NCBI GenBank assembly: GCA_963663225.1
Contig: OY760142.1
Location: 2,912,001 to 2,976,000 of the forward strand
Source: Nitrospirota bacterium
GTDB lineage: Bacteria > Nitrospirota > UBA9217
DNA length: 64,000 nucleotides
Direction: 5' to 3'
This document shows positions 1 to 64,000 of this stretch, piece by piece. The translations under genes and the position numbers were made by a program. The notes beneath the pieces are model-generated. The model was given only the letters and a program-made list of their open reading frames with translations. It did no database searches and had not been told where the DNA came from. Position 1 is the stretch's first letter. Each line of letters opens with the position of its first letter.

Positions 1-857
1 TCAGCGCGCCGGCGTTCCGTGATATCGAAAAAAACGCAGTGCGTACTGATAAACTTACTGGATGCATCACTCTGAATACGCCCTTCGATATATACTTCAA
101 TAGGAGAGCCGTCTTTGCGCACCAGCTGCAATTGGGAATGAATTTCCCCGTTTTGCTTGAAGTCGGCAAATGTCTTCGCGAACCTGGGTTTCGTCTCGGG
201 AGGCCAGATTGTACTGAAACTCCGCCCTATCAGTTCCGGAGAATCATACTGAAGAAGCCGGCATAATCTGTCATTGACATACAGAAATTTGCCTTCTTCA
301 TCCAGTGATTGGTACGCAACCGGGGATTGGTCGAAAATGCTCCGGAATCTTGTTTCGCTCTCCAGAAGCGCTCGGTTTGCCACTTCCAGATCTGTGACTT
401 TTTTTTCGAGTTTGTGAAAAAGGATTTCATTGTATTGTCGGAAGAACTCCATCTCCGCACCCAACGGCTGCTTGATGACGGGATGAGGTGCATGCTCAGA
501 CAACACTTCTTTGATGACGGTTAGAATCACCTCCGTGTCTTGCGGTTTGACCAGAAACCTGTCGGCTCCCAGCTTGATTCCGAGTTCCGCGTCTTTTTCG
601 TCGGTATACGTCGCCGTATAAAATATAAATGGGATGCTGCTCAGCTGTTCGTCAGACCGCACCGCGCGGCAGAGTTGAAACCCGTCCATTTTCGGCATAA
701 GAATGTCTGAGATGACCAGACCGACTGTCGCCGTTTTTAAACAACCAAGCGCTTCCAGACCGTTTCCGGCTATAACGACTTCATAGCCATTTCCTTTCAG
801 CAGCGCTTCGAGCAGATAGATATTTTCAGCATTATCGTCAACGATCAGGATGTTCAT
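1..857 (-). CDS. Response regulator receiver plus PAS-domain signalling protein, C-terminus runs off the window
   Basis: Missing from the ORF track. ATG at 857 overlaps the upstream stop (ATGA) and reads MNILIVDDNAENIYLLEALLKGNGYEV...ISDILMPKMDGFQLC...YTATY; the frame appears open to the window edge. Confidence 0.85.
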   Translation of the reverse strand, partial: MNILIVDDNAENIYLLEALLKGNGYEVVIAGNGLEALGCLKTATVGLVISDILMPKMDGFQLCRAVRSDEQLSSIPFIFYTATYTDEKDAELGIKLGADRFLVKPQDTEVILTVIKEVLSEHAPHPVIKQPLGAEMEFFRQYNEILFHKLEKKVTDLEVANRALLESETRFRSIFDQSPVAYQSLDEEGKFLYVNDRLCRLLQYDSPELIGRSFSTIWPPETKPRFAKTFADFKQNGEIHSQLQLVRKDGSPIEVYIEGRIQSDASSKFISTHCVFFDITERRRA

Positions 858-1234
858 TTCTCCCCCTCTTGTTTGTCAAGGAAAGCGGAAATTTCATCCA
901 TGATCGTTTCCGGATTAATCGGTTTTTCAATATACCCATTGCATCCGGCCGCAAGGAGCCTCTCCCGGTCCCCGGTCATGGCATAGGAAGTGATGGCTAT
1001 AATCGGTATGGCAGCGCAGCTGCGGGATTTCCGAATGCGTCTTGTCGTTTCTAGCCCGTCTATGCCGGGAAGTTGAATGTCCATAAGAATCAGGTCCGGC
1101 TGTTCTCGGAGGGCAAGTTCGACTCCTTCTTCCCCGGTTCTGGTCTGGATCGTCTGATGTCCCATTGTTTTGATAAGAAATGTGATCAAATACATGTTTT
1201 TTTCATTGTCTTCAACCACCAGGATTTTTTTCAC
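854..1234 (-). CDS. Single-domain response regulator (DivK/CheY-like)
   Basis: ILVVEDN, LILMDIQLPGIDG and EKPI receiver motifs. Confidence 0.9.
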   Translation of the reverse strand: MKKILVVEDNEKNMYLITFLIKTMGHQTIQTRTGEEGVELALREQPDLILMDIQLPGIDGLETTRRIRKSRSCAAIPIIAITSYAMTGDRERLLAAGCNGYIEKPINPETIMDEISAFLDKQEGEK

Positions 1235-3798
1235 CGTGTCTCCTTTTTTACAGCCGGCATGCTCATGATAAATTCACTTCCCTTGTTGATCTCGCTTGTG
1301 GCCAGAATATCGCCGCCGAGAAGTTTCATGAGTTTTTTTGAAATATACAATCCAAGTCCCGTTCCTTCATATTTCGGCATATCGGCGGACGTAATCTGGC
1401 TGAAAAACTGAAAAAGCCTGTTCATATCTTCAGCGCGTATGCCGCATCCGGTATCGCGCACGGCAATTATCACGGTATTTGGTGTTTCCTCCACGGTCAA
1501 ACGCACCTCTCCCCGGTCAGTAAATTTGACGGCATTTCCAGTCAGATTAATCAGCACTTGTCGGATGCGCTGTTTATCGCTCATGATTTCTAAAACATCC
1601 GGCCCCTTCACGACAAGGGAGATGTTTTTCCGCGCCGCTGCCGGCTGCAATGAAGACACTACGGTACGAACCAAGGGCATCAGATCAAATACGGACATGT
1701 TCATGTGAATCCTGCCGGCCTCGATTTTGCTCAAATCAATAATATCGGTAATCAATTCAAGAAGGTGGTTCGAGCTGCTTTTTACCATGCTCAATTGCTT
1801 GCGTTGTTCTTCGTTCAGGGGGCCGGCCAATCCCTGCAGCAGGATTCCGGTAAAACCGATGATTGAATTAAGCGGAGTGCGCAATTCGTGGCTCATGGAA
1901 GCGATAAAAAGCGATTTCAGACGGTCCAGCTCCTTTAATCTTGTGTTGGCCGATTCCAGGTCTTTTTTGGCTGTGGTCACTTCATCCAGAGAAAGACGCA
2001 GGGCTTCCTGCGAACGCTGGAGCTGATCGGTACGTTCCTGCACCATTTCTTCCAGATGAAGGCGATGTTTCTTCAGTTCTGCTTCGATCTTGTTTTTTTG
2101 AGTAATGTCTCGTATTATGGTCAGAAGACAAGGCTGGCCATCCAGCATTATGGTCTCACCGGAAACAAGTCCTTCGAGGACAAGAGATGATTTTGTCCGG
2201 AACCTGGCTTCCCGCTCGCGAACTCTTCCCTGTTCTTTTAATTCTGCAATGTAACGATTGCGCTCCTGAAGGTCAAGCCACAGACGCAGGTCCATTGCAG
2301 TATGGCCCATTGTTTCATCACGAGAGTATCCGGTAAGACGAAGAAATACTTCATTGACTTCAAGCAAAAGTCCGCTGTCTGCACGGCTTATAATTATGGC
2401 ATCGGGAGTCGCTTGAAAAGCCTTGAAGAACTTTTCTTCAGAACGGCGCAAAGCGTCCTCCGACCGTTTTCGTTCGGTAATGTCTGTAATGACTGCAACA
2501 CGGGCCGCTTGCCCCTCATATACGAGCTCATGCGACATGGCTACAATATCAATCAGCATTCCGTCTTTCTTGCGGTGGTGCCATTCACCGGCATAGGTAT
2601 GGCCGTTCATGGTGGAAACCAGATCTACAATTGGTTTTTTTTCTTCTTCCGGATAAAGATCGGGTAGGTACAAGCTAAGAGCCTCATTTTTTTGATAGCC
2701 GTAGTGGTTCATAAAAGCATCATTTACATCAAGCAACCTGAATGTGCTGCGGTCGTAGATCAGCATCGGTGCGGGATTCTGGAGAAACAAGTGTCGGTAA
2801 CGTTCTTCACTTGCCCGCAAGTCTTCTTCTGTCTTTCTGCGTTTTTGTTCTTCCGAAAGAATCACCCACGCTTTGGCACTGATCCAAGAGATGGTCACAA
2901 CGCCGACAAGAACTGCACAGAGAATCAACAACAGCCTGTTTCTGAAAGCGGTAAGAGAGGAGAGGACTTCATCTTCGGAAGATGTTACTACAATCGGCCA
3001 AAATGTATCGGCGATGTAAATAGGCATGTATATGGCATTCTTTTTTATTAAAGAACCGCTCCGGGACGCAATTTTATCGAATGTATAGGTTGCTGTCCCC
3101 TGGCGGCCCAGGAGCATGTTATTTACCATTAAGAGAAGTGAAGGAAAATCTTTGCAGGATTCGTAAACAGATTTTCCGGTAAATCCGGGAACCGGGCTGT
3201 ATAATGTTATTCCACTGCGGCTGATGACCCACGCATATCCTGTTTCACCTATCTTTATCACTTCTAGATATCGCTTCGCCAGATTCTCAAAGTTGATGAC
3301 GATGGCGATAGTACCTTTGAATTCAGCTCGTTTGAATACCGGAACGTGAAGAGCCACGGCGTCGAAACCCTGTATGGTTTTAAACACATCACTTATGACC
3401 GGCTTATGATCCTGGATAATTTTCCGGATATGTTCCTGGCCCGATATGTCAGTTCCTGCAGAAAGATCATAGGGAACGGTATACAGTATCCTGCCGTGCT
3501 CGTTCACCCGGGTGATAGACCGAATCTGATCATGATGCGCTTCGTAGAACAGAGACATATACTGTCTGCCTTTATCGTCGGCATTGATGACTGCATCTAT
3601 TTTTGATAACGAACTGAGAACGCCCGTCCAGGTCGTAAAAAAATCTTCGATTCCGCGCGCCGCCTGTTTCGCGTGTATCAGCTGCGTATTGTTCAGCTGC
3701 GCAATTGCTGTTTTTACCGCATTATTATAGATGAGTACAAAAAAAAGAGAGGAAGCTGCAGCGAAGACAAGCATGAGTATCAGGAGCGTCTTTCTCAA
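1231..3798 (-). CDS. Cache/PAS/PAS sensor histidine kinase
   Basis: Two TM helices flank a periplasmic Cache-like region, then two PAS domains, H-box SHELRTPLN, NAVKF, DTGCG and GTGLGL. Likely TTG start at 3798 after GAGGG (ORF track starts at 3882). Confidence 0.88.
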   Translation of the reverse strand: MRKTLLILMLVFAAASSLFFVLIYNNAVKTAIAQLNNTQLIHAKQAARGIEDFFTTWTGVLSSLSKIDAVINADDKGRQYMSLFYEAHHDQIRSITRVNEHGRILYTVPYDLSAGTDISGQEHIRKIIQDHKPVISDVFKTIQGFDAVALHVPVFKRAEFKGTIAIVINFENLAKRYLEVIKIGETGYAWVISRSGITLYSPVPGFTGKSVYESCKDFPSLLLMVNNMLLGRQGTATYTFDKIASRSGSLIKKNAIYMPIYIADTFWPIVVTSSEDEVLSSLTAFRNRLLLILCAVLVGVVTISWISAKAWVILSEEQKRRKTEEDLRASEERYRHLFLQNPAPMLIYDRSTFRLLDVNDAFMNHYGYQKNEALSLYLPDLYPEEEKKPIVDLVSTMNGHTYAGEWHHRKKDGMLIDIVAMSHELVYEGQAARVAVITDITERKRSEDALRRSEEKFFKAFQATPDAIIISRADSGLLLEVNEVFLRLTGYSRDETMGHTAMDLRLWLDLQERNRYIAELKEQGRVREREARFRTKSSLVLEGLVSGETIMLDGQPCLLTIIRDITQKNKIEAELKKHRLHLEEMVQERTDQLQRSQEALRLSLDEVTTAKKDLESANTRLKELDRLKSLFIASMSHELRTPLNSIIGFTGILLQGLAGPLNEEQRKQLSMVKSSSNHLLELITDIIDLSKIEAGRIHMNMSVFDLMPLVRTVVSSLQPAAARKNISLVVKGPDVLEIMSDKQRIRQVLINLTGNAVKFTDRGEVRLTVEETPNTVIIAVRDTGCGIRAEDMNRLFQFFSQITSADMPKYEGTGLGLYISKKLMKLLGGDILATSEINKGSEFIMSMPAVKKETR

Positions 3799-4203
3799 GA
3801 ACAATCCCTCACAACACCAATGCAAAAATGAATTGTCCCATAAAACGGGAGCCGATCTAAAATTTGAGATCAAACCAGTCACGAGAAACGAAAAAGCCGA
3901 TAAAAAGAAAAATCCTTTTACCGGCGTACAGTTTCTCGGCTATGTTGACAAATCCTGGCATCATGTATTAATCGCGATCCTTTCGGGCTTCTACTACCGC
4001 GCCGCGTCTTAATTTTCACCAGAACAAAAGTGTTCGTTTTTGTTTTACATTATAGTGAGGGATTTATGAGTGGCAAATGTATCACATCTTCACTGTCAAA
4101 GCAAGCAGTTTATGCAAGTATTCATAAATACGTTCATCGAAAGAAGGGAATAAATAAAAATATTCATTCTGAAGGGACATGCATTTAAGGTACCGGCTGA
4201 TTC

Positions 4204-5751
4204 TTATATTTTTAATTGTTGATTCTTTTTGGTAAAAAAAACAGCCAGGGCTTGGGCAAATGCGGGAGCAGTGTATTCATTCGGCACAATATCGACCAGC
4301 ATACCGTATTCTTCCGCTGTTCGCGCCGTGACAGGGCCGATACAGGCAATGACTACATTTTCCATAAGGGATGGATTTTCCTTATGATCGATCAGTTCCA
4401 TGAAATTGCGCACACTGGAGGAACTGGTGAATGTAACGGCGGTTATCTTTTTGTCAGCAAGAAGTTTCTTTATATTGCTTGTTTCAGCCGTAGGCTTCAT
4501 GTTTTCATATGCGGTAACGATCGTTACATCTGCACCTTGTTCTTTTAATTTCCGAGGAATCAGCTCGCGTGCTTCCTTTGCCCGAGGGAACAACACTTTT
4601 TTCCCCTTCATGGATTCTCTGCCGAACGCATCCACCAGCCCTTCTGCCCTGAAATCCGCAGGAATTAAATCCGCTTTAATGCCGTATCGTTCGAGGTTTT
4701 CCGCAGTACTGGGACCAATCGCGCAAATTTTGGCCTTCCGCAATGCACGGACATCTTTTCCAAGGTGTTTAAGTCGTTCCATGAAAAACGTCACTGTGTT
4801 CATACTGGTAAAAATAATCCAATCATACCAGCCAAGGCTGTTCAACGCGCTGTCCAGTTCTGACCAGTTGGCCGGTGGTACGATCTCAATAACGGGAAAG
4901 CTGACAACCGATGCGCCATATTCGATGAGTTTTCCGGAAAAAGTATCAGCATGGTCCTGTGACCGGGTAACAACAATAGTCGTGCCGAACAACGGCTTTG
5001 ATTCATACCAGTTCAGTTTTTGACGAAGCTTAACAACATCACCAACAACAATTATTGCCGGAGGACCAAGCTTTGCTTTTTTTACGGCGTCCGCGATATT
5101 GTTAAGCGTACCGTCCGCGACCCTTTGGTCCGGCCGGGTGCCCCATTGAATAGCGGCGACAGGTGTATCCGGGTTCATGCCGTTTGCAAGAAGATTGGAG
5201 GCAATAGCCGGAAGATTTTTCATGCCCATAAAAAAAACGATTGTCCCGGTGCTGGCCGCGAGCTTGGTCCAATCCACTTTTGATTCAGTTTTTTCAGGAT
5301 TCTCATGGCCGGTAACAAACGTCACCGTCGCATTATGGTTCCGGTGGGTAAGCGGGATGCCTGCGTAGGTGGGGACCGCCGTTGCTGCCGAAACCCCGGG
5401 AACAACCTCAAAAGGGATATGTGCATCGGCAAGCGCTTCCGCCTCTTCGCCTCCTCTGCCGAATATGAACGGATCACCGCCTTTTAATCGCGCTATGATT
5501 TTTCCCTCTTTGGCTTTGGCGACAATCAGGGCATTGATTTCATTCTGGGGAAGCGTATGCCTGCCGCTCTGCTTGCCCACATAAATGCGTTCCGCATCCG
5601 GACGTCCTTCTGCAAGAAGTTTTTCGTTTGCCAGATAATCATAAATAATGACATCTGCTTTTTGCACGCACTCCAGGCCCTTTACCGTGATCAATCCCGG
5701 ATCACCGGGCCCTGCACCGATTAAATATACTGTTCCGACGTGTTTTTTCAT
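4204..5751 (-). CDS. cobA: Uroporphyrinogen-III C-methyltransferase/synthase fusion (CobA-HemD)
   Basis: GAGPGDPGLIT and RLKGGDPFIFGRGGEE, followed by a HemD domain (VVTRS, IFTSMN, FTSSSSV, CIGPVT). Confidence 0.92.
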   Translation of the reverse strand: MKKHVGTVYLIGAGPGDPGLITVKGLECVQKADVIIYDYLANEKLLAEGRPDAERIYVGKQSGRHTLPQNEINALIVAKAKEGKIIARLKGGDPFIFGRGGEEAEALADAHIPFEVVPGVSAATAVPTYAGIPLTHRNHNATVTFVTGHENPEKTESKVDWTKLAASTGTIVFFMGMKNLPAIASNLLANGMNPDTPVAAIQWGTRPDQRVADGTLNNIADAVKKAKLGPPAIIVVGDVVKLRQKLNWYESKPLFGTTIVVTRSQDHADTFSGKLIEYGASVVSFPVIEIVPPANWSELDSALNSLGWYDWIIFTSMNTVTFFMERLKHLGKDVRALRKAKICAIGPSTAENLERYGIKADLIPADFRAEGLVDAFGRESMKGKKVLFPRAKEARELIPRKLKEQGADVTIVTAYENMKPTAETSNIKKLLADKKITAVTFTSSSSVRNFMELIDHKENPSLMENVVIACIGPVTARTAEEYGMLVDIVPNEYTAPAFAQALAVFFTKKNQQLKI

Positions 5752-5769
5752 AGCAAAAGAAGAACGTAT

Positions 5770-7452
5770 TTATTTCTTATCACGTGCAAACGGCCAGGAG
5801 AAAAGACCGCCTTCCAGCACGCGTACATTTTTGAACTTTTCGCCTTCCAGAATTCCTTCAGCTTCGTAACCACGGAGACTGATCTTGCAAAACGTTATTA
5901 TTGTATCATCTTTCTTAAGTTCATTGCAACGGTTCCTGAGTTCTCCCAGCGGTATATGCAGAATTTTTTTGCTGTCCGCCAGTCTGGCCTGTTTATATTC
6001 ATTCAACGTTCGGACATCCAGAAAAACCACTTTTTCGTCTTCCAGCAGCTTTTTTGCCTGAAGCGGAGATATTCCCTTGAACAAGCCGCTGAGTTTGTTC
6101 AACAGCACATTTGCTGCAACTGCAACATTATCTATCGGTGAATTATAAGGCGGAGCATACGACAGGTCAATATCGAACAAATCTTCTACAGTTCCTCCAA
6201 GCGTCAGGACGGATGCGATTACATCTATCCGTTTTGCAACATCGCCCTCTCCCACAACCTGGGCACCGAGAATTTTTCGTGTTTTTGCGTCGGCTATCAG
6301 CTTGATGGTAATTAATCGGGCATTCTCCATATAGTGGGGTCTGTCATGGCCTGCGGAGATCACGGATATATAATCAGAACCAAGCTCTTTTGCTTCGCGC
6401 TCGGTAATACCGGTTTTTCCGATATTTAAATCCAGAACCTTGACTATCACCGTATTCAAAACTCCCTTGAATTTCAGCTGGCCGCCGCACACGTTTTCGC
6501 CGATAATACGCCCCTGCTTGTTGGCAGTCGATCCCATAGGAGCAAATACTTTTTGGCCTGAAATGATATTGACATTTTCGACACAATCGCCGCCAGCAAA
6601 AATATTGGGATCGCTTGTTTGGAGGTTTTGGTTCACGGATATTGCTCCAGTCGTGCCTATCGATAATCCGGATGATTTCGCTAAATCCACGTTCGGCCGC
6701 ACTCCCACCGCCAAAATAACAAGGTCCGCAGGAATGGTCCTCTTATTCGTCTCGACAGCCGACACGGTTGAATCGCCGACAAATCGAACCACCTGTTCCT
6801 GCGTCAGAATACGAAGCCCGGCTTCACGCAGATAATTTTCAGCCATCCCCGCCAGTTCCGGATCGAGAAAAGCAGGGAAAATATTATCTTTCATTTCGAG
6901 CACGGTAACATTGTCCGTCCAGATTTTGAGCGCTTCCGCCATTTCCATGCCCACCAGACCGGCGCCGATTATCACCACATTATTGTATTTGCCCTTTTCC
7001 AGGTCCTGACGGATCAATTTTGCTTCATTCGGATGCCAAAAATTGAAAATATTCTGGAGATCGACATCGGGTAAAGGAGGTGTCACGGGAGAAGCGCCTG
7101 TCGCGATCACTAGCTTATCATACGGCAGAATGTCTTCGAGGCCGGTATCCAGCTTCTTGATTGAAACCGTTTTTGCCTTTCTGTCGATTCCCGTAGCAAG
7201 CGTACGGGTCAATACCGTCACGTTTTTTACCTCATGAAAATAAGCGGAGTCACGAAGTACGCCTGCCGGAGTTTTCATGAGTTCTTCGATGGAATTTACC
7301 TCTGCACTTACATAGTACGGCAGACCGCAGGCTCCATAGGATATTAGATTCCCCTTCTCCAGAACCGTGATTTCCGCATCAGGATCCGTACGCCTAGCCT
7401 TTGATGCAGCCTTTAATCCCGTAGCAACCCCGCCTATAATGACTATCTTCAT
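5770..7452 (-). CDS. CoA-disulfide/persulfide reductase with C-terminal rhodanese domain (Npsr-like)
   Basis: IGGVATG FAD motif, SYGACGLPY active Cys, GAGLVG, YAPPY, rhodanese LDVR...FCKISLRG...LEGG. Confidence 0.88.
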   Translation of the reverse strand: MKIVIIGGVATGLKAASKARRTDPDAEITVLEKGNLISYGACGLPYYVSAEVNSIEELMKTPAGVLRDSAYFHEVKNVTVLTRTLATGIDRKAKTVSIKKLDTGLEDILPYDKLVIATGASPVTPPLPDVDLQNIFNFWHPNEAKLIRQDLEKGKYNNVVIIGAGLVGMEMAEALKIWTDNVTVLEMKDNIFPAFLDPELAGMAENYLREAGLRILTQEQVVRFVGDSTVSAVETNKRTIPADLVILAVGVRPNVDLAKSSGLSIGTTGAISVNQNLQTSDPNIFAGGDCVENVNIISGQKVFAPMGSTANKQGRIIGENVCGGQLKFKGVLNTVIVKVLDLNIGKTGITEREAKELGSDYISVISAGHDRPHYMENARLITIKLIADAKTRKILGAQVVGEGDVAKRIDVIASVLTLGGTVEDLFDIDLSYAPPYNSPIDNVAVAANVLLNKLSGLFKGISPLQAKKLLEDEKVVFLDVRTLNEYKQARLADSKKILHIPLGELRNRCNELKKDDTIITFCKISLRGYEAEGILEGEKFKNVRVLEGGLFSWPFARDKK

Positions 7453-7501
7453 GTTGATTCTCCATTATGAGAATTTTTTTATAAAATATCCGATCGGACG
7501 C

Positions 7502-7537
7502 AAAAACAGCCCCGCTCATATCGGGCGGGGCTGAAAA
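7502..7537 (-). terminator. Intrinsic terminator after dsrK2
   Basis: Stem cagccccgc...gcggggctg followed by a T-run on the minus strand. Confidence 0.75.
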
Positions 7538-7576
7538 TTGCATCAATCATGAGCCGAACAAAGACCATACGGCATT

Positions 7577-9193
7577 TTAAAATTCATCTTCCCAGGTGAT
7601 AAATGGCTTGGGTATGTCGACCATGGCATTTACCATCAGTTCAACCAGTCCGCCGTAGATAATATTATATTTTTCTTTAAAACCGTAATAATCAATCAAT
7701 GCATCACGTGCCGCGCCTTTGCAGTTAGAACAGGGCGCGCAATAATACTTCGGGATCGAAGGATCAAGCACATCTTTAAATGCTTCCAGCACCTGCCGGG
7801 CTTTCATCCGGGACGATACGCTGTTGCGCCAATCGGGAAAGTTTTGAGAATTCATGATTGCAAAGCCGCTTCCTCCGCCGCAGCAGTAATTGCTCGTTCC
7901 TGCATGGGGCATTTCCCTGAACTGCCCCGGTGTTACAATCTTGTTCAAAATATTCCGCTGCGGAGAAATAATGCCCATCAAACGCACCATATTGCATGGA
8001 TCATGGAGCGTCACCGGAAAATTGTTTTTTGCGGGATCGAATTTAATGACACCGTTCATAACAAATTGTTCCAAAAGCGGCAGGCAGGCTTCCCGGGGAA
8101 TAGCCATATCTTTTACCAGGACACGATCGGCTATAGTGATCAGGGCCTTGGTGGAATGGCCGCATTCACCAACAATAATCTTTTTTACTCCGAGGTTCTT
8201 GGCAGCCTGGACCTGGGCTAGTGCAATGCGCGCGAACTGGACATCATCATACCAGACCCCATAGTTGACTGCCTCATATCCCATCATCTCACTCGACAGC
8301 GTCCAATTCAGCCCCGCTGCGTCAAAGAGGATGGCAAAAGCCGCCGGGTTCTCGGGCCAGGCCATGTATTCTCCTGCGTTATGAATAAGAAGTATGTCAG
8401 CCCCTTTTTTATCCACCGGTATGACAATGCGCCTTCCGATTTTCTCCTCGATCATGTCTTCGATGAATTCGATATTATCTTTGAAAGCAAGCGAAGTCAT
8501 GCCTGTTGACGATCCTGTTTTTATATGCTGAACAGTGCCGGATTTGTGGACCGGATCCGGTGCGATCCCCATTTCCTGGCTGAATATCTTGCGCAACTCC
8601 CGGGAGAGCAACGCGTTGTCTACCCCCATGGGACATACCGCCGCGCAACGGCGGCACAGGCTGCACCGATATACCAGTTCAGCAAGGCGATATACCACAC
8701 GCCAGTTGAGATCAAGATCGGCTCCTGCCCATTTGCGCAACAGTTTGCCGCTTTTCGTAAAATAGCGGCGTATAATGCGTCGCAGGACTTCTGGGCGGAA
8801 ATTGGGGCGGTAAATATCCTTGTGTCCGCTTTCCACATAAATGTGGCACGCCTCATTGCAGGTGTTGCATTGCATGCAGTATTCAGTACTCAGCGTTGTC
8901 GGCAGCAGAAAACTCCAGTTGTTTTCCTTTTGAAACAGCTTTTCAAGACCGCGCAAAAAACCGTTTACAATGGCTTCTTCCTCTTCTTTCGTCTTGGGAA
9001 TGGGAAGATTGAGCGCGGAAAAACCATCAAGTGAAAAGTCGATTTTTTCTTTTGTCTCGGGCTTTACGTCCCGGAAAGACGGCTGTTTTTCTTCACCAGG
9101 GAGCGGCCGCAAATCCTCAGGCTTCAAAGGAGATACCACAGAATCCGGAGCACCGAAATCTTTTATCTTTAGTTGATGTTTTTTATTTTTCAT
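7577..9193 (-). CDS. dsrK: DsrK-like Fe-S/CCG-domain oxidoreductase, second copy (538 aa)
   Basis: CMQCNTCNEAC and CSLCRRCAAVCP clusters; GECGH, HDPCN, CCGGGSG, PCSNC. Start MKNKK at 9193 with RBS AAGGAG. Confidence 0.8.
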   Translation of the reverse strand: MKNKKHQLKIKDFGAPDSVVSPLKPEDLRPLPGEEKQPSFRDVKPETKEKIDFSLDGFSALNLPIPKTKEEEEAIVNGFLRGLEKLFQKENNWSFLLPTTLSTEYCMQCNTCNEACHIYVESGHKDIYRPNFRPEVLRRIIRRYFTKSGKLLRKWAGADLDLNWRVVYRLAELVYRCSLCRRCAAVCPMGVDNALLSRELRKIFSQEMGIAPDPVHKSGTVQHIKTGSSTGMTSLAFKDNIEFIEDMIEEKIGRRIVIPVDKKGADILLIHNAGEYMAWPENPAAFAILFDAAGLNWTLSSEMMGYEAVNYGVWYDDVQFARIALAQVQAAKNLGVKKIIVGECGHSTKALITIADRVLVKDMAIPREACLPLLEQFVMNGVIKFDPAKNNFPVTLHDPCNMVRLMGIISPQRNILNKIVTPGQFREMPHAGTSNYCCGGGSGFAIMNSQNFPDWRNSVSSRMKARQVLEAFKDVLDPSIPKYYCAPCSNCKGAARDALIDYYGFKEKYNIIYGGLVELMVNAMVDIPKPFITWEDEF

Positions 9194-10127
9194 CTCGGTC
9201 TCCTTCCTTTGAAGATTCTCCGTCAACCTGTTCACCCCAGGATTTTCCCTGGCGGATATGCGGCGCGCCCCAGGTGATTTTGTATTGCAGATATGCCGCA
9301 ATATCGTTTTCCATTGCGCTGCCGCGTTTCATCATTTCATCATCCCACATGATATTATGGTAGAAGAAGTATTTTCCCACGAAATGCATCATTCTGCTGA
9401 ACGGCAGATACAAAAGAAACAGGCAAAAAGCCAGTACCTGCAGCACAATAAGCGGTTCTTGTACCATCCCCGGCCTGAGCATTATCAGCGTCGAGACATG
9501 GTGTTTGATGATTTGGAAAGAAGGATCAGCCAATCCCCATGCAAGCAGTGCAGTTCCGAACAGGGAAAACATGCAGAATAAATTGACAAAGCTGACGGTA
9601 TCCGATATGTAATGCATGTCTTCATCAAATATCCTGAGTCCAAGCAGAATCAGGCTGCCGCAGAAACCGGCGATAAAGCTTCCAGCACCCGTAATCAAGA
9701 TCGCATAGGAGACTGCAACCAACAAAGCCGAATCTGAATTTGGTGATGCAGGAATGCCCATCAAGTCAAGAATTGATCCCAGGATGAGAAGCAGAAACCA
9801 TAAAATTCCTAGATACAACCCCGCGTGCAGTGGAAACGTTCCAATCCAGACCTTGGGATTGTTGATGTATATTTTTTTCAAAAACAACATTTCCTGGCTC
9901 ATTTCCTTCATCTCATGAAGGAGTGAGACATGGGGCTGCAACGTGTAAAAATCAACTTTCTGATATTTAGACCCTTCAGGACTCTGGTGTGGTATCGGAT
10001 ACAGATCCCAACGTAAGTGCCGCGGCATGTTTAAATACTTGATAAATGTCAAAATCGTCATCACAAAAGCCAGTACTATAGCGCAGTAAACAAGCGGACC
10101 AATAATAAACCAGGCAAGAGAAAACAT
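9183..10127 (-). CDS. dsrM: DsrM-like NarI-family membrane subunit, second copy (314 aa)
   Basis: HLRWDLYPIPH, five TM helices, YLPFSRMMH; overlaps dsrK2. Start MFSLAW at 10127. Confidence 0.75.
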   Translation of the reverse strand: MFSLAWFIIGPLVYCAIVLAFVMTILTFIKYLNMPRHLRWDLYPIPHQSPEGSKYQKVDFYTLQPHVSLLHEMKEMSQEMLFLKKIYINNPKVWIGTFPLHAGLYLGILWFLLLILGSILDLMGIPASPNSDSALLVAVSYAILITGAGSFIAGFCGSLILLGLRIFDEDMHYISDTVSFVNLFCMFSLFGTALLAWGLADPSFQIIKHHVSTLIMLRPGMVQEPLIVLQVLAFCLFLLYLPFSRMMHFVGKYFFYHNIMWDDEMMKRGSAMENDIAAYLQYKITWGAPHIRQGKSWGEQVDGESSKEGDRDEK

Positions 10128-10146
10128 AGAGAGCCCCCCGAATGGC

Positions 10147-10527
10147 TTACAGCATTCCCCATCCCCGCGTGTATTCCAGAACGATCTGAAAATCACGGTC
10201 GTTGAATCCTGACGATAAGAGCAGACGTTTTGCTTCGCCGGCTTCCATTTCCCGGGAAAAACCGTGGATTGCTTTTCTATCTGCATGAAAAACAAACCCA
10301 TGCGCGGTCAGCAATTCCATCATGGATATGACGCGCGCCATATGATCTGCGGTTTGTCCGGCCATCTGCCGTATCATATCCGTGGTAATAGGTTCGTTGT
10401 TTTTCTCCGGCGTCGTGAAAAGATGATCTTCCGGCAGCAGACTGATTGTTACCTGGGTCAGATGTGTTACAATCGGAGTCGTATTTTTTATGGTGTCAGA
10501 TTCATTCACGATGTCCACCCAATCCAT
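10147..10527 (-). CDS. Hypothetical protein upstream of dsrM2
   Basis: Fills the gap between the terminator and dsrM2, ending 19 bp before the dsrM2 start. No recognisable motif; start may be GTG at 10510-region or later. Confidence 0.6.
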   Translation of the reverse strand: MDWVDIVNESDTIKNTTPIVTHLTQVTISLLPEDHLFTTPEKNNEPITTDMIRQMAGQTADHMARVISMMELLTAHGFVFHADRKAIHGFSREMEAGEAKRLLLSSGFNDRDFQIVLEYTRGWGML

Positions 10528-10565
10528 TTCTCTGAGGAAAAAGTGTTAACAATTCTTCTTAAGAA

Positions 10566-10599
10566 AACTTTGGCCGGACATTATCATCCGGCCAAAGTT
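10566..10599 (-). terminator. Hairpin/terminator after yeiH
   Basis: Perfect 13-bp inverted repeat aactttggccgga / tccggccaaagtt. Confidence 0.7.
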
Positions 10600-10625
10600 A
10601 TTCCATTACACGTGGCTGCAGCAAC

Positions 10626-11987
10626 TTATTTGACCGACAGCCAGTAATCCACAAATACGATATTCGAGAGCCAGTAGCCCAGCGGAACATTGATAATAAC
10701 TCCGACGGTAAACGCAGCGAGCGGCTTCCATCCAAAATGAACCAGTTCGCGGAACCGAGTTGTCAAACCAATGGCTAAAAATGTCCAGGTGAATGTCCAG
10801 CCGCGGAGGTTTTTGATAACACCCAAGGCGTCCTTTGAAAAGCCTTTTCCAATCTGAGGATCAAGCATCATAATCACAAGTGTGGTAAAAATCGATGCGA
10901 CAAAGAAACCGATGACAAATTTTGGGAACCGTCTCCATACTTCGCCGTAGTCAATTCGTTCGGCCTGGGAGAGTGTTTTCTTTTCCCACATCGTAACGGA
11001 AAGGATCGCCGCCAACAGGGCCCAGAGGCCGACAAACATATCGCGACCGACGACCTTCATCAGCGTAAAAGTTTTTACGGCCCGGTCATCGCCCGGAGCC
11101 AATTGCGCCATGGCATTGTATTGCTCGGCTGCGGCAAAACCGGCAGCATCAGCGAATTCCGATGTTCCGATCCACGCACCGGCAGGCCCGGGGGCCATCC
11201 CGATGTTCTTTGCAACCAACGGCAGTACGATGACCATAACGATGGCCCAAATAATAACCATCGAAATAGCAATGGATACATGTTCTTTTTCCGCCCTGCA
11301 GGCGCCGCCGACGGCGATGGAGCCAGAAACACCGCATATCGATCCGCCCGCGCCGAGCGTGGCTGCAAACCGCGGATCAAGCTTGAACATATGCGCGGCT
11401 GCCCAATAAATCGTGAAGAAAGTAACCACCGATACGATAGTTGCCTGCAGCATTGCCAGAGGCCCGGCAGACATGATGATGGTAAACGGCAGCGTGGCGC
11501 CCATCAACACGATGCCTGTTTTTACGTAGTATTCAGTACAGAGTGCTTCCTGAAACCATGCCGGTAATTTCATGGTATTGCTGATAATCATGCCGAGCAG
11601 CAAGGCCAACAGCGGCGTTTCGAGCTGCCAGTCTTTCATTAATTTGTTGGATCCTAAAATCGTCACGACCAGCGAGATAATGAACAGAAGCGTGAATCCG
11701 CCGAGATACCGCTTGACATTGCGGCCCATGACAGCGGCGCCGATCGCGAAGGCCACAAGGAAAAACACGAAAAGAATAAATACCCCCCCGGCCTTGCTCG
11801 AGAGGGCATCAGTCACTTTACCAAAGTTATCCGACCAGCCTGGGATGGATACTGCCATTGATTTAAAAAAACCAAAACCGCCTCCTAGGAAGGTAACGGT
11901 AATGAGCAGCGTAAGACCGAGCGCAATGATGATTGCCCACGTATCTTCCCTTTTCATGATTGGCAACTGAGATTGATGCACAGCCAT
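10626..11987 (-). CDS. YeiH/PSE-family putative sulfur-compound transporter
   Basis: EYYVKTGIVLMGA, GGSICGVSGSIA, AGAWIGTSEFADAAG, RFPKFVIGF. Start MAVHQ at 11987 after AAGGAGG. Confidence 0.85.
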   Translation of the reverse strand: MAVHQSQLPIMKREDTWAIIIALGLTLLITVTFLGGGFGFFKSMAVSIPGWSDNFGKVTDALSSKAGGVFILFVFFLVAFAIGAAVMGRNVKRYLGGFTLLFIISLVVTILGSNKLMKDWQLETPLLALLLGMIISNTMKLPAWFQEALCTEYYVKTGIVLMGATLPFTIIMSAGPLAMLQATIVSVVTFFTIYWAAAHMFKLDPRFAATLGAGGSICGVSGSIAVGGACRAEKEHVSIAISMVIIWAIVMVIVLPLVAKNIGMAPGPAGAWIGTSEFADAAGFAAAEQYNAMAQLAPGDDRAVKTFTLMKVVGRDMFVGLWALLAAILSVTMWEKKTLSQAERIDYGEVWRRFPKFVIGFFVASIFTTLVIMMLDPQIGKGFSKDALGVIKNLRGWTFTWTFLAIGLTTRFRELVHFGWKPLAAFTVGVIINVPLGYWLSNIVFVDYWLSVK

Positions 11988-12056
11988 AACGGAAATCCTC
12001 CTTTTATAGAGCGATTCACCATGGATTTCTCCAGGTGTGGTCATAAACTTCGTATG

Positions 12057-12374
12057 TTATACGCATCCGGTCGGTTTCGGCAGGCCTGCCAGCTTGCACG
12101 CGCCCTTAGCAGGTCCAGAAGGAAACATTTCATAAATTTCCTTCAAGGAGAAACCGGTATCTTTGCACAGCTTCCGGATCATGGGCGCAACGCCGAATTT
12201 TTTGAAATAATCCCGAAGATAATTGATCACTTTCCAGTGGTTTTCAGTCAGCTGGTTCACGTTTTCCTGTGAGGCGAAATATGTCACCATATCGTCGCTC
12301 CAGTCATCCGGATTGACCAGGAAACCATCTTCATCCAGTTCTACATTATTTCCTTTCACCTGAACAACACTCAT
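12057..12374 (-). CDS. dsrC: DsrC sulfur carrier
   Basis: LDEDGFL...HWKVINYLRDY...FPSGPAKGACKLAGLPKPTGCV, with both C-terminal Cys (Cx10C). Confidence 0.95.
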   Translation of the reverse strand: MSVVQVKGNNVELDEDGFLVNPDDWSDDMVTYFASQENVNQLTENHWKVINYLRDYFKKFGVAPMIRKLCKDTGFSLKEIYEMFPSGPAKGACKLAGLPKPTGCV

Positions 12375-12412
12375 GCTATGCTCCCTCCCGTTTTGTGAAC
12401 TTTGTAGTCATT

Positions 12413-13750
12413 CTATTTTAGCACCAATGCCTTGCCGACCAGATCCATCAACCCTCCCATGGGCAAATCCTTGACGCCGTAATACTCCATAACCGTCGGA
12501 AGCTGGGCTTTGCATATGGAACAGGGAATGACGAAGTAATCAAGCTTTCCGAGCGCCAGTACCTGCTCGGCCTTCTTTTTGCCGAGCTGCATGCGGATTT
12601 CCTTCATTTCATCCATGAGAATGCCGGAACCGCCGCCGCAGCAGAAATTTTCCTCACGATTCGGCGTCATTTCGACAAACTCGTCGACAACAGCCTTCAA
12701 AATTTTGCGGGGTTGCTCGATCATGCCCCCGGCGCGGGCATAATTGCAGGGATCATGCAGCGTAACGCGGAGCGGCAGTTTTTTGAGCGGCATACGATCG
12801 ATATAATCAGCCGCGACTTCAAGAACGTGCCGGATTTCAAACGGCGCCGGGCCGTTTGCGCCCTCCGTGTACATTTTTGCCGCACGCCATCCGTGACCGC
12901 ATTCGCCCTGAATGACCAGCTTCGCGCCGAGCGTTTTCGCAGCGTCGAATAATCTTCGGTTGTGCTCTTTCATCACATGCAGGTTGAAAAGCAGACCGAA
13001 ATTTGCCGCTTCAAGGACGGATGAGGAGATTGTCCAGTTCAAACCAAGATAGTGAAACATCTTGGCGGCACCGATCATGGTATCAACGTTGGTGAAAAAA
13101 TCCGCGGACGATGGAACATAAAGCACATCTGATCCCGGCTTGTCGACGGGGATCTTGATGTCGATTCCGGTTTCTTCACGCATCTCATCCTGCATGAACT
13201 CTGCGGTGTCCACCGTTGCCGGTCCCGGGATCCCCATGTTATTGCCGCTTTTAACCATGTTCGCGGCGATCCCCTGCATAAATCTCGGCATAATTCCCAA
13301 TTCGGACAGTATATGCCGGGCTGCGATCGTTACTTCCGCCGTATCAATGCCGAACGGACAGAATACCGCGCAACGGCGGCATTCATTGCACTGATAATAA
13401 TACGTCAGCCATTTGGTCAATGTTTCTGCGTCAAAATCTTCCGCACCCGCGAACCTTCCGAACAGTTTTCCCTGGAGCGTGAAATACCGTTTATACACCC
13501 GGCGCATGAGTTCCGCCCGTGCCGCTGGAAAATTGTAATAATCCTGGGTGCCGAGATAGCTGTGGCATTGTTTTGCGCATTTGCCGCACTTTGTGCAGGT
13601 TTCGAGCATGACCATGAGGGAACGCATGCTTTTACGCACGTCGCCCAGTTTGGCGAGTGCGCGCAACTGCTGTTCCGGCTCCGGCGTCATGGGGAATCCA
13701 ATGGACGCAACTTCTTTTGCTTTTGCCAGATGCATGGGAGGTTTAAGCAT
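12413..13750 (-). CDS. dsrK: DsrK (HdrD-like catalytic subunit, 445 aa)
   Basis: CTKCGKCAKQC, CNECRRCAVFCPFGIDT, GECGHGWR, HDPCN, CCGGGSG, PCSIC. Start MLKPP at 13750 overlaps the dsrM stop. Confidence 0.88.
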   Translation of the reverse strand: MLKPPMHLAKAKEVASIGFPMTPEPEQQLRALAKLGDVRKSMRSLMVMLETCTKCGKCAKQCHSYLGTQDYYNFPAARAELMRRVYKRYFTLQGKLFGRFAGAEDFDAETLTKWLTYYYQCNECRRCAVFCPFGIDTAEVTIAARHILSELGIMPRFMQGIAANMVKSGNNMGIPGPATVDTAEFMQDEMREETGIDIKIPVDKPGSDVLYVPSSADFFTNVDTMIGAAKMFHYLGLNWTISSSVLEAANFGLLFNLHVMKEHNRRLFDAAKTLGAKLVIQGECGHGWRAAKMYTEGANGPAPFEIRHVLEVAADYIDRMPLKKLPLRVTLHDPCNYARAGGMIEQPRKILKAVVDEFVEMTPNREENFCCGGGSGILMDEMKEIRMQLGKKKAEQVLALGKLDYFVIPCSICKAQLPTVMEYYGVKDLPMGGLMDLVGKALVLK

Positions 13751-14519
13751 TGGCGTCCCTCTGTACGATGCGTGCGTCCCGGGTGACTCCGTTCCGGGTA
13801 GGATAAACCGGAGCAGCTTCAACCAGCATGGAGCGATTGACAAAGAAACCGGCAAGATGCACCAGTTTTGAAAACGGAAAATAGAGAAGAAACAGATTCA
13901 CCAGAGAAAAATGGGTCACGAAAACCCATTTCTGCGGTATGGGAACCGGGTGCAGCATGATGAGGCTGCCGAGATACGCGCGAATTGCAGGGAGGTCGAT
14001 TTCAAGTGAGGTAACACGCATATGCATTCCGGTTATCACGATTGCAAGAAGAAGGAGCAGGTCGAAGTAATCTGCCGGATCGGACAAACGCTTGACCTCG
14101 GGGACGGCTGTTCTTCTGTAGAAAAGCACGAGAAGAGCAACCAAGATGCCGATGCCGGAAACCGTCCCGAAAAAAGCAGACAATCGGGAGCTGGCATCTT
14201 CCGTCAAACCGATCATGGTAAACTGGTGCGTCAGATAGTAAATCCCGACAATATGTCCGATGATGATCATCAACAGCATGCCATGCATGAACCAGGCCCA
14301 GAACCAGAGTCCTTCGGAGCCGCCGCGGCGCAGACTCGTGAACAATAGCAGCTCTTTTGCAATGGCCGTTATGCGACCTGCGGTAGAATCCGGAGCCGGA
14401 AACAACGTTATTTGAAATGGTACCGGCGCCTTGAACCACGCAAGTATCCGCCCTGTCATGCCGATCAGAAAAACGGCGACGGCTATATAGGGAAAAACTT
14501 CTCCGACAAAAAAGAGCAT
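13743..14519 (-). CDS. dsrM: DsrM di-heme cytochrome b subunit
   Basis: NarI-like, with all four His (MH-x9-H and TH-x17-H, YFPFSKLVH); lies between dsrB and dsrK. Confidence 0.88.
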   Translation of the reverse strand: MLFFVGEVFPYIAVAVFLIGMTGRILAWFKAPVPFQITLFPAPDSTAGRITAIAKELLLFTSLRRGGSEGLWFWAWFMHGMLLMIIIGHIVGIYYLTHQFTMIGLTEDASSRLSAFFGTVSGIGILVALLVLFYRRTAVPEVKRLSDPADYFDLLLLLAIVITGMHMRVTSLEIDLPAIRAYLGSLIMLHPVPIPQKWVFVTHFSLVNLFLLYFPFSKLVHLAGFFVNRSMLVEAAPVYPTRNGVTRDARIVQRDANA

Positions 14520-14573
14520 ATTCGGTGACCTCCTCCGTTCCGGAAAACACGCAACCGCGCTTTGATACGCGTA

Positions 14574-15638
14574 TTAGAACTTGAATTGCGTAGTGGAACG
14601 GAATGTAGTCGTCGCATGGGTGAAATCATCTAGATGTTTATCGGTAAAGGGAAGATCCGCCAGTTTAAAAAACTTTTCCCATCCAATCCGGTTGATCCAT
14701 TCTCCCATCCGCTCACCTTCACGGGCCTTGGACGCCCACAGTTCCACCAAATTTTTTACGGCTGCGGTCGTGGAAGACCACCGGGGTGGTTCGTTCGGAA
14801 TGTACGGAATGGCAAGCCGCGAGAACATAGGAGAGTTCCTGGCATTGGACACCTTGCCGCCGACCCAGATTGACACGCCGTCATTGACCGGGTCCATGAT
14901 CTGGAGACCTGCCGGGCAGACCACCACGCAGTTGCCGCACATCATGCATTTTTCCGCAATGATCTCCACGCTCTTCACCTTCGGGTTGGGCCTGATGGCT
15001 CCGGTCGGACACGATGCGATGATATTCGGCAATTCGCACGCACGGGCCACTCCTTCATTATTGATCCGGGGTATGGTGCGGTGTATGCCGACGACCGCGA
15101 TGTCAGAGCAATGGCAGGCCCCGCACATGTTGACGCAGCAGGCAACAGCGATCCGCATGCGTGCCGGCACCTTGATCTTCCCCGTGAAATAATCGGTCAT
15201 TTCATCCATAATGCTCTTGGTTATTCCTGAAGCATCGGTGACCGCACTCTTGCAGTGTATCCATCCCTGGGTATGGACGATATTGCTGACCGAAAGGCCG
15301 ACGCCGCCGATCAGATAGTCTTTTGAGTCTAGTTCATCAATAAGCGGCTGCAGTTTTTTCTCATCAGACACCAGAAATTCAACGTTATGCCTGGTCGTGA
15401 ACCGGAGATATCCGTCGCAATAGGTATCGGCAATAGCGGTTATATCCCGTATCCAGTCACTGCTCACCAGCCGGGGCGTCGCGACGCGAACAGAATGTAT
15501 GGCTGCGCCGGTGTTGCTTACATGTTTTAATACTCCCGGACGAGGTACGGTATGATATTTCCAATTACCGTAATTCTCCTTGATGATCGGGGGGATCATT
15601 TCACGATAATCTGGCGGTCCAATATCTGTTTTGGCCAT
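14574..15638 (-). CDS. dsrB: Dissimilatory sulfite reductase beta subunit
   Basis: TDIGPP, YGNWKYH, CDGYLRFTTRHNVEF, HTQGWIHC, CCVNMCG, GGKVSNAR, RIGWEKFF, TQFKF. Confidence 0.96.
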   Translation of the reverse strand: MAKTDIGPPDYREMIPPIIKENYGNWKYHTVPRPGVLKHVSNTGAAIHSVRVATPRLVSSDWIRDITAIADTYCDGYLRFTTRHNVEFLVSDEKKLQPLIDELDSKDYLIGGVGLSVSNIVHTQGWIHCKSAVTDASGITKSIMDEMTDYFTGKIKVPARMRIAVACCVNMCGACHCSDIAVVGIHRTIPRINNEGVARACELPNIIASCPTGAIRPNPKVKSVEIIAEKCMMCGNCVVVCPAGLQIMDPVNDGVSIWVGGKVSNARNSPMFSRLAIPYIPNEPPRWSSTTAAVKNLVELWASKAREGERMGEWINRIGWEKFFKLADLPFTDKHLDDFTHATTTFRSTTQFKF

Positions 15639-15639
15639 G

Positions 15640-16824
15640 TTACTTTACCTCCTCTTTTGTCCAGAATATATAGGGGTTGCTTCGCGGTGCACGGACCATC
15701 TGAGGCAGCGGCTTAAGGCCCACTGCAGCCAGAAACTCCGAAAGCCCAACGCGCTCGATCAGTTCGCCGACCCGCTCCCTGTTCTTTCCATGCTCCGCCC
15801 ACCAGTCAGTCACTTTGTCGATCAAATCTTTCAATTCTGTGTAGGGAGCCTCCATTTTCATAAACGGCACCAGCACCCAGCCGATCATGGCGCCTTTTAC
15901 AACAGGGGCCTTGCCGCCGATAAGGATGGCGGCCCCGCGGTCGCGGCCGACGCTTATTGCTTTGGGCATCATGTTGATGCAATGCATGCAGTGGACGCAA
16001 TCTTCGGCATTCACAATGAGCTGCTTCTTCGCCGGATCCCAGTTCAAGGCCTCTGACGGGCATTTCCGGACAACACGGTTAAAAATGTCAAAACCTTTAT
16101 CGACCGTCTCGGTCACCGCAGCATTATCAATTCGGACAGCGTCGCGCCATACCCCGATAATTGCGAAATCGGAGCGGGCGGACGCGGCGGCACAATCGTT
16201 GGAGCATGCGGAAACTTTGATCTTAAATTTATACGGCCATTGCGGTCTGTGGATGAAATCCTGATAGTGCAGTGTCAGGTCGCGGATGATATCCATGCTG
16301 TTGATGCAGGCTTTTTCACACCGCGCCTGCCCCACACAGCAGGACAAGGTACGCATGGCGCCCCCAGACCCCCCGAGGTCGAAGCCGATCTCGGACAATT
16401 CATCCACACAAGGCTGCAGATTTTCCGTTGTGGTTCCCAGAAGGATAATGTCTCCCGTGGATCCGTGCATATTGTAGAGCCCGCTGCCGTACTTGTCCCA
16501 GATGTCTGCCAGTTGACGGAGCTTCTTCGTAGTATAGAAAAAACCCGCCGGCTGGTTTACCCGGATCGTGTGAAATTCCTTGACGTTGGGAAAACGATCG
16601 GCAGCGTCGGAATACCGGCCCACGACACCGCCGCCGTATCCTTTGACGCCGACAATGCCGCCGTGTTTCCAATGACCGATCTTCGCGACGTATGAAGATT
16701 CAAGCTGCTGCAGCAAATCCGCGGCGCTTTTGCTCTTTTTAGCTGCGCGTTTTATCTCGGTGACAAAACTCGGCCAGTCACCTTTTTCAAGCTCATCCAA
16801 CAGCGGGGTCTTTCCTTCTTCCAT
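15640..16824 (-). CDS. dsrA: Dissimilatory sulfite reductase alpha subunit
   Basis: TPLLDELEKGDWPSFV, HWKHGGIVGV, HGSTGD, Cx5C (CVGQARC), Cx3C (CSNDC), CVHCMHCIN, PRSNPY. Confidence 0.96.
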   Translation of the reverse strand: MEEGKTPLLDELEKGDWPSFVTEIKRAAKKSKSAADLLQQLESSYVAKIGHWKHGGIVGVKGYGGGVVGRYSDAADRFPNVKEFHTIRVNQPAGFFYTTKKLRQLADIWDKYGSGLYNMHGSTGDIILLGTTTENLQPCVDELSEIGFDLGGSGGAMRTLSCCVGQARCEKACINSMDIIRDLTLHYQDFIHRPQWPYKFKIKVSACSNDCAAASARSDFAIIGVWRDAVRIDNAAVTETVDKGFDIFNRVVRKCPSEALNWDPAKKQLIVNAEDCVHCMHCINMMPKAISVGRDRGAAILIGGKAPVVKGAMIGWVLVPFMKMEAPYTELKDLIDKVTDWWAEHGKNRERVGELIERVGLSEFLAAVGLKPLPQMVRAPRSNPYIFWTKEEVK

Positions 16825-16848
16825 CGCGGCAACCTCCTGTTTAGGGAA

Positions 16849-17031
16849 TTAATATTCCTCAACTTTTATGGCACTTACCGGACATACTGCGACACATCCC
16901 TGGCATCCCAGACACTCGTCCTCATTGGGAACCGCTTTCCCGTTTTCTATCTTGAATATTTCCGCAGGACAGGCTTTTGCACATTCACCGCATCCTGTGC
17001 ATAGTTCTTCATTGACCGTTACGACAAACAT
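16849..17031 (-). CDS. 2x[4Fe-4S] ferredoxin
   Basis: CTGCGECAKACP and CLGCQGCVAVCP; RBS GAGGGGG. Confidence 0.9.
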   Translation of the reverse strand: MFVVTVNEELCTGCGECAKACPAEIFKIENGKAVPNEDECLGCQGCVAVCPVSAIKVEEY

Positions 17032-17117
17032 GTTTTCACCCCCTCGTTTGTTGGCACCGTTTTCTACCTAATATAGTGTGACTCGACTATTTTCAGTTTA
17101 ACATCGCGGCGGATGCA

Positions 17118-17612
17118 CTATCCTCCTGCCTGGTCCGAACCTCTTTTTGACGCTATGCATTTTGCGCAAAGGCCGCAATACTGAACAAGGTGATTCGTAA
17201 TGAGAAAATTATATTTTTTTGACAACTTTTCCTGAATCGTTTCAAGAATATTCAGTTCTTCACCGATGAAATCACTGTATTCAATAATGCGGCTGCATTC
17301 CGTACAGACAAGATGGTGATGATACTTTACACATTTCGGTCCTTGCAGCAGTTCGAACCGTGCTCTGCCATCGCCAAAATCAAACCTGGCAACCATGCCC
17401 ATATTGACCAGAAGTTCCAGTGTTCTGTAGACAGTTGTCAATCCGATTGATGGCTTTTCTGCATGAACTTTAATGTAAATATCTTCTGCGCTGAGATGCT
17501 CTGTGGATTGAGACAAAATATTGAGAATGGCTTCACGGCCGGCCGTCATTCTGTGGCCGACTCGTTTAATTTTACCACTGGAATCTGAAGGCTTGCTCTG
17601 CTCCCCGGGCAT
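17118..17612 (-). CDS. Fur-family transcriptional regulator
   Basis: HLSAEDIY, GLTTVYRTLELL, HHHLVCTEC, CGLCAKC. Confidence 0.92.
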   Translation of the reverse strand: MPGEQSKPSDSSGKIKRVGHRMTAGREAILNILSQSTEHLSAEDIYIKVHAEKPSIGLTTVYRTLELLVNMGMVARFDFGDGRARFELLQGPKCVKYHHHLVCTECSRIIEYSDFIGEELNILETIQEKLSKKYNFLITNHLVQYCGLCAKCIASKRGSDQAGG

Positions 17613-17636
17613 TTTTATGCCGGCCCTCCATTATTG

Positions 17637-17684
17637 TTAATGAAAACCATTTCCATTAATACCACATTGTAAATAAGCTGTCAA
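17637..17684 (-). promoter_or_regulatory. Sigma70 promoter of the fur-dsr operon with an overlapping palindromic operator
   Basis: Minus strand TTGACA (17684-17679), 17 bp, TATTAA with an extended TG. Near-palindrome TTAATGGAAATGGTTTTCATTAA at 17637-17659. Confidence 0.7.
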
Positions 17685-17875
17685 GCTCTTTCTGACACTT
17701 CAGCAATCTTGGACCACATAACTTTAAAGCATTTATTGTAGGATATTATGCGTGAGGAATATTGATTTTTTTAAATCTTTATTGTACTATAGCATGTTTT
17801 TAGGGCTTCATTACACATTGGAATAATTTCTACTTTCCCCTTTTCTTTTAAATTCATACTGGACATCACCGGGAG

Positions 17876-18616
17876 TTGTGGATGGATGCGGTTCAGAGGG
17901 ATATAAACATTAAAATCAAGGAAATCACAGAAACCTGGGGGGCTGACTTTGTTGGCGTGGCAGATATAAAGCAGGCTCATGAAGCAATTCTGGATCAGGG
18001 CGGTCCGATAATTGCTGAATATCCTCTGGCTATTTCCGTTGGAATTGGCCTGCAACACTCCATTGTGGAACAACTCCCGGAGCGTGCCAACCGGACAGTG
18101 GCATTAAGCTACCAGTACCACAGCTATGATCTTGTCAACCAGCGGCTTGACCTTCTCATAAAGCAAATAAGCAGATTCCTGCAACGTGCCGGCTATCAAG
18201 CACTGCCCGTACCTGCCTCAAAACAGATTGATGACGAACGCATCTGTGCGGCGTTCTCTCACAAAATGGCTGCGCATTTGGCCGGTTTAGGCTGGATCGG
18301 CAAAAGCTGCTTATTGGTCACCCCGGAAATGGGGCCGCGTGTGCGATGGGCCACGGTGCTTACTGATGCACCTTTGCAGACAACCCGGAAGGCCCTTGAG
18401 GGGCAATGCGGTGACTGCAGACTGTGTGTGGATATTTGTCCTGTTCACGCCTTTACGGGAACTTCCTTCCGTACGTCTGAACCGCGCGGAAAACGGTATG
18501 ATGCTGCCAAATGTGAACGGTATTTTTCCAAAATGAGAGAAGAAAACAACGGTCTTGCGGTCTGCGGTCTCTGCTTATATATTTGCCCGCATGGGAAACG
18601 GCAGAACCGCAACTAA
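17876..18616 (+). CDS. QueG/reductive-dehalogenase-like 4Fe-4S double-cluster protein
   Basis: SHKMAAHLAGLGWIGKSCLLVTPEMGPRVRW, CGDCRLCVDICP, CGLCLYICP. Confidence 0.8.
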   Translation: MWMDAVQRDINIKIKEITETWGADFVGVADIKQAHEAILDQGGPIIAEYPLAISVGIGLQHSIVEQLPERANRTVALSYQYHSYDLVNQRLDLLIKQISRFLQRAGYQALPVPASKQIDDERICAAFSHKMAAHLAGLGWIGKSCLLVTPEMGPRVRWATVLTDAPLQTTRKALEGQCGDCRLCVDICPVHAFTGTSFRTSEPRGKRYDAAKCERYFSKMREENNGLAVCGLCLYICPHGKRQNRN

Positions 18617-18620
18617 TTTT

Positions 18621-19271
18621 TTATATCAATCCAGTTCCTTTCAGTATTTCGTTTTCTATGTGTTGCTTAACGTGTGAAAACCCTCTTTTCTTCAATAGGT
18701 CAAGAATCCTCCGGCTACCCAACTCTTTCAAAATATGGTTCTTCTCGACGCTTGCTAAAGAAGACGATTCGGCAACGGTCTTTACAATCTTCGGACGCAT
18801 CTTTTTCAGATACGCCAGATATCGAGATAACTCAGATGGAAAAACATCTTCCAATGCTTTTCTGAGTGTCTTTGTAAGTGCGGGACTTATACCGGAACTT
18901 GAAATAGCAATTGTGAGAGGGCCCTTCCGAACTACAGAAGGCATGATAAAACTGCACTGTTCAGGAATATCAACAACATTGATAAGTTGCGGCGCATCAT
19001 CCGCAATAATACTGTTTATTTCCTGATCTGAAGTCGCCGCTATAACAAGAAAAGCATCATTTGCATCATTCTTTCTAAAACATCTTTTCTTCGATTTAAC
19101 CCTTTTTGCAGTTAAAAGTTTTTCGAGGCCCGGCGTCAAACAGGGGCTGATAACGGTTATGTCCGCCCCAGTCGGAAGAAGCTGCTTTACCTTCCTTTCA
19201 GCTACACTCCCTCCCCCGATGACAACACATTTTTTTTTATTGAGATTTAAAAATACCGGGAAAAATTTCAT
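18621..19271 (-). CDS. sirC: Precorrin-2 dehydrogenase/sirohydrochlorin ferrochelatase (SirC/Met8/CysG N-terminal)
   Basis: FPVFLNL, VIGGGSVAERK, LINVVD.P..CSF..P, AISSSGISPAL. Confidence 0.88.
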   Translation of the reverse strand: MKFFPVFLNLNKKKCVVIGGGSVAERKVKQLLPTGADITVISPCLTPGLEKLLTAKRVKSKKRCFRKNDANDAFLVIAATSDQEINSIIADDAPQLINVVDIPEQCSFIMPSVVRKGPLTIAISSSGISPALTKTLRKALEDVFPSELSRYLAYLKKMRPKIVKTVAESSSLASVEKNHILKELGSRRILDLLKKRGFSHVKQHIENEILKGTGLI

Positions 19272-19538
19272 GATCTTTTTATGATTATCCTTCCTGAGCA
19301 TGATTTGCTGCTGGTATATATAATACTAAATTACAAAGCATTATTGCCAGCAAAATAGCCATTTTTTTACAGTACAGGACACAAAAGAACTGAGGGAGGC
19401 AGCTCTCTAAAAAACATTTTCCATAAAAATGGTGTAAAACGCTCTTGATTGCTTGACACTGGAAATGTTTTGGTTTAGATTTATTATACGAGTAAATGCC
19501 GTCCTAGCATCCATAAATCCAACTTTTGGGGAAATACC

Positions 19539-19823
19539 ATGTTAACTATAACACCTGAAGCACTTGCCATTATCCAGAGAAAAAAACTACCCGTTTTTCT
19601 TGAAATGCCGAAACTGATCACAAACTGCTGTTTTAGCCTTCAGGAATGCCCGACCGTGCATTTTGGAGAACCGAAAAATCGTTCCGGCTATGAAACAAAA
19701 ATCATTAATGATGTGACTGTCTTCGCACCTGATATGCTTCCGGATATTCCTCTCACAATCACCGTGGCGAGTTTTTTGGGAATAAAAAAGCTCGTAATTG
19801 ACGGCTGGTGTCTGATTTTGTGA
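19539..19823 (+). CDS. Small CC-motif protein (CC/Se motif, HesB-like)
   Basis: TITPEA...TNCCFSLQECPTVHFGEP...FLGIKKLVIDGW. Confidence 0.65.
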   Translation: MLTITPEALAIIQRKKLPVFLEMPKLITNCCFSLQECPTVHFGEPKNRSGYETKIINDVTVFAPDMLPDIPLTITVASFLGIKKLVIDGWCLIL

Positions 19824-20036
19824 AAATGCAGCACAGCAAGAAGTGTGTATAATCCCTCTGCATGTACCAGGGCATCAGTCTTTCATCATTGATTAAAACA
19901 ATCCTCCCGTCTGTTCTCTTCACATAGCAACTTGGTTCAACAGTTTTTGAAAGCCAAACAATCGTTGACAATAAAAGCATGCTAAGTATAATGGTCTGAA
20001 CATACTTCATCCGTTAGATAGGGATTAGGCCAGACC

Positions 20037-21440
20037 ATGAGCATCCAATGCCCGGTAACAGCTGCCATTACACATTTTGATAAAAACACATCAGCCTATC
20101 TTGAAGATCTCAAAGACCTTGTTCGCGTCCCCAGCATCAGCTTTCCCGGTTTTGACGCGGCAGCGGTTACCGCCGGCGCTGAAGCTACAGCAAAACTGCT
20201 GACCAAAAGCGGTCTTGCCGATGTGCGTGTCCTCGATTCCGGATCAGGGTATCCTTCCGTGTACGGACAATGGACAGAGGCACCGGGAAAGCCCACGATC
20301 CTCCTGTATGCGCATTATGACATCCAGCCTGCCGGGAGAGAAGAACTCTGGACCACACCGCCTTTTGCTCCGACCGAACGTGACGGCAGGCTCTATGGCC
20401 GGGGAGTTTCAGACGATAAGGGCGGCGTGGTCATGCATGCAACCGCCATCAGCTCCTACCTCTCTGCCGCCGGCAGACTGCCTGTAAACGTCAAAGTATT
20501 GATAGAAGGCGAAGAAGAGGTAGGCTCGACAAATCTCCTCAAACTTCTGCAGAGCCATAAAGCTCTCCTGTCTGCAGATGCAGTCCTCATTGCAGACAGT
20601 GAAAATTTTGCCGAGAGCGTCCCTTCCCTTACCGCATCTCTCCGCGGCATTGTGACCGTGGCTGTCGAGGTGCGTTCACTCTCATCAAGTGTACACTCGG
20701 GGACATGGGGCGGCCCGCTGCCGGATCCGGTTCTCGCTCTCGCTAAGATGCTCGGGAGCCTTGTGGATGACCAGGGGCAACCAGCAATACCGGGCCTGCT
20801 GGATAATATTCGCCCCCTCAGTCCGAAAGAGCAATCGGATCTTGATACATTGCCGTTCAGCGAAAAAGAGTATCGCAAGCAATCCAAAATTATGGACGGA
20901 GTCGCATTCTGGGGCGGTGAAGGCACTACCTATGAAAAAATGTGGTACCGTCCTTCCATCGCAGTCAATGCCATCGAAGCAAGCAGCCGGAAACAGGCTG
21001 CAAATATCATCAACGACACGGCCTGGGCACGCGTCGGCATTCGTACCGTCCCTTATATGAATGCTGAAGAAACGCTGGGCAAGCTCAAAAAACACTTATT
21101 GGAGCATGCTCCGTGGGGTGTGCAGGTGACCATTAAGCCTGAAACGCCATCCCCCTGGTGGAAAACCGACACCGAAGGTCCTCTATTTCAGGCTGCGCTC
21201 TCAGCTCTTGAGAAGGGATATGGGAAAATACCGGTCATTATGGGAGCGGGAGGATCAATCCCGTTTGTGCAAAATATAACTGACGCATTGGGCGGAGTAC
21301 CGGCGCTGCTTTTCGGTGTTGGAGACCCCTACGCTGCCGCGCATTCTGAAAATGAGAACCTCCTGATCTCCGATTGGGAGAATGGATGCCGGAGCCTTAT
21401 CTATCTTTTTGGTAAATTATCGGAACTCCGCAGCGCTTAA
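20037..21440 (+). CDS. M20 family dipeptidase
   Basis: YAHYDIQP, GRGVSDDKG, EGEEEVGS, GGSIPF, AHSENE. Confidence 0.9.
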   Translation: MSIQCPVTAAITHFDKNTSAYLEDLKDLVRVPSISFPGFDAAAVTAGAEATAKLLTKSGLADVRVLDSGSGYPSVYGQWTEAPGKPTILLYAHYDIQPAGREELWTTPPFAPTERDGRLYGRGVSDDKGGVVMHATAISSYLSAAGRLPVNVKVLIEGEEEVGSTNLLKLLQSHKALLSADAVLIADSENFAESVPSLTASLRGIVTVAVEVRSLSSSVHSGTWGGPLPDPVLALAKMLGSLVDDQGQPAIPGLLDNIRPLSPKEQSDLDTLPFSEKEYRKQSKIMDGVAFWGGEGTTYEKMWYRPSIAVNAIEASSRKQAANIINDTAWARVGIRTVPYMNAEETLGKLKKHLLEHAPWGVQVTIKPETPSPWWKTDTEGPLFQAALSALEKGYGKIPVIMGAGGSIPFVQNITDALGGVPALLFGVGDPYAAAHSENENLLISDWENGCRSLIYLFGKLSELRSA

Positions 21441-21499
21441 TACAGCAATCAGCGCCGCTACACTATCGGCGGGGAACGCGGGTTGGAGGTGCTAAACAA

Positions 21500-22222
21500 A
21501 TGTCTGAAAAACGATCAGTGCTCATAATCTGCCGCACGGCTGCGGGACAAATGTATCTTGGTGTTCTTCTGAACCGCATTTGGTTTTCCCCAGTTCTGGC
21601 GAAAACCGTGGAAGAAGGCATCCGGCTTGCCCAGAAAACCATCTTTTCACTCGTGCTTTTTGACTGCGATATTGCGGAATCGGCCATACAATCGTCAATC
21701 AACATGTTGAAAAACGACCCCGTCCTCAAAACGCTGCCGTTGGTTGTTTTCAAAACCAGCGACAACCCTGTTTCCAGCGAATCGCTGCTTTCCCAGGGAT
21801 GCTCTGCGGTCCTGGAAAAACCTCTCGACTTGACCCTGCTCTACGGCGTGCTCCAGCGTCTGAGCGGCCAACCGAGAAGCACACCGCGCGTTTCTGTAAA
21901 GATCAGGGTGGAAATTCTCGAAGGAACGCCGGAACCAGCCCTGACCTGTACCAACCTCTCTGAGGGAGGGATGTATCTCAGGACGCTAACACCATTGCCG
22001 GAAGGAACCACTATGCATATAAAGTTTACCCTTCCGCATGACACGCAGGCAATAGAACTTGTCGCAAAAGTGGTCAGGACCTTGCCGCTTGCAATCCAGC
22101 TCGAAGCAGACCCCGGGATGGGGCTTTCCTTCATCGATAGCACTCAAGACATCCAATTGAGAATCCGAAATTTCGTTGAGTGGGAAATGACCGGCGATCT
22201 TGAGTGGAACTCAGGGCTCTGA
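21500..22222 (+). CDS. Degenerate receiver plus PilZ-domain protein
   Basis: Receiver-like N-terminus; PilZ motifs RSTPR, NLSEGG, PGMGLSF. Confidence 0.75.
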   Translation: MSEKRSVLIICRTAAGQMYLGVLLNRIWFSPVLAKTVEEGIRLAQKTIFSLVLFDCDIAESAIQSSINMLKNDPVLKTLPLVVFKTSDNPVSSESLLSQGCSAVLEKPLDLTLLYGVLQRLSGQPRSTPRVSVKIRVEILEGTPEPALTCTNLSEGGMYLRTLTPLPEGTTMHIKFTLPHDTQAIELVAKVVRTLPLAIQLEADPGMGLSFIDSTQDIQLRIRNFVEWEMTGDLEWNSGL

Positions 22223-22242
22223 CGATCCGCTCTCAAAAAAAC

Positions 22243-22935
22243 CTACGACGCAAGTAATTTGTCGTTGATTTTTATCTTTGTTCTATCGTAAATCCCTTTG
22301 ATATATGCTGATAGGGTTTCTCTCTGTTTTCCTGCCAGATACATCCGGCGAAAATTTTCCTTGTTCTTTTCAAAATCACCCGGTTTTGCCTTGGCGCTTC
22401 TTTGCTGAAAGGCAGCGGCAAGTTCAGCGTCCGTCACGGTGACACTGTCCCGTACCAGTTGCTCCAGCTTTTGTCTCAGCAAAACACTGCGCTGGTTTGC
22501 TTCAAATACTGCCGGTTTCATATTGATGCTGTCGAGGACGCGCTCATATCGCTTTTTATCGAATTTTCCGTCCTGAGAAAAAGCAGGTTCCTGCATAATC
22601 GCGGTCTGAAGTTCCTGATCGCTCACCTTCAGTCCAAGACGCGCAGCTTCCTGGACAAGCAAACGATCGGTGATCAGTTCGCGCAAAGCCTGCATCTTGA
22701 GGTCTTTCGTCATTGATTCGTTTAACTGGTCCTTTAAAATGCCCCGATACGTTTCATACATGTTCCTGTAGACCCGGTTGAAATCATCCTTGGTGATCAC
22801 ATCACCATCTACATTGGCCACCGCGCCCCCGCCTACATCGGCCGGGTAAATCCCGAAGAACAGAAAGGTCACCACCACAAGTATGATGGTTATCCACATC
22901 AACCAGTTCATGTGCTTTCGCATCGATTCAAGCAT
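22243..22935 (-). CDS. SurA/PpiD N-terminal domain chaperone
   Basis: MLESMRK, TM helix, VANVDGDVIT, LGLKVSD, FSQDGKFD. Confidence 0.8.
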   Translation of the reverse strand: MLESMRKHMNWLMWITIILVVVTFLFFGIYPADVGGGAVANVDGDVITKDDFNRVYRNMYETYRGILKDQLNESMTKDLKMQALRELITDRLLVQEAARLGLKVSDQELQTAIMQEPAFSQDGKFDKKRYERVLDSINMKPAVFEANQRSVLLRQKLEQLVRDSVTVTDAELAAAFQQRSAKAKPGDFEKNKENFRRMYLAGKQRETLSAYIKGIYDRTKIKINDKLLAS

Positions 22936-22972
22936 TGTTTATCCCCCCGCCCCTCTCGTCAATGTTTTATCA

Positions 22973-24403
22973 CTATTTACTCAATTTCTGCTTCAACAGC
23001 TGGTTCACCAGATCAGGATTTGCCTTGCCTTTGCTTGCCTTCATCACCTGACCGACAAAAAACCCGAACAGTTTGTCCTTGCCCGACTTGTATTCCGCGG
23101 CCTGCGTGCTGTTGGTTTTGATGACTTCGTCGATGATCTTTTCAAGAGCCCCGGTATCGGAAACCTGCGTGAGCCCCTGCTCCTGCACCACCGTCGCAGC
23201 GTCCTTCCCGGTTTTATACATCTCTTCAAATACCGTTTTCGCAATTTTTATGCTGATTACGCCGGTGTCAATGAGTTGAATCATTCCGGCAAGCCTGTCA
23301 GGTCTGATGGGCGAATCCGTGATGTCTTTATTTTCTGCGTTCAGAAGACGCATTAATTCTCCCATCATCCAGTTTGAAATTGTTTTAGGCTGATTAGACA
23401 GCTTCACTGCTTCTTCGTAGTAGTCAGCCATGGCCCTGCTTTGGGTCAGCATGTCCGCATCATATTCCGGCAAACCGTAGTCTTTGGCAAAACGGTCCCG
23501 CTTGGCGTCCGGGAGCTCCGGGATTGTTTTTCTGATATTTTCAACCATGTCACCGGATACTTTGATCGGCACAAGGTCCGGTTCGGGAAAATATCGATAG
23601 TCGTGTGCCTCCTCTTTGCTTCTCATGGAAAAGGTTACACCCTTTGTTGAATCGAAAAGTCGTGTTTCCTGAACCACCCGTCCGCCGTCGTCCAGCAGCT
23701 GCGACTGGCGTTTGATTTCATATTCAATGGCTTTCTGCACAAACTTGAAGGAATTTACGTTTTTGATTTCTGCGCGTGTTCCGAATTCTTTTGATCCGAC
23801 CGGGCGGATCGAGACATTGGCATCGCACCGGAAGTTACCTTTCTCCATGTCCGCGTCGGACACTTCTATGTATCGCAGGATGGCCCGCAGTTTTTTCAGA
23901 TATTCGGTTGCCTCCTCCGGCGTACGAAGATCCGGTTCAGACACAATTTCCATCAGGGGAGTGCCTGCCCGATTCAAATCCACCAGACTCGCATTCCCTT
24001 CCGTCATATGAAGATTTTTTCCTGCATCTTCCTCCATATGGATACGGGTGAGACCGATCCGCTTCACTGCCCCGTTGAGAACGATCTCGATATAGCCGTG
24101 TTCGCAAATCGGAAGCTCATACTGGGATATTTGATATCCCTTGGGAAGGTCGGGATAAAAATAATTTTTGCGCGCAAAACGACTATAGGGGGTAATCGTG
24201 CAATGCGTTGCCAGACCCGTTTTAATCGTATATTCAAGAACCTTTTTGTTCAATACCGGCAAAACGCCCGGCATGCCGATGCAAACGGGACAGGTGCGCG
24301 TGTTTGCTTCTTCACCAAAGCGGGTTTCACATCCGCAAAATATTTTGGTAGCGGTCTGGAGTTGGGCATGGACTTCTAGTCCGATGACTGCTTCATATTT
24401 CAT
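22973..24403 (-). CDS. gatB: Asp/Glu-tRNA amidotransferase subunit B
   Basis: [37 protein letters not shown]. Confidence 0.97.
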
Positions 24404-24433
24404 ATTTTTCCCTCGCAGATTTTACAAATAGCT

Positions 24434-25894
24434 TCAAATTTTTGCTCGTTGCTTGTGCCAGTCAGTGGCTTGCTCGTACGCATACGCTGCGTGAAGAATG
24501 GAGGCTTCATCGAAATGTTTGCCCAGCAGCTGGAGGCCGACAGGGAGTTTTTCACTCGTAAACCCGCACGGGATCGACATACCGGGGATCCCTGCGAGGT
24601 TGACGCTGATGGTGAAAATATCAGACAGATACATCTGCAACGGATCGGTTGTCTTCTCTCCAATCTTAAAAGCGGCCGTCGGGGCCGTGGGCGTGACCAG
24701 GACATCAACCGTTTTGAATGCTTCTTCAAAATCGCGTTTAATCAACGTTCGTGCCTGTTGCCCCTTTTTGTAGTATGCTTCGTAATAGCCAGCTGAAAGC
24801 GCATAGGTACCGAGCATGATTCTGCGCTTTACTTCGGCCCCAAACCCCTGTTCGCGTGATTTCATGTACATATCAAGCAGGTCTTTGGGGGTTGAAGTGC
24901 GAAATCCATATTTCACTCCATCGTAGCGCGCGAGATTGGAACTGGCTTCCGACGTTGCAAGAATATAATATGTTGCAATCGCATATTCTGAATGGGGAAG
25001 TGAAACCTCGGAAACCGTTGCTCCGAGCCCTTGGAGCGTTTTGACCGCTTCTTTCACCAATTTTTCTACTTCCGGATCCATGCCGTCAATAAAATATTCT
25101 TTCGGCATTCCGATTTTCAAACCTTTCACATCTTTTTGAAGCGGTTGTACGAAATCGGGAACCGAAACATTTGCTGAGGTGGAATCTTTGGAATCATGGC
25201 CTGCAATGACATTCATCAGAAGCGCCGCATCTGTTACATCCTTGGTAATGGGGCCGATTTGGTCGAGAGACGACGCAAAAGCGACAAGACCGTAACGGGA
25301 CACCCTGCCGTACGTAGGCTTCAGACCGACCACCCCGCAGCACGCCGCCGGCTGACGGATGGACCCTCCCGTGTCGGAACCGAGGGAGGCGATGCATTCG
25401 CCTGCCGCAACGGCGGCGGCAGATCCTCCGCTTGACCCTCCGGGAATCCGTTCCAAATTCCAAGGATTTCTGGTGACAAAGAAACCCGAGTTTTCAGTGG
25501 AAGAACCCATGGCGAATTCATCCATGTTCGGCTTGCCGCAGAGCACATACCCTGCCTGCTTCAGGCGCTGAACGACGGTTGCATCATAGGGAGGAACAAA
25601 GTTTTTCAGTATGGCAGATGAGCACGTTGTCTTGATGCCGTCAGTACACATGTTGTCTTTAACGGCGATGGGTATGCCGAGAAGCGGCGAGAAGTTTTTT
25701 CCGGATTTAATATGCCGGTCAGCCTCTTCCGCCTGTTTGTAGGCCGCGTCTTCCGTAACCGAGATATAGGCCTTGACCTTATCATCGACTGCTTTTATCC
25801 GGTTCAAAACCGATTCGGTCACTGCGGAGGCCGTGGTTTCTCCTGCCTTCAGCATATCATGCAAGTCGTGGATCGTACGGGTGTAGAGCTCCAT
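24434..25894 (-). CDS. gatA: Asp/Glu-tRNA amidotransferase subunit A
   Basis: [33 protein letters not shown]. Confidence 0.97.
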
Positions 25895-25897
25895 TAC

Positions 25898-26254
25898 TTA
25901 TAACTCCTTTTTTATCTTGTTCTGGTCATCTACGAGAATAATCCTGGGTTTGTACGATTTAAGTTCTTCTTCGATAAAATACTCATAGCAAAAGACAATG
26001 ACTTTATCGCCTTTTACTCCCCGCCGCGCAGTCGGGCCGTTCAGCACCATATCACCGGATCCCCGTTTGCCCGGTATAATATACGTCTCGAACCGTTCCC
26101 CGTTCTGGAGGTTGGAAACGTGAACCAGTTCATATGGAAGCATTCCCGCCGCTTCGATCAGAACAGGATCAACGGTCAGGCTTCCTTCGTAGTCGAGATT
26201 CGCATCCGTTACCGTTGCACGGTGAATTTTTGAACGCAGCATCTGTCTATACAT
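25898..26254 (-). CDS. panD: Aspartate 1-decarboxylase
   Basis: KIHRATVT, YEGS pyruvoyl cleavage site, NGERFETY. Confidence 0.95.
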   Translation of the reverse strand: MYRQMLRSKIHRATVTDANLDYEGSLTVDPVLIEAAGMLPYELVHVSNLQNGERFETYIIPGKRGSGDMVLNGPTARRGVKGDKVIVFCYEYFIEEELKSYKPRIILVDDQNKIKKEL

Positions 26255-26320
26255 AATATTCTCCTTGGTATTTGTTGCATTGTTTCATGAACTGCATTGC
26301 GGTTTCATTCGTTGCATGCA

Positions 26321-26608
26321 TTATTCGATTATTTTAGGTACTTTGTAGTGGCCAGCCGCTTTTTCCGGTGCATTGGCCAGTGCCCGCTCTTGTGACAGAC
26401 TTTCCTGAGGCACATCGTCGCGCATCACATTATTGATATCCAGTACATGCGACGTTGGTTCCACCCCCTTTGTGTCCAGCTCGTTCAGTTTTTCGACATA
26501 CGTCAGGATATTTGAGAGCTGATCGGTAAGGCTCTCCTTTTCCCTCTCGGCAAGCTCCAGCCTGGCAAGCTTTGCCACATGTTCAACTTCCTGTTTTGTT
26601 ATTTTCAT
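26321..26608 (-). CDS. gatC: Asp/Glu-tRNA amidotransferase subunit C
   Basis: VEHVAKLARL...NAP...KVPKII. Confidence 0.95.
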   Translation of the reverse strand: MKITKQEVEHVAKLARLELAEREKESLTDQLSNILTYVEKLNELDTKGVEPTSHVLDINNVMRDDVPQESLSQERALANAPEKAAGHYKVPKIIE

Positions 26609-26643
26609 GTATCACTCCTGATCCCCGGCTTCTATCGACAGCC

Positions 26644-28875
26644 TTATATCGATTCCAGGTTTGCATATTTTACTGCCAGCATTTTTACTCCATACCCGGG
26701 AAAACTGACACTTATTTTCAGATCATCGCCTGAACCTTCGGAACGCTGCACAGTTCCGATTCCGAACTTGGCATGGCGAACGACAGCCCCCTTGTAGTAC
26801 CGCGTATCGGAGCTTTGAGAAGACCCGCGTTGCAGGACCGGAGTTTCCCGCAGAAAATTTCCATTTCCCACCGCGGGAGAAGGACTTGTTGTTCTCCCCG
26901 CAATCTGATAGGGACGATAACTTTTTAGGGCATCGGAACAGGAATTTTCCAAAATCTCGGAAGGTATTTCCTGCACAAACCGCGAGACAAGATTTGCCTG
27001 GGGATAGCCGTACAGCCTGCGTTCAGCGGCATGAGTCAGAATCAGGCGTTCTTTGGCCCGCGTTATCCCAACATAACAGAGTCGGCGTTCTTCTTCAAGA
27101 TCTTCTTCGCTTTCCGCAGATCGCGCGTGTGGAAAGAGCCCCTCTTCCATTCCTGCCAGAAAGACGACGGCGAATTCGAGTCCTTTCGCATTATGCAGCG
27201 TCATAAGCGTCAGTGATTCCGTCTTTCGAATTTTTCCATCAGCTGCGGTCTGCTGTTCCAGGTCGGTAATGAGCGCGACCTGATCCAGAAAAGCATTCAA
27301 CGAGGCATCATGGTGCTGTTCCTGAAAATCCTCCGCAGCTGTTATGAGTTCGTTCAGGTTTTCAAGCCTGATTCTTGATTCCACTGTTTTGTCCTGTTCC
27401 AGAGAGGCCGCATAACCAGTTTCATGAATCACGGTTCTGACAACGTCCGTAGGGGTAAGGTGGCTTATCGACGCGCGCAAGCGAGACAGCATTGCCACGA
27501 ATTCATGAAGTTTTTTTCTTGCAGACGGAGTAATGTCGGCAGATTCCGGATTTTCAATCGTTTGATACAGGCTTCTTCCCGACTCGACAGCTGTTTTTTC
27601 AAGTCTGTCCATCGTGGTATCGCCGATTCCCCGTGCAGGCACGTTGATAATCCGGTGAAGACTTACTGCGTCTGCAGGGTTCTGGAGCACCCGCAAATAG
27701 GCGATAATATCCTTGATTTCTTTTCGGTCGTAAAAGCGCAAACCTCCGAAAATACGGTATGGAATTCCCCAGTTTCGCAGCGCGTCTTCGATGGCGCGGG
27801 ACTGGGCATTTGTCCGATAGAGGACCGCAATTTCCTGGAGACTTCTGCCCTGGTCGACTTCAGTCTGGATTGTTTTGCACAAAAACCGGGCCTCATCTTT
27901 TTCGTCCGCGGCTTTGTAGCACAGGATGCTGTCGCCGCCACGTTTCTGCGTCCAGAGTTTTTTGTGCTTTCTGCCGAGGTTGTGAGAGACAACAGCGCCC
28001 GCCGCCCCCAGAATATTCTGGGTGGAGCGGTAATTCTGATCCAGCGTGATTACCCGCGCATCGGGAAAATCCTTTTCGAAGTTTAAAATATTTGCAATGT
28101 CGGCGCCCCTGAATTTGTAAATGCTTTGGTCGTCATCCCCTACGACGCACAAATTCCTTCGCTGCGCCGTCAGAAGCCGCACAAGCCGGTATTGGGCGTG
28201 GTTCGTATCCTGGTATTCATCGATCAGAATATGGTGAAAGAGGTCCTGATAGAAGGAACGAATGTCCCCGCTGTGCTCGAACAGCGTAACCGTGAGCATC
28301 AAAAGGTCATCGAAGTCCAGTCCATCCGATTCTTTCAGTTTTTGTTGGTACAGGGTATATACGCGCGAAACCGCCTCGTCAAAACCGAAGGCCGCGCTTG
28401 TCTTTACGAATTGTTCTTCGTCTATCAGGTTATTTTTGAGCGAACTGATCTTTGCCCCAATGGCCCGTGGTTGATAGCGCTCGGCGTCTATTCTGAGATC
28501 GGCCATGCATGTTTTTATGAGAGAGGAGCGGTCTGTCTCATCATAAATAACGAACGAGCGCGTGTAGCCAAGCGCATGAATATGCTGCCGCAATATTCTC
28601 ACGCAGGCAGAATGAAACGTGCTGATCCAGAGTTTTGTCAGCGGTATCCGGAGTAGCCGTTCAACCCGTTCCTTCATTTCACGCGCCGCTTTGTTCGTGA
28701 AGGTGACTGCGAGCACCCGTCCGGGGTCGACGCCGCGGCCGTGAATTACGTGTGCGATCCGTGAGGTTATTACGCGGGTTTTGCCGCTTCCCGCTCCTGC
28801 AAGAATCAGCAGAGGACCGTCACCATGCAACACCGCTTCGCGTTGAGGTGGATTTAAACCTTCGAGATAATCCAT
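26644..28875 (-). CDS. pcrA: PcrA/UvrD ATP-dependent DNA helicase
   Basis: AGAGSGKT, DEYQD, VGDDDQSIY, QNYRS, TLHNAKGLEF, YVGITRA. Confidence 0.92.
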   Translation of the reverse strand: MDYLEGLNPPQREAVLHGDGPLLILAGAGSGKTRVITSRIAHVIHGRGVDPGRVLAVTFTNKAAREMKERVERLLRIPLTKLWISTFHSACVRILRQHIHALGYTRSFVIYDETDRSSLIKTCMADLRIDAERYQPRAIGAKISSLKNNLIDEEQFVKTSAAFGFDEAVSRVYTLYQQKLKESDGLDFDDLLMLTVTLFEHSGDIRSFYQDLFHHILIDEYQDTNHAQYRLVRLLTAQRRNLCVVGDDDQSIYKFRGADIANILNFEKDFPDARVITLDQNYRSTQNILGAAGAVVSHNLGRKHKKLWTQKRGGDSILCYKAADEKDEARFLCKTIQTEVDQGRSLQEIAVLYRTNAQSRAIEDALRNWGIPYRIFGGLRFYDRKEIKDIIAYLRVLQNPADAVSLHRIINVPARGIGDTTMDRLEKTAVESGRSLYQTIENPESADITPSARKKLHEFVAMLSRLRASISHLTPTDVVRTVIHETGYAASLEQDKTVESRIRLENLNELITAAEDFQEQHHDASLNAFLDQVALITDLEQQTAADGKIRKTESLTLMTLHNAKGLEFAVVFLAGMEEGLFPHARSAESEEDLEEERRLCYVGITRAKERLILTHAAERRLYGYPQANLVSRFVQEIPSEILENSCSDALKSYRPYQIAGRTTSPSPAVGNGNFLRETPVLQRGSSQSSDTRYYKGAVVRHAKFGIGTVQRSEGSGDDLKISVSFPGYGVKMLAVKYANLESI

Positions 28876-28946
28876 TGTAGAATCCATCGATGACCACAAA
28901 ATGAGTACTGCTGTAAGCTGGAAAAAGAACTCATAATCTGAATTTA

Positions 28947-30776
28947 TTACTCCACCGTCACGCTTTTTGCCAGGTTTCTCGGCTGGTCCACGTCTGCACC
29001 GCGCAGGAGGGCTATATGGTAGGCAAGAAGCTGGAGCGGAATAGACATCAGGATCGGCATCAGCAGCTGATTCGTTTTGGGCAGCCGTATGACATGATTT
29101 GCACGGTTTGCGATGTTCGCATCATCTTCCGTTGCAAGGGCTATTACAATCCCTCCCCGGGCCCTCACTTCTTCGATGTTCGAAAGAATTTTTTCATACA
29201 CCGAATCTTTTGCTGCAAGAACGACGACAGGAAGTTTTTCATCAATCAGGGCGATCGGCCCGTGTTTCATTTCACCCGCAGGGTATCCTTCCGCATGGAT
29301 ATAGGATATTTCCTTGAGCTTGAGCGCTCCTTCCAAGGCAACGGGAAAATTCGGCCCTCTTCCGAGATATAAAAAATCGTCGGATTTGAAATACTGTTTT
29401 GCGATCTGTTCTGTGTATGCGTCCTGTTCCAGGCAGCGCTCCACCAGCGTCGGAATGTGTACAAGGTCGGCCAGCCATTTTTTAACCTCTTCCGCTGAAA
29501 GCCTGCCGCACAGCGAGCCGAAGAAAAGTCCGAAAACATACAATGCCGTCAATTGCGCGGTAAAGGCCTTGGTGGAAGCAACACCGATTTCCGGCCCGGC
29601 ATGTGTGTAAACAACGCCGTCTGCCTCACGGCTTGCCGTTGACCCCACCACGTTACAGATGGTAATGACCGTCGCGCCCTGTTTCTTGGCTTCCCGCATG
29701 GCCGCCAGCGTATCCGCGGTTTCCCCGGACTGGGTAATGGCGATGAACAAATCATTTTTATCCACCAGCGGATGGCGGTATCGGAATTCCGAAGCGATGT
29801 CAACCTCGGTTGGAATGCACGCAAGTTCTTCAAACATGTATTTCCCGATAAGACCGGCGTGCCATGACGTGCCGCACGCTACGATGAAGACTTTTTTCGC
29901 TGTAAGAAGCTTATCGTATGCAGGGCCGATTTCCTCCAGATGTATCCTGCCGGTTTCCTGCGAGATTCTTCCCCGGATCGTGTCCATAATGGCCCGCGGC
30001 TGCTCATATATCTCTTTGAGCATGAAATGCCGGTAACCGCCCTTTTCAGCCATTACCGGGTTCCACATCACGTGGGTTATTTCCCGGGCTAACTCAGTGC
30101 CCTTGAGGTCCGTGATTTTTACCCCTTCGTCAGACAGGATGGCCATCTCATCATCATTCAGGAACAATACATCGCGAGTACGGTGCAGCAGCGCCGGGAT
30201 GTCGGACGCAAGAAAAAACTCACCGTGTCCGAGACCGACCACAAGAGGACTGCCCTTGCGGGCCCCTACAACCATTTCCGGATTTCGCTCATCGATGACT
30301 GCGATGGCATAGGCACCTTCCAGCCGTGCCGTCGCATCCCGTACCGCCTGGTCCAGGGAGACGCCCTTTTGGATGATGCTGTCGATCAGGTGAGCTATTA
30401 CTTCTGTGTCCGTTTCGGACAAAAACACTCGCCCCTGGGCGGAAAGTTCCTTCTTAAGGACCGCATAATTTTCGATAATACCGTTGTGAACCACAACCAC
30501 GCTGCCCGCACGGTGCGGATGGGCATTTTCCTCCGATGGCCTTCCGTGCGTGGCCCACCGCACATGCCCTACGCCGATTCTGCCGCTGAGCACCTCTCTG
30601 CGGAGGAGGCTTTCAAGATTCTGCAGTTTTCCCACGGACCTGCGGACCTGGATAACCCCGCCCTGCAGGACCGCCACCCCCGATGAATCGTAGCCGCGGT
30701 ATTCCAGTTTCTTCAGTCCTTCAATCAGAATCGGAACCGCCGATTCCTTGCCTATATAGCCAATAATGCCGCACAT
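28947..30776 (-). CDS. glmS: Glutamine-fructose-6-phosphate transaminase
   Basis: True start MCGIIG at 30776; LEYRGYDS; C-terminal PRNLAKSVTVE. Confidence 0.97.
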   Translation of the reverse strand: MCGIIGYIGKESAVPILIEGLKKLEYRGYDSSGVAVLQGGVIQVRRSVGKLQNLESLLRREVLSGRIGVGHVRWATHGRPSEENAHPHRAGSVVVVHNGIIENYAVLKKELSAQGRVFLSETDTEVIAHLIDSIIQKGVSLDQAVRDATARLEGAYAIAVIDERNPEMVVGARKGSPLVVGLGHGEFFLASDIPALLHRTRDVLFLNDDEMAILSDEGVKITDLKGTELAREITHVMWNPVMAEKGGYRHFMLKEIYEQPRAIMDTIRGRISQETGRIHLEEIGPAYDKLLTAKKVFIVACGTSWHAGLIGKYMFEELACIPTEVDIASEFRYRHPLVDKNDLFIAITQSGETADTLAAMREAKKQGATVITICNVVGSTASREADGVVYTHAGPEIGVASTKAFTAQLTALYVFGLFFGSLCGRLSAEEVKKWLADLVHIPTLVERCLEQDAYTEQIAKQYFKSDDFLYLGRGPNFPVALEGALKLKEISYIHAEGYPAGEMKHGPIALIDEKLPVVVLAAKDSVYEKILSNIEEVRARGGIVIALATEDDANIANRANHVIRLPKTNQLLMPILMSIPLQLLAYHIALLRGADVDQPRNLAKSVTVE

Positions 30777-30849
30777 AATATTATTATTCTCCGGCTGTCT
30801 CTGCTCTGCAGGGACACTTCCAGTACAAACAGACCTAGGCATTCTTGTT

Positions 30850-32244
30850 TCAGTGACTGCCTTTTTTTTCTCCTTTGACGACCTTTCTTTTGCTTGCGTA
30901 TCCTTCCCGATGGATCTGCGGCACCCGGGTCACTGCCAGGGCGTCAGCTGGAACGTTTTTCGTGATTGTAGCCCCTGCTCCGACAATTGCATCATGCCCG
31001 ATCGTAACCGGCGCAACCAATTGCGCGTCACTGCCGACAAAAACGTTGTCTTCAATAACGGTAGGATATTTTTGAAACCCGTCATAGTTGCAGGTAATGA
31101 CACCAGCGCCGATATTGACGTTTTTCCCGACGGTTGTGTCTCCGATATATGCGAGATGATTCGCCTTGCTCCCCGTGCCGAACGTCGATTTTTTTACTTC
31201 TACAAAATTGCCGATTTTCGCTTTTTCTCCAATAATCGACTTCGGACGCAGATGCGCAAAAGGCCCCACGACAGCCCCGGCAGCAATCGAACTCTCTTCA
31301 ACGATGCAGGAGTCTTTGATAGTGACGCCGTCACCCACGGAGCTGTCCACGATTCGGGAACCCGGATACACCGTGCAGCTGTTGCCGATTATTGTTCGGC
31401 CTTCAAGCCGAACGGATGGATAGAGGACGACATCGCGGCCGAGCGTGACATCGCAACCGACAAATGTTGTTTCCGGATGAAGCATGCTGACACCTTCGGT
31501 CATCCATTTCCGGTTTATTCTTGCACACAGGGCTGCTTCCGCACAGCTTAAGTCATAGCGCGAATTTACCCCCAGCACTTCGTTTGTATCTTTGCAGGGA
31601 CTCGCGGCAACGATAAGTTTTTTCTTTTTCGCAAGCGCAATGGTGTCCGGAAGATAATATTCCCCCTGTGCGTTGTTTTTTCCCAAAGCGCTTAACGAGG
31701 AAAGGAGAAACTCCCGGTCAAAACAATAAATTCCCGTGTTCACTTCCTGAATTTTCTTTTCAGCAGCCGTCGCGTCTTTTTCCTCAACCACGCGCAAGAC
31801 CCCTGCTTTGCCGCGCACCACACGACCGTAGCCAAAGGGATTATCAACGTGCGCAGTCAGAAACGTCACGGCTGCACGCTCGTGCTCATGATGGGTTATG
31901 ACTTCACTCAGGGTATTGCTTGTAAGAAGGGGCGTATCTGCACAAAGGATCATAACCGGGCCGGATGATGTGGCTATCAAGCTGGCAGCCTGCTGAACGG
32001 CGTGGCCGGTTCCCAGTTGTTCGCTCTGAATAACCGTTTCAACGCGGAAATCAGCGACTGCGGACTTAACCGCGTCCGCCTGGTGCCCGAGCACAAGGAT
32101 GATCTTTTCCGGATCGGCTCCCGCAGCAGCGTACAGAACGTGTTTGACCAAAGGACGCCCCGCAACCGGATGAAGCGCTTTTGCGAGTCCAGACTTCATA
32201 CGCGTCCCGAGCCCCGCGGCCAGAATAACGATAGTGGGCTTCAC
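30850..32244 (-). CDS. glmU: Bifunctional UDP-GlcNAc pyrophosphorylase/acetyltransferase
   Basis: LAAGLGTRMKS, GEYYL, hexapeptide repeats, CNYDG. Confidence 0.96.
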   Translation of the reverse strand: MKPTIVILAAGLGTRMKSGLAKALHPVAGRPLVKHVLYAAAGADPEKIILVLGHQADAVKSAVADFRVETVIQSEQLGTGHAVQQAASLIATSSGPVMILCADTPLLTSNTLSEVITHHEHERAAVTFLTAHVDNPFGYGRVVRGKAGVLRVVEEKDATAAEKKIQEVNTGIYCFDREFLLSSLSALGKNNAQGEYYLPDTIALAKKKKLIVAASPCKDTNEVLGVNSRYDLSCAEAALCARINRKWMTEGVSMLHPETTFVGCDVTLGRDVVLYPSVRLEGRTIIGNSCTVYPGSRIVDSSVGDGVTIKDSCIVEESSIAAGAVVGPFAHLRPKSIIGEKAKIGNFVEVKKSTFGTGSKANHLAYIGDTTVGKNVNIGAGVITCNYDGFQKYPTVIEDNVFVGSDAQLVAPVTIGHDAIVGAGATITKNVPADALAVTRVPQIHREGYASKRKVVKGEKKGSH

Positions 32245-32873
32245 GTGTTAACCTCCTGGTGCGATACTTTCATTTTCTGCGCCTGAATTTCATTCAAGGG
32301 GACTAGGCCCAGAGAAATAATGAATTTCATTCCTTGATCAACAGTCATATTAAGAGGAGTGACTTCATCCTTTGAAAAAATAAGGAGAAATCCGGCCGTC
32401 GGATTCGGTGTCGTCGGGATAAAAACAGACACAAACGTGCCGGAAAGACCGATGTTTTTCCCTTGAAATTCACTGGTTATAAAACCCAAGCTGTAGCTTC
32501 CTTTGCGCGGATATTCCACCAAGCCAACGCCCTGAAAATTGTTTTTTACGGAAAAAGTTTGCATGATCTGTTTGACGGTGGTGTAAATACTGCGCACAAT
32601 CGGTACTCTTTGCATCAACAGATCGCTGTATTGGAGAAACTGCCTGCCGATGAAGTTGGCCGAGAGCATCCCTACGATCAGGATAAGCAAAACAAGAGTG
32701 ATGATTCCTGAACCGGGAAAACGATGACCGATAAAGAGCGCTGGTAAGTCCCCCAAAATACCGTCGATCATAGTGAGCAAACCGCTCAAAACGTAGTACG
32801 TCACCCACATGGGAATTAGGACCAGCAGTCCGGTGAAAAAATATTTTTTTAAAAAGTCCTTGATTTTCTTCAC
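32241..32873 (-). CDS. DUF502-type membrane protein
   Basis: FFTGLLVLIP, VEYPRKG, FIPTTPNPTAGFL. Confidence 0.85.
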   Translation of the reverse strand: MKKIKDFLKKYFFTGLLVLIPMWVTYYVLSGLLTMIDGILGDLPALFIGHRFPGSGIITLVLLILIVGMLSANFIGRQFLQYSDLLMQRVPIVRSIYTTVKQIMQTFSVKNNFQGVGLVEYPRKGSYSLGFITSEFQGKNIGLSGTFVSVFIPTTPNPTAGFLLIFSKDEVTPLNMTVDQGMKFIISLGLVPLNEIQAQKMKVSHQEVNT

Positions 32874-32984
32874 GGTTACAATATTACTGATTTTGAGTTA
32901 TTGATGCAAGCATTTTTTCAAAAATACCGCGTGGATACCCCGGTTAGACCGCCGAGAGAGATGGGAGATACTCAGTGCTGGTGA

Positions 32985-33431
32985 TTAAAACAATACAGCA
33001 GCTCCTATAATGACTTCTACAAAATAGAGACAAAGGATTATAATCCCGATCAGGAAATGCATGTTGCGGATTGAAACAGTCTGTCCATGGATATTTCGGG
33101 ATATGATGAGTGTTGCCAGCAACAGAACGGCAATAACCAGACCGATAAAAAGATGGGGTATAAACTCCAAAAGTTTGCCTGTATCGAGCCATACGATGGT
33201 CAAACCGGAAAAGAAACCGAGCAAACCCAGAACAATTAACACCGGTCCTGTTTTTCTGTGACGCTTCACTGTTGATAACGGCATTGTCTGGCCGGATGAC
33301 CGTCTGGCTCTTCTAATCAAGATTCCAAGCCATGCCTGGTAGCAAAACAGCAATGCTATGCTCATGTTAAAAAAAGCATGAACAAACTGCATTGCAGTGA
33401 TAATATTTTTGGGCATCAATGGATATTGCAC
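32985..33431 (-). CDS. Four-TM membrane protein (DUF4079/cytochrome b561-like)
   Basis: Four hydrophobic helices with His residues (VH, RHRK, PH, MH). Confidence 0.6.
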   Translation of the reverse strand: MQYPLMPKNIITAMQFVHAFFNMSIALLFCYQAWLGILIRRARRSSGQTMPLSTVKRHRKTGPVLIVLGLLGFFSGLTIVWLDTGKLLEFIPHLFIGLVIAVLLLATLIISRNIHGQTVSIRNMHFLIGIIILCLYFVEVIIGAAVLF

Positions 33432-33752
33432 GTGTATAGCTCCATTTTTTATCCAGTTTTATGCACCATCATGACTTTCGGCAAAGGGTGTTTTGTCATT
33501 TACAGTTCTTTCACTTAAAAACTTTTTGTCATTTCCAACAGTATGCAAGGTGATAACTTTGCTAATTATAGCACCGGTTAAGTTTTTTTACAGAACAAAT
33601 CGGTTATGCTCATAAAGCAACATATTTGATTGACGTTAATCATGCAGCTTGACTTTCACAAAACGTTTCAGTAATGTTCAGGAGAAGAAACCAGCGACCT
33701 ACTGTTTGGCACGGAAGGCTTTTCAGTTATTAATGAACCGAATGGGGAAACG

Positions 33753-34418
33753 ATGAATATGTTGACAACATATATAGAGAAATACGGGCTTCTGTCACTA
33801 GAAAAGCAGGATAAACTGGCATATCTTATCAGTGAGCATATGCAGCAGATCGATCTTGACGAAGGAAAAATTCGTTTTGACGGCATAGAGCTCCCCTTCC
33901 AGGTTCTCGGCACGGAATCAGACAACACACTTACCTGGCTCTGGGCATGGGCGGACGAGCAGACGGAAATTCCGACCAGGCTGATTGCCGCATCACTTAA
34001 GCTCCGCACCTGGGGTTCGGTTGAAGGCATTTCTGAGTTTACAACGCCGTCAGTGGACATCAACAAGGCTGATGGCTTTCTAATTTCTCTCATAGCGTCC
34101 GCAGTATGCAAGGCGAGCTGCTATTACCGTGATGTGTATGAAGGAGGGAGCCTTTTCATTCTGCTGTACGATAAAATGATTGACGACCAGCCGCCCTTTG
34201 ATCTGGCCCGCTTGTCCAGGCAATTTCTTTACCTGATTTCACGATGCGAGTTCAACCATAAAAGTGCGCTGCTCAACTACTTTGCAGTGAAGGGATTGTC
34301 ACCCAGCGAGGGAATCAACCGGGTCGCCTGTGTCCTGGAAACGGGAGAGCTGCTGAAGGCCGAATTTAATGCATCCGGGAAGCTGCAGACGCTCAATGAC
34401 AAACCAGTCATACAATAA
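33753..34418 (+). CDS. Hypothetical protein (DUF6882-like)
   Basis: FQVLGTES...TWLWAWA motif. Confidence 0.6.
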   Translation: MNMLTTYIEKYGLLSLEKQDKLAYLISEHMQQIDLDEGKIRFDGIELPFQVLGTESDNTLTWLWAWADEQTEIPTRLIAASLKLRTWGSVEGISEFTTPSVDINKADGFLISLIASAVCKASCYYRDVYEGGSLFILLYDKMIDDQPPFDLARLSRQFLYLISRCEFNHKSALLNYFAVKGLSPSEGINRVACVLETGELLKAEFNASGKLQTLNDKPVIQ

Positions 34419-34694
34419 CTTTTTCATAGCGTACCGCGCCGACGCCGAAGATTTCCCCGGTTATCCCGCAAACCTGCCGGGATGCTTTTCCGTTTTTCGC
34501 CTGCTTGTGCGAGAACCGAGTTTTAGATCATCAAACATATCTTCACGCACTACAGAAAAAAATGCTCCGGCTGGCGGATAGAACTGCTCAATTAATTTTG
34601 CAACCTGAAGCAAATCATGATATCATGCTGCCGCTTCAGCGGAATCATTCGCATTTTCCGAATAAGTCTGAGCATCACCGGCAAAGGAAACCTT

Positions 34695-35477
34695 ATGGGC
34701 CTTTTGGATACCTTGGAAAGAAAATTTCGGCGCTATGCCATACCGAACCTTACGCTTTATTTGATTATCGGTCAGGTTGTATTCTTTGTGTTTCACCTTG
34801 CCGGCAATTTCATCCTTGAGCGCGTGGTGCTTATCCCGGAGTTGGTGCTTGCAGGCGAGTGGTGGCGGCTTTTTACGTTCCTGCTTATCCCGCCGCTGAC
34901 CAATCCGATTTTTGCCTTTTTTGCATGGTACTTTTTTTACCTTATGGGCGGTGCCCTCGAAGGCCATTGGGGCGATTTCCGCTATAATGTTTTTCTCCTA
35001 ACAGGGTATATCCTCACCGTGGCGGTCTCTTTTTTGTATCCCTTCTATGCTGCAACAAATCTTTTTATTGTCGGCTCCGTATTTCTCGCCTTTGCCTTCT
35101 TATATCCTGATTTTCAGGTTTATATTTTCTTTATCCTGCCGGTAAAAATGAAATGGCTGGCACTTCTTACCTGGATCGGCTATGGGTACCAGTTTGCCGT
35201 CGGCTCCTGGCCGACACGGTTGCTCGTTGCTGCCTCTATCGGCAATTTCTTTCTTTTCTTCGGCAAGGACATCCTTCAAAGAATGAAAAGCGGCAACCGC
35301 AAAATGGTCACAAAAGCAAAGGACATAGCTGACACTCAAAAAGCATTTCACCGCTGCGCTGTCTGCGGCATCACCGACCAGTCACACCCTTCCATGGAGT
35401 TCCGATATTGTCCTGAATGTGGCGGAATTGGGTACTGCAAAGACCACATCCAGAATCATACACACAAAAAAAAGTAA
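34695..35477 (+). CDS. Rhomboid-like membrane protein with C-terminal Zn finger
   Basis: AIPNLTLY, GEWWRLFTF, C-terminal HRCAVCG...FRYCPEC...YCKDH. Start MGLLD at 34695. Confidence 0.7.
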   Translation: MGLLDTLERKFRRYAIPNLTLYLIIGQVVFFVFHLAGNFILERVVLIPELVLAGEWWRLFTFLLIPPLTNPIFAFFAWYFFYLMGGALEGHWGDFRYNVFLLTGYILTVAVSFLYPFYAATNLFIVGSVFLAFAFLYPDFQVYIFFILPVKMKWLALLTWIGYGYQFAVGSWPTRLLVAASIGNFFLFFGKDILQRMKSGNRKMVTKAKDIADTQKAFHRCAVCGITDQSHPSMEFRYCPECGGIGYCKDHIQNHTHKKK

Positions 35478-35653
35478 TATTTACGGAATTTCTTTCATAC
35501 AAAATCAATATCTATTTTCCCATACCGTTCAAGCAATTTTAAAGACTACACGGAGAGCAAAGAACCGGTTTTAATTTCCTCACTGCTTAGGAAATGCGAG
35601 GAGACTCTCTTTTCCGGATAATATTTCCACTCCAATAAAACGATGCACCCTGC

Positions 35654-35682
35654 TTGACACCGGCACGACATAGCGGTACAAT
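35654..35682 (+). promoter_or_regulatory. Sigma70 promoter
   Basis: TTGACA, 17 bp, TACAAT, upstream of a gene with an AAGGAGG RBS. Confidence 0.7.
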
Positions 35683-35730
35683 TAATAAGGATTATTATTA
35701 TCCTGTTTTTTTGTATGCAAGGAGGCGTCT

Positions 35731-36636
35731 ATGTATACCATATTGGGTGCGACCGGCAATATCGGGAGCAAAATAGTTGACATTCTTTCGAAGGACAAAG
35801 AAGATATTCGTATGGTCGGTAGGTCTGCTGACCGCCTGCATCAGAAGATGCTGAGCAGTGAACATATCCACTCGTACGTCGGAGATTTGCTGGATACGGA
35901 ATTTCTCGCAAAAGCATTAACAGGCTCCGATGCGGTTTTCACACTGATCCCGCCGAACGGCAAAGCGGATAATTTCATTACTTATGCCGACAAAACCGGT
36001 GAAAGCATCGCCCGTGCCCTGAAAATTTCCAAGGTGAAACATGTTGTAAACCTGTCGAGCATTGGCGCGGAACTATCTGAAAAAACAGGCCCTATTGTGG
36101 GGCTTCATAATCAGGAGAACCGACTGAATCACATAAAGGGGCTGAACGTGCTGCACCTGCGACCGGCATACTTTATGGAAAACCTGCTTATGAACATTGA
36201 TCTGATAAAAAGCAGAAAAATAGCAGGAAGTGCGATTCGCGAAGACGTCTCAATGCCGATGATCGCCACAAAAGATATTGCAGATTTTGCTGCTATGCAA
36301 CTTCGGAGACGCTCTTTTTTGGGGACTTCCGTCGCTTATCTGCTTGGACCGCGTGATCTCACCCTCAAAGAAGCATTGTCGATCATAGGCGGAAAGATAG
36401 GCCTGCCCGATCTAGGCTATGTCACGTTCACGTATGAAGAGGCGGAAAAATGGCTCCAATCCGCAGGATTGTCTCCCGACATGAGCAGGACCTACATTGA
36501 AATGAGCAGGGCTTTTAACGAAGGCCGGATCACGAGGAATTTGGTGCGCACACAAGAGAATTCCACAGCAACATCTTTTGAAAAGTTCTGTGATGATGTT
36601 TTTGTGCCTCTTTATGCCCAAAAAAAGGCGGCGTAA
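35731..36636 (+). CDS. NmrA-family NAD(P)H-binding protein
   Basis: ILGATGNIG, LSSIGA, LRPAYFMEN. Confidence 0.85.
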   Translation: MYTILGATGNIGSKIVDILSKDKEDIRMVGRSADRLHQKMLSSEHIHSYVGDLLDTEFLAKALTGSDAVFTLIPPNGKADNFITYADKTGESIARALKISKVKHVVNLSSIGAELSEKTGPIVGLHNQENRLNHIKGLNVLHLRPAYFMENLLMNIDLIKSRKIAGSAIREDVSMPMIATKDIADFAAMQLRRRSFLGTSVAYLLGPRDLTLKEALSIIGGKIGLPDLGYVTFTYEEAEKWLQSAGLSPDMSRTYIEMSRAFNEGRITRNLVRTQENSTATSFEKFCDDVFVPLYAQKKAA

Positions 36637-36716
36637 TGCATCCTATGCGATACCGGCAGGGTGCGGGAGAGCACTCCGAGGAAGGGCGGGAGCGGTGGGG
36701 TTGCTCTCACAGACGG

Positions 36717-38192
36717 CTATTCAACCTGCTCCCCTTCTCCCGAGGAATGTAAAAAAACATCCACGACAGAACCGACGTTTTCACGGCTGGTTATCTCGAT
36801 ACTGCCGCCCATTTGCGCAAGCATCTTTCTTACAATGACAAGACCGAGACCCGTTCCGTGTGCCTTGCTGGTATAAAACGGTTTGAACAGATTCTTCACC
36901 TTGTCCTCCGGTATCCCGCAGCCGTTGTCTTCCACCCGTATGCGAACATGATCGTCGATTTTCGTTATGGTGATGGTCACTTTTTGATCCCGGCGTCCGG
37001 CTAAAGCGTCTGCCGCGTTGGTAAGAAGATTGATCAAAACCTGCTGCAGGACGCGCGGGTCTGCAGAGCAACTGTGCGCATTCTGGTCAATTGAAGTAAT
37101 AAGAGCGATACCTTTTGAATCGAAATCTTTACCAGCCAAGGCGAGAAACTTTTCCATAAACGACCGTATTGCCAGATTTTGCAAAACAGGTTTTTCAAAC
37201 ATATTAAAATTTTTCAAACTTCGCAAAAGGTATTCTATCCGGGACACCTCCTGCAAGGCGCGATCCAGATATCCTTCAATGGCCGTCTTGTCCAGTGTAT
37301 CGAGTTTTTGTTTGAGAACAAACAGCGTCATGTTAATGGAATTAATAGGATTTCCTATCTCGTGCCTGACACCTGAAAAAATATAACCGATATTGTCCAT
37401 CAGATTGACCGATTCCGCGATTGATTCAAGCCGAGCCTTGTCGGTCACGTCACGTTTCACCGAAACATAATTCGTGATGGCCCCTTGTTGGTCCCTGACC
37501 GGGGAATAAGTACAATCTTCAAGATACAGCGTGCCGTCTTTCTTTTTACTGAAGAGCCTTCCAAACCAGACACCGTCCCGGTTTACGGTGTCGCGCATCA
37601 AGGAGTAGAACGCTTCATCATGCTTTCCGCTGTCAAGAATGTGCAAGGTCTTTCCAAGGACATCCTGCTGTGAATACCCGGTAATATGCTCAAACGCCGG
37701 ATTGACATATTGGATATATCCCTGGCTGTCGGTAACCACTACGGCGTCTGCCGATGCTTCAATGGCTGCGGCAAGAAGGTTCAGTTTTTCCTCTGCTTTT
37801 CTCCGGGCCCTTCTGATCTCAGCTTCCCGAAGTTCGCGTTCCACAGCCGGAATAAGCCTTGTCAGGTTTCCTTTTATCAGATAATCATGAGCGCCCGCCT
37901 TCATGGCTCCCACGGCGATATCTTCTCCGATATTGCCGGACACGATAATAAAGGGAATGTCCAATGCGCTTTCCTGCAGCAGCGTCAAGGCATCAAGGCC
38001 GCTGAAACGGGGCATGACATAGTCGGAAATAATCAGGTCCCATTCATGCTGATGGAGCGCATCCTTCATTTCTTCGCGCGTTTGAATATGCATGCAGGAA
38101 GGCTCATATCCCCCTCGCTGCAGGGCATGAATCAACAGCAGCGTATCATCTTCCGAATCTTCAATAATCAACAGACGAAGCGGTTTTTTCAT
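36717..38192 (-). CDS. Receiver-PAS-histidine kinase
   Basis: IIEDSEDD, ISDYVMP, PAS domain, RHEIGNP, NAADA, GTGLGL. Confidence 0.88.
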   Translation of the reverse strand: MKKPLRLLIIEDSEDDTLLLIHALQRGGYEPSCMHIQTREEMKDALHQHEWDLIISDYVMPRFSGLDALTLLQESALDIPFIIVSGNIGEDIAVGAMKAGAHDYLIKGNLTRLIPAVERELREAEIRRARRKAEEKLNLLAAAIEASADAVVVTDSQGYIQYVNPAFEHITGYSQQDVLGKTLHILDSGKHDEAFYSLMRDTVNRDGVWFGRLFSKKKDGTLYLEDCTYSPVRDQQGAITNYVSVKRDVTDKARLESIAESVNLMDNIGYIFSGVRHEIGNPINSINMTLFVLKQKLDTLDKTAIEGYLDRALQEVSRIEYLLRSLKNFNMFEKPVLQNLAIRSFMEKFLALAGKDFDSKGIALITSIDQNAHSCSADPRVLQQVLINLLTNAADALAGRRDQKVTITITKIDDHVRIRVEDNGCGIPEDKVKNLFKPFYTSKAHGTGLGLVIVRKMLAQMGGSIEITSRENVGSVVDVFLHSSGEGEQVE

Positions 38193-38430
38193 GAAAGTTT
38201 CCGTACAATTCAATGCGTGTCGCGATCAAAAAGATGATGAGTTCATCGTTCAGGAGAAGGCAAAATTTCGTTCTCGCAAACTGTGTGGCGTTTCAACAGC
38301 GGAAATGATTGTGGCTATTGTATCAAATAAAGTCCGGAGAGAATACTACTTTTTTGCCTGTATGGCGAATGATAGGGATGCATTAACAATACTGCAGGAT
38401 GGTCGGGGCCGAAAGTTGACAACTAGCTTA

Positions 38431-39087
38431 TCAGCGTTTCTGTAAAAGCTTCTTCAGGACAGCGGCAAGATTGCTTGCCGCCATGGCTGATCGTTTCTGC
38501 AAAGAAAGCAGCTGAGGAATTTTGCCGGGAGTGCGCAGAATCTCAAGGCTAAGCCGGCCGTAGCTTACCGTATCATCCTGAGTCATCAGAGCGTTAAAAT
38601 CGAGCGGCAGTTCTTCATCCGCAGCATCGGAAATCACCCGGACGGTCGCGCTCGGAATATTTCGCTGTTTGCAAAGAGCTCGAATGTGCTCTGATTCCAT
38701 TTCAACTGCATCTGCCCCTGTCGTTTCCCGTATGTTTCTTTTTTCCAGAGAAGTGACGGCAATACGTGAAGCGCAGAAAAAACGGGCTTGTTTTGCGCCA
38801 AAGCTTTCCAAGAGGGCCTGTAAACCACAGTTTGGATCTGCATCATACACGACAGTGCCTGTGGAAAGCATCGGATCGAGACCACCGGCAAATCCGCACG
38901 ACAGGACCAGTCCGGGGGACTTTTGCTCCAATGCGTCAAGAAAACTTTTCACGGCATTGCGTTTTCCCATGCCGGTGACCAGCACCTGGACAGAAGCATC
39001 GTGCCGGATGATTTTTCGGAATGGCTCCGATTCTTCCTTGACTGCAAAACAAACGAGTGTGGGATGTGCTGATGTTTTGTTGTTCAT
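38431..39087 (-). CDS. Nucleoside phosphorylase, HpnG-like
   Basis: TGMG, CGFAGGL, AVEMES, RVISD; lies in the hpnH operon. Confidence 0.75.
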   Translation of the reverse strand: MNNKTSAHPTLVCFAVKEESEPFRKIIRHDASVQVLVTGMGKRNAVKSFLDALEQKSPGLVLSCGFAGGLDPMLSTGTVVYDADPNCGLQALLESFGAKQARFFCASRIAVTSLEKRNIRETTGADAVEMESEHIRALCKQRNIPSATVRVISDAADEELPLDFNALMTQDDTVSYGRLSLEILRTPGKIPQLLSLQKRSAMAASNLAAVLKKLLQKR

Positions 39088-39173
39088 TTTTACCAGGATA
39101 AACAGCTGAAAAATGTCTCTCAAAAAACATGAAATAACATCAAACCATCAGCAGGCAAACCGATATCGTATCT

Positions 39174-40022
39174 TTATGATCGGGGTAGAATTGCCCGGGG
39201 GAAATCCTGCACGTGGGCGTTTCTGGCCAGTTCCATGCTTTCTGAAGAAAGTTTGATTTTGATGAGCGCGAAAACCAGAGCGGCAGGAAGCAGAATAATG
39301 AATATGCCCACCCACCCCATCAGATTCTCGCTTATAAAAAAGGTAATGCAGAGGTTAAAAACAAGGACGCCGCAATAAAGACCCGGACCGATCACATATC
39401 TCCACGGATACCGGTGCCCGTGATAATCCGGTGAGTTGTGACGATGCAGCCATTGATCGATCCGCTGGAACACTGCGATGATAACAAAACCGACAATGAG
39501 CCAACCGGCGAAGTTAGAAATAGGAACGCCGAAATAGACACCCTGTTCCTGATACCCGTAAATTTGGCCGAGAAACCACCGGTTGCCCTGCAAGGCGACC
39601 GGATCGATGATGATATCCAGATAAACAAACAGCACGGTTCCCAGCAGCGTCGTAAACCAAGAGGCCCTGATTTTTGCCGTTTCTAAAACGTAAAGCCCCC
39701 AGGGTGAACGTTGAACCGGGGAAAGGATCAACAGCGCGAGCGAGTAACTGGCATAAATAAGAAAAACATAGCTGATGGAGTCCATTAACGGCACCCCAAG
39801 GACCCATATTTCCTGAGCCCTCGTATGCTCGATATAAAAATAATGACCGTACGGGAATCCATTATGGATGGAAGACAATTCCGAAATCCATGCCAGAAAA
39901 TAGCCAGCCAGCCCAAAGAGCAGGGTTCTCTTCAGACCGAACTGCATTGTACAGCCGACAAGATAAACCAGCAGGAAAACGAAAACATACGGTCGCAACG
40001 CAATGGTGCTGAGCAGCAGCAT
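39174..40022 (-). CDS. CruF/DUF422-family isoprenoid hydratase-like membrane protein
   Basis: GFPYGHY, LGVPL, LDIIIDPVA, YFGVPISNFAGW. Confidence 0.75.
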   Translation of the reverse strand: MLLLSTIALRPYVFVFLLVYLVGCTMQFGLKRTLLFGLAGYFLAWISELSSIHNGFPYGHYFYIEHTRAQEIWVLGVPLMDSISYVFLIYASYSLALLILSPVQRSPWGLYVLETAKIRASWFTTLLGTVLFVYLDIIIDPVALQGNRWFLGQIYGYQEQGVYFGVPISNFAGWLIVGFVIIAVFQRIDQWLHRHNSPDYHGHRYPWRYVIGPGLYCGVLVFNLCITFFISENLMGWVGIFIILLPAALVFALIKIKLSSESMELARNAHVQDFPRAILPRS

Positions 40023-40035
40023 TGAATCACTCCTT

Positions 40036-41034
40036 CTACGATTTGCTTAAATTCCAGCGAAGAAGCCGATACAGGTCCTTCGGGTTTGAAAAAGCAATCC
40101 GCTGCACAGTCGCCTCAAACCCGCTGTGGACCATACAATCCCTGCAGCGAGGGTCGAGACCTGCCTCATACTTCTTCCAATCCGTTTTTTCCATCATTTC
40201 TGCATACGACGCATAGTAGGCGTCGGTTATAAGATAACAGGGTGATTTCCATCCCAGAGGATTTCTGGTCGGATTGCCCCACGGAGTGCATCGCATCTGT
40301 CTCCGCCCGGTCAGGAAGTCAAGGTACAAAGGAGAACTCATAAATGGAAACTTATTAAAATCCATCCTGCTGAATTTTTCAGCCGCTTCCTCTCTGCTCA
40401 AAAAAATGTCATTCTCAACCCGCTCATAGCTGAATGCCGGCGAGATGAGTATGCCGTTTACACGGAGGTTTTTTAGCAGTGTGAACAATGATTCCAATTC
40501 TTTGTCATCGGTATTTTTAAACACCGAAGTGTTCGTGCTTACTCTGAACCCTTTTTCTTTTGCGAGTTTAATAGCGCCGATTGCCTTTTTGAATGTACCC
40601 GGCCGGTTGGCTATGCGGTCATGGGTCGCCTCCATCCCGTCAAGATGGATGTTCAGCGTCAGTCTTGAACTCGGCTTGAAGTCATCAATAAAAGACTCCA
40701 TAAGGATGCCGTTCGAGCAAAGATAAATCTGCTTTTTCCGGCGGATCAATTCCGCAACCAACGGCTTCAGATCCTTGTATAATGTCGGTTCACCACCGGT
40801 AATAGTCACCACCGGTGCATCCGCTTCTTTGACGGCATCAAGACATTGCGCAAGCGACAAATCTGATGTATGTTCCTGGTCGTACAAACGGATCCGGTCG
40901 CAACCCGCGCAGTCCAGATTGCATCTGTGGGTGGGCTCCAGCATGAGGACCAGTGGAAACTTGTCTTGTTTTTTTCTCGAATTCTGAATGAAGGCCTTGG
41001 CTATTGATGTGTACAGACTGATAGGAAAACGCAT
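40036..41034 (-). CDS. hpnH: Adenosylhopane synthase radical SAM
   Basis: FPLVLMLEP, CNLDCAGC, CTPWGNPTRNPLGWKSPCYL, DPRCRDCMVHSGFE. Confidence 0.92.
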   Translation of the reverse strand: MRFPISLYTSIAKAFIQNSRKKQDKFPLVLMLEPTHRCNLDCAGCDRIRLYDQEHTSDLSLAQCLDAVKEADAPVVTITGGEPTLYKDLKPLVAELIRRKKQIYLCSNGILMESFIDDFKPSSRLTLNIHLDGMEATHDRIANRPGTFKKAIGAIKLAKEKGFRVSTNTSVFKNTDDKELESLFTLLKNLRVNGILISPAFSYERVENDIFLSREEAAEKFSRMDFNKFPFMSSPLYLDFLTGRRQMRCTPWGNPTRNPLGWKSPCYLITDAYYASYAEMMEKTDWKKYEAGLDPRCRDCMVHSGFEATVQRIAFSNPKDLYRLLRWNLSKS

Positions 41035-41206
41035 ACAAACCTCTCTACCGTGATAAAATAACCATTGGAACAGTTATTTTTTATTCATTGTTGAACAGTT
41101 CGGTGTGATGTGCGGGGTTGATACCGGCAATTACCTGAACAGGAAAACATTCAAGAAGAAAAACGCTTGGAGGCTGTCTTTGAAACAGCCTCCGGGAATT
41201 TGCATT

Positions 41207-43279
41207 TCACTGTTTCATCCCTGTGAACAATGTTTGAAAGTAGAACTTGCCGAGAGCCATCAGGGGGAAACAATTCCGGTAATTATGATATCGAATGAAA
41301 AAGTGTTTCGGGAAACCGGTGCCGGTAAAGGATTCTTCATCCCACGTCCCGTCTTCCTTCTGATGCCTGAGAAGATAGGCCACTCCCTTTAAGACTTCCT
41401 GCGAACCAGCTTCACCAGCTGAAATCAAAGCGAGAATAGCCCAGGCCGTTTGCGAAGGGGTGCTTTCAACGCATCCCTGAGGAAGATCGTCATTATAAGA
41501 CGCGCAACTCTCTCCCCAGCCTCCGTCAAGGTTTTGTGACGATTTCAGCCAAGAAACTGTTTTTCGTATATAGGGACTCGCCATATCTTCACCGATTGCA
41601 CGCAATCCGGCGAGAACCGTGCTGGTACCGTACAGGTAGTTTACACCCCACCTGCCCCACCATGAACCGTTGTCTTCCTGTTCACGTTTTATAAATGCTA
41701 GTGCGCGCTTCACGCGGGGGTCCGATCGTTTGAAATGCAGCGTTCCCAGAAGTTCCAGAACCCGGCCGGTAAGGTCCGCTGTGCTGGGGTCGATCATTGC
41801 TTTGAGATCTCCGTAGGGCAGATTGTTCAAAAAATCCTTGTTGTTGTCCACATCAAAGGCACCCCAGCCGCCGTCTTTTCCCTGCATGCCAAGAACCCAA
41901 TTCACTCCTTTTTGGAGGTTTTCTGGCGTTACAAAGTTTGTATCCGCAAAATGGTTTAAATAAAGAAGAACTATGCCGGTATCATCCACATCAGGATACC
42001 AGCTGTTGTCAAATTCAAAAGCCCACCCGCCCGGTTCGAGATTCGGTCTTTTAATGCTCCAGTCGCCCTTCTGGAAAATCTGTTTTGATGCCAGCCAGGA
42101 GCACGCTTTTTCCAGCGCCGGGTGGTTTCGTTCCACACCGGAGGAGATCAACCCAATGCCGGTAAGAGCAGTGTCCCAGATGGGAGAGATGCATGATTGG
42201 AGCGTCAATTCGTCTTCCGTTTCGATGGTAAATCTCTTGAGTGCTTCAAGTCCTTTTTTCACCGGTTCAGAATTATTGTCATATCCCAACAACGCCAGCG
42301 CAAGAAGAGAATTCACCATTGCAGGCTGGATACCTCCCCAGTCGCCGCTCTCATCCTGGTGGTCAAGAATCCATTGCTCGGTCCTTTTCACGGCCGTTTT
42401 CATAAAGGGGCGCACCGGAAGATTTTCCCATACCTTCAAGAGGCCGTCCATGCTCAGGCAGATGGTGTAAATCCCGGAGATATTCTGTGCCGGAAGGTTG
42501 TCCCAGGTCTTTAAAATGCTGTTGAATACAAACGGCACCTTTTTCCAAGAAAATGGCGCCAGCTTTTCCGGGGCCGTTTCCGGCACCCAAATAGGGTCCT
42601 GATAAATTTCACGGATAAATGCACTTTCCGGGATTTCTTTCACCGGTTTATGCATCAGGACCACGGTCAGCGGCACGATGGTGGAGCGAGCCCAACTCGA
42701 ACAGGTATAAATATTGATCGGAAACCACGAAGGGAACAGATTGACTTCTATGGGAAGAGAAGGAAGTGCTTTCCAGTCGAATTGTCCGAACAAAGAAAGA
42801 TACACTTTCGTGAACACCCTTGTTGCCTCTACTCCCCCGTTCCGGAGAATAAATTCCCGCGCTTTTTTTAACGGTTCGCTGTCTGGCGATACGCCGGCAA
42901 GCTTTAAGGCAAAATACGCTTCCACTGTTGTGCTGATATCTCCAGGGCCTCCCCAATACAATGCCCATGTCCCATCTGAACGTTGATGGCGGAGAATGTT
43001 GTTGGTAATCTTTCTGTCCGTTTCTTCATCGCGCAAGTCCAGAAAATGAAGAAGCATCAGGTATTCCGCCGTTATCGTCACATTGGATTCAAGTTCATAC
43101 CACCAGTAGCCATCCGGATGTTGCTGCTCAAGATAATATGATTGCGTTTGCCGCAGAGAGGCGGACAGCCGCCCTAAGAGGGTTTCCCGATTCAGGAAAG
43201 CATATACCTCTTCAGAACCGGATTCCTGTGGAGTGGAATTATCTTTTAACGTGGTCATGTCTTTCTTATGCTGCGACAT
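41207..43279 (-). CDS. shc: Squalene-hopene cyclase
   Basis: YPDVDDT (DXDD), QW repeats, WDTAL, WWGRWGVNY, FTGTGFP. Confidence 0.96.
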   Translation of the reverse strand: MSQHKKDMTTLKDNSTPQESGSEEVYAFLNRETLLGRLSASLRQTQSYYLEQQHPDGYWWYELESNVTITAEYLMLLHFLDLRDEETDRKITNNILRHQRSDGTWALYWGGPGDISTTVEAYFALKLAGVSPDSEPLKKAREFILRNGGVEATRVFTKVYLSLFGQFDWKALPSLPIEVNLFPSWFPINIYTCSSWARSTIVPLTVVLMHKPVKEIPESAFIREIYQDPIWVPETAPEKLAPFSWKKVPFVFNSILKTWDNLPAQNISGIYTICLSMDGLLKVWENLPVRPFMKTAVKRTEQWILDHQDESGDWGGIQPAMVNSLLALALLGYDNNSEPVKKGLEALKRFTIETEDELTLQSCISPIWDTALTGIGLISSGVERNHPALEKACSWLASKQIFQKGDWSIKRPNLEPGGWAFEFDNSWYPDVDDTGIVLLYLNHFADTNFVTPENLQKGVNWVLGMQGKDGGWGAFDVDNNKDFLNNLPYGDLKAMIDPSTADLTGRVLELLGTLHFKRSDPRVKRALAFIKREQEDNGSWWGRWGVNYLYGTSTVLAGLRAIGEDMASPYIRKTVSWLKSSQNLDGGWGESCASYNDDLPQGCVESTPSQTAWAILALISAGEAGSQEVLKGVAYLLRHQKEDGTWDEESFTGTGFPKHFFIRYHNYRNCFPLMALGKFYFQTLFTGMKQ

Positions 43280-43549
43280 CTGGGCTCCTTATCGAACTGT
43301 CTTGTGTGATAAACTTTCTGCAGACGCGTTGTTCTTGTCATCCCGTGGTCTATTATCCTGCGCTTTGATAAAAGGCAGAAAGCAACTCATGCGAAAACAA
43401 AATATAATAGTTCATTCCATATTTATAGCTTAATTTTCAGTTAAAAGCAAGAAAAGAATTTAGATAGAAAGCTAAGACCGGTTTCTGCTCACAGAAGGTC
43501 GTATTGTGGATGATTGCTGCCGATTTTCGAGTTCTCTTGTTTTCATGCC

Positions 43550-46225
43550 TTATATTACATTTGCGTCATTTGGCTTATCATTTTTGCTCAATGATTTGAT
43601 CCGATTTCCAAAAAGCTGAAACATGGCCGGCATCAGAACAAGGGTGCTGATAATCAGGAAACCGAAGCACACGGTGAGTAATATCCCTATGCTCGCAATT
43701 CCGCGATGCGATGAAAACGCCAAACTGCCTGTGCTGATCATGGTTGTCAGGGAGCTGAATAAAATCGCCCGGGCAGTGCTTGTCTTCAGCATGTTTCCGT
43801 CTGCGGGAGGCTCGGTCTGATACCGGAGCGTAAACAGTATGCCGTTATGGACCCCCACTCCCAGCAGCAGCGGCACGACAATCACATTGGCAAAGTTCAG
43901 TGGAATATTAAGAAGCACCGAGGAGGCAGCCGTCAACAGCATTGCAAGCGCCAGGGGAATTAAGATCAGCACGGTTACCAAAAAACTCCTCATGGAGACA
44001 AGAAGAAAAATGGTTATGGCAACCAGCGCAAGGAGGACGGCTAATTGAAAGGATGAAATGACCGCCATTCCCGCTTCATAAACAGTTATGGGAGAGTCTG
44101 TTCCGTCCTGCGTCAATCCGCGCAAAGCGTACACAAAGCGGACAAGCGCATCTCTATTCAGAACGTTTTCTTTGGGAAATACCTGTATACGGTACCGCCC
44201 GTCGGACGCCACATACTGGTCTTTCAACTCCTGGGGAATATCTGAAAACCGCACATTTTTCGGAGAAAGTGAAATATCCAGCTTTTTGAACAAATCCGGC
44301 AGGTTTGACAACATCCCCTGCTCCAACAGGGTAAATGCTTTGCATCCCTTTTCAGGATTTTCCTGAAGCGATTTAAAGCGCTGAAGCTGTAGATGGAGTT
44401 CCTGTAACGTCGCAGGAGAACCGCCGGCAGAGGCACGGAGCGCCTTTTGGACCGTTTTGTCCAGCGCGTTCAGCGCCGCAACATCCTGTCGGCATGATGC
44501 AGGTTTTACGGAAATATGACCGAGCGGTGGCATAAAAAACCGGACATCGGCAAGAATGGCCTGTTTCTGCGTCTGCTGCTCCGGGATAAAATCAAATATC
44601 GTGATTGCCATGTTGACTTCTTTAAGCTTCCCTATTTTTTCGGCAAGTGCTGCTGTTTCCTTTTTCCCTTTCACAAGGACCGACGCGGTCCAGGGGGTTG
44701 CATCCGGATCTTTAAAGAGATCCTGAACTGTTTGGAGCGCTTCAGATTTTGGATTGTAAAGATTCAACGGATTATAGTCGAAATATACTTTCGGCAAAAA
44801 TGCAAGGGCCCCCATTCCCAATATCAAAGAAACGACGATGATTGTTTTTGGATAGGTATATGGTATGGTTGCAACTCTCTGCACCGGGAATACGAATTGT
44901 TTTTTATTCTCCCGTACGGGGAAAATCGTCAGCAGTGCAGGCAAAAGCGTCATATTTGCAAAAAAGCTGATGAACATCCCCGTGCCGGCTATGAGTCCGA
45001 GATCGGTGACGCCCGCATATGCCGTCGGTGAGAAAGAATAGAAACCGATGGCGGTCGTGATGCAACTGAAGAGCAGTCCTCTTCCCACCCCTTTTGCCGT
45101 AGTGAGGTCGCTCTCCTGGAATCCGGCCCCAGAAACGAGCAATTCCCTGAAACGGAGGCAAAATTGAATGCTGTAATCAATTCCCAGGCCTATAAAGAGC
45201 ACAGCAAAGGTCATGGAAATCATGTTGAGACTGCCGATAAAAAAGACCGCAAATCCTAAAGTCCAGATGAGACCAACAAGCAAGGTCAGGAGACTCGAAA
45301 AGATAAGTCTGCCTGATCTCCACAACCCGATGTACAAAATAAGGGCCACCAGCATAAAGGATGCAACCGTGGCTATGCCGACACTGTTACGAACCTCCTC
45401 CAGGTTCTCCTGATCAAGGGCCATATCACCGGTAATACGGACCGTTACGCCGTCGACATTCGCAAGGCCGAGTTGCTGTATCATGGCGCGCACAGCATCA
45501 AGCGGTTCCTGGCCGGCCGCAAGTTGCGTAAAATCCATGACCGGCTGAACAATGATGAATTGCCGTCTCTGGCGGGCGTTTTCCTTTTCCCCGAGCATGA
45601 GTTCCTGCCACGGCAAGGAGTATGGTCGGTCGTTGGCCGCGTTTTCAAGTGAACGGCTCATTTCGTCGAATAGTTTCAGCGCCCGTTTATCCTTCAGTGG
45701 CCCTTCTTCGGGATGTTCCAGAATCGTTCTATAGACGGAAAAGAGACCGGGCAAACTCATGTCCTTCGATAACAATCCAAGAAACGGCTGTGCGGCAGCC
45801 ATATTATCGGCGAAATCCTGCAATTCGGCCACAGTGAGATAGAGAAGTCCGTTCTGTTCGAAGAAATTTCCTCCGCCGGGCACATACATGTTTTTAAAGC
45901 GTTCTTTTTTCTTGTTCAGACCTTCGACAAGCCGGTCTCTTGCAGAGACGGCAAGGTCCGCGCTCTTAGCATCAATAACCAGAACAATGGTGTTTGAAAG
46001 GTTCGGAAATGCCTGGATGAAGTCTTTCTCGACCTGACGGTAATGAAGCTTTGACGAGATCATGTTGGAGCTGTCAAGGTCGATGTTAAAGTGCGTTATC
46101 GAATAAAAAAGCACTATTGCCGTGGAAATAAGAGCTGCGGTAAGTATCGTGCGGGCGTGCCGCTGAACGGAATCGACCCACCAGGAAAGGATCTTCTGTA
46201 TATATTCTTTATGCTGTGCCGTCAT
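43550..46225 (-). CDS. hpnN: Hopanoid RND/MMPL transporter
   Basis: NGLLYL, FAVLFIGLGIDY, LNFANVIVVPLLLGVGV, SSHRGIASIG; adjacent to shc. Confidence 0.88.
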   Translation of the reverse strand: MTAQHKEYIQKILSWWVDSVQRHARTILTAALISTAIVLFYSITHFNIDLDSSNMISSKLHYRQVEKDFIQAFPNLSNTIVLVIDAKSADLAVSARDRLVEGLNKKKERFKNMYVPGGGNFFEQNGLLYLTVAELQDFADNMAAAQPFLGLLSKDMSLPGLFSVYRTILEHPEEGPLKDKRALKLFDEMSRSLENAANDRPYSLPWQELMLGEKENARQRRQFIIVQPVMDFTQLAAGQEPLDAVRAMIQQLGLANVDGVTVRITGDMALDQENLEEVRNSVGIATVASFMLVALILYIGLWRSGRLIFSSLLTLLVGLIWTLGFAVFFIGSLNMISMTFAVLFIGLGIDYSIQFCLRFRELLVSGAGFQESDLTTAKGVGRGLLFSCITTAIGFYSFSPTAYAGVTDLGLIAGTGMFISFFANMTLLPALLTIFPVRENKKQFVFPVQRVATIPYTYPKTIIVVSLILGMGALAFLPKVYFDYNPLNLYNPKSEALQTVQDLFKDPDATPWTASVLVKGKKETAALAEKIGKLKEVNMAITIFDFIPEQQTQKQAILADVRFFMPPLGHISVKPASCRQDVAALNALDKTVQKALRASAGGSPATLQELHLQLQRFKSLQENPEKGCKAFTLLEQGMLSNLPDLFKKLDISLSPKNVRFSDIPQELKDQYVASDGRYRIQVFPKENVLNRDALVRFVYALRGLTQDGTDSPITVYEAGMAVISSFQLAVLLALVAITIFLLVSMRSFLVTVLILIPLALAMLLTAASSVLLNIPLNFANVIVVPLLLGVGVHNGILFTLRYQTEPPADGNMLKTSTARAILFSSLTTMISTGSLAFSSHRGIASIGILLTVCFGFLIISTLVLMPAMFQLFGNRIKSLSKNDKPNDANVI

Positions 46226-46557
46226 TGTATACGTTACCGCCGTTTTTTAACCTTCCCGGTCGTGGCCGCTGATGAAGCAACAGGACAGTCTGAGCGATGG
46301 CATAATACATACCAGAAAACATGCACTGTTCCTGCAGGGATTATCCATATCCGGGAAGGAATGAATGCGCGCTGAAGCTGCATGGCGCGGGAAACCGTGT
46401 TCCACTAAAAGTACCTGGTTGTGCGCCGCTTCCGGTGATGGTGTGACAGGATATTGAACCTGCCATGCTGCGCAAAGGGTAATTTTTTTGTTGCTATAAT
46501 AGCAGAAATCATATATTTTGGACACTTAAAAATATCAAAAAACAGAAAGAGGTAACA

Positions 46558-47199
46558 ATGCAGGACAGCTCACAAACATGGACTAAACTTTTTTCCCCGA
46601 TTATTGTTCTGATAGCCGTATGCATAATCGCGTCGCCGCATATTGCCATGGCAGATCATCCGGGGCCGAAAGAAAGCATCCAGTCATTGAACGCTTCACT
46701 CCTGGACGCCATGCAACGCGCTGATGCACTTGGCTATGGAGGGCGCTATAAACTGCTGGAACCGGTCATCAAAGATACGTTTGCTTTTTCTTTCATGGGA
46801 TCGAAATCGGTCGGCAGGTTCTGGGAAAAACTGAGCGAAGAGCAAAGAAGCATGTTCTCCAAAACGTATGAAGAATGGTCCATTGCAACCTATGCGGGAC
46901 GCTTTGACGGCTATTCCGGAGAAAAATTCGAGGTCATTTCAGAATCAACACCGGTTCAGGGAACAGTCACGGTAATCAGCAAGTTAATCCAGGCGAATGA
47001 AGAACCGATCACCTTTTACTATTTGATGCGCATGATCGACGGCAGGTGGCGCGTCGTTGACATTCAAATATCCGGTGTAAGCCAGCTTGCGCTCACACGG
47101 GCGCAATTTTCCGATGTCCTGAAATCAAAAGGCTTCACCGCACTAATTACGATGCTGAAGGAAAAAACCGCTGCATTTGCAAAACCCAAAAAACAGTAA
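46558..47199 (+). CDS. HpnM/MlaC-like periplasmic lipid-binding protein
   Basis: Signal peptide, YAGRFDGYSGEKF, WRVVDI...GVSQLALTRAQF. Confidence 0.8.
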   Translation: MQDSSQTWTKLFSPIIVLIAVCIIASPHIAMADHPGPKESIQSLNASLLDAMQRADALGYGGRYKLLEPVIKDTFAFSFMGSKSVGRFWEKLSEEQRSMFSKTYEEWSIATYAGRFDGYSGEKFEVISESTPVQGTVTVISKLIQANEEPITFYYLMRMIDGRWRVVDIQISGVSQLALTRAQFSDVLKSKGFTALITMLKEKTAAFAKPKKQ

Positions 47200-47200
47200 C

Positions 47201-48031
47201 ATGACTTCGTTTTATTTGAAAAACAACAGCGTGCAAAAAACAATCAGGCTGTCATTCACCCTCAGCCTTGTCTTTATGCTTTTTGCCTGTGCTTCCGGCA
47301 AACACACACAGCCAGATCTGCAGGAACCGGCAAAAAATGAGACCCCCGCACGACCACAGGCCCCCGCCGCTGAACAACAGGCCGCACAGGATGCAATCCC
47401 GGGTTTTGACAACCTGGAAGAAGAGCCCGTGGCAGACCCGCTTGAACCCTGGAACAGGGCGATGTTCACCTTCAACGACAAAGTATACTTCTGGGCCATG
47501 AAACCTGTGATAAAAGGGTATAATTGGGTTGTTCCGGAAGTGGCACGGAAATCAATTCATAATTTCTTTGTTAATATTGAAATGCCCAGCCGATTCATAA
47601 GTTCGTTGCTGCAGTTGCAGCTTAAAGCGGCCGGGGTGGAACTCGCCCGATTTGCCATTAATTCCACCATCGGCATAGCGGGACTTTTCGATGTTGCCAT
47701 GAGCACATTCAAGCTCGAACGCCAGATAAAAGACCTCGGCCAGACCCTTGGGAAATACGGCATTGGTGAAGGCTTTTATATTATCTGGCCTTTTCTCGGC
47801 CCCTCGTCCGCACGGGACACCATAGGCATCGCTGGCGAAATATACTTGTCGCCATGGGCGCACGTTAATCCCGCTGCTGCAGCAGCCGGCATCGGCGGCT
47901 TCGGATATTTTAACAAAGCATCCCTTGAATCGAATGAATATGAAGAATTGGTCAGTACAGCAGTGGAGCCGTATTCTGCCCTCAAAAATGCTTTTATTCA
48001 ATATCGAAGAGACATTGTAAAAAACAAGTAA
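47201..48031 (+). CDS. mlaA: MlaA/VacJ-family outer-membrane lipoprotein
   Basis: Lipobox LFAC, DPLEPWNRAMFTFND, INSTIGIAGLFDVA, GPSSARD. Confidence 0.88.
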   Translation: MTSFYLKNNSVQKTIRLSFTLSLVFMLFACASGKHTQPDLQEPAKNETPARPQAPAAEQQAAQDAIPGFDNLEEEPVADPLEPWNRAMFTFNDKVYFWAMKPVIKGYNWVVPEVARKSIHNFFVNIEMPSRFISSLLQLQLKAAGVELARFAINSTIGIAGLFDVAMSTFKLERQIKDLGQTLGKYGIGEGFYIIWPFLGPSSARDTIGIAGEIYLSPWAHVNPAAAAAGIGGFGYFNKASLESNEYEELVSTAVEPYSALKNAFIQYRRDIVKNK

Positions 48032-48219
48032 CCCCCTTCGCACACGTCACTCGGAAATTTTCTTCACCGCTTTCCCCTTCCGTTTCCAGAACAGATCCCG
48101 CAACAATCCCCACGTCAAGAACAGTACCGTATCGAATTTTAAAAAAAAAATTCCGGGCTTGTTTCGTGATGAATTGCAATCATGTCAAGAACATCGTATA
48201 ATCAAACAAAAGGAGAGTC

Positions 48220-50538
48220 ATGCCCCGAAAAAAAATCATACGGCTGTTGCTGATAGGGTCTGCAGGATTCTTCCTCACGGCAGTCATCACTCTGACAATT
48301 GCCGGATCCTGGTATGTCAACTCCGACCGGTTTCAAAATAATATTCGATCAATCGTAACGGAAAAGCTCGGCAATCATGTACAGTTCCAGCGGGTAAGTC
48401 TTTCTCTTTTGTTTCGTCCGCACCTGACTTTTTACAATGTCAATGTCTCCGTGCCGGAAACAACAACCGGCACCGTACAGGCAATACATATCTATCCCAA
48501 ACTCTGGCCCCTTCTGACCGGCACGTTTCAGATAGCAAAATTCCGGGCAACAGCACCTGATTTTTCAATAAAACTTCCCGCCGAAACGGAACAGTCGAAG
48601 CGGGAAGGTATTTCCTTCTTAGACGTCAAGGAAGATATAGCATCCGTACTCAATGTTCTGCGGTCTATCGATCCCGATCTGATTATTGAGGTAAAAAACG
48701 GAAAGTTGCTTGTGTCACGCACAGAGAGCAATGCTATCTTTGCCGCACATGATATCCGGGGACGCCTCGGCCTGCTGCCGCAGGGATTTGATCTCAGCGT
48801 GTGGGGAAATCCTGACCGTCTCGGGCCTACTTCCATACACGGACGGTTTGCCGTCGCTGGAAATCGCGTTGCCGCTGACAATGTCAAAATTGCCGTATCA
48901 GACTCGACAATCGTATCGTCGGGGGAGGTTGTCCACTCCATCGGAAATATTCATCTGCTGGATATATCAATGGACGGGACGCTCGGTAAAAAAACGGTGC
49001 AATTGATATCAAGTTTCTTCAACCTGCCGCCTGAACAGACCATACGCGCGCCTCTTGCTCTTTCCCAGGCCCGCTTGATCTGGAAACCAGGTCCAGAGGC
49101 CTCGTTGAGCGGTACCTTCGCTCTTAAAAAAGGCCCCACGATTTCACTGCAAGGAAGCATGAATCCAAAAGAGCTGTCTGTTTCCCGGCTCGTCATTCAA
49201 GACACTGAATCCAGTGCCTCCCTGTCTTTTAAACATACGAAAAAAGATATAGACATTTCCTTCAAAGGAAGTCTGAATGAAAAAACCCTCGAGAAACTTT
49301 TCGAACGTACCTCCTTCCACCACGGATGGATACGGGGAAACTTCACTGCCCATATTCAGCCGGATAATCCCTGGAAATCGTCTGCCAGCGGCACTATTGA
49401 AGGTTCCAACATCATTCTTCCTCTCGGGCCGGCCACCCCTCTTAAGATAGCCGCTATCGCGCTGAAGGCGGACAATAAAACAGCAACATTGCAAAAAGGT
49501 GCATTCAGTTGGGAAGATGCAACCTTTACGCTCGCAGGAACTCTTCAGGCATCATCAGCTGGTTTCTATCTCAATATGGACCTGTCCTCCGATGCAATAA
49601 AGATAGAAACCATTCAACGGGCATTGTCTCTGGGAAACAGGGACACCAGCGTGCAGGAACAGGAAGAAGAAACAGAACATTTTCCTCTTTTCGGGACCGT
49701 CCACCTCAACGCAAACAGCATTTCATACGGACGATTTTCCACCTCCCCGGTTCAGGCAGACATCACCCTGGACCAGCGCGGCATCCACGTTGCATTTCTT
49801 AAGGCGTCACTATGCGGTATCTCTCTTCCCGGCACCATGACCGTGTTTGACGACGAATTTTTTCTTGATTTTAAACCTGATTCCGTTCAACAACCTTTTG
49901 AATCCACCCTCCTGTGCCTGACGGGTTCGGACAACACCAGGATTACCGGGACCTTTGATCTGCAGAGCCATCTGTATACACAAGGCAAAAGCGATGACCT
50001 GATCCGCACGCTGCAGGGACGAGTGACGTTCACGGCAAAAGAGGGGGAAATTTATCGGTATCCGCTTCTCGCACGAATTTTTGCTGCGATAAACATTACC
50101 GACATGATGCGGGGAAAATTCCCCGATTTAAGCCGCACGGGATTTGCCTATAATGCACTTACCGTCAAAGGCGTCATGAAAAACGGGAAACTCCTGCTGC
50201 ACGAGGCAACCATCGACGGCATCACGGCCAATCTTGCCGCTCAGGGAGAGATTGACATTGCGGATGGCAATATTGATATTACGGTACTGGTCGCACCTTT
50301 TAAAACGGTGGATTTTATCGTCAAAAACATCCCGCTGGTGGGCGATGTGCTCGGCAACACGCTGATAACAATCCCGGTGAAAGTGCAAGGAAAAATCAAT
50401 GATCCTACGGTCACCATTCTTTCTCCTACCGCGATAGGAGAAGGTCTTATCGGCATCATGAAACGCACATTGCAGCTTCCTTTTAAAGTGATACAGCCCA
50501 TACTGCCCGACAAAAAACAGAGCCAGCCGCACCAGTAA
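48220..50538 (+). CDS. AsmA-like bridge lipid-transfer protein
   Basis: N-terminal TM anchor, beta-rich body, C-terminal VAPFKTVDFIVKNIPLVG...VKVQGKINDP. Confidence 0.72.
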   Translation: MPRKKIIRLLLIGSAGFFLTAVITLTIAGSWYVNSDRFQNNIRSIVTEKLGNHVQFQRVSLSLLFRPHLTFYNVNVSVPETTTGTVQAIHIYPKLWPLLTGTFQIAKFRATAPDFSIKLPAETEQSKREGISFLDVKEDIASVLNVLRSIDPDLIIEVKNGKLLVSRTESNAIFAAHDIRGRLGLLPQGFDLSVWGNPDRLGPTSIHGRFAVAGNRVAADNVKIAVSDSTIVSSGEVVHSIGNIHLLDISMDGTLGKKTVQLISSFFNLPPEQTIRAPLALSQARLIWKPGPEASLSGTFALKKGPTISLQGSMNPKELSVSRLVIQDTESSASLSFKHTKKDIDISFKGSLNEKTLEKLFERTSFHHGWIRGNFTAHIQPDNPWKSSASGTIEGSNIILPLGPATPLKIAAIALKADNKTATLQKGAFSWEDATFTLAGTLQASSAGFYLNMDLSSDAIKIETIQRALSLGNRDTSVQEQEEETEHFPLFGTVHLNANSISYGRFSTSPVQADITLDQRGIHVAFLKASLCGISLPGTMTVFDDEFFLDFKPDSVQQPFESTLLCLTGSDNTRITGTFDLQSHLYTQGKSDDLIRTLQGRVTFTAKEGEIYRYPLLARIFAAINITDMMRGKFPDLSRTGFAYNALTVKGVMKNGKLLLHEATIDGITANLAAQGEIDIADGNIDITVLVAPFKTVDFIVKNIPLVGDVLGNTLITIPVKVQGKINDPTVTILSPTAIGEGLIGIMKRTLQLPFKVIQPILPDKKQSQPHQ

Positions 50539-50666
50539 TGCATCGTTTCAGAAACCGGAAAGAACCAGAAGAGTCGAATGACAAAGAGAGATAGGTACGT
50601 CGGTGAAAAATCGGAGAGAAAAGAATTCTCCCGCGGAATGGGGCGGAGAGACCTCGAACCACGTGT

Positions 50667-50972
50667 TTATTTTTCTATTTTGAACTTTAAAAAACCGGCA
50701 AAAAACCCTGCCGCCGCGCCGACCGCATAGAGCGCGTCGGTCCTCATCGTTACGCCCAGCAAGTTGAGCCCTTCCACAATCCACGATCCGATAACAGTAA
50801 GCGAAAGCAGCCAGGAAGTAAACGCGCCGACAATTACGCCCATGATAATGTTCGTAAACAGAAAAACAGTAAAAATGCTCATCGTTGTGAGCCACATACT
50901 GAAAAAATTACGCCAGCGGTGTTTTGTCAGCATTTCGGCAACTCCGGGGAAGAAAGCAATTGGGCACGCCAT
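50667..50972 (-). CDS. Small membrane hypothetical protein
   Basis: Hydrophobic ORF; start uncertain. Confidence 0.4.
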   Translation of the reverse strand: MACPIAFFPGVAEMLTKHRWRNFFSMWLTTMSIFTVFLFTNIIMGVIVGAFTSWLLSLTVIGSWIVEGLNLLGVTMRTDALYAVGAAAGFFAGFLKFKIEK

Positions 50973-51075
50973 CTGCCGTTTCGTTGATTAATTGTCTTGC
51001 GAAATCGTTATGCCGTCTCGATAAAAATTATCTTATAGGACACCGGTCGTCTTGTCAAGCCGTCATCGGTTCTGC

Positions 51076-51543
51076 CTACAGTGCATTCTGCCGGGACCAT
51101 ACAGTTGTACGGCCTAAAAATGACAGGCCGATAAATCCTCTCAATTCCAGTTTTTGAGGAGACACAAGGCGGATTTTCCCCTTATAATTCTTGCCGTTAT
51201 CAGAATTGTAAATCGTCCCGCCGTTCCATACGTTGCTTTCCGTGAATTCAAAATCTGAAAAAATCTGAAGCCCTAAGAGAGGGCGTTTCCTCATATCCGG
51301 ACTTGGATTATTATGGTCAAGCATGGGTGTACCGGGAATTCCGTTTTTTGCATCCGTTGGGTATACCGGTTGATCAAGCCAGACAATGTAGGCACAGTAC
51401 TTCGAGCCGCATTTATTGATTTCCACTTTTGCATCATTATCTTCTGTTGTCCAGACGCCAAGGATGTCGTCCGGACCGGCCAAGCAGCATGTTGCGGTAA
51501 TCAAAAAAAGCGCTATAAGGAAAAAAAAGGCGGCAACCTTCAT
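51076..51543 (-). CDS. DUF2147-type exported protein
   Basis: Signal peptide, ILGVWTT, D.NNP...RKRPLLGL, GTIYN, LELRGFIG, GRTTVWSR. Confidence 0.8.
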   Translation of the reverse strand: MKVAAFFFLIALFLITATCCLAGPDDILGVWTTEDNDAKVEINKCGSKYCAYIVWLDQPVYPTDAKNGIPGTPMLDHNNPSPDMRKRPLLGLQIFSDFEFTESNVWNGGTIYNSDNGKNYKGKIRLVSPQKLELRGFIGLSFLGRTTVWSRQNAL

Positions 51544-51640
51544 AACATCCTCTATCATTCTTTCAGCCTTATCAAGAAAGCGCCTGGTTCCCTGCAAAGC
51601 AATAGCATCATTTCAAAACCAGGGAATAGTGCAACGGGAA

Positions 51641-53014
51641 TCAGTGCAGCCTGTTCGATGGTCTTCCGCCCTCTGAATGAGGTGCCCTGATTGCAGAGCT
51701 CGATTCTTCTTTTAGTAATGTATCGATAATAAAATCGCAAACATCTTCGACAAAATATGCACCGTATTTTGTCAGTCGGATCGCATCATCCTCATGTTGG
51801 ACGCAGGAATATTCGTTCAACTTCTTCAAAAGGGAAGCAAAGACAACGAAGGGGTCGGCATGAAATCTTTCCTGAAATTGCCGTATCTCAAGTCCTTTTT
51901 TAAACTGAAGACTCAGAAAAAGCGAACGGTACATCTGCTCCCGTTCCGTCAGAAAAACGTATCTGCCGATCGGCAATTGGCCTTTTTTGATCATGCTCGA
52001 ATACGTCGACAGTTCCTCATGTTTGTCATACAAAATAGTTTTTGTATAAGACCGGGCACGGGAACCGAATGCAATGATGGGCATTTCCTTCAGCCAGTAA
52101 TAGCGATATCCCCATTGCTTGTCATTCGTAAACCGGCCGTTCTGCTCGTATCCATTGGCACTCATCCACTCCTGAGTAAGATAGACCATGTCAAAAAGCG
52201 TGTCATTGTTCACAACAAGACCGGGATTTTCCTTATAGAGTCTGATAATGAGTGGATTGACGATTTCATGCCTGATATACTCCACCGCATCCGGCCGAAT
52301 CGTTTCCAGTATTGCAAGGTCTTTTTTGACGCCGTCGATCGTCTGTCCGGGCAGCCCCGTCATCATATCAATATTGATCGCTATGCCGGCATCCTGTGCC
52401 GCTTTCACGATCCGGCCGATCTGCGTTTCGGTGTTTTTCCGGTTGCAGAGCGACAAGATCCGCTGATCGAATGTCTGGCAGCCGACACTCAATCTGGTTA
52501 TTCCAATCTGTGCCAGATCCTGAATCCTTTTTTTGTCGGCGAGGGTATCAGGGTGCGCTTCGGTCGTTATATTATGGCCGTCAGCCATGGCAATGCCTGA
52601 ATGGATTGTATGGATAATGCGCTGGATGTCATGATTCGAAAAGGAGGTCGGAGTGCCGCCGCCAAAGTAGATGCCCTTTGCCTTTCTGCCCTTGAAAAAA
52701 CCGCGTGCGGTGAAAAGCTCGATCTCCTTCAGTATATTTTCCAGATATTCTTCCTGGACTTTCTTGTTTACATTATGGGGATAAGAGTTGCAGAAATAGC
52801 ACTCTGAAAAGCAAAAAGGAAGATGCACGTAAATCAGCACTTCCGGTTCATCAGCAAGACTTTCTTTTACTTTTTCGACAAAGGAATCTGTCTGGGATGG
52901 CGCTAGTATTTTATAGCGGTGCGGCAGATAAAGGTCAGGCTGGTTCTTCGTATACTCCGCGGAACCATAGAACAAGTTATTCCGTATGATATTGAGCGAG
53001 TCTTTTTCTTCCAT
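51641..53014 (-). CDS. HemN-like radical SAM protein
   Basis: YVHLPFCFSECYFC, YFGGGTPT, RLSVGCQTF, GLPGQT. Confidence 0.82.
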   Translation of the reverse strand: MEEKDSLNIIRNNLFYGSAEYTKNQPDLYLPHRYKILAPSQTDSFVEKVKESLADEPEVLIYVHLPFCFSECYFCNSYPHNVNKKVQEEYLENILKEIELFTARGFFKGRKAKGIYFGGGTPTSFSNHDIQRIIHTIHSGIAMADGHNITTEAHPDTLADKKRIQDLAQIGITRLSVGCQTFDQRILSLCNRKNTETQIGRIVKAAQDAGIAINIDMMTGLPGQTIDGVKKDLAILETIRPDAVEYIRHEIVNPLIIRLYKENPGLVVNNDTLFDMVYLTQEWMSANGYEQNGRFTNDKQWGYRYYWLKEMPIIAFGSRARSYTKTILYDKHEELSTYSSMIKKGQLPIGRYVFLTEREQMYRSLFLSLQFKKGLEIRQFQERFHADPFVVFASLLKKLNEYSCVQHEDDAIRLTKYGAYFVEDVCDFIIDTLLKEESSSAIRAPHSEGGRPSNRLH

Positions 53015-53382
53015 ATTGATAAGTATGCTCTCCGCGCTGATATGCGGGTCAAGTTAACCCAGATTGCCGAATGATCTCACGACATTGCAGACGCCGTTGC
53101 CAGCGAGACGGGGCCGTAAAGCCTGTATTTCCGCTCTTTGCTGAAATAGCAACAGATTATACACTCAATGATAGCAAAATTCCAGCAAATTAACAAAACC
53201 TTGCGGCTCTGCCATCAATGCCCCTGCTGTGCATTTCACCTGAAAAGCCGTTTTTTCCGCCGCATCAAATTTCATTGGCGGCAGGTAAGCAAAACAGGAC
53301 ACAATTCGGAATAAAAGGCGGGAAAGTATAATGAGTAACAGCGTCGACTAGAGCGTTCGACAGAAAGAAGAGTGGCTGAAAA

Positions 53383-54426
53383 TTATTTTTTGAAATCTGG
53401 GTACAATTTTTTCTGGCAATCAGGGCAGATGCCATGGCTGAAATCTGCATCTGAATGCTTTTGAATATACGTTTCTATCGGGTGCCAATTCCCGGTGTCA
53501 TCGCAGATTTTTTTGCAGTTTGCACAAATGCGCAATATGCCTTCTAATTGCTTGACTCTTGTCAAGGTTGCCTGCAGTTCCGCAATCAAGCGCTCCCGTT
53601 CCGCCTCTGCCCGTTTACGTTTGTCTATGTTCCGTGTTATGCCGTTGAATCCGACAATTGTTCCTGCACCGTCATAGATGGGCGTCGTGGCAATTTCTGT
53701 CCAAAACGCGCTTCCGTCCTTCCGGATTTGCGGGGCTTCGAAGATAATGGTTTTATGGCCCTCGCCTCTTCCTTCCATTTCTCTGCGGCAAGTAAAAACT
53801 TGATGAACAATCTCCCTGCCTTCCGCCGTAAAGAAATCAAGTGAGCTGCGTCCAAGGATTTCTTGTACGGAATAACCGCTAAAATTCGCAGCGGCATCAT
53901 TGAGATAGGTAAAACGCATCTTGGCGTCCTGCTGCCAGACCACATCAGAAGTGTTCTCGGAAAGAAACCGGTATAAGCGTTCATTCTTGCGCAATGCTTC
54001 TTCCATCAGTTTTGGTTCCGTTATATCTCTGGAAATGCCGACCATGGACACTGATTCGCCATAGGGATTAATCACAGGGGTGCCGGTTCCGAAATGCCAA
54101 TGCCACGTGCCGTCTGAGTGCTTCACCCGATATTCAGGACTATGCAGTACTTCACGGGAAGTAATCACGTTCTGGAGATACTGGAGACAAGCCGTGACGT
54201 CATCAGGATGGACCAGCGGCACGAACGATGTCCCGACCAGGGAAGTTGGTTCATAACCGGTGACTCTCTTCCAGGATTTTGAGAGATCAAGGAAAATACC
54301 GTCCGGGTTCATGTTCCAGATAAGATCTGAGCAGTAATCGACAAGCAATCTGTACTGAGCGTCTTTTGGGCTTGTGTGCATGCTATCCAGTTCAGAATCG
54401 GCATTTGGGCGGCCTGATTGACTCAT
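53383..54426 (-). CDS. PAS-PAS protein with C-terminal Cys-rich motif
   Basis: Two PAS/PAC domains, a coiled coil, then ICANCKKI...FSHGICPDC. Confidence 0.8.
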   Translation of the reverse strand: MSQSGRPNADSELDSMHTSPKDAQYRLLVDYCSDLIWNMNPDGIFLDLSKSWKRVTGYEPTSLVGTSFVPLVHPDDVTACLQYLQNVITSREVLHSPEYRVKHSDGTWHWHFGTGTPVINPYGESVSMVGISRDITEPKLMEEALRKNERLYRFLSENTSDVVWQQDAKMRFTYLNDAAANFSGYSVQEILGRSSLDFFTAEGREIVHQVFTCRREMEGRGEGHKTIIFEAPQIRKDGSAFWTEIATTPIYDGAGTIVGFNGITRNIDKRKRAEAERERLIAELQATLTRVKQLEGILRICANCKKICDDTGNWHPIETYIQKHSDADFSHGICPDCQKKLYPDFKK

Positions 54427-54596
54427 GCTCTCTTCACCTTACAAGGAATTAATATGAGTTTATGATTATTTCGAATATAAAAACTTTAGCACATATTTAT
54501 ATAAGAAACGAAGAGTGCTTTTTTAGCATACTTATTACATTTTGTCAAATTTTTTTGGTTATATAACCTCTCCCGCCCGCTCCCGAATAAAAATAA

Positions 54597-54629
54597 AAAG
54601 AAGGCTGGATAAATTATCCAGCCTTCTTT
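54597..54629. terminator. Intrinsic terminator
   Basis: aaagaaggctggataa / ttatccagccttcttt inverted repeat. Confidence 0.75.
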
Positions 54630-54682
54630 CGGCAATCACCTCTCTTAACGTTATTCCAAATAAATTATAAAAAAACTGATTA

Positions 54683-55087
54683 TTATCCGGCAGTATCGCT
54701 CTGCCGATGAAGGTGTGAATTCAACCACGCATCGGCAGATTCACGGTCCGTGAATATTTCAGTATGAAAACCTATTTCATTTGTATACGCCTGCCACATT
54801 CTGGTCATTCCATATTGGACGGGCGTTGTTGAAATGAGAAGAACGACGATATGAGGATTAATTTTTGCGGCCGCTTTGTCCTGATTCGCAATGACCAAGA
54901 CGTCTTCTGAAGTTACTCTGTAGTCTGTACAAGCTGTTCTATCAATGATTTTGCATTGTAATCGGGCGAGATTGTCTCGGGTATAGATTTTCTTGTTCGC
55001 TTCTATAATTTCATCTCCTGTCACAATTCCATCAGAGATGAATTCAACTCTCGTTCCATTTTTTGAGAAATTAACAAAGACAGGCAT
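54683..55087 (-). CDS. Hypothetical protein (SpoIIAA/STAS-like)
   Basis: Start MPVFV; QYGMTRMWQAY...IFTDRESADAWL. Confidence 0.55.
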   Translation of the reverse strand: MPVFVNFSKNGTRVEFISDGIVTGDEIIEANKKIYTRDNLARLQCKIIDRTACTDYRVTSEDVLVIANQDKAAAKINPHIVVLLISTTPVQYGMTRMWQAYTNEIGFHTEIFTDRESADAWLNSHLHRQSDTAG

Positions 55088-55421
55088 ATCAGGAGATTCC
55101 TGCTCAAAAAATACCGGCAAACAAAATACTATCCAGCAGTTCGGCGGAAAAGGGTAAACGATAACTTCTAGAAAAAAAAACATTTCTTTTGTAATATAAC
55201 ATGTTGTCATAAGCATGTCAACATGTTACGACTTGAAAAAACCTTTTTCCACGATGTAAAATGATCTTCTGATGTGTCAACCTCTGGCTTGATTTCATGC
55301 ACTCAAAAAAATTCTCCGCCGTCTGTCTGAGTTCTTAACGAACTATTATAAAATTACAATATGCCGTCAGCCAAATCTGTCGATATCATCCTGCGCTATG
55401 AATGTACAGATTGCAGTATGA

Positions 55422-55910
55422 TCAGAGTTCCGACAGTATTTGTGTCGCAAATTTTTTAACATCGGCTAAATCATGCTCATCCGGATGGCCCGAGGCGCTT
55501 TGAGCTTCTTCTGCCCACGCTTTATGCTCAAGCCCCTTTATCAAAGCATCAATCAGCTCTGATTTTACCTGCCCGCGACAGCCAAAATGACCCAGGACAT
55601 TTGCTTTTACGGCAAGGCTGGCTGCATGCTCGAATGCCTGCTTCGGCAGCATGCCGCCGCGCTGAGATCCGTGAGTCGAGAAGAAAGCCACCTTTTGCCC
55701 TTGAGGCAGCCGGGTTATAAAATTCATCGCCTTTACCGGCACACTGTGGGCGTGAACCGGAAAACCATAAAAAACAAGACTGTATCCTTCGGCATTTTTT
55801 ATTTCATCAACAGGTTTAATTTCCTTGTCAACAACGAGGCTGTCATATATCGCCTGTGCAAGTTTTTTTGTATTGCCTGTTTCTGAATAATACGCTACCA
55901 AAACTTTCAT
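55422..55910 (-). CDS. Flavodoxin-family protein
   Basis: YYSETGNTKKLA, FFSTHG, GHPDEHDL. Confidence 0.85.
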   Translation of the reverse strand: MKVLVAYYSETGNTKKLAQAIYDSLVVDKEIKPVDEIKNAEGYSLVFYGFPVHAHSVPVKAMNFITRLPQGQKVAFFSTHGSQRGGMLPKQAFEHAASLAVKANVLGHFGCRGQVKSELIDALIKGLEHKAWAEEAQSASGHPDEHDLADVKKFATQILSEL

Positions 55911-56256
55911 TTCTTCCTCCCTAAAATATCTGCCCGCAACTTACGGTATTCTTCTCCCGACAGGCGTCGGAGAATTCTCTGTCACAGGGATTGAATGTGA
56001 CTCTTGTTTACCTGAGCTGTCGTGTAATTATATGAAAACAGGGGCCAGGCTCGTATCTTGAATGCATGGTAAAAAAAATCTAAGTCGCGCTAATAAAATA
56101 CACCAAGCTGTAACGTAATAAATGATTATTCGGGTAATTTGAAATATGCACCGGCAAATTGAGGCTCAAATATCGTTGTTTACGTTAAAAATCATAGTGC
56201 AGCGGGTCATATCCGTTCTTAAAGCAATATAACGGACCAGCACTACGAACATTCAT

Positions 56257-57390
56257 TCAAGGAGCGTATCCATGCGCGCCTTCGTACTGTTTTTCAGACT
56301 GTATGAACATATTTCGATATTCTTTGTGGTGGTCTTGATGTGAGTTATATATTTCGTTTATCACATCTGCCTTTTTCATGAAAGCATACAGTACATCCGG
56401 ACAAAACTGTCCGGGCATCGTACGGCCATCACCTTCGGTGATTATCCTGAAAGCCTTCTCATGATCGAACGCTGGTTTATACGGCCGTTCGCTTCTTAAT
56501 GCATCATATTGGTCTACGAGCATTACAATTCTGCCTTCAACCGGAATATTCTCACCTTTGAGACCGCGGGGATATCCTCCGCCATCCCAACGTTCATGAT
56601 GATTCAATGCAATAGACTCCGCCATCTGGATCGTTGGATGCGAGGAACCAGCGAGCATTTTTCCGCCCAGGGTTGTATGTGTTTTCATAATCCCGAATTC
56701 CTGCCTTGTCAACGGTTCCAGCTTGAGGAGAATGCTGTCCGGTATCCCCACTTTACCGATGTCGTGAAGCGAGCTTGCAAGCCCGATTCGTTCAATAAAA
56801 GCCTGCGGCATGTCCAGAACTTCAGAAATTATTTCTGCATACATCCCGATTCTTGAAATATGCGTACCAGTATCTTCATCTCTGAATTCCGAAACCGCAG
56901 TAAGACGATACACGAGTTCTTTGTTCATGTCGGAAAGTTCGCTGGTGGCCCGTTTTACAGAGTCTTCCAGTGACTGTTTATATTTTTTTTCGTGCTGTAC
57001 CATTTCACAAAACTTTGCTGCTTTTTCCGCTGCATTAATTATGTACTCGTGCTTAAACGGTTTTGTAATAAAATCAAAAGCATTCTTGTGTATAGCATCA
57101 ACTGCAAGATCAATATCTGCATATGCAGTCATCAAAATAATCGGCACATCCGAATTCAACGCATGTATTTGTTCACTCAGCACCATACCGGAAAAATCGG
57201 GCATTCTTATATCAGTGAACACTATGTCAATGGTGGTCATCTGAAACCAACCGATTGCTTCTTTAGGGTTCTGACATGCAATCACGTTATAGCCGGCTTC
57301 TTCCAGTAATATAGAAACAAGATCAAGGCAGAGTTTGTCATCATCGACTACGAGAATTGTATGATTGCGACTGGTAGGCTGTATTTTCAT
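56257..57390 (-). CDS. Response regulator c-di-GMP phosphodiesterase (REC-HD-GYP)
   Basis: Receiver domain plus [31 protein letters not shown]. Confidence 0.9.
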
Positions 57391-58106
57391 TCGGCATCTC
57401 CTTAAGGTACGAAAATTTGTTTATTCAGGCTGGTGAATGCTGCCCCATCGTATCTAATATGGACCGAAACGTTGCTCAACTATAAGCCAATCACAATTAA
57501 TTTTATATGTCCCTCCTCTTTTGTTTACCAAAATGGTAATTAATAACTCTGCAGAAGTTAAACTTGAAGTATGGTTGTATTCATAACTATTAATCGCAAA
57601 TAATATTTTTCTACTCTTGACGGCAAAAAAAATATTTACGAATATAGGCATTTACACGAAAAGTTGAAATCCATGATAACAATAATACCTAAGACGTATG
57701 ATAGCAATCAAAAGAAAAATTGTCAAATAAAACCAATAAAATCGTCAATAATTATAGATAGTTAAACATTTTAAAACAAACAAAATTTGTCGTTATTTAA
57801 AAAAATAATATTTTCAATACGATACAAAGATGCCTAAAAACCTACAAACCAATTTTTTTTGCTAATATTTATCGAATTATTTGTCAAATGTCTTTGTATA
57901 ACGAGAAGAGAGTATCGCACTCTTTACGAAATGAACGTCAAAATCAGTGGGTGGAGGAAAAAAATTATGGATGGAAACTTTTATAGGGAGAGTAAAATCT
58001 TAAACTACACAACTCTACGAAATTTATTACTACTCCTGAAATGACAGGAACTTAAGAATTTGTTGTTGATGAATGCCTTAGGTTGTCACTATTTGTTACA
58101 AAATTT

Positions 58107-58814
58107 CTACAAACCCTGATATTTTTCGTATTCCTTAACACGCTCGATTAATTTGTCAAGCAACAGCCTGTCCAGTTCTGTAAGTTCCGGGAATTCCACT
58201 CCGATATCATAATGAGCAGGCATCATATCCTGAACCAATCGACATGAAACAATTTTCCCCATAAGGCTCACTGCACCATACGCGGAAAGTGATAACTCTA
58301 TAAGAACCATGCTGTCTATATTTAATTTATGATCCGTTTGAATAATTACGCCGCTTTTGCTGATTTCCTTGACACCGAATTGCTCAGGCAGCTTCAAAAC
58401 TTTCTCGCCGGGGGTTGTGATATGAAAGCTGATATCGCGATAGAACCAACCTTCATCTTCCGGCACATATATTTTTTTATTGTCTTCGATTGAATCAAGA
58501 AAAGCATTGATCGTGCCTGTTGGTTCATCTTTAAACGATATTGCTAACGAGTAAATAGTTGCTTGTTCCCCGCCTGCTCGTTCTTCCATGCTGCTTAATT
58601 CGGAACGCATCACAACGCCTTTTACATTGACATGTTTTTCTTCATGCCCTAATATCAGCAAACACTCTTTCCCAATATTGAGTGTTCTGTCAACCGTTAA
58701 CTTCACTCCAGCCGGACTGATATCGACAATATTCACTTCCCCTACCAAGCTTAATCTGCTGCGTAGATCGATTAAATCCAATTTGAATCTTTTGTATTTT
58801 CTCATATCCCGCAT
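58107..58814 (-). CDS. Tandem PilZ-domain protein
   Basis: RKYKR...DISPAG; second domain EISKSG...IGVEF. Confidence 0.7.
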   Translation of the reverse strand: MRDMRKYKRFKLDLIDLRSRLSLVGEVNIVDISPAGVKLTVDRTLNIGKECLLILGHEEKHVNVKGVVMRSELSSMEERAGGEQATIYSLAISFKDEPTGTINAFLDSIEDNKKIYVPEDEGWFYRDISFHITTPGEKVLKLPEQFGVKEISKSGVIIQTDHKLNIDSMVLIELSLSAYGAVSLMGKIVSCRLVQDMMPAHYDIGVEFPELTELDRLLLDKLIERVKEYEKYQGL

Positions 58815-59195
58815 GATAGAGCCTCGCTTGCAATCAGTGGTATAAAAATATGTTACCAATGTACTAGTGTAATGTTTTTATAATGCATAGTCAACTGCAT
58901 GTGTAAATAAATGTCAACCCCAAGCAGAAATGTCGCGTAAGACCATTTCGGAAATGGTACCAGTCTCACGTTCGAAGTTGTGGTGTGAAAAGGAAGTGGA
59001 AATGGCAAGAGCAAGGATTTACTGCGTATGATGGGACCGGCTTCTTAACACGATTTTGGCAATTAGCCTGTCACTCTGGTTTGAGTCCATCGTAGCTCCT
59101 CTTTGTCTACGGAGTTAGAACTTGTTTGACATCACATGTGTGTTTGTATTTTTTTGCATAAACCGCCCGAACTTTCATACCAATATTGAGTGGTT

Positions 59196-60311
59196 TTACC
59201 TTTTTACCGTCACAACAGAAATTGCCTTTGTACCAGCAGTAAAGGGACTGTCGGTAATTTCTGTTAATGCGCCAGTTGAAGAATCTATCGTGTAGGCGGA
59301 AATATAACTTGGAATATAATTCGCTACATAGATGAACTTCCCGGTCGGGTCTGTGGTTACTGACACAGGATTACTAACACCACTAAAGGGACTGCCGGTA
59401 ATTTCTGTTAATGCGCCGGTTGTAGAATCTATCGTGTAGGCGGAAATATAACTTGGAATATAATTCGCTACATAGATGAACTTCCCGGTCGGGTCTGCGG
59501 TTACTGAATAAGGACTCGTACCAGCGCTAAATGGGCTCCCGCTAATTTCTGTTAATGCGCCGGTTGTGGAATCTATCGTGTACGCGGAAACATTATTTGA
59601 ATTAGTATTCGCCACATAGACGTACTTGCCGGTCGGGTCTGCGGTTACCGAACCAGGACTCGTACCAGCGCTAAATGGGCTCCCGCTAATTTCTGTTAAT
59701 GCGCCGGTTGTGGAATCTATCGTGTACGCGGAAACATTATTTGAAGCACCATTCGCCACATAGACGAACTTGCCGGTCGGGTCTACGGTTACTGAATAAG
59801 AATGGCTGCCAGCACTAAATGGGCTCCCGCTAATTTCTGTTAACGCGCCGGTTGTGGAACTTATCGTGTACGCGGAAACATTATTTGAATTAGTATTCGC
59901 CACATAGACGAACTTCCCGGTCGGGTCTACGGTTACTGAATAAGGATAACTGCCAGCACTAAATGGGCTCCCGCTAATTTCTGTTACCGCGCCGGTTGTG
60001 GAACTTATCGTGTATGCGGAAATATTATTTGAACCACCATTCGCCACATAGACGAACTTCCCGGTCGGGTCTGCGGTTACTGACCGAGGGATCGAACCAG
60101 CACTAAACGGACTACCGGTAATTTCTGTTAATGCCCCGGTTGTAGAACTTATCGTGTACGCGGAAACATTATGTGAGCCTTGATTCGCTACATAGGCAAA
60201 ATATTTTGAACTGCTGGTAGTACTGCTGCTGGTACTACCGTCGTTGCTACAGCTTAATATGCCGGCTAAAATAAAAATACCAACGAGACTATAAAGAAAG
60301 TTTTTTCTCAT
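59196..60311 (-). CDS. Lipoprotein, 7-blade beta-propeller (lactonase-like)
   Basis: Start MRKNF, lipobox ILSC, Ser/Thr linker, seven 48-aa blades. Confidence 0.85.
   Translation of the reverse strand: MRKNFLYSLVGIFILAGILSCSNDGSTSSSTTSSSKYFAYVANQGSHNVSAYTISSTTGALTEITGSPFSAGSIPRSVTADPTGKFVYVANGGSNNISAYTISSTTGAVTEISGSPFSAGSYPYSVTVDPTGKFVYVANTNSNNVSAYTISSTTGALTEISGSPFSAGSHSYSVTVDPTGKFVYVANGASNNVSAYTIDSTTGALTEISGSPFSAGTSPGSVTADPTGKYVYVANTNSNNVSAYTIDSTTGALTEISGSPFSAGTSPYSVTADPTGKFIYVANYIPSYISAYTIDSTTGALTEITGSPFSGVSNPVSVTTDPTGKFIYVANYIPSYISAYTIDSSTGALTEITDSPFTAGTKAISVVTVKR
59220..60205. repeat. Intragenic tandem repeat, 144-bp unit x ~7
   Basis: ccggtcgggtct recurs with a 144-bp period from 59341 to 60061. 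Confidence 0.9.
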
Positions 60312-60733
60312 TGAAGCTATTTCTCCTTTCAGCTCATATATGAAGCTGGTTTCTTGCAAAGCTGTTTGCGAGAATAGATTTGCTAAGTTGATTATATTAC
60401 CATAGTATTAGGCAAAAAAAAATAAGAAATATTCATTTTTTAATACATACATAAGTGTCGCGCTTTGTTGCTTTAAGGCGTTTTTAGGACTAGTTCGTGT
60501 GATTTTATCAGGAAAGATAACTTATTTTAACAGTGAGCAGAGCGGACGACGGCGCGCAACCCGCGGAGCGGGAGCCGCTGGCGTCGCCTGTTTCTGGGTT
60601 TATCTATAATAGCCATATCTACGTCGGCTTTTAAAAAGGACGAAATAAAGAAAATTGAAGGCAGGATGGACACCTGTATGGACACAGAGGTTTTTTTCAA
60701 ACCGCAAGGGGAAGCTAAGTCATTGAAAATTAA

Positions 60734-60810
60734 TGGTGCCCCTGGGGTGACTCGAACACCCGGCACGCGGTTTAGGAAACCGCTGCTCTATCCACCTGAG
60801 CTACAGGGGC
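60734..60810 (-). tRNA. tRNA-Arg(CCT)
   Basis: GCCCCTGTAGCTCAGGTGGATAGAGC...TTCCTAA...GTTCGAGTC...CACCA. Confidence 0.95.
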
Positions 60811-60846
60811 ATATGTGAAAGGAAGTTTCTACAGAAGATTTAACGT

Positions 60847-61821
60847 TTACAACATTCCCTCTAGATCTATTTTTTTCCGTTTGGTAATGACCCGCAGCTT
60901 ATTAAGGGCCTGCGTCTCGATCTGGCGGACCCGCTCTCTGGTAATTCCAAACTCCTTGCCGATTGCATCAAGGGTCTTGGGCTCGCCGTCCGACAAGCCG
61001 AACCTCAATTCGATGACTTTCTTCTCGCTCACCGAAAGCTGCTGAAGCCAATCATCGATATGCTCCCGTCTGCGGATCTCATCGGAGAAACTCGCCGGAG
61101 ACACGGCATTGTTGTCCTGGAGAATGTCTTTAAGCGTATCCTCTTCCTGGTCTCCGATGAGCATGTCCAGCGAATAGGTCTCGCGGACCACCTGGGAAAC
61201 GCTCCGCACTTTATCCACCGTGACCTTCATTTTCTTCGCGATTTCTTCCAGCGAAGGTTCGCGTCCCAACGTTTGCGTAAGCTGCCGCATTGTACGCAGG
61301 TAGGCATTCACGATTTCCGCGATGTGTACGGGAAGGCGGATGGTCCTTGTCTGATTGACGATTGCCCGCTCAATGGATTGCTTGATCCACCATGAAGCGT
61401 ACGTGCTGAACTTAAAACCTCTCTGATACTGGAACTTTTCGACGGCCCTGATCAGCCCCAGATTTCCTTCTTCGATGATGTCGGAAAACTGCAGGCCGCG
61501 GTTGATATATTTTTTCCCAATGGCCACAACAAGGCGCAGGTTCGCTTCGATCATTTTAGCGCGTGCTTCTTGATCGCCTTGTTCAATCCGTTTTGCTAAT
61601 TCCTGTTCTTGTTCGAAAGTAAGAAGTGGGGTCTTGCGGATTTCTTTCAGGTAATATTTGATCGCGTCAAGGCCTTTTTGGGGAGAGTCGCCTTCGGAAA
61701 CGCGCTCGGAAGGTCCTTCCTCAGAGTCTCTTCCCTTTTCCGCCTCGTCTTTTTCTTCGTCCCTGTCTTGAAACGTCCCGGTATTCATCAGGTCATCAAC
61801 CGGTTGCTGTTTCTCGCTCAT
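60847..61821 (-). CDS. rpoS: RpoS-like sigma70-family factor
   Basis: [36 protein letters not shown]; lacks RpoD region 1.1. Confidence 0.8.
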
Positions 61822-62013
61822 TAATGCCTCTTGGTGAATAAAAATAAGGGCCGTTTATGTACGCTTGTTTTTTTGTAGCGGCAACTATCCTTCTTCCTGC
61901 TCCATGCAACCCTGCTGCTCAAGAACGGCAATGAATCCTGGGGCAACCATTACCCTGTGCAGCATATGAGATATAAAAGGCTTTTTATTGCAACGGACAC
62001 CTGAATTTTAAAA

Positions 62014-62090
<77 letters not shown>

Positions 62091-62166
62091 ACGAGTTTGT
62101 ATAATATCCGAACTTTATCTTTCTGTCAACGAAGATTCTTTCCTTTATGCAAATAAACGGTGCTCT

Positions 62167-63231
62167 TTAGTTTGAAGAACGCAGTTTCCTGCCGGTGGCG
62201 ATGATAAAATTATCGAAGGCCTCTTTATAATAATCTTTCTTCCGCCTGATAATGGAAGGGACCCTTTTTTCGTACAGTTCCCGGCCCTCTTGAATGTCAT
62301 TTTTCAACAGTTCAAAAAACGTACCGTCCTGGATTCCCCTGGCCACCGCTTCCTGGTTGTACAGGGCAATATCGGAGACTATGATTCGTGCAAACCGTTT
62401 TGCCTTCTCCACTGCGTCCGGATCCACTTCTTCGACCTGCGGCATTTCATATTCATCTTTTTGGAAAATCGATGCTTCCAGACTGAACGATTCCGGAGTC
62501 AACGGAACGACATCCCTCTGTTTCCGCGCCGAAGCAGAAGGATTATGCTCTGCCGTTTCACGGCCTGCTTGTTGAGAATTGTCTACCGGAAGCAACGATG
62601 GTGTAAATTCCCGTTCCGGCGGACGGGACATTTCCGGAAGTCCATGGTGAAGCGGCAACGCGTGTTTTGGCGGTTCTGCCGGATGCTGATCGGGAAAGAG
62701 AAGCTTTTTCAGCTTGGCAGGCAGATCATGGATATGATGCTTTTCTATATAATCATCCGCACCGTAAAGGCTCTCCGGCGTCCTTTTGTAGCGCCGGTTG
62801 TCGAATACCGAGGAAACAAGGACTATTTTTATTGCTCCGGTATGGGGGTTATTTTTTAACCGTGAGCATAATTCAAAGCCGTATATCCCCGGCAGCCCCA
62901 CGTCCAGAACTAGGGCGTGCGGTTTCCCTTCAAGCGCCCTTTTCAGCGCATCGACGCCGTCAGAAGCAGTGTCCACCCTGAAATTTGACTCAACAAGTAT
63001 GCTGGTGATCATGTCCCGGACCACGTCGCTCTCATATGCGACGAGAACCAACGGCGCTGAAGACGCTGTATGGGAGCTGGTTCTGGGCCCTGGAGATTCG
63101 CGCCGGGGAACGGCTGTCCTCTGGGCTGTCACAACCATGCCGCAACGAGGACATCGTACCTTGACTCCTTTTTCAGGTATTTTGATGTCGTCAACTTTCA
63201 GTTTTGCACCGCACTCGCAGGGAATAATCAT
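62167..63231 (-). CDS. Zn-ribbon/receiver-domain protein
   Basis: Start MIIPCECG...VRCPRC, receiver LVLDVGLP, Pro-rich linker, helical C-terminal domain. Confidence 0.78.
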
Positions 63232-63929
63232 GGATAACGTAATCTCCCTCTTATGTTCCCGAATGGTACGTCTCGCTTTTTGAATAATCCAACCAGAAGC
63301 AGTCCGGCGACAAAACCGGCTATGTGGGCATGCCAGGCGACGCCCCCAATGGTCGTATCTGCAACCAGTACATTGAGAAACTGCAGCAAAAACCAAAGTC
63401 CAAGCACGGTCATCGCAGGAATGGAAACCGTGCGAATATAGAAAAAGAATATAAAGAGCGTCACTACCCGTGCGCGGGGGAACAGCAGCAGATAGGCGCC
63501 AAGCACTCCTGAAACAGCACCACTCGCCCCGATCATGGGAACCGGAGAGGAATCATGGAAAAAAGCATATGCATAGGCGGCGGCACAACCGCACAAAAGA
63601 TAAAACACAAAGAACCGCAGCTTTCCCATGACGTCTTCCACGTTATTGCCGAATATCCAGAGATACAGCATATTGCTGCCGAGATGCAGCAATCCCCCGT
63701 GCAGGAACATGGATGTAACAAGGGTGGCAGAGGCCGGCAGCCAGCTGACGGGGGATGGTTCCGAAGAAAAAAAATGCCGCGGAATCATTGCAAAAGACTG
63801 GAGAAAACGTGATTCTCCCTCCTGACCGAGTGTCAGCTGGTAAAGAAAAACAGCGATATTCACAACGATCAGCAGAACGGCAACCACTGAAAATCGTTCC
63901 GTCGGATTAATATCTCGAATTGGGATCAC
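63228..63929 (-). CDS. Rhomboid intramembrane serine protease
   Basis: SMFLHGG, HLGSNM, GASGAVSG, VAWHAHIAGF. Confidence 0.92.
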   Translation of the reverse strand: MIPIRDINPTERFSVVAVLLIVVNIAVFLYQLTLGQEGESRFLQSFAMIPRHFFSSEPSPVSWLPASATLVTSMFLHGGLLHLGSNMLYLWIFGNNVEDVMGKLRFFVFYLLCGCAAAYAYAFFHDSSPVPMIGASGAVSGVLGAYLLLFPRARVVTLFIFFFYIRTVSIPAMTVLGLWFLLQFLNVLVADTTIGGVAWHAHIAGFVAGLLLVGLFKKRDVPFGNIRGRLRYP

Positions 63930-64000
63930 TGCTGAATTCTACCCCGCCGCGTCTGATTCTGTCATGCCGTTCCGGTCTGCCCTGAAGCGAATACCCTGCC

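Follow-up and report, generated by a model that had tools for sequence, protein, structure and literature searches.

A Negativicutes-type reductive dsr operon, probably acquired laterally, in a Nitrospirota genome without its family's typical sulfate-reduction pathway

The window, that is, the whole 64,000-nucleotide stretch of DNA that was analysed, belongs to a single-contig Nitrospirota assembly (3,255,001 bp, or 3.26 Mb; 98.99% complete), and the absences reported below were searched for genome-wide. Between positions 5770 and 17031, its minus strand carries the cassette fdx-dsrA-dsrB-dsrM-dsrK-dsrC-yeiH-orphan-M2-K2-CoADR/rhodanese, flanked by fur (17118..17612, minus strand; PF01475, 108 bits) and by siroheme genes. 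The latter are a cobA/hemD fusion (4204..5751, minus strand; uroporphyrinogen-III methyltransferase plus synthase, from profile matches) and cysG-N (18621..19271, minus strand; precorrin-2 dehydrogenase/sirohydrochlorin ferrochelatase, TIGR01470 143 bits, cut-off 62.3). All the genes named in the first-pass annotation were found, but its title left out a plus-strand gene (17876..18616) for a 246-aa Fe-S protein resembling QueG and reductive dehalogenases (RdhA; TIGR00276, 65 bits, below the cut-off of 200). An independent 62-kb contig from another study covers positions 3900-19900 of the window at about 95% identity.

As that annotation had stated, dsrA, dsrB and a two-cysteine dsrC are intact and co-oriented, all on the minus strand and above their model cut-offs: dsrA (15640..16824) reaches 550.5 bits with TIGR02064 (392.85 required), dsrB (14574..15638) 476.2 bits with TIGR02066 (341.5) and dsrC (12057..12374) 125.1 bits with TIGR03342 (53.5). 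DsrB aligns end to end with the A. fulgidus protein (3mm5_B, E 1.3e-126), and both cysteines are present in the DsrC C-terminus (...CKLAGLPKPTGCV). Directly after dsrB, across a 54-nt gap that holds no ORF, comes dsrM (13743..14519, minus strand), which encodes a short, Gram-positive-type NarI-like cytochrome b with histidine pairs in two predicted helices. Although its score with the NCBIfam DsrM model (103 bits) is below the cut-off of 300, the Pfam Nitrate_red_gam match (PF02665) passes (73.5 bits, cut-off 22.9), and the protein is 65-68% identical to Negativicutes copies. dsrK (12413..13750, minus strand; NF045796 416.7 bits, cut-off 400), whose start was refined to the ATG at 13750 from RBS and start analysis, encodes an HdrD-like protein with two 4Fe-4S motifs and a CCG domain, 81-84% identical to the copies of Anaerospora and UBA1887. 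The first gene of the common cassette encodes a 60-aa 2x[4Fe-4S] ferredoxin (16849..17031, minus strand; assigned from its sequence and NCBIfam ferredoxin-type matches), which is the likely electron donor to DsrAB; Negativicutes loci have copies 55-68% identical to it immediately before dsrA.

The remaining cassette genes also lie on the minus strand. The presence of two different dsrMK pairs was confirmed, with the second pair below the DsrK and DsrM model cut-offs. M2 (9183..10127), a polytopic membrane protein and the partner of K2, is a distant DsrM/NarI relative (28% identity to DsrM over 119 aa; DsrM model 27.3 bits, below 300) with five to six hydrophobic segments and four histidines (H37, H101, H248 and H290) conserved across 55 sequences. 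K2 (7577..9193; DsrK model 327.7 bits, below 400) is a DsrK/HdrD paralogue, 33% identical to DsrK, that keeps all the Fe-S and CCG cysteines and has a conserved extension, about 95 residues long, at its N-terminus; no relative of it was found in the PDB. In 31 of 80 loci, M2-K2 comes immediately after dsrC, and the pair follows dsrC in many phyla. Two DsrMK types within one organism are already documented in the literature (PMC8477390; PMC10504309, section 7). The orphan (10147..10527) is, as alignments show, a small, conserved, soluble protein without cysteine and with an invariant C-terminus (...EYTRGWGML). A Pfam search as lenient as E<=5 gave no match, and its 165 relatives are all unnamed or "hypothetical"; it is found in 12 of 80 loci, lying between yeiH (dsrC in L015) and M2 wherever M2 is present. 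The orphan and the M2K2 pair are conserved, as yet uncharacterised genes. The YeiH-family membrane protein (10626..11987; PF03601 159 bits, cut-off 24.5; TIGR00698 91.5 bits, below 232.6), with about ten hydrophobic segments and 61-78% identity in Negativicutes loci, is a candidate sulfite transporter. Finally, the protein encoded at 5770..7452 (Pyr_redox_2 208 bits, Rhodanese 52 bits) falls below two CoA-disulfide-reductase equivalog cut-offs (TIGR03385, 410.8 against 578.8 bits; the second, 403.8 against 458) and is predicted to be an Npsr-like persulfide reductase; the cassette-adjacent copies in L004, L005, L011 and L012 are 63-66% identical to it.

The absence of sat, apr, dsrD, dsrEFH, dsrN, dsrT and dsrJOP, first noted in the window, extends to the complete 3,255,001-bp genome for aprA, sat, DsrJ, DsrT, DsrN, DsrP, DsrE/TusD and DsrD, none of which gave a match; DsrO queries gave only generic Fe-S matches, and the PAPS-reductase family only a marginal one (26 bits). 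In control searches, aprA passed the cut-off in 17 of 41 relatives and the tblastn queries other than DsrD matched in 12-49 of 82 loci. The DsrD negative is weaker, because its Pfam model (3 of 41 relatives, one over the cut-off) and the DsrD queries (0-1 of 82 loci) seldom match the controls themselves.

The order fdx-dsrABMKC-yeiH-orphan-M2-K2 recurs in 7 of 80 loci, six of them from Negativicutes and the other being L003, with 44-85% identity per gene. The idea of a portable module holds for the core cassette, but not for fur and cobA/hemD, and that of a module with its own regulator and cofactor supply holds only in part. Fur is 97% identical in L003 and L014 and 78% in L007, and it was seen only in Nitrospirota versions, with no match in any Negativicutes locus searched. 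It is accompanied there by the QueG/RdhA-like protein (88-93% identical in L003 and L014, 71% in L007). In the two Negativicutes loci examined, L005 and L012, a LysR regulator stands directly upstream of the cassette, with YeiE as its second-best model (189-219 bits against a cut-off of 480). Upstream of fur, a putative promoter and operator (17612..17700, minus strand) came to light when the window was aligned with L003, L014 and L007: a TTGACA invariant in all four and, after the -10 region but before the start of fur, a palindrome (TTAATG-N11-CATTAA). L003 has exactly this palindrome, L014 departs from it at two central positions, and in L007 it reads GTAATG-N11-CATTAC. cobA/hemD, the sole copy in the genome, is 66-67% identical to its orthologues in two same-genus genomes (G003 and G005), where it sits in a hem operon syntenic with positions 3.093-3.100 Mb of the genome studied here; judging by these comparisons, it is the host's native single-copy gene, moved from the hem operon to the side of the cassette. 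cysG-N is also the sole copy, 39-43% identical to genus and family homologues.

Among described systems, the locus resembles the minimal set of DsrABC plus two-subunit DsrMK reported for Gram-positive (Bacillota) sulfite and sulfate reducers (Neukirchen et al. 2023, PMC10504309; DiSCo, PMC8477390) in its reductive bacterial DsrAB, two-Cys DsrC, DsrMK without JOP and dsrMK placed within the dsrAB-dsrC cluster. It differs from that set by lacking dsrD and dsrN, by its Nitrospirota host, in which neither sat nor aprA was found genome-wide, and by the addition of conserved yeiH, orphan, M2K2 and CoADR-rhodanese genes. It also resembles the dsr clusters of Negativicutes such as Anaerospora hongkongensis, Sporomusa rhizae, Dendrosporobacter and Pelosinus, which have the same gene order (with or without a final npsr) and no bona fide AprA, but a LysR/YeiE-like regulator instead of Fur in the two loci examined and neither cobA/hemD nor cysG-N alongside. 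Bilophila wadsworthia, unlike the window, uses DsrMKJOP and DsrD. Its organosulfonate respiration, in which IslA/HpsG sulfite-lyases feed DsrAB-DsrC (PMC8397734), nevertheless parallels the present genome in joining a glycyl-radical sulfite-lyase and its activase to DsrABC without sulfate activation; here, by contrast, the sulfite-lyase lies 1.3 Mb from the dsr operon and was not found in the cassette-bearing sister species. The YeiE-YeiH pair of Salmonella, as presented in PMC12880088, likewise includes a sulfite-linked PF03601 membrane protein, but its counterpart in the window exceeds it by about 100 residues and is encoded in a dsr operon with a Fur-family regulator. The CoADR-like flavoprotein with a C-terminal rhodanese domain has the domain make-up of the NADH-dependent persulfide reductase Npsr described for Shewanella loihica and Archaeoglobus fulgidus (PMC7969121).

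The substrate is likely to be sulfite derived from thiosulfate or sulfonates. Lucifera butyrica, whose locus (L008) reads fdx-dsrABMKC-M2-K2, without yeiH and the orphan at the position they occupy in the window, is described as reducing thiosulfate to sulfide (up to 4.5 mM) in the absence of a thiosulfate reductase gene (Phs), and as using neither sulfate nor sulfite as an added acceptor (PMC6315149). Because added sulfite was not used, the physiological substrate is uncertain. Phs, Psr, Ttr, Nar and Nap molybdoenzymes were not found in the present genome, whose named molybdoenzymes are NuoG, an Fdh-alpha-like protein and two FDH-N with Sec; two more (a Sec-containing one of 918 aa and one of 1183 aa) are formate-dehydrogenase-like, judged from their N-termini only. 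As for sulfonates, the genome encodes a glycyl-radical enzyme (HpsG model 1549.6 bits, cut-off 1000) whose nearest relatives of solved structure are isethionate sulfite-lyases (5ymr, 1357 bits; 7kq3, 1258 bits); its neighbours are an activase, an acetylating acetaldehyde dehydrogenase and an SsuA-like binding protein. Among 41 relatives, however, an IslA/HpsG-type enzyme was over the cut-off only in this genome; since it is missing from the cassette carriers G002 and G004, sulfonate respiration cannot be the general role of the cassette.

Family membership and conserved motifs were observed; from them, we infer the remaining steps of a mechanism, including the roles of M2K2, the orphan, YeiH, the ferredoxin and Fur. 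Intracellular sulfite would arise from thiosulfate by rhodanese chemistry, or from sulfonates through the sulfite-lyase, and DsrAB, with electrons from the co-encoded ferredoxin, would reduce it onto DsrC to form the DsrC trisulfide. Two-subunit DsrMK would then reduce the trisulfide with menaquinol, which the two periplasmic formate dehydrogenases, among other sources, could supply, so that H2S is released and DsrC regenerated. M2K2 may provide another reductase at the membrane, with DsrC or a different sulfane carrier as its substrate and perhaps with the orphan as an accessory partner, and the CoADR-rhodanese protein could use NAD(P)H to reduce persulfide or sulfane sulfur. Sulfite would cross the membrane via YeiH, and the Fur-family protein might control fur-fdx-dsr through the conserved palindrome at its own promoter.

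Several results bear on the origin of the cassette. DsrA is 75-83% identical to Negativicutes proteins (82-83% to those of Anaerospora, Sporomusaceae and Dendrosporobacter), but only 57-63% to the native-type DsrA of the host family. DsrA is present in 54 of 64 genomes of this family, as the native type in 51, which usually carry AprA too, and as the window type only in G000, G002 and G004; AprA was over the cut-off in none of four Negativicutes carriers, in keeping with donors that are not sulfate reducers. Two DsrAB trees were built, the 41-row one omitting L014, and the Nitrospirota versions (the window, L003, L007 and L014) fall nested within the Negativicutes (support of the enclosing clades, 100/99 and 100/98). 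A clade joining the window type and the native family type is rejected by an AU test (delta lnL 345, p 2e-10) whose group was chosen after the first tree had been inspected. Synteny with three same-genus genomes ends exactly at the right edge, at about 19,536. By composition, the cassette cannot be told apart from the genome (GC 0.498 against 0.494; 51st percentile in tetranucleotide distance); this gives no sign of transfer and adds no support for it, but would fit an old event. The cassette borders showed neither mobility genes nor an att site, and the tRNA-Ala integrase element nearby forms a distinct unit of 8.3 kb. Together with the gene order found in six Negativicutes loci, the tree and the AU test mark the cassette as a laterally acquired Negativicutes-type sulfite module. 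We consider it probable (about 0.72) that it is a reductive Dsr operon working at the level of sulfite, of the kind some Negativicutes carry, and that it was acquired by a Nitrospirota lineage without the sulfate-reduction pathway typical of its family. Lateral acquisition and a sulfite-level rather than sulfate-level role had both been proposed from the window, and the tree, the identities and the AU test agree with the former, as a genome without sat, aprA, dsrD, dsrJ and dsrP does with the latter; canonical genes elsewhere in the genome together with a host-congruent DsrAB, which had been named as contrary evidence, were not observed. The suggested archaeal or early-diverging affinity has to be abandoned, as DsrAB falls within Negativicutes in the reductive bacterial Bacillota group.

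A transfer in the reverse direction, from Nitrospirota to Negativicutes, or the supply of both groups by a third one, seems very improbable. The root of the DsrAB tree does rest on an outgroup picked from the same phylum, and this DsrA type is patchy in Negativicutes as well (25 of 301 sampled genomes). However, the Nitrospirota-labelled sequences, four rows in all, make up a single small clade that sits several nodes inside a set of 16 Negativicutes/Bacillota rows, with further Bacillota branching below it, and the predominance of the native DsrA in the host family also argues against such a reversal. With regard to function, sulfur disproportionation, which is known in some Nitrospirota, or an oxidative role would fit the missing match to DsrD, an activator tied to the reductive direction, and the rhodanese-persulfide enzyme of the cassette. 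Nonetheless, this is hardly credible given the reductive group in which DsrAB is placed, the lack of matches to DsrE/TusD genome-wide, the absence of aprA or sat to carry sulfite oxidation onward and the thiosulfate reduction reported for the sole cultured carrier with data (PMC6315149). The cassette might instead serve mainly for sulfite detoxification and sulfide supply rather than respiration, with YeiH exporting and DsrAB removing sulfite, and with the sulfide used for cysteine and Fe-S synthesis, as the host cannot activate sulfate. YeiH is required for sulfite stress resistance in Salmonella under the control of the sulfite-binding LysR protein YeiE, according to the account in PMC12880088, and the LysR gene upstream of the cassette in L005 and L012, the lack of sat with a merely marginal PAPS-reductase match and the failure of Lucifera to grow on sulfite point the same way. 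Even so, we regard this as unlikely, because detoxification would not call for membrane energy-coupling modules such as DsrMK and a second quinone-linked pair, an 11-gene operon rich in Fe-S and haem would be costly for that purpose alone, and Lucifera makes millimolar sulfide with thiosulfate as its electron acceptor (PMC6315149).

The locus is a Negativicutes-type sulfite-reduction cassette carried by a Nitrospirota lineage without the canonical pathway. The Dsr array that the first-pass annotation had read at 4204-19271 was confirmed by family models and its coordinates were refined (start codons were set by RBS and overlap), the intergenic gaps from fur to cobA/hemD being of 124 nt or less. 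With the exception of a QueG/RdhA-like Fe-S gene, all the genes lie on the minus strand. The array opens with fur (17118-17612, family models) and a 60-aa 2x[4Fe-4S] ferredoxin (16849-17031, sequence and family models), followed by dsrA (15640-16824) and dsrB (14574-15638), which are predicted to encode DsrAB, as both equivalog models were passed (TIGR02064, 550.5 bits over a cut-off of 392.85; TIGR02066, 476.2 over 341.5, with A. fulgidus DsrB matched full-length). The first DsrK (12413-13750) also reached its equivalog model (NF045796, 416.7 bits over 400) and contains Fer4_8 and CCG domains and two 4Fe-4S motifs. Its partner, the NarI-type DsrM (13743-14519), passed Pfam NarI (73.5 over 22.9), has His pairs in two helices and stayed below NF038037 (103.3 bits, cut-off 300), a model of the DsrM of the DsrMKJOP type, for which such proteins from three other loci (L007, L095 and L100) score 518-550. 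The product of dsrC (12057-12374) ends in ...CKLAGLPKPTGCV, with the two conserved C-terminal Cys on a flexible arm, and scores 125.1 bits for TIGR03342 (cut-off 53.5); by this test, it would be a functional DsrC and not TusE/RspA.

Downstream of dsrC come a YeiH-family protein (10626-11987; above the cut-off of Pfam PF03601, 159 over 24.5, and below that of NCBIfam TIGR00698, 91.5 against 232.6), a small conserved orphan (10147-10527, defined by alignments) and a second DsrMK-like pair, here called M2 (9183-10127) and K2 (7577-9193), both assigned by family models and alignment. The array closes with a CoA-disulfide-reductase (CoADR)/rhodanese fusion (5770-7452), which has the CoADR fold and C-terminal rhodanese architecture and falls below the equivalog cut-offs, and with cobA/hemD (4204-5751). 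Upstream of fur, family models identified the QueG/RdhA-like gene (17876-18616, plus strand) and cysG-N (18621-19271, minus strand), as they did for the last two genes of the array and the YeiH-family protein. A 62-kb contig, assembled independently from a sequencing run of a different study, covers positions 3900-19900 with 719 differences (~95% identity). A search of sequencing runs listed no RNA data set with this DNA, and two runs labelled 'RNA? (probably DNA)' yielded only short contigs with 90-99% likeness.

Family searches of the whole host genome (one contig of 3,255,001 bp, 98.99% complete) located dsrA and dsrB at this locus only and gave no aprA, sat, DsrJ, DsrD or DsrE/TusD. As two of these searches had silent controls, tblastn was added with DsrD, J, T, M, K, O, P and N queries taken from the loci of relatives. 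There was no match in the genome at E<=1e-3 for DsrD, J, T, N and P, while DsrM and DsrK matched the two local pairs alone and DsrO produced generic Fe-S matches only. The controls were positive for the queries other than DsrD, which match between 12 and 49 of 82 further loci, and for aprA, which exceeds its cut-off in 17 of 41 relatives; the DsrD negative is the weakest, Pfam DsrD being found in 3 of the 41 relatives and above the cut-off in one. Judged by aprA, sat, dsrD and dsrJOP, the genome does not encode the canonical Sat-AprAB-Qmo-DsrABCD-DsrMKJOP pathway, nor, judged by TusD/DsrE, the oxidative rDsr system. The absence of aprA, sat, dsrD, dsrJ, dsrN, dsrT, dsrP and dsrE, originally claimed for the 64 kb, can thus be extended to the whole genome, with less force for dsrD. 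In two Negativicutes, Anaerospora hongkongensis (G081:C6:160658-162334) and Dendrosporobacter (G084:C10:54959-56548), there are AprA-like proteins that score 381 and 331 bits, respectively, far below the cut-off of 641.75, which fits the 'AprAB-like' proteins of Negativicutes described in PMC8477390.

The origin of the cassette was traced with DsrAB. The closest public DsrA sequences (98% identity) come from two loci, L003 and L014, of MAGs titled 'uncultured Nitrospiraceae bacterium', and a third MAG locus of the same title, L007, follows at 80%. The next closest (75-83%) all belong to Negativicutes, namely Anaerospora hongkongensis, Sporomusaceae UBA1887, Dendrosporobacter, Lucifera butyrica, Pelosinus and Sporomusa rhizae. 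L003 and L014 carry the housekeeping flank of the window (GatB, SurA, PilZ and M20 peptidase, 83-98% identity) and correspond to genomes G004 and G002, both of the same genus as the host; L007 lies outside the host family. Within this family, DsrA was found at E<=1e-100 in 54 of 64 genomes, the host included, and the window type occurs only in the host, G002 and G004, the other 51 proteins being 57-63% identical to it. In the same genus, G005 has the DsrA native to the family together with AprA, and G001 and G003 have neither.

Concatenated DsrAB trees were built from 64 rows (quick) and 41 rows (careful, with L014 left out), after 30 of 93 pairs had been dropped (duplicate or incomplete pairs, a large number of nearly identical Syntrophorhabdus-like rows and three 'second copy' pairs of 28-35%). 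The window, L003, L014 and L007 form a single clade several nodes deep in Negativicutes, with support of 100/99 and 100/98, and the native DsrAB of the family forms a separate one. An AU test, for which the group was named with the first tree already known, rejects the union of the window clade and the native type (delta lnL 345, p-AU 2e-10). The window DsrAB groups within Negativicutes/Bacillota, together with lineages known to reduce sulfate, Pelotomaculum being one; its assignment to the reductive bacterial clade rests on these named neighbours, as named oxidative-type and archaeal references are absent from the tree.

The gene order points to the same source. The arrangement dsrA-dsrB-dsrM-dsrK-dsrC-yeiH-orphan-M2-K2 is intact in 7 of the 80 loci that were fetched, six from Negativicutes plus L003 (the L014 contig ends inside dsrK), and a ferredoxin with 55-68% identity precedes dsrA in them. 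The CoADR-rhodanese gene (63-66% identity) is less fixed in position, following K2 in loci L004 and L005 and lying upstream of dsrA in L011 and L012. None of the Negativicutes loci has a homologue of fur; in L005 and L012, the two that were annotated here, the gene directly upstream codes for a LysR regulator whose best models, selenium-associated LysR and YeiE, are each below cut-off. Upstream of fur, the four loci compared share an invariant TTGACA and a conserved palindrome, TTAATG-N11-CATTAA, which in L007 takes the form GTAATG-N11-CATTAC. The fur gene may regulate itself and be co-transcribed with fdx-dsr. A scan for terminators was uninformative (19 found, 17 expected).

The cobA/hemD gene, the sole copy in the genome, was compared with its counterparts in G001, G003 and G005 (window 4204-5751 against L119, L120 and L121). 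It is 66-67% identical to the orthologues of G003 and G005, which, like the hemD of G001, lie in a conserved hem operon. As the orthologues keep this place and the rest of the operon is found at 3.093-3.100 Mb in the host genome, cobA/hemD is a native gene that has been relocated beside the cassette. The single cysG-N copy shows only 39-43% identity to homologues in the genus and family, and G001 has none. The reading advanced in the first-pass annotation is partly supported: a sulfite-reduction cassette without the canonical pathway stands and can now be placed in a Nitrospirota lineage, whereas a regulator and cofactor supply of its own hold only in part, given the lack of fur in the Negativicutes loci and the native cobA/hemD. 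The synteny shared with G001, G003 and G005 breaks off immediately to the left of 19539. There, at the right boundary of the variable region, a plus-strand gene (19539-19823) encodes a protein of 94 aa that belongs to the 'CC/Se motif family (seleno)protein' model (NF041239, 54 bits, cut-off 40); in two Selenomonadales loci (L049 and L071), a 45% homologue closely follows the cassette.

The composition of the cassette is that of the genome, with no compositional signature of transfer; the transfer would therefore be old, or the donor similar in composition. As for a vehicle, an 8.3-kb integrative element is inserted at tRNA-Ala(GGC) 3 kb before the window (L118:6544-14979, genome positions 2,900,544-2,908,979). 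It encodes a tyrosine integrase, an HTH_17 excisionase-like protein, several ORFs without a Pfam match and a Zn-dependent phospholipase C, lies between direct repeats of 52 nt that copy the 3′ half of the tRNA, and has a GC content of 0.365 against 0.494 for the genome. The idea that its integrase carried the dsr cassette was rejected, because the window contains no att-like copy of the 3′ end of tRNA-Ala, with up to 3 mismatches allowed, and the element is a separate unit that does not include the cassette.

Outside the host family, L007 offers a hybrid (9043-21095) in which window-type fur-fdx-dsrAB is followed by a canonical block, DsrT(?)-M-K-J-O-P, and then by window-type dsrC-yeiH-orphan-M2. 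The block, whose DsrM and DsrK score 518 and 735 bits, takes the place of the two-subunit DsrMK, and no aprA was detected at E<=1e-50 in this MAG (3.2 Mb, completeness not given). Directly upstream of its fur-dsr genes (L007:5090-8766) are an 858-aa protein, with GltD-like NAD(P)-binding and CCG/HdrD-like C-terminal parts, and a tandem-rhodanese protein, both with homologues of 71-74% identity elsewhere in the host genome (945,958-949,584); the two could represent a further sulfane or heterodisulfide reductase tied to the pathway.

M2 and K2 are distant paralogues of DsrMK. K2 is 33% identical to DsrK and stays below its equivalog (327.7 bits, cut-off 400); M2 shares 28% identity with DsrM over a stretch of 119 residues and scores 27.3 against 300. 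All the Fe-S cluster and CCG cysteines, also present in DsrK, are conserved in K2, which additionally has a conserved N-terminal extension of ~95 residues. Of 48 homologues, 42 have a length of 529-576 aa, three are cut short by the end of a contig and another three have 460 aa; a sequence search of the PDB with K2 gave no solved relative at E<=1e-3. M2 has four conserved histidines, of which predicted helices contain only two. In 31 of 80 loci, labelled as Syntrophorhabdus, Dehalococcoidia/Chloroflexota or 'delta proteobacterium', dsrC is directly followed by M2-K2, and many of these also have a separate dsrMK(JOP). Because of this adjacency, M2K2 is proposed to act on DsrC. The orphan, of ~115 aa, has no Cys and an invariant C-terminus. 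It hit no Pfam family at E<=5, and 12 homologues gave scattered, chance-level matches only; its 165 relatives among 5.8 billion clusters are all unnamed or 'hypothetical', those with a named source coming from Negativicutes or Bacillota. It occurs in 12 of 80 loci and, wherever M2 is present, sits between yeiH (or dsrC) and M2.

These features allow a bolder reading, in which the 11 genes form a mobile, phylum-crossing kit for sulfite respiration, orphan-M2-K2 being a second membrane-bound reductase of DsrC or a sulfane carrier with a dedicated small subunit, and in which the lineage thereby exchanged sulfate for thiosulfate or organosulfonate respiration. M2K2 also follows dsrC without the orphan in Syntrophorhabdia, Chloroflexota and others. 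Until now, respiration of thiosulfate or organosulfonates has been associated with Desulfovibrionaceae, Bilophila for example, whereas this reading would place a case in Nitrospirota. We regard it as rather unlikely.

In the established scheme, DsrAB reduces sulfite onto DsrC to form a trisulfide and DsrMK(JOP) reduces the trisulfide with release of sulfide (PMC10504309, PMC8477390). The cassette probably works as such a module, from sulfite through the DsrC trisulfide to sulfide; what was observed directly is that its proteins belong to the respective families, that DsrC has its cysteines, that DsrK and K2 keep those of the Fe-S clusters and the CCG domain, and that DsrM has its His pairs. 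DsrAB would receive electrons from the co-encoded ferredoxin, and DsrMK would be fed by menaquinol. The YeiH-family protein may transport sulfite; in Salmonella, YeiH is needed for resistance to sulfite stress (PMC12880088). Sulfite itself could come from thiosulfate, via rhodanese chemistry, or from sulfonates. For instance, Lucifera butyrica, which has an fdx-dsrABMKC-M2-K2 locus, is described as converting thiosulfate to sulfide (up to 4.5 mM) without a thiosulfate reductase gene and as using neither sulfate nor sulfite (PMC6315149). The molybdoenzymes of the host genome include no Phs, Psr, Ttr, Nar or Nap. It does encode two periplasmic, neighbouring selenocysteine FDH-N alpha subunits (L107:1147-4194 and L108:988-4161, at ~2.662-2.672 Mb), both of which have a Tat signal and a TGA codon in frame (1434 and 1414 bits); its other molybdoenzymes are an Fdh-alpha-like protein, NuoG and two more that read as formate-dehydrogenase-like from their N-termini only.

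Regarding sulfonates, a glycyl-radical enzyme encoded elsewhere in the host genome is a predicted member of the isethionate/DHPS sulfite-lyase family (IslA/HpsG). It scores 1549.6 bits for the HpsG model NF048011 (cut-off 1000), its adjacent activase scores 463.5 for NF048010 (cut-off 430), and among solved structures its closest relatives are 5ymr (1357 bits), 7kq3, an 'isethionate sulfite-lyase' (1258), and 6lon (1200). In addition to the activase, the cluster (L123:5985-14189, ~1,635,985-1,644,189) encodes a sigma-54 activator, an SsuA-like binding protein and an acetaldehyde dehydrogenase of the acetylating type. In Bilophila, the sulfite that DsrAB respires is set free by HpsG and IslA (PMC8397734). 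Among the 41 relatives, such a lyase is above cut-off in the host genome only, and it would therefore be a strain-level addition outside the general role of the cassette. A second glycyl-radical enzyme of 811 aa (PFL2/glycerol-dehydratase family, 763 bits), with its activase (L122:3571-10039, ~458.6-465.0 kb), adjoins a corrinoid protein, 4-hydroxy-2-oxovalerate aldolase and acetaldehyde dehydrogenase.

The dsrAB genes are the standard marker of sulfate and sulfite reducers, and Nitrospirota bearing them are routinely counted among the former. Here, a lineage within a sulfate-reducer family lacks apr and sat and has a foreign, sulfite-only cassette. With its Negativicutes-like DsrAB, marker-gene surveys would mis-assign its taxonomy and its physiology alike. 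Additionally, three conserved, uncharacterised components become targets for study, namely the orphan, the M2K2 pair and the YeiH-type transporter of the dsr operon, which bear on how thiosulfate or sulfite is respired without Phs or DsrMKJOP. They may be studied in culture, as some carriers (Sporomusa rhizae, Anaerospora hongkongensis and Lucifera butyrica) have strain designations or published isolation. The concepts of a minimal DsrABCMK, of DsrMK-only organisms and of an 'alternative DsrMK type' are already published (PMC10504309, PMC8477390). Nitrospirota are also among the 14 taxa with laterally gained dsrAB in PMC10591310, where the only named case from this phylum is family SM23-35 with a Desulfobacterota lineage, and the main text of which never names Negativicutes, Sporomus*, Selenomonad*, Firmicutes_C or Bacillota_C. 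No description of the cassette, or of a dsr transfer from Negativicutes to Nitrospirota, was found in main texts; the supplements and figures of PMC10504309 and PMC10591310 may list these genomes.

Elsewhere in the window, positions 39174-46225 hold a hopanoid set made up of squalene-hopene cyclase, a radical-SAM/DUF3463 (HpnH-like) protein, an MMPL transporter and a protein of a carotenoid-synthesis family.
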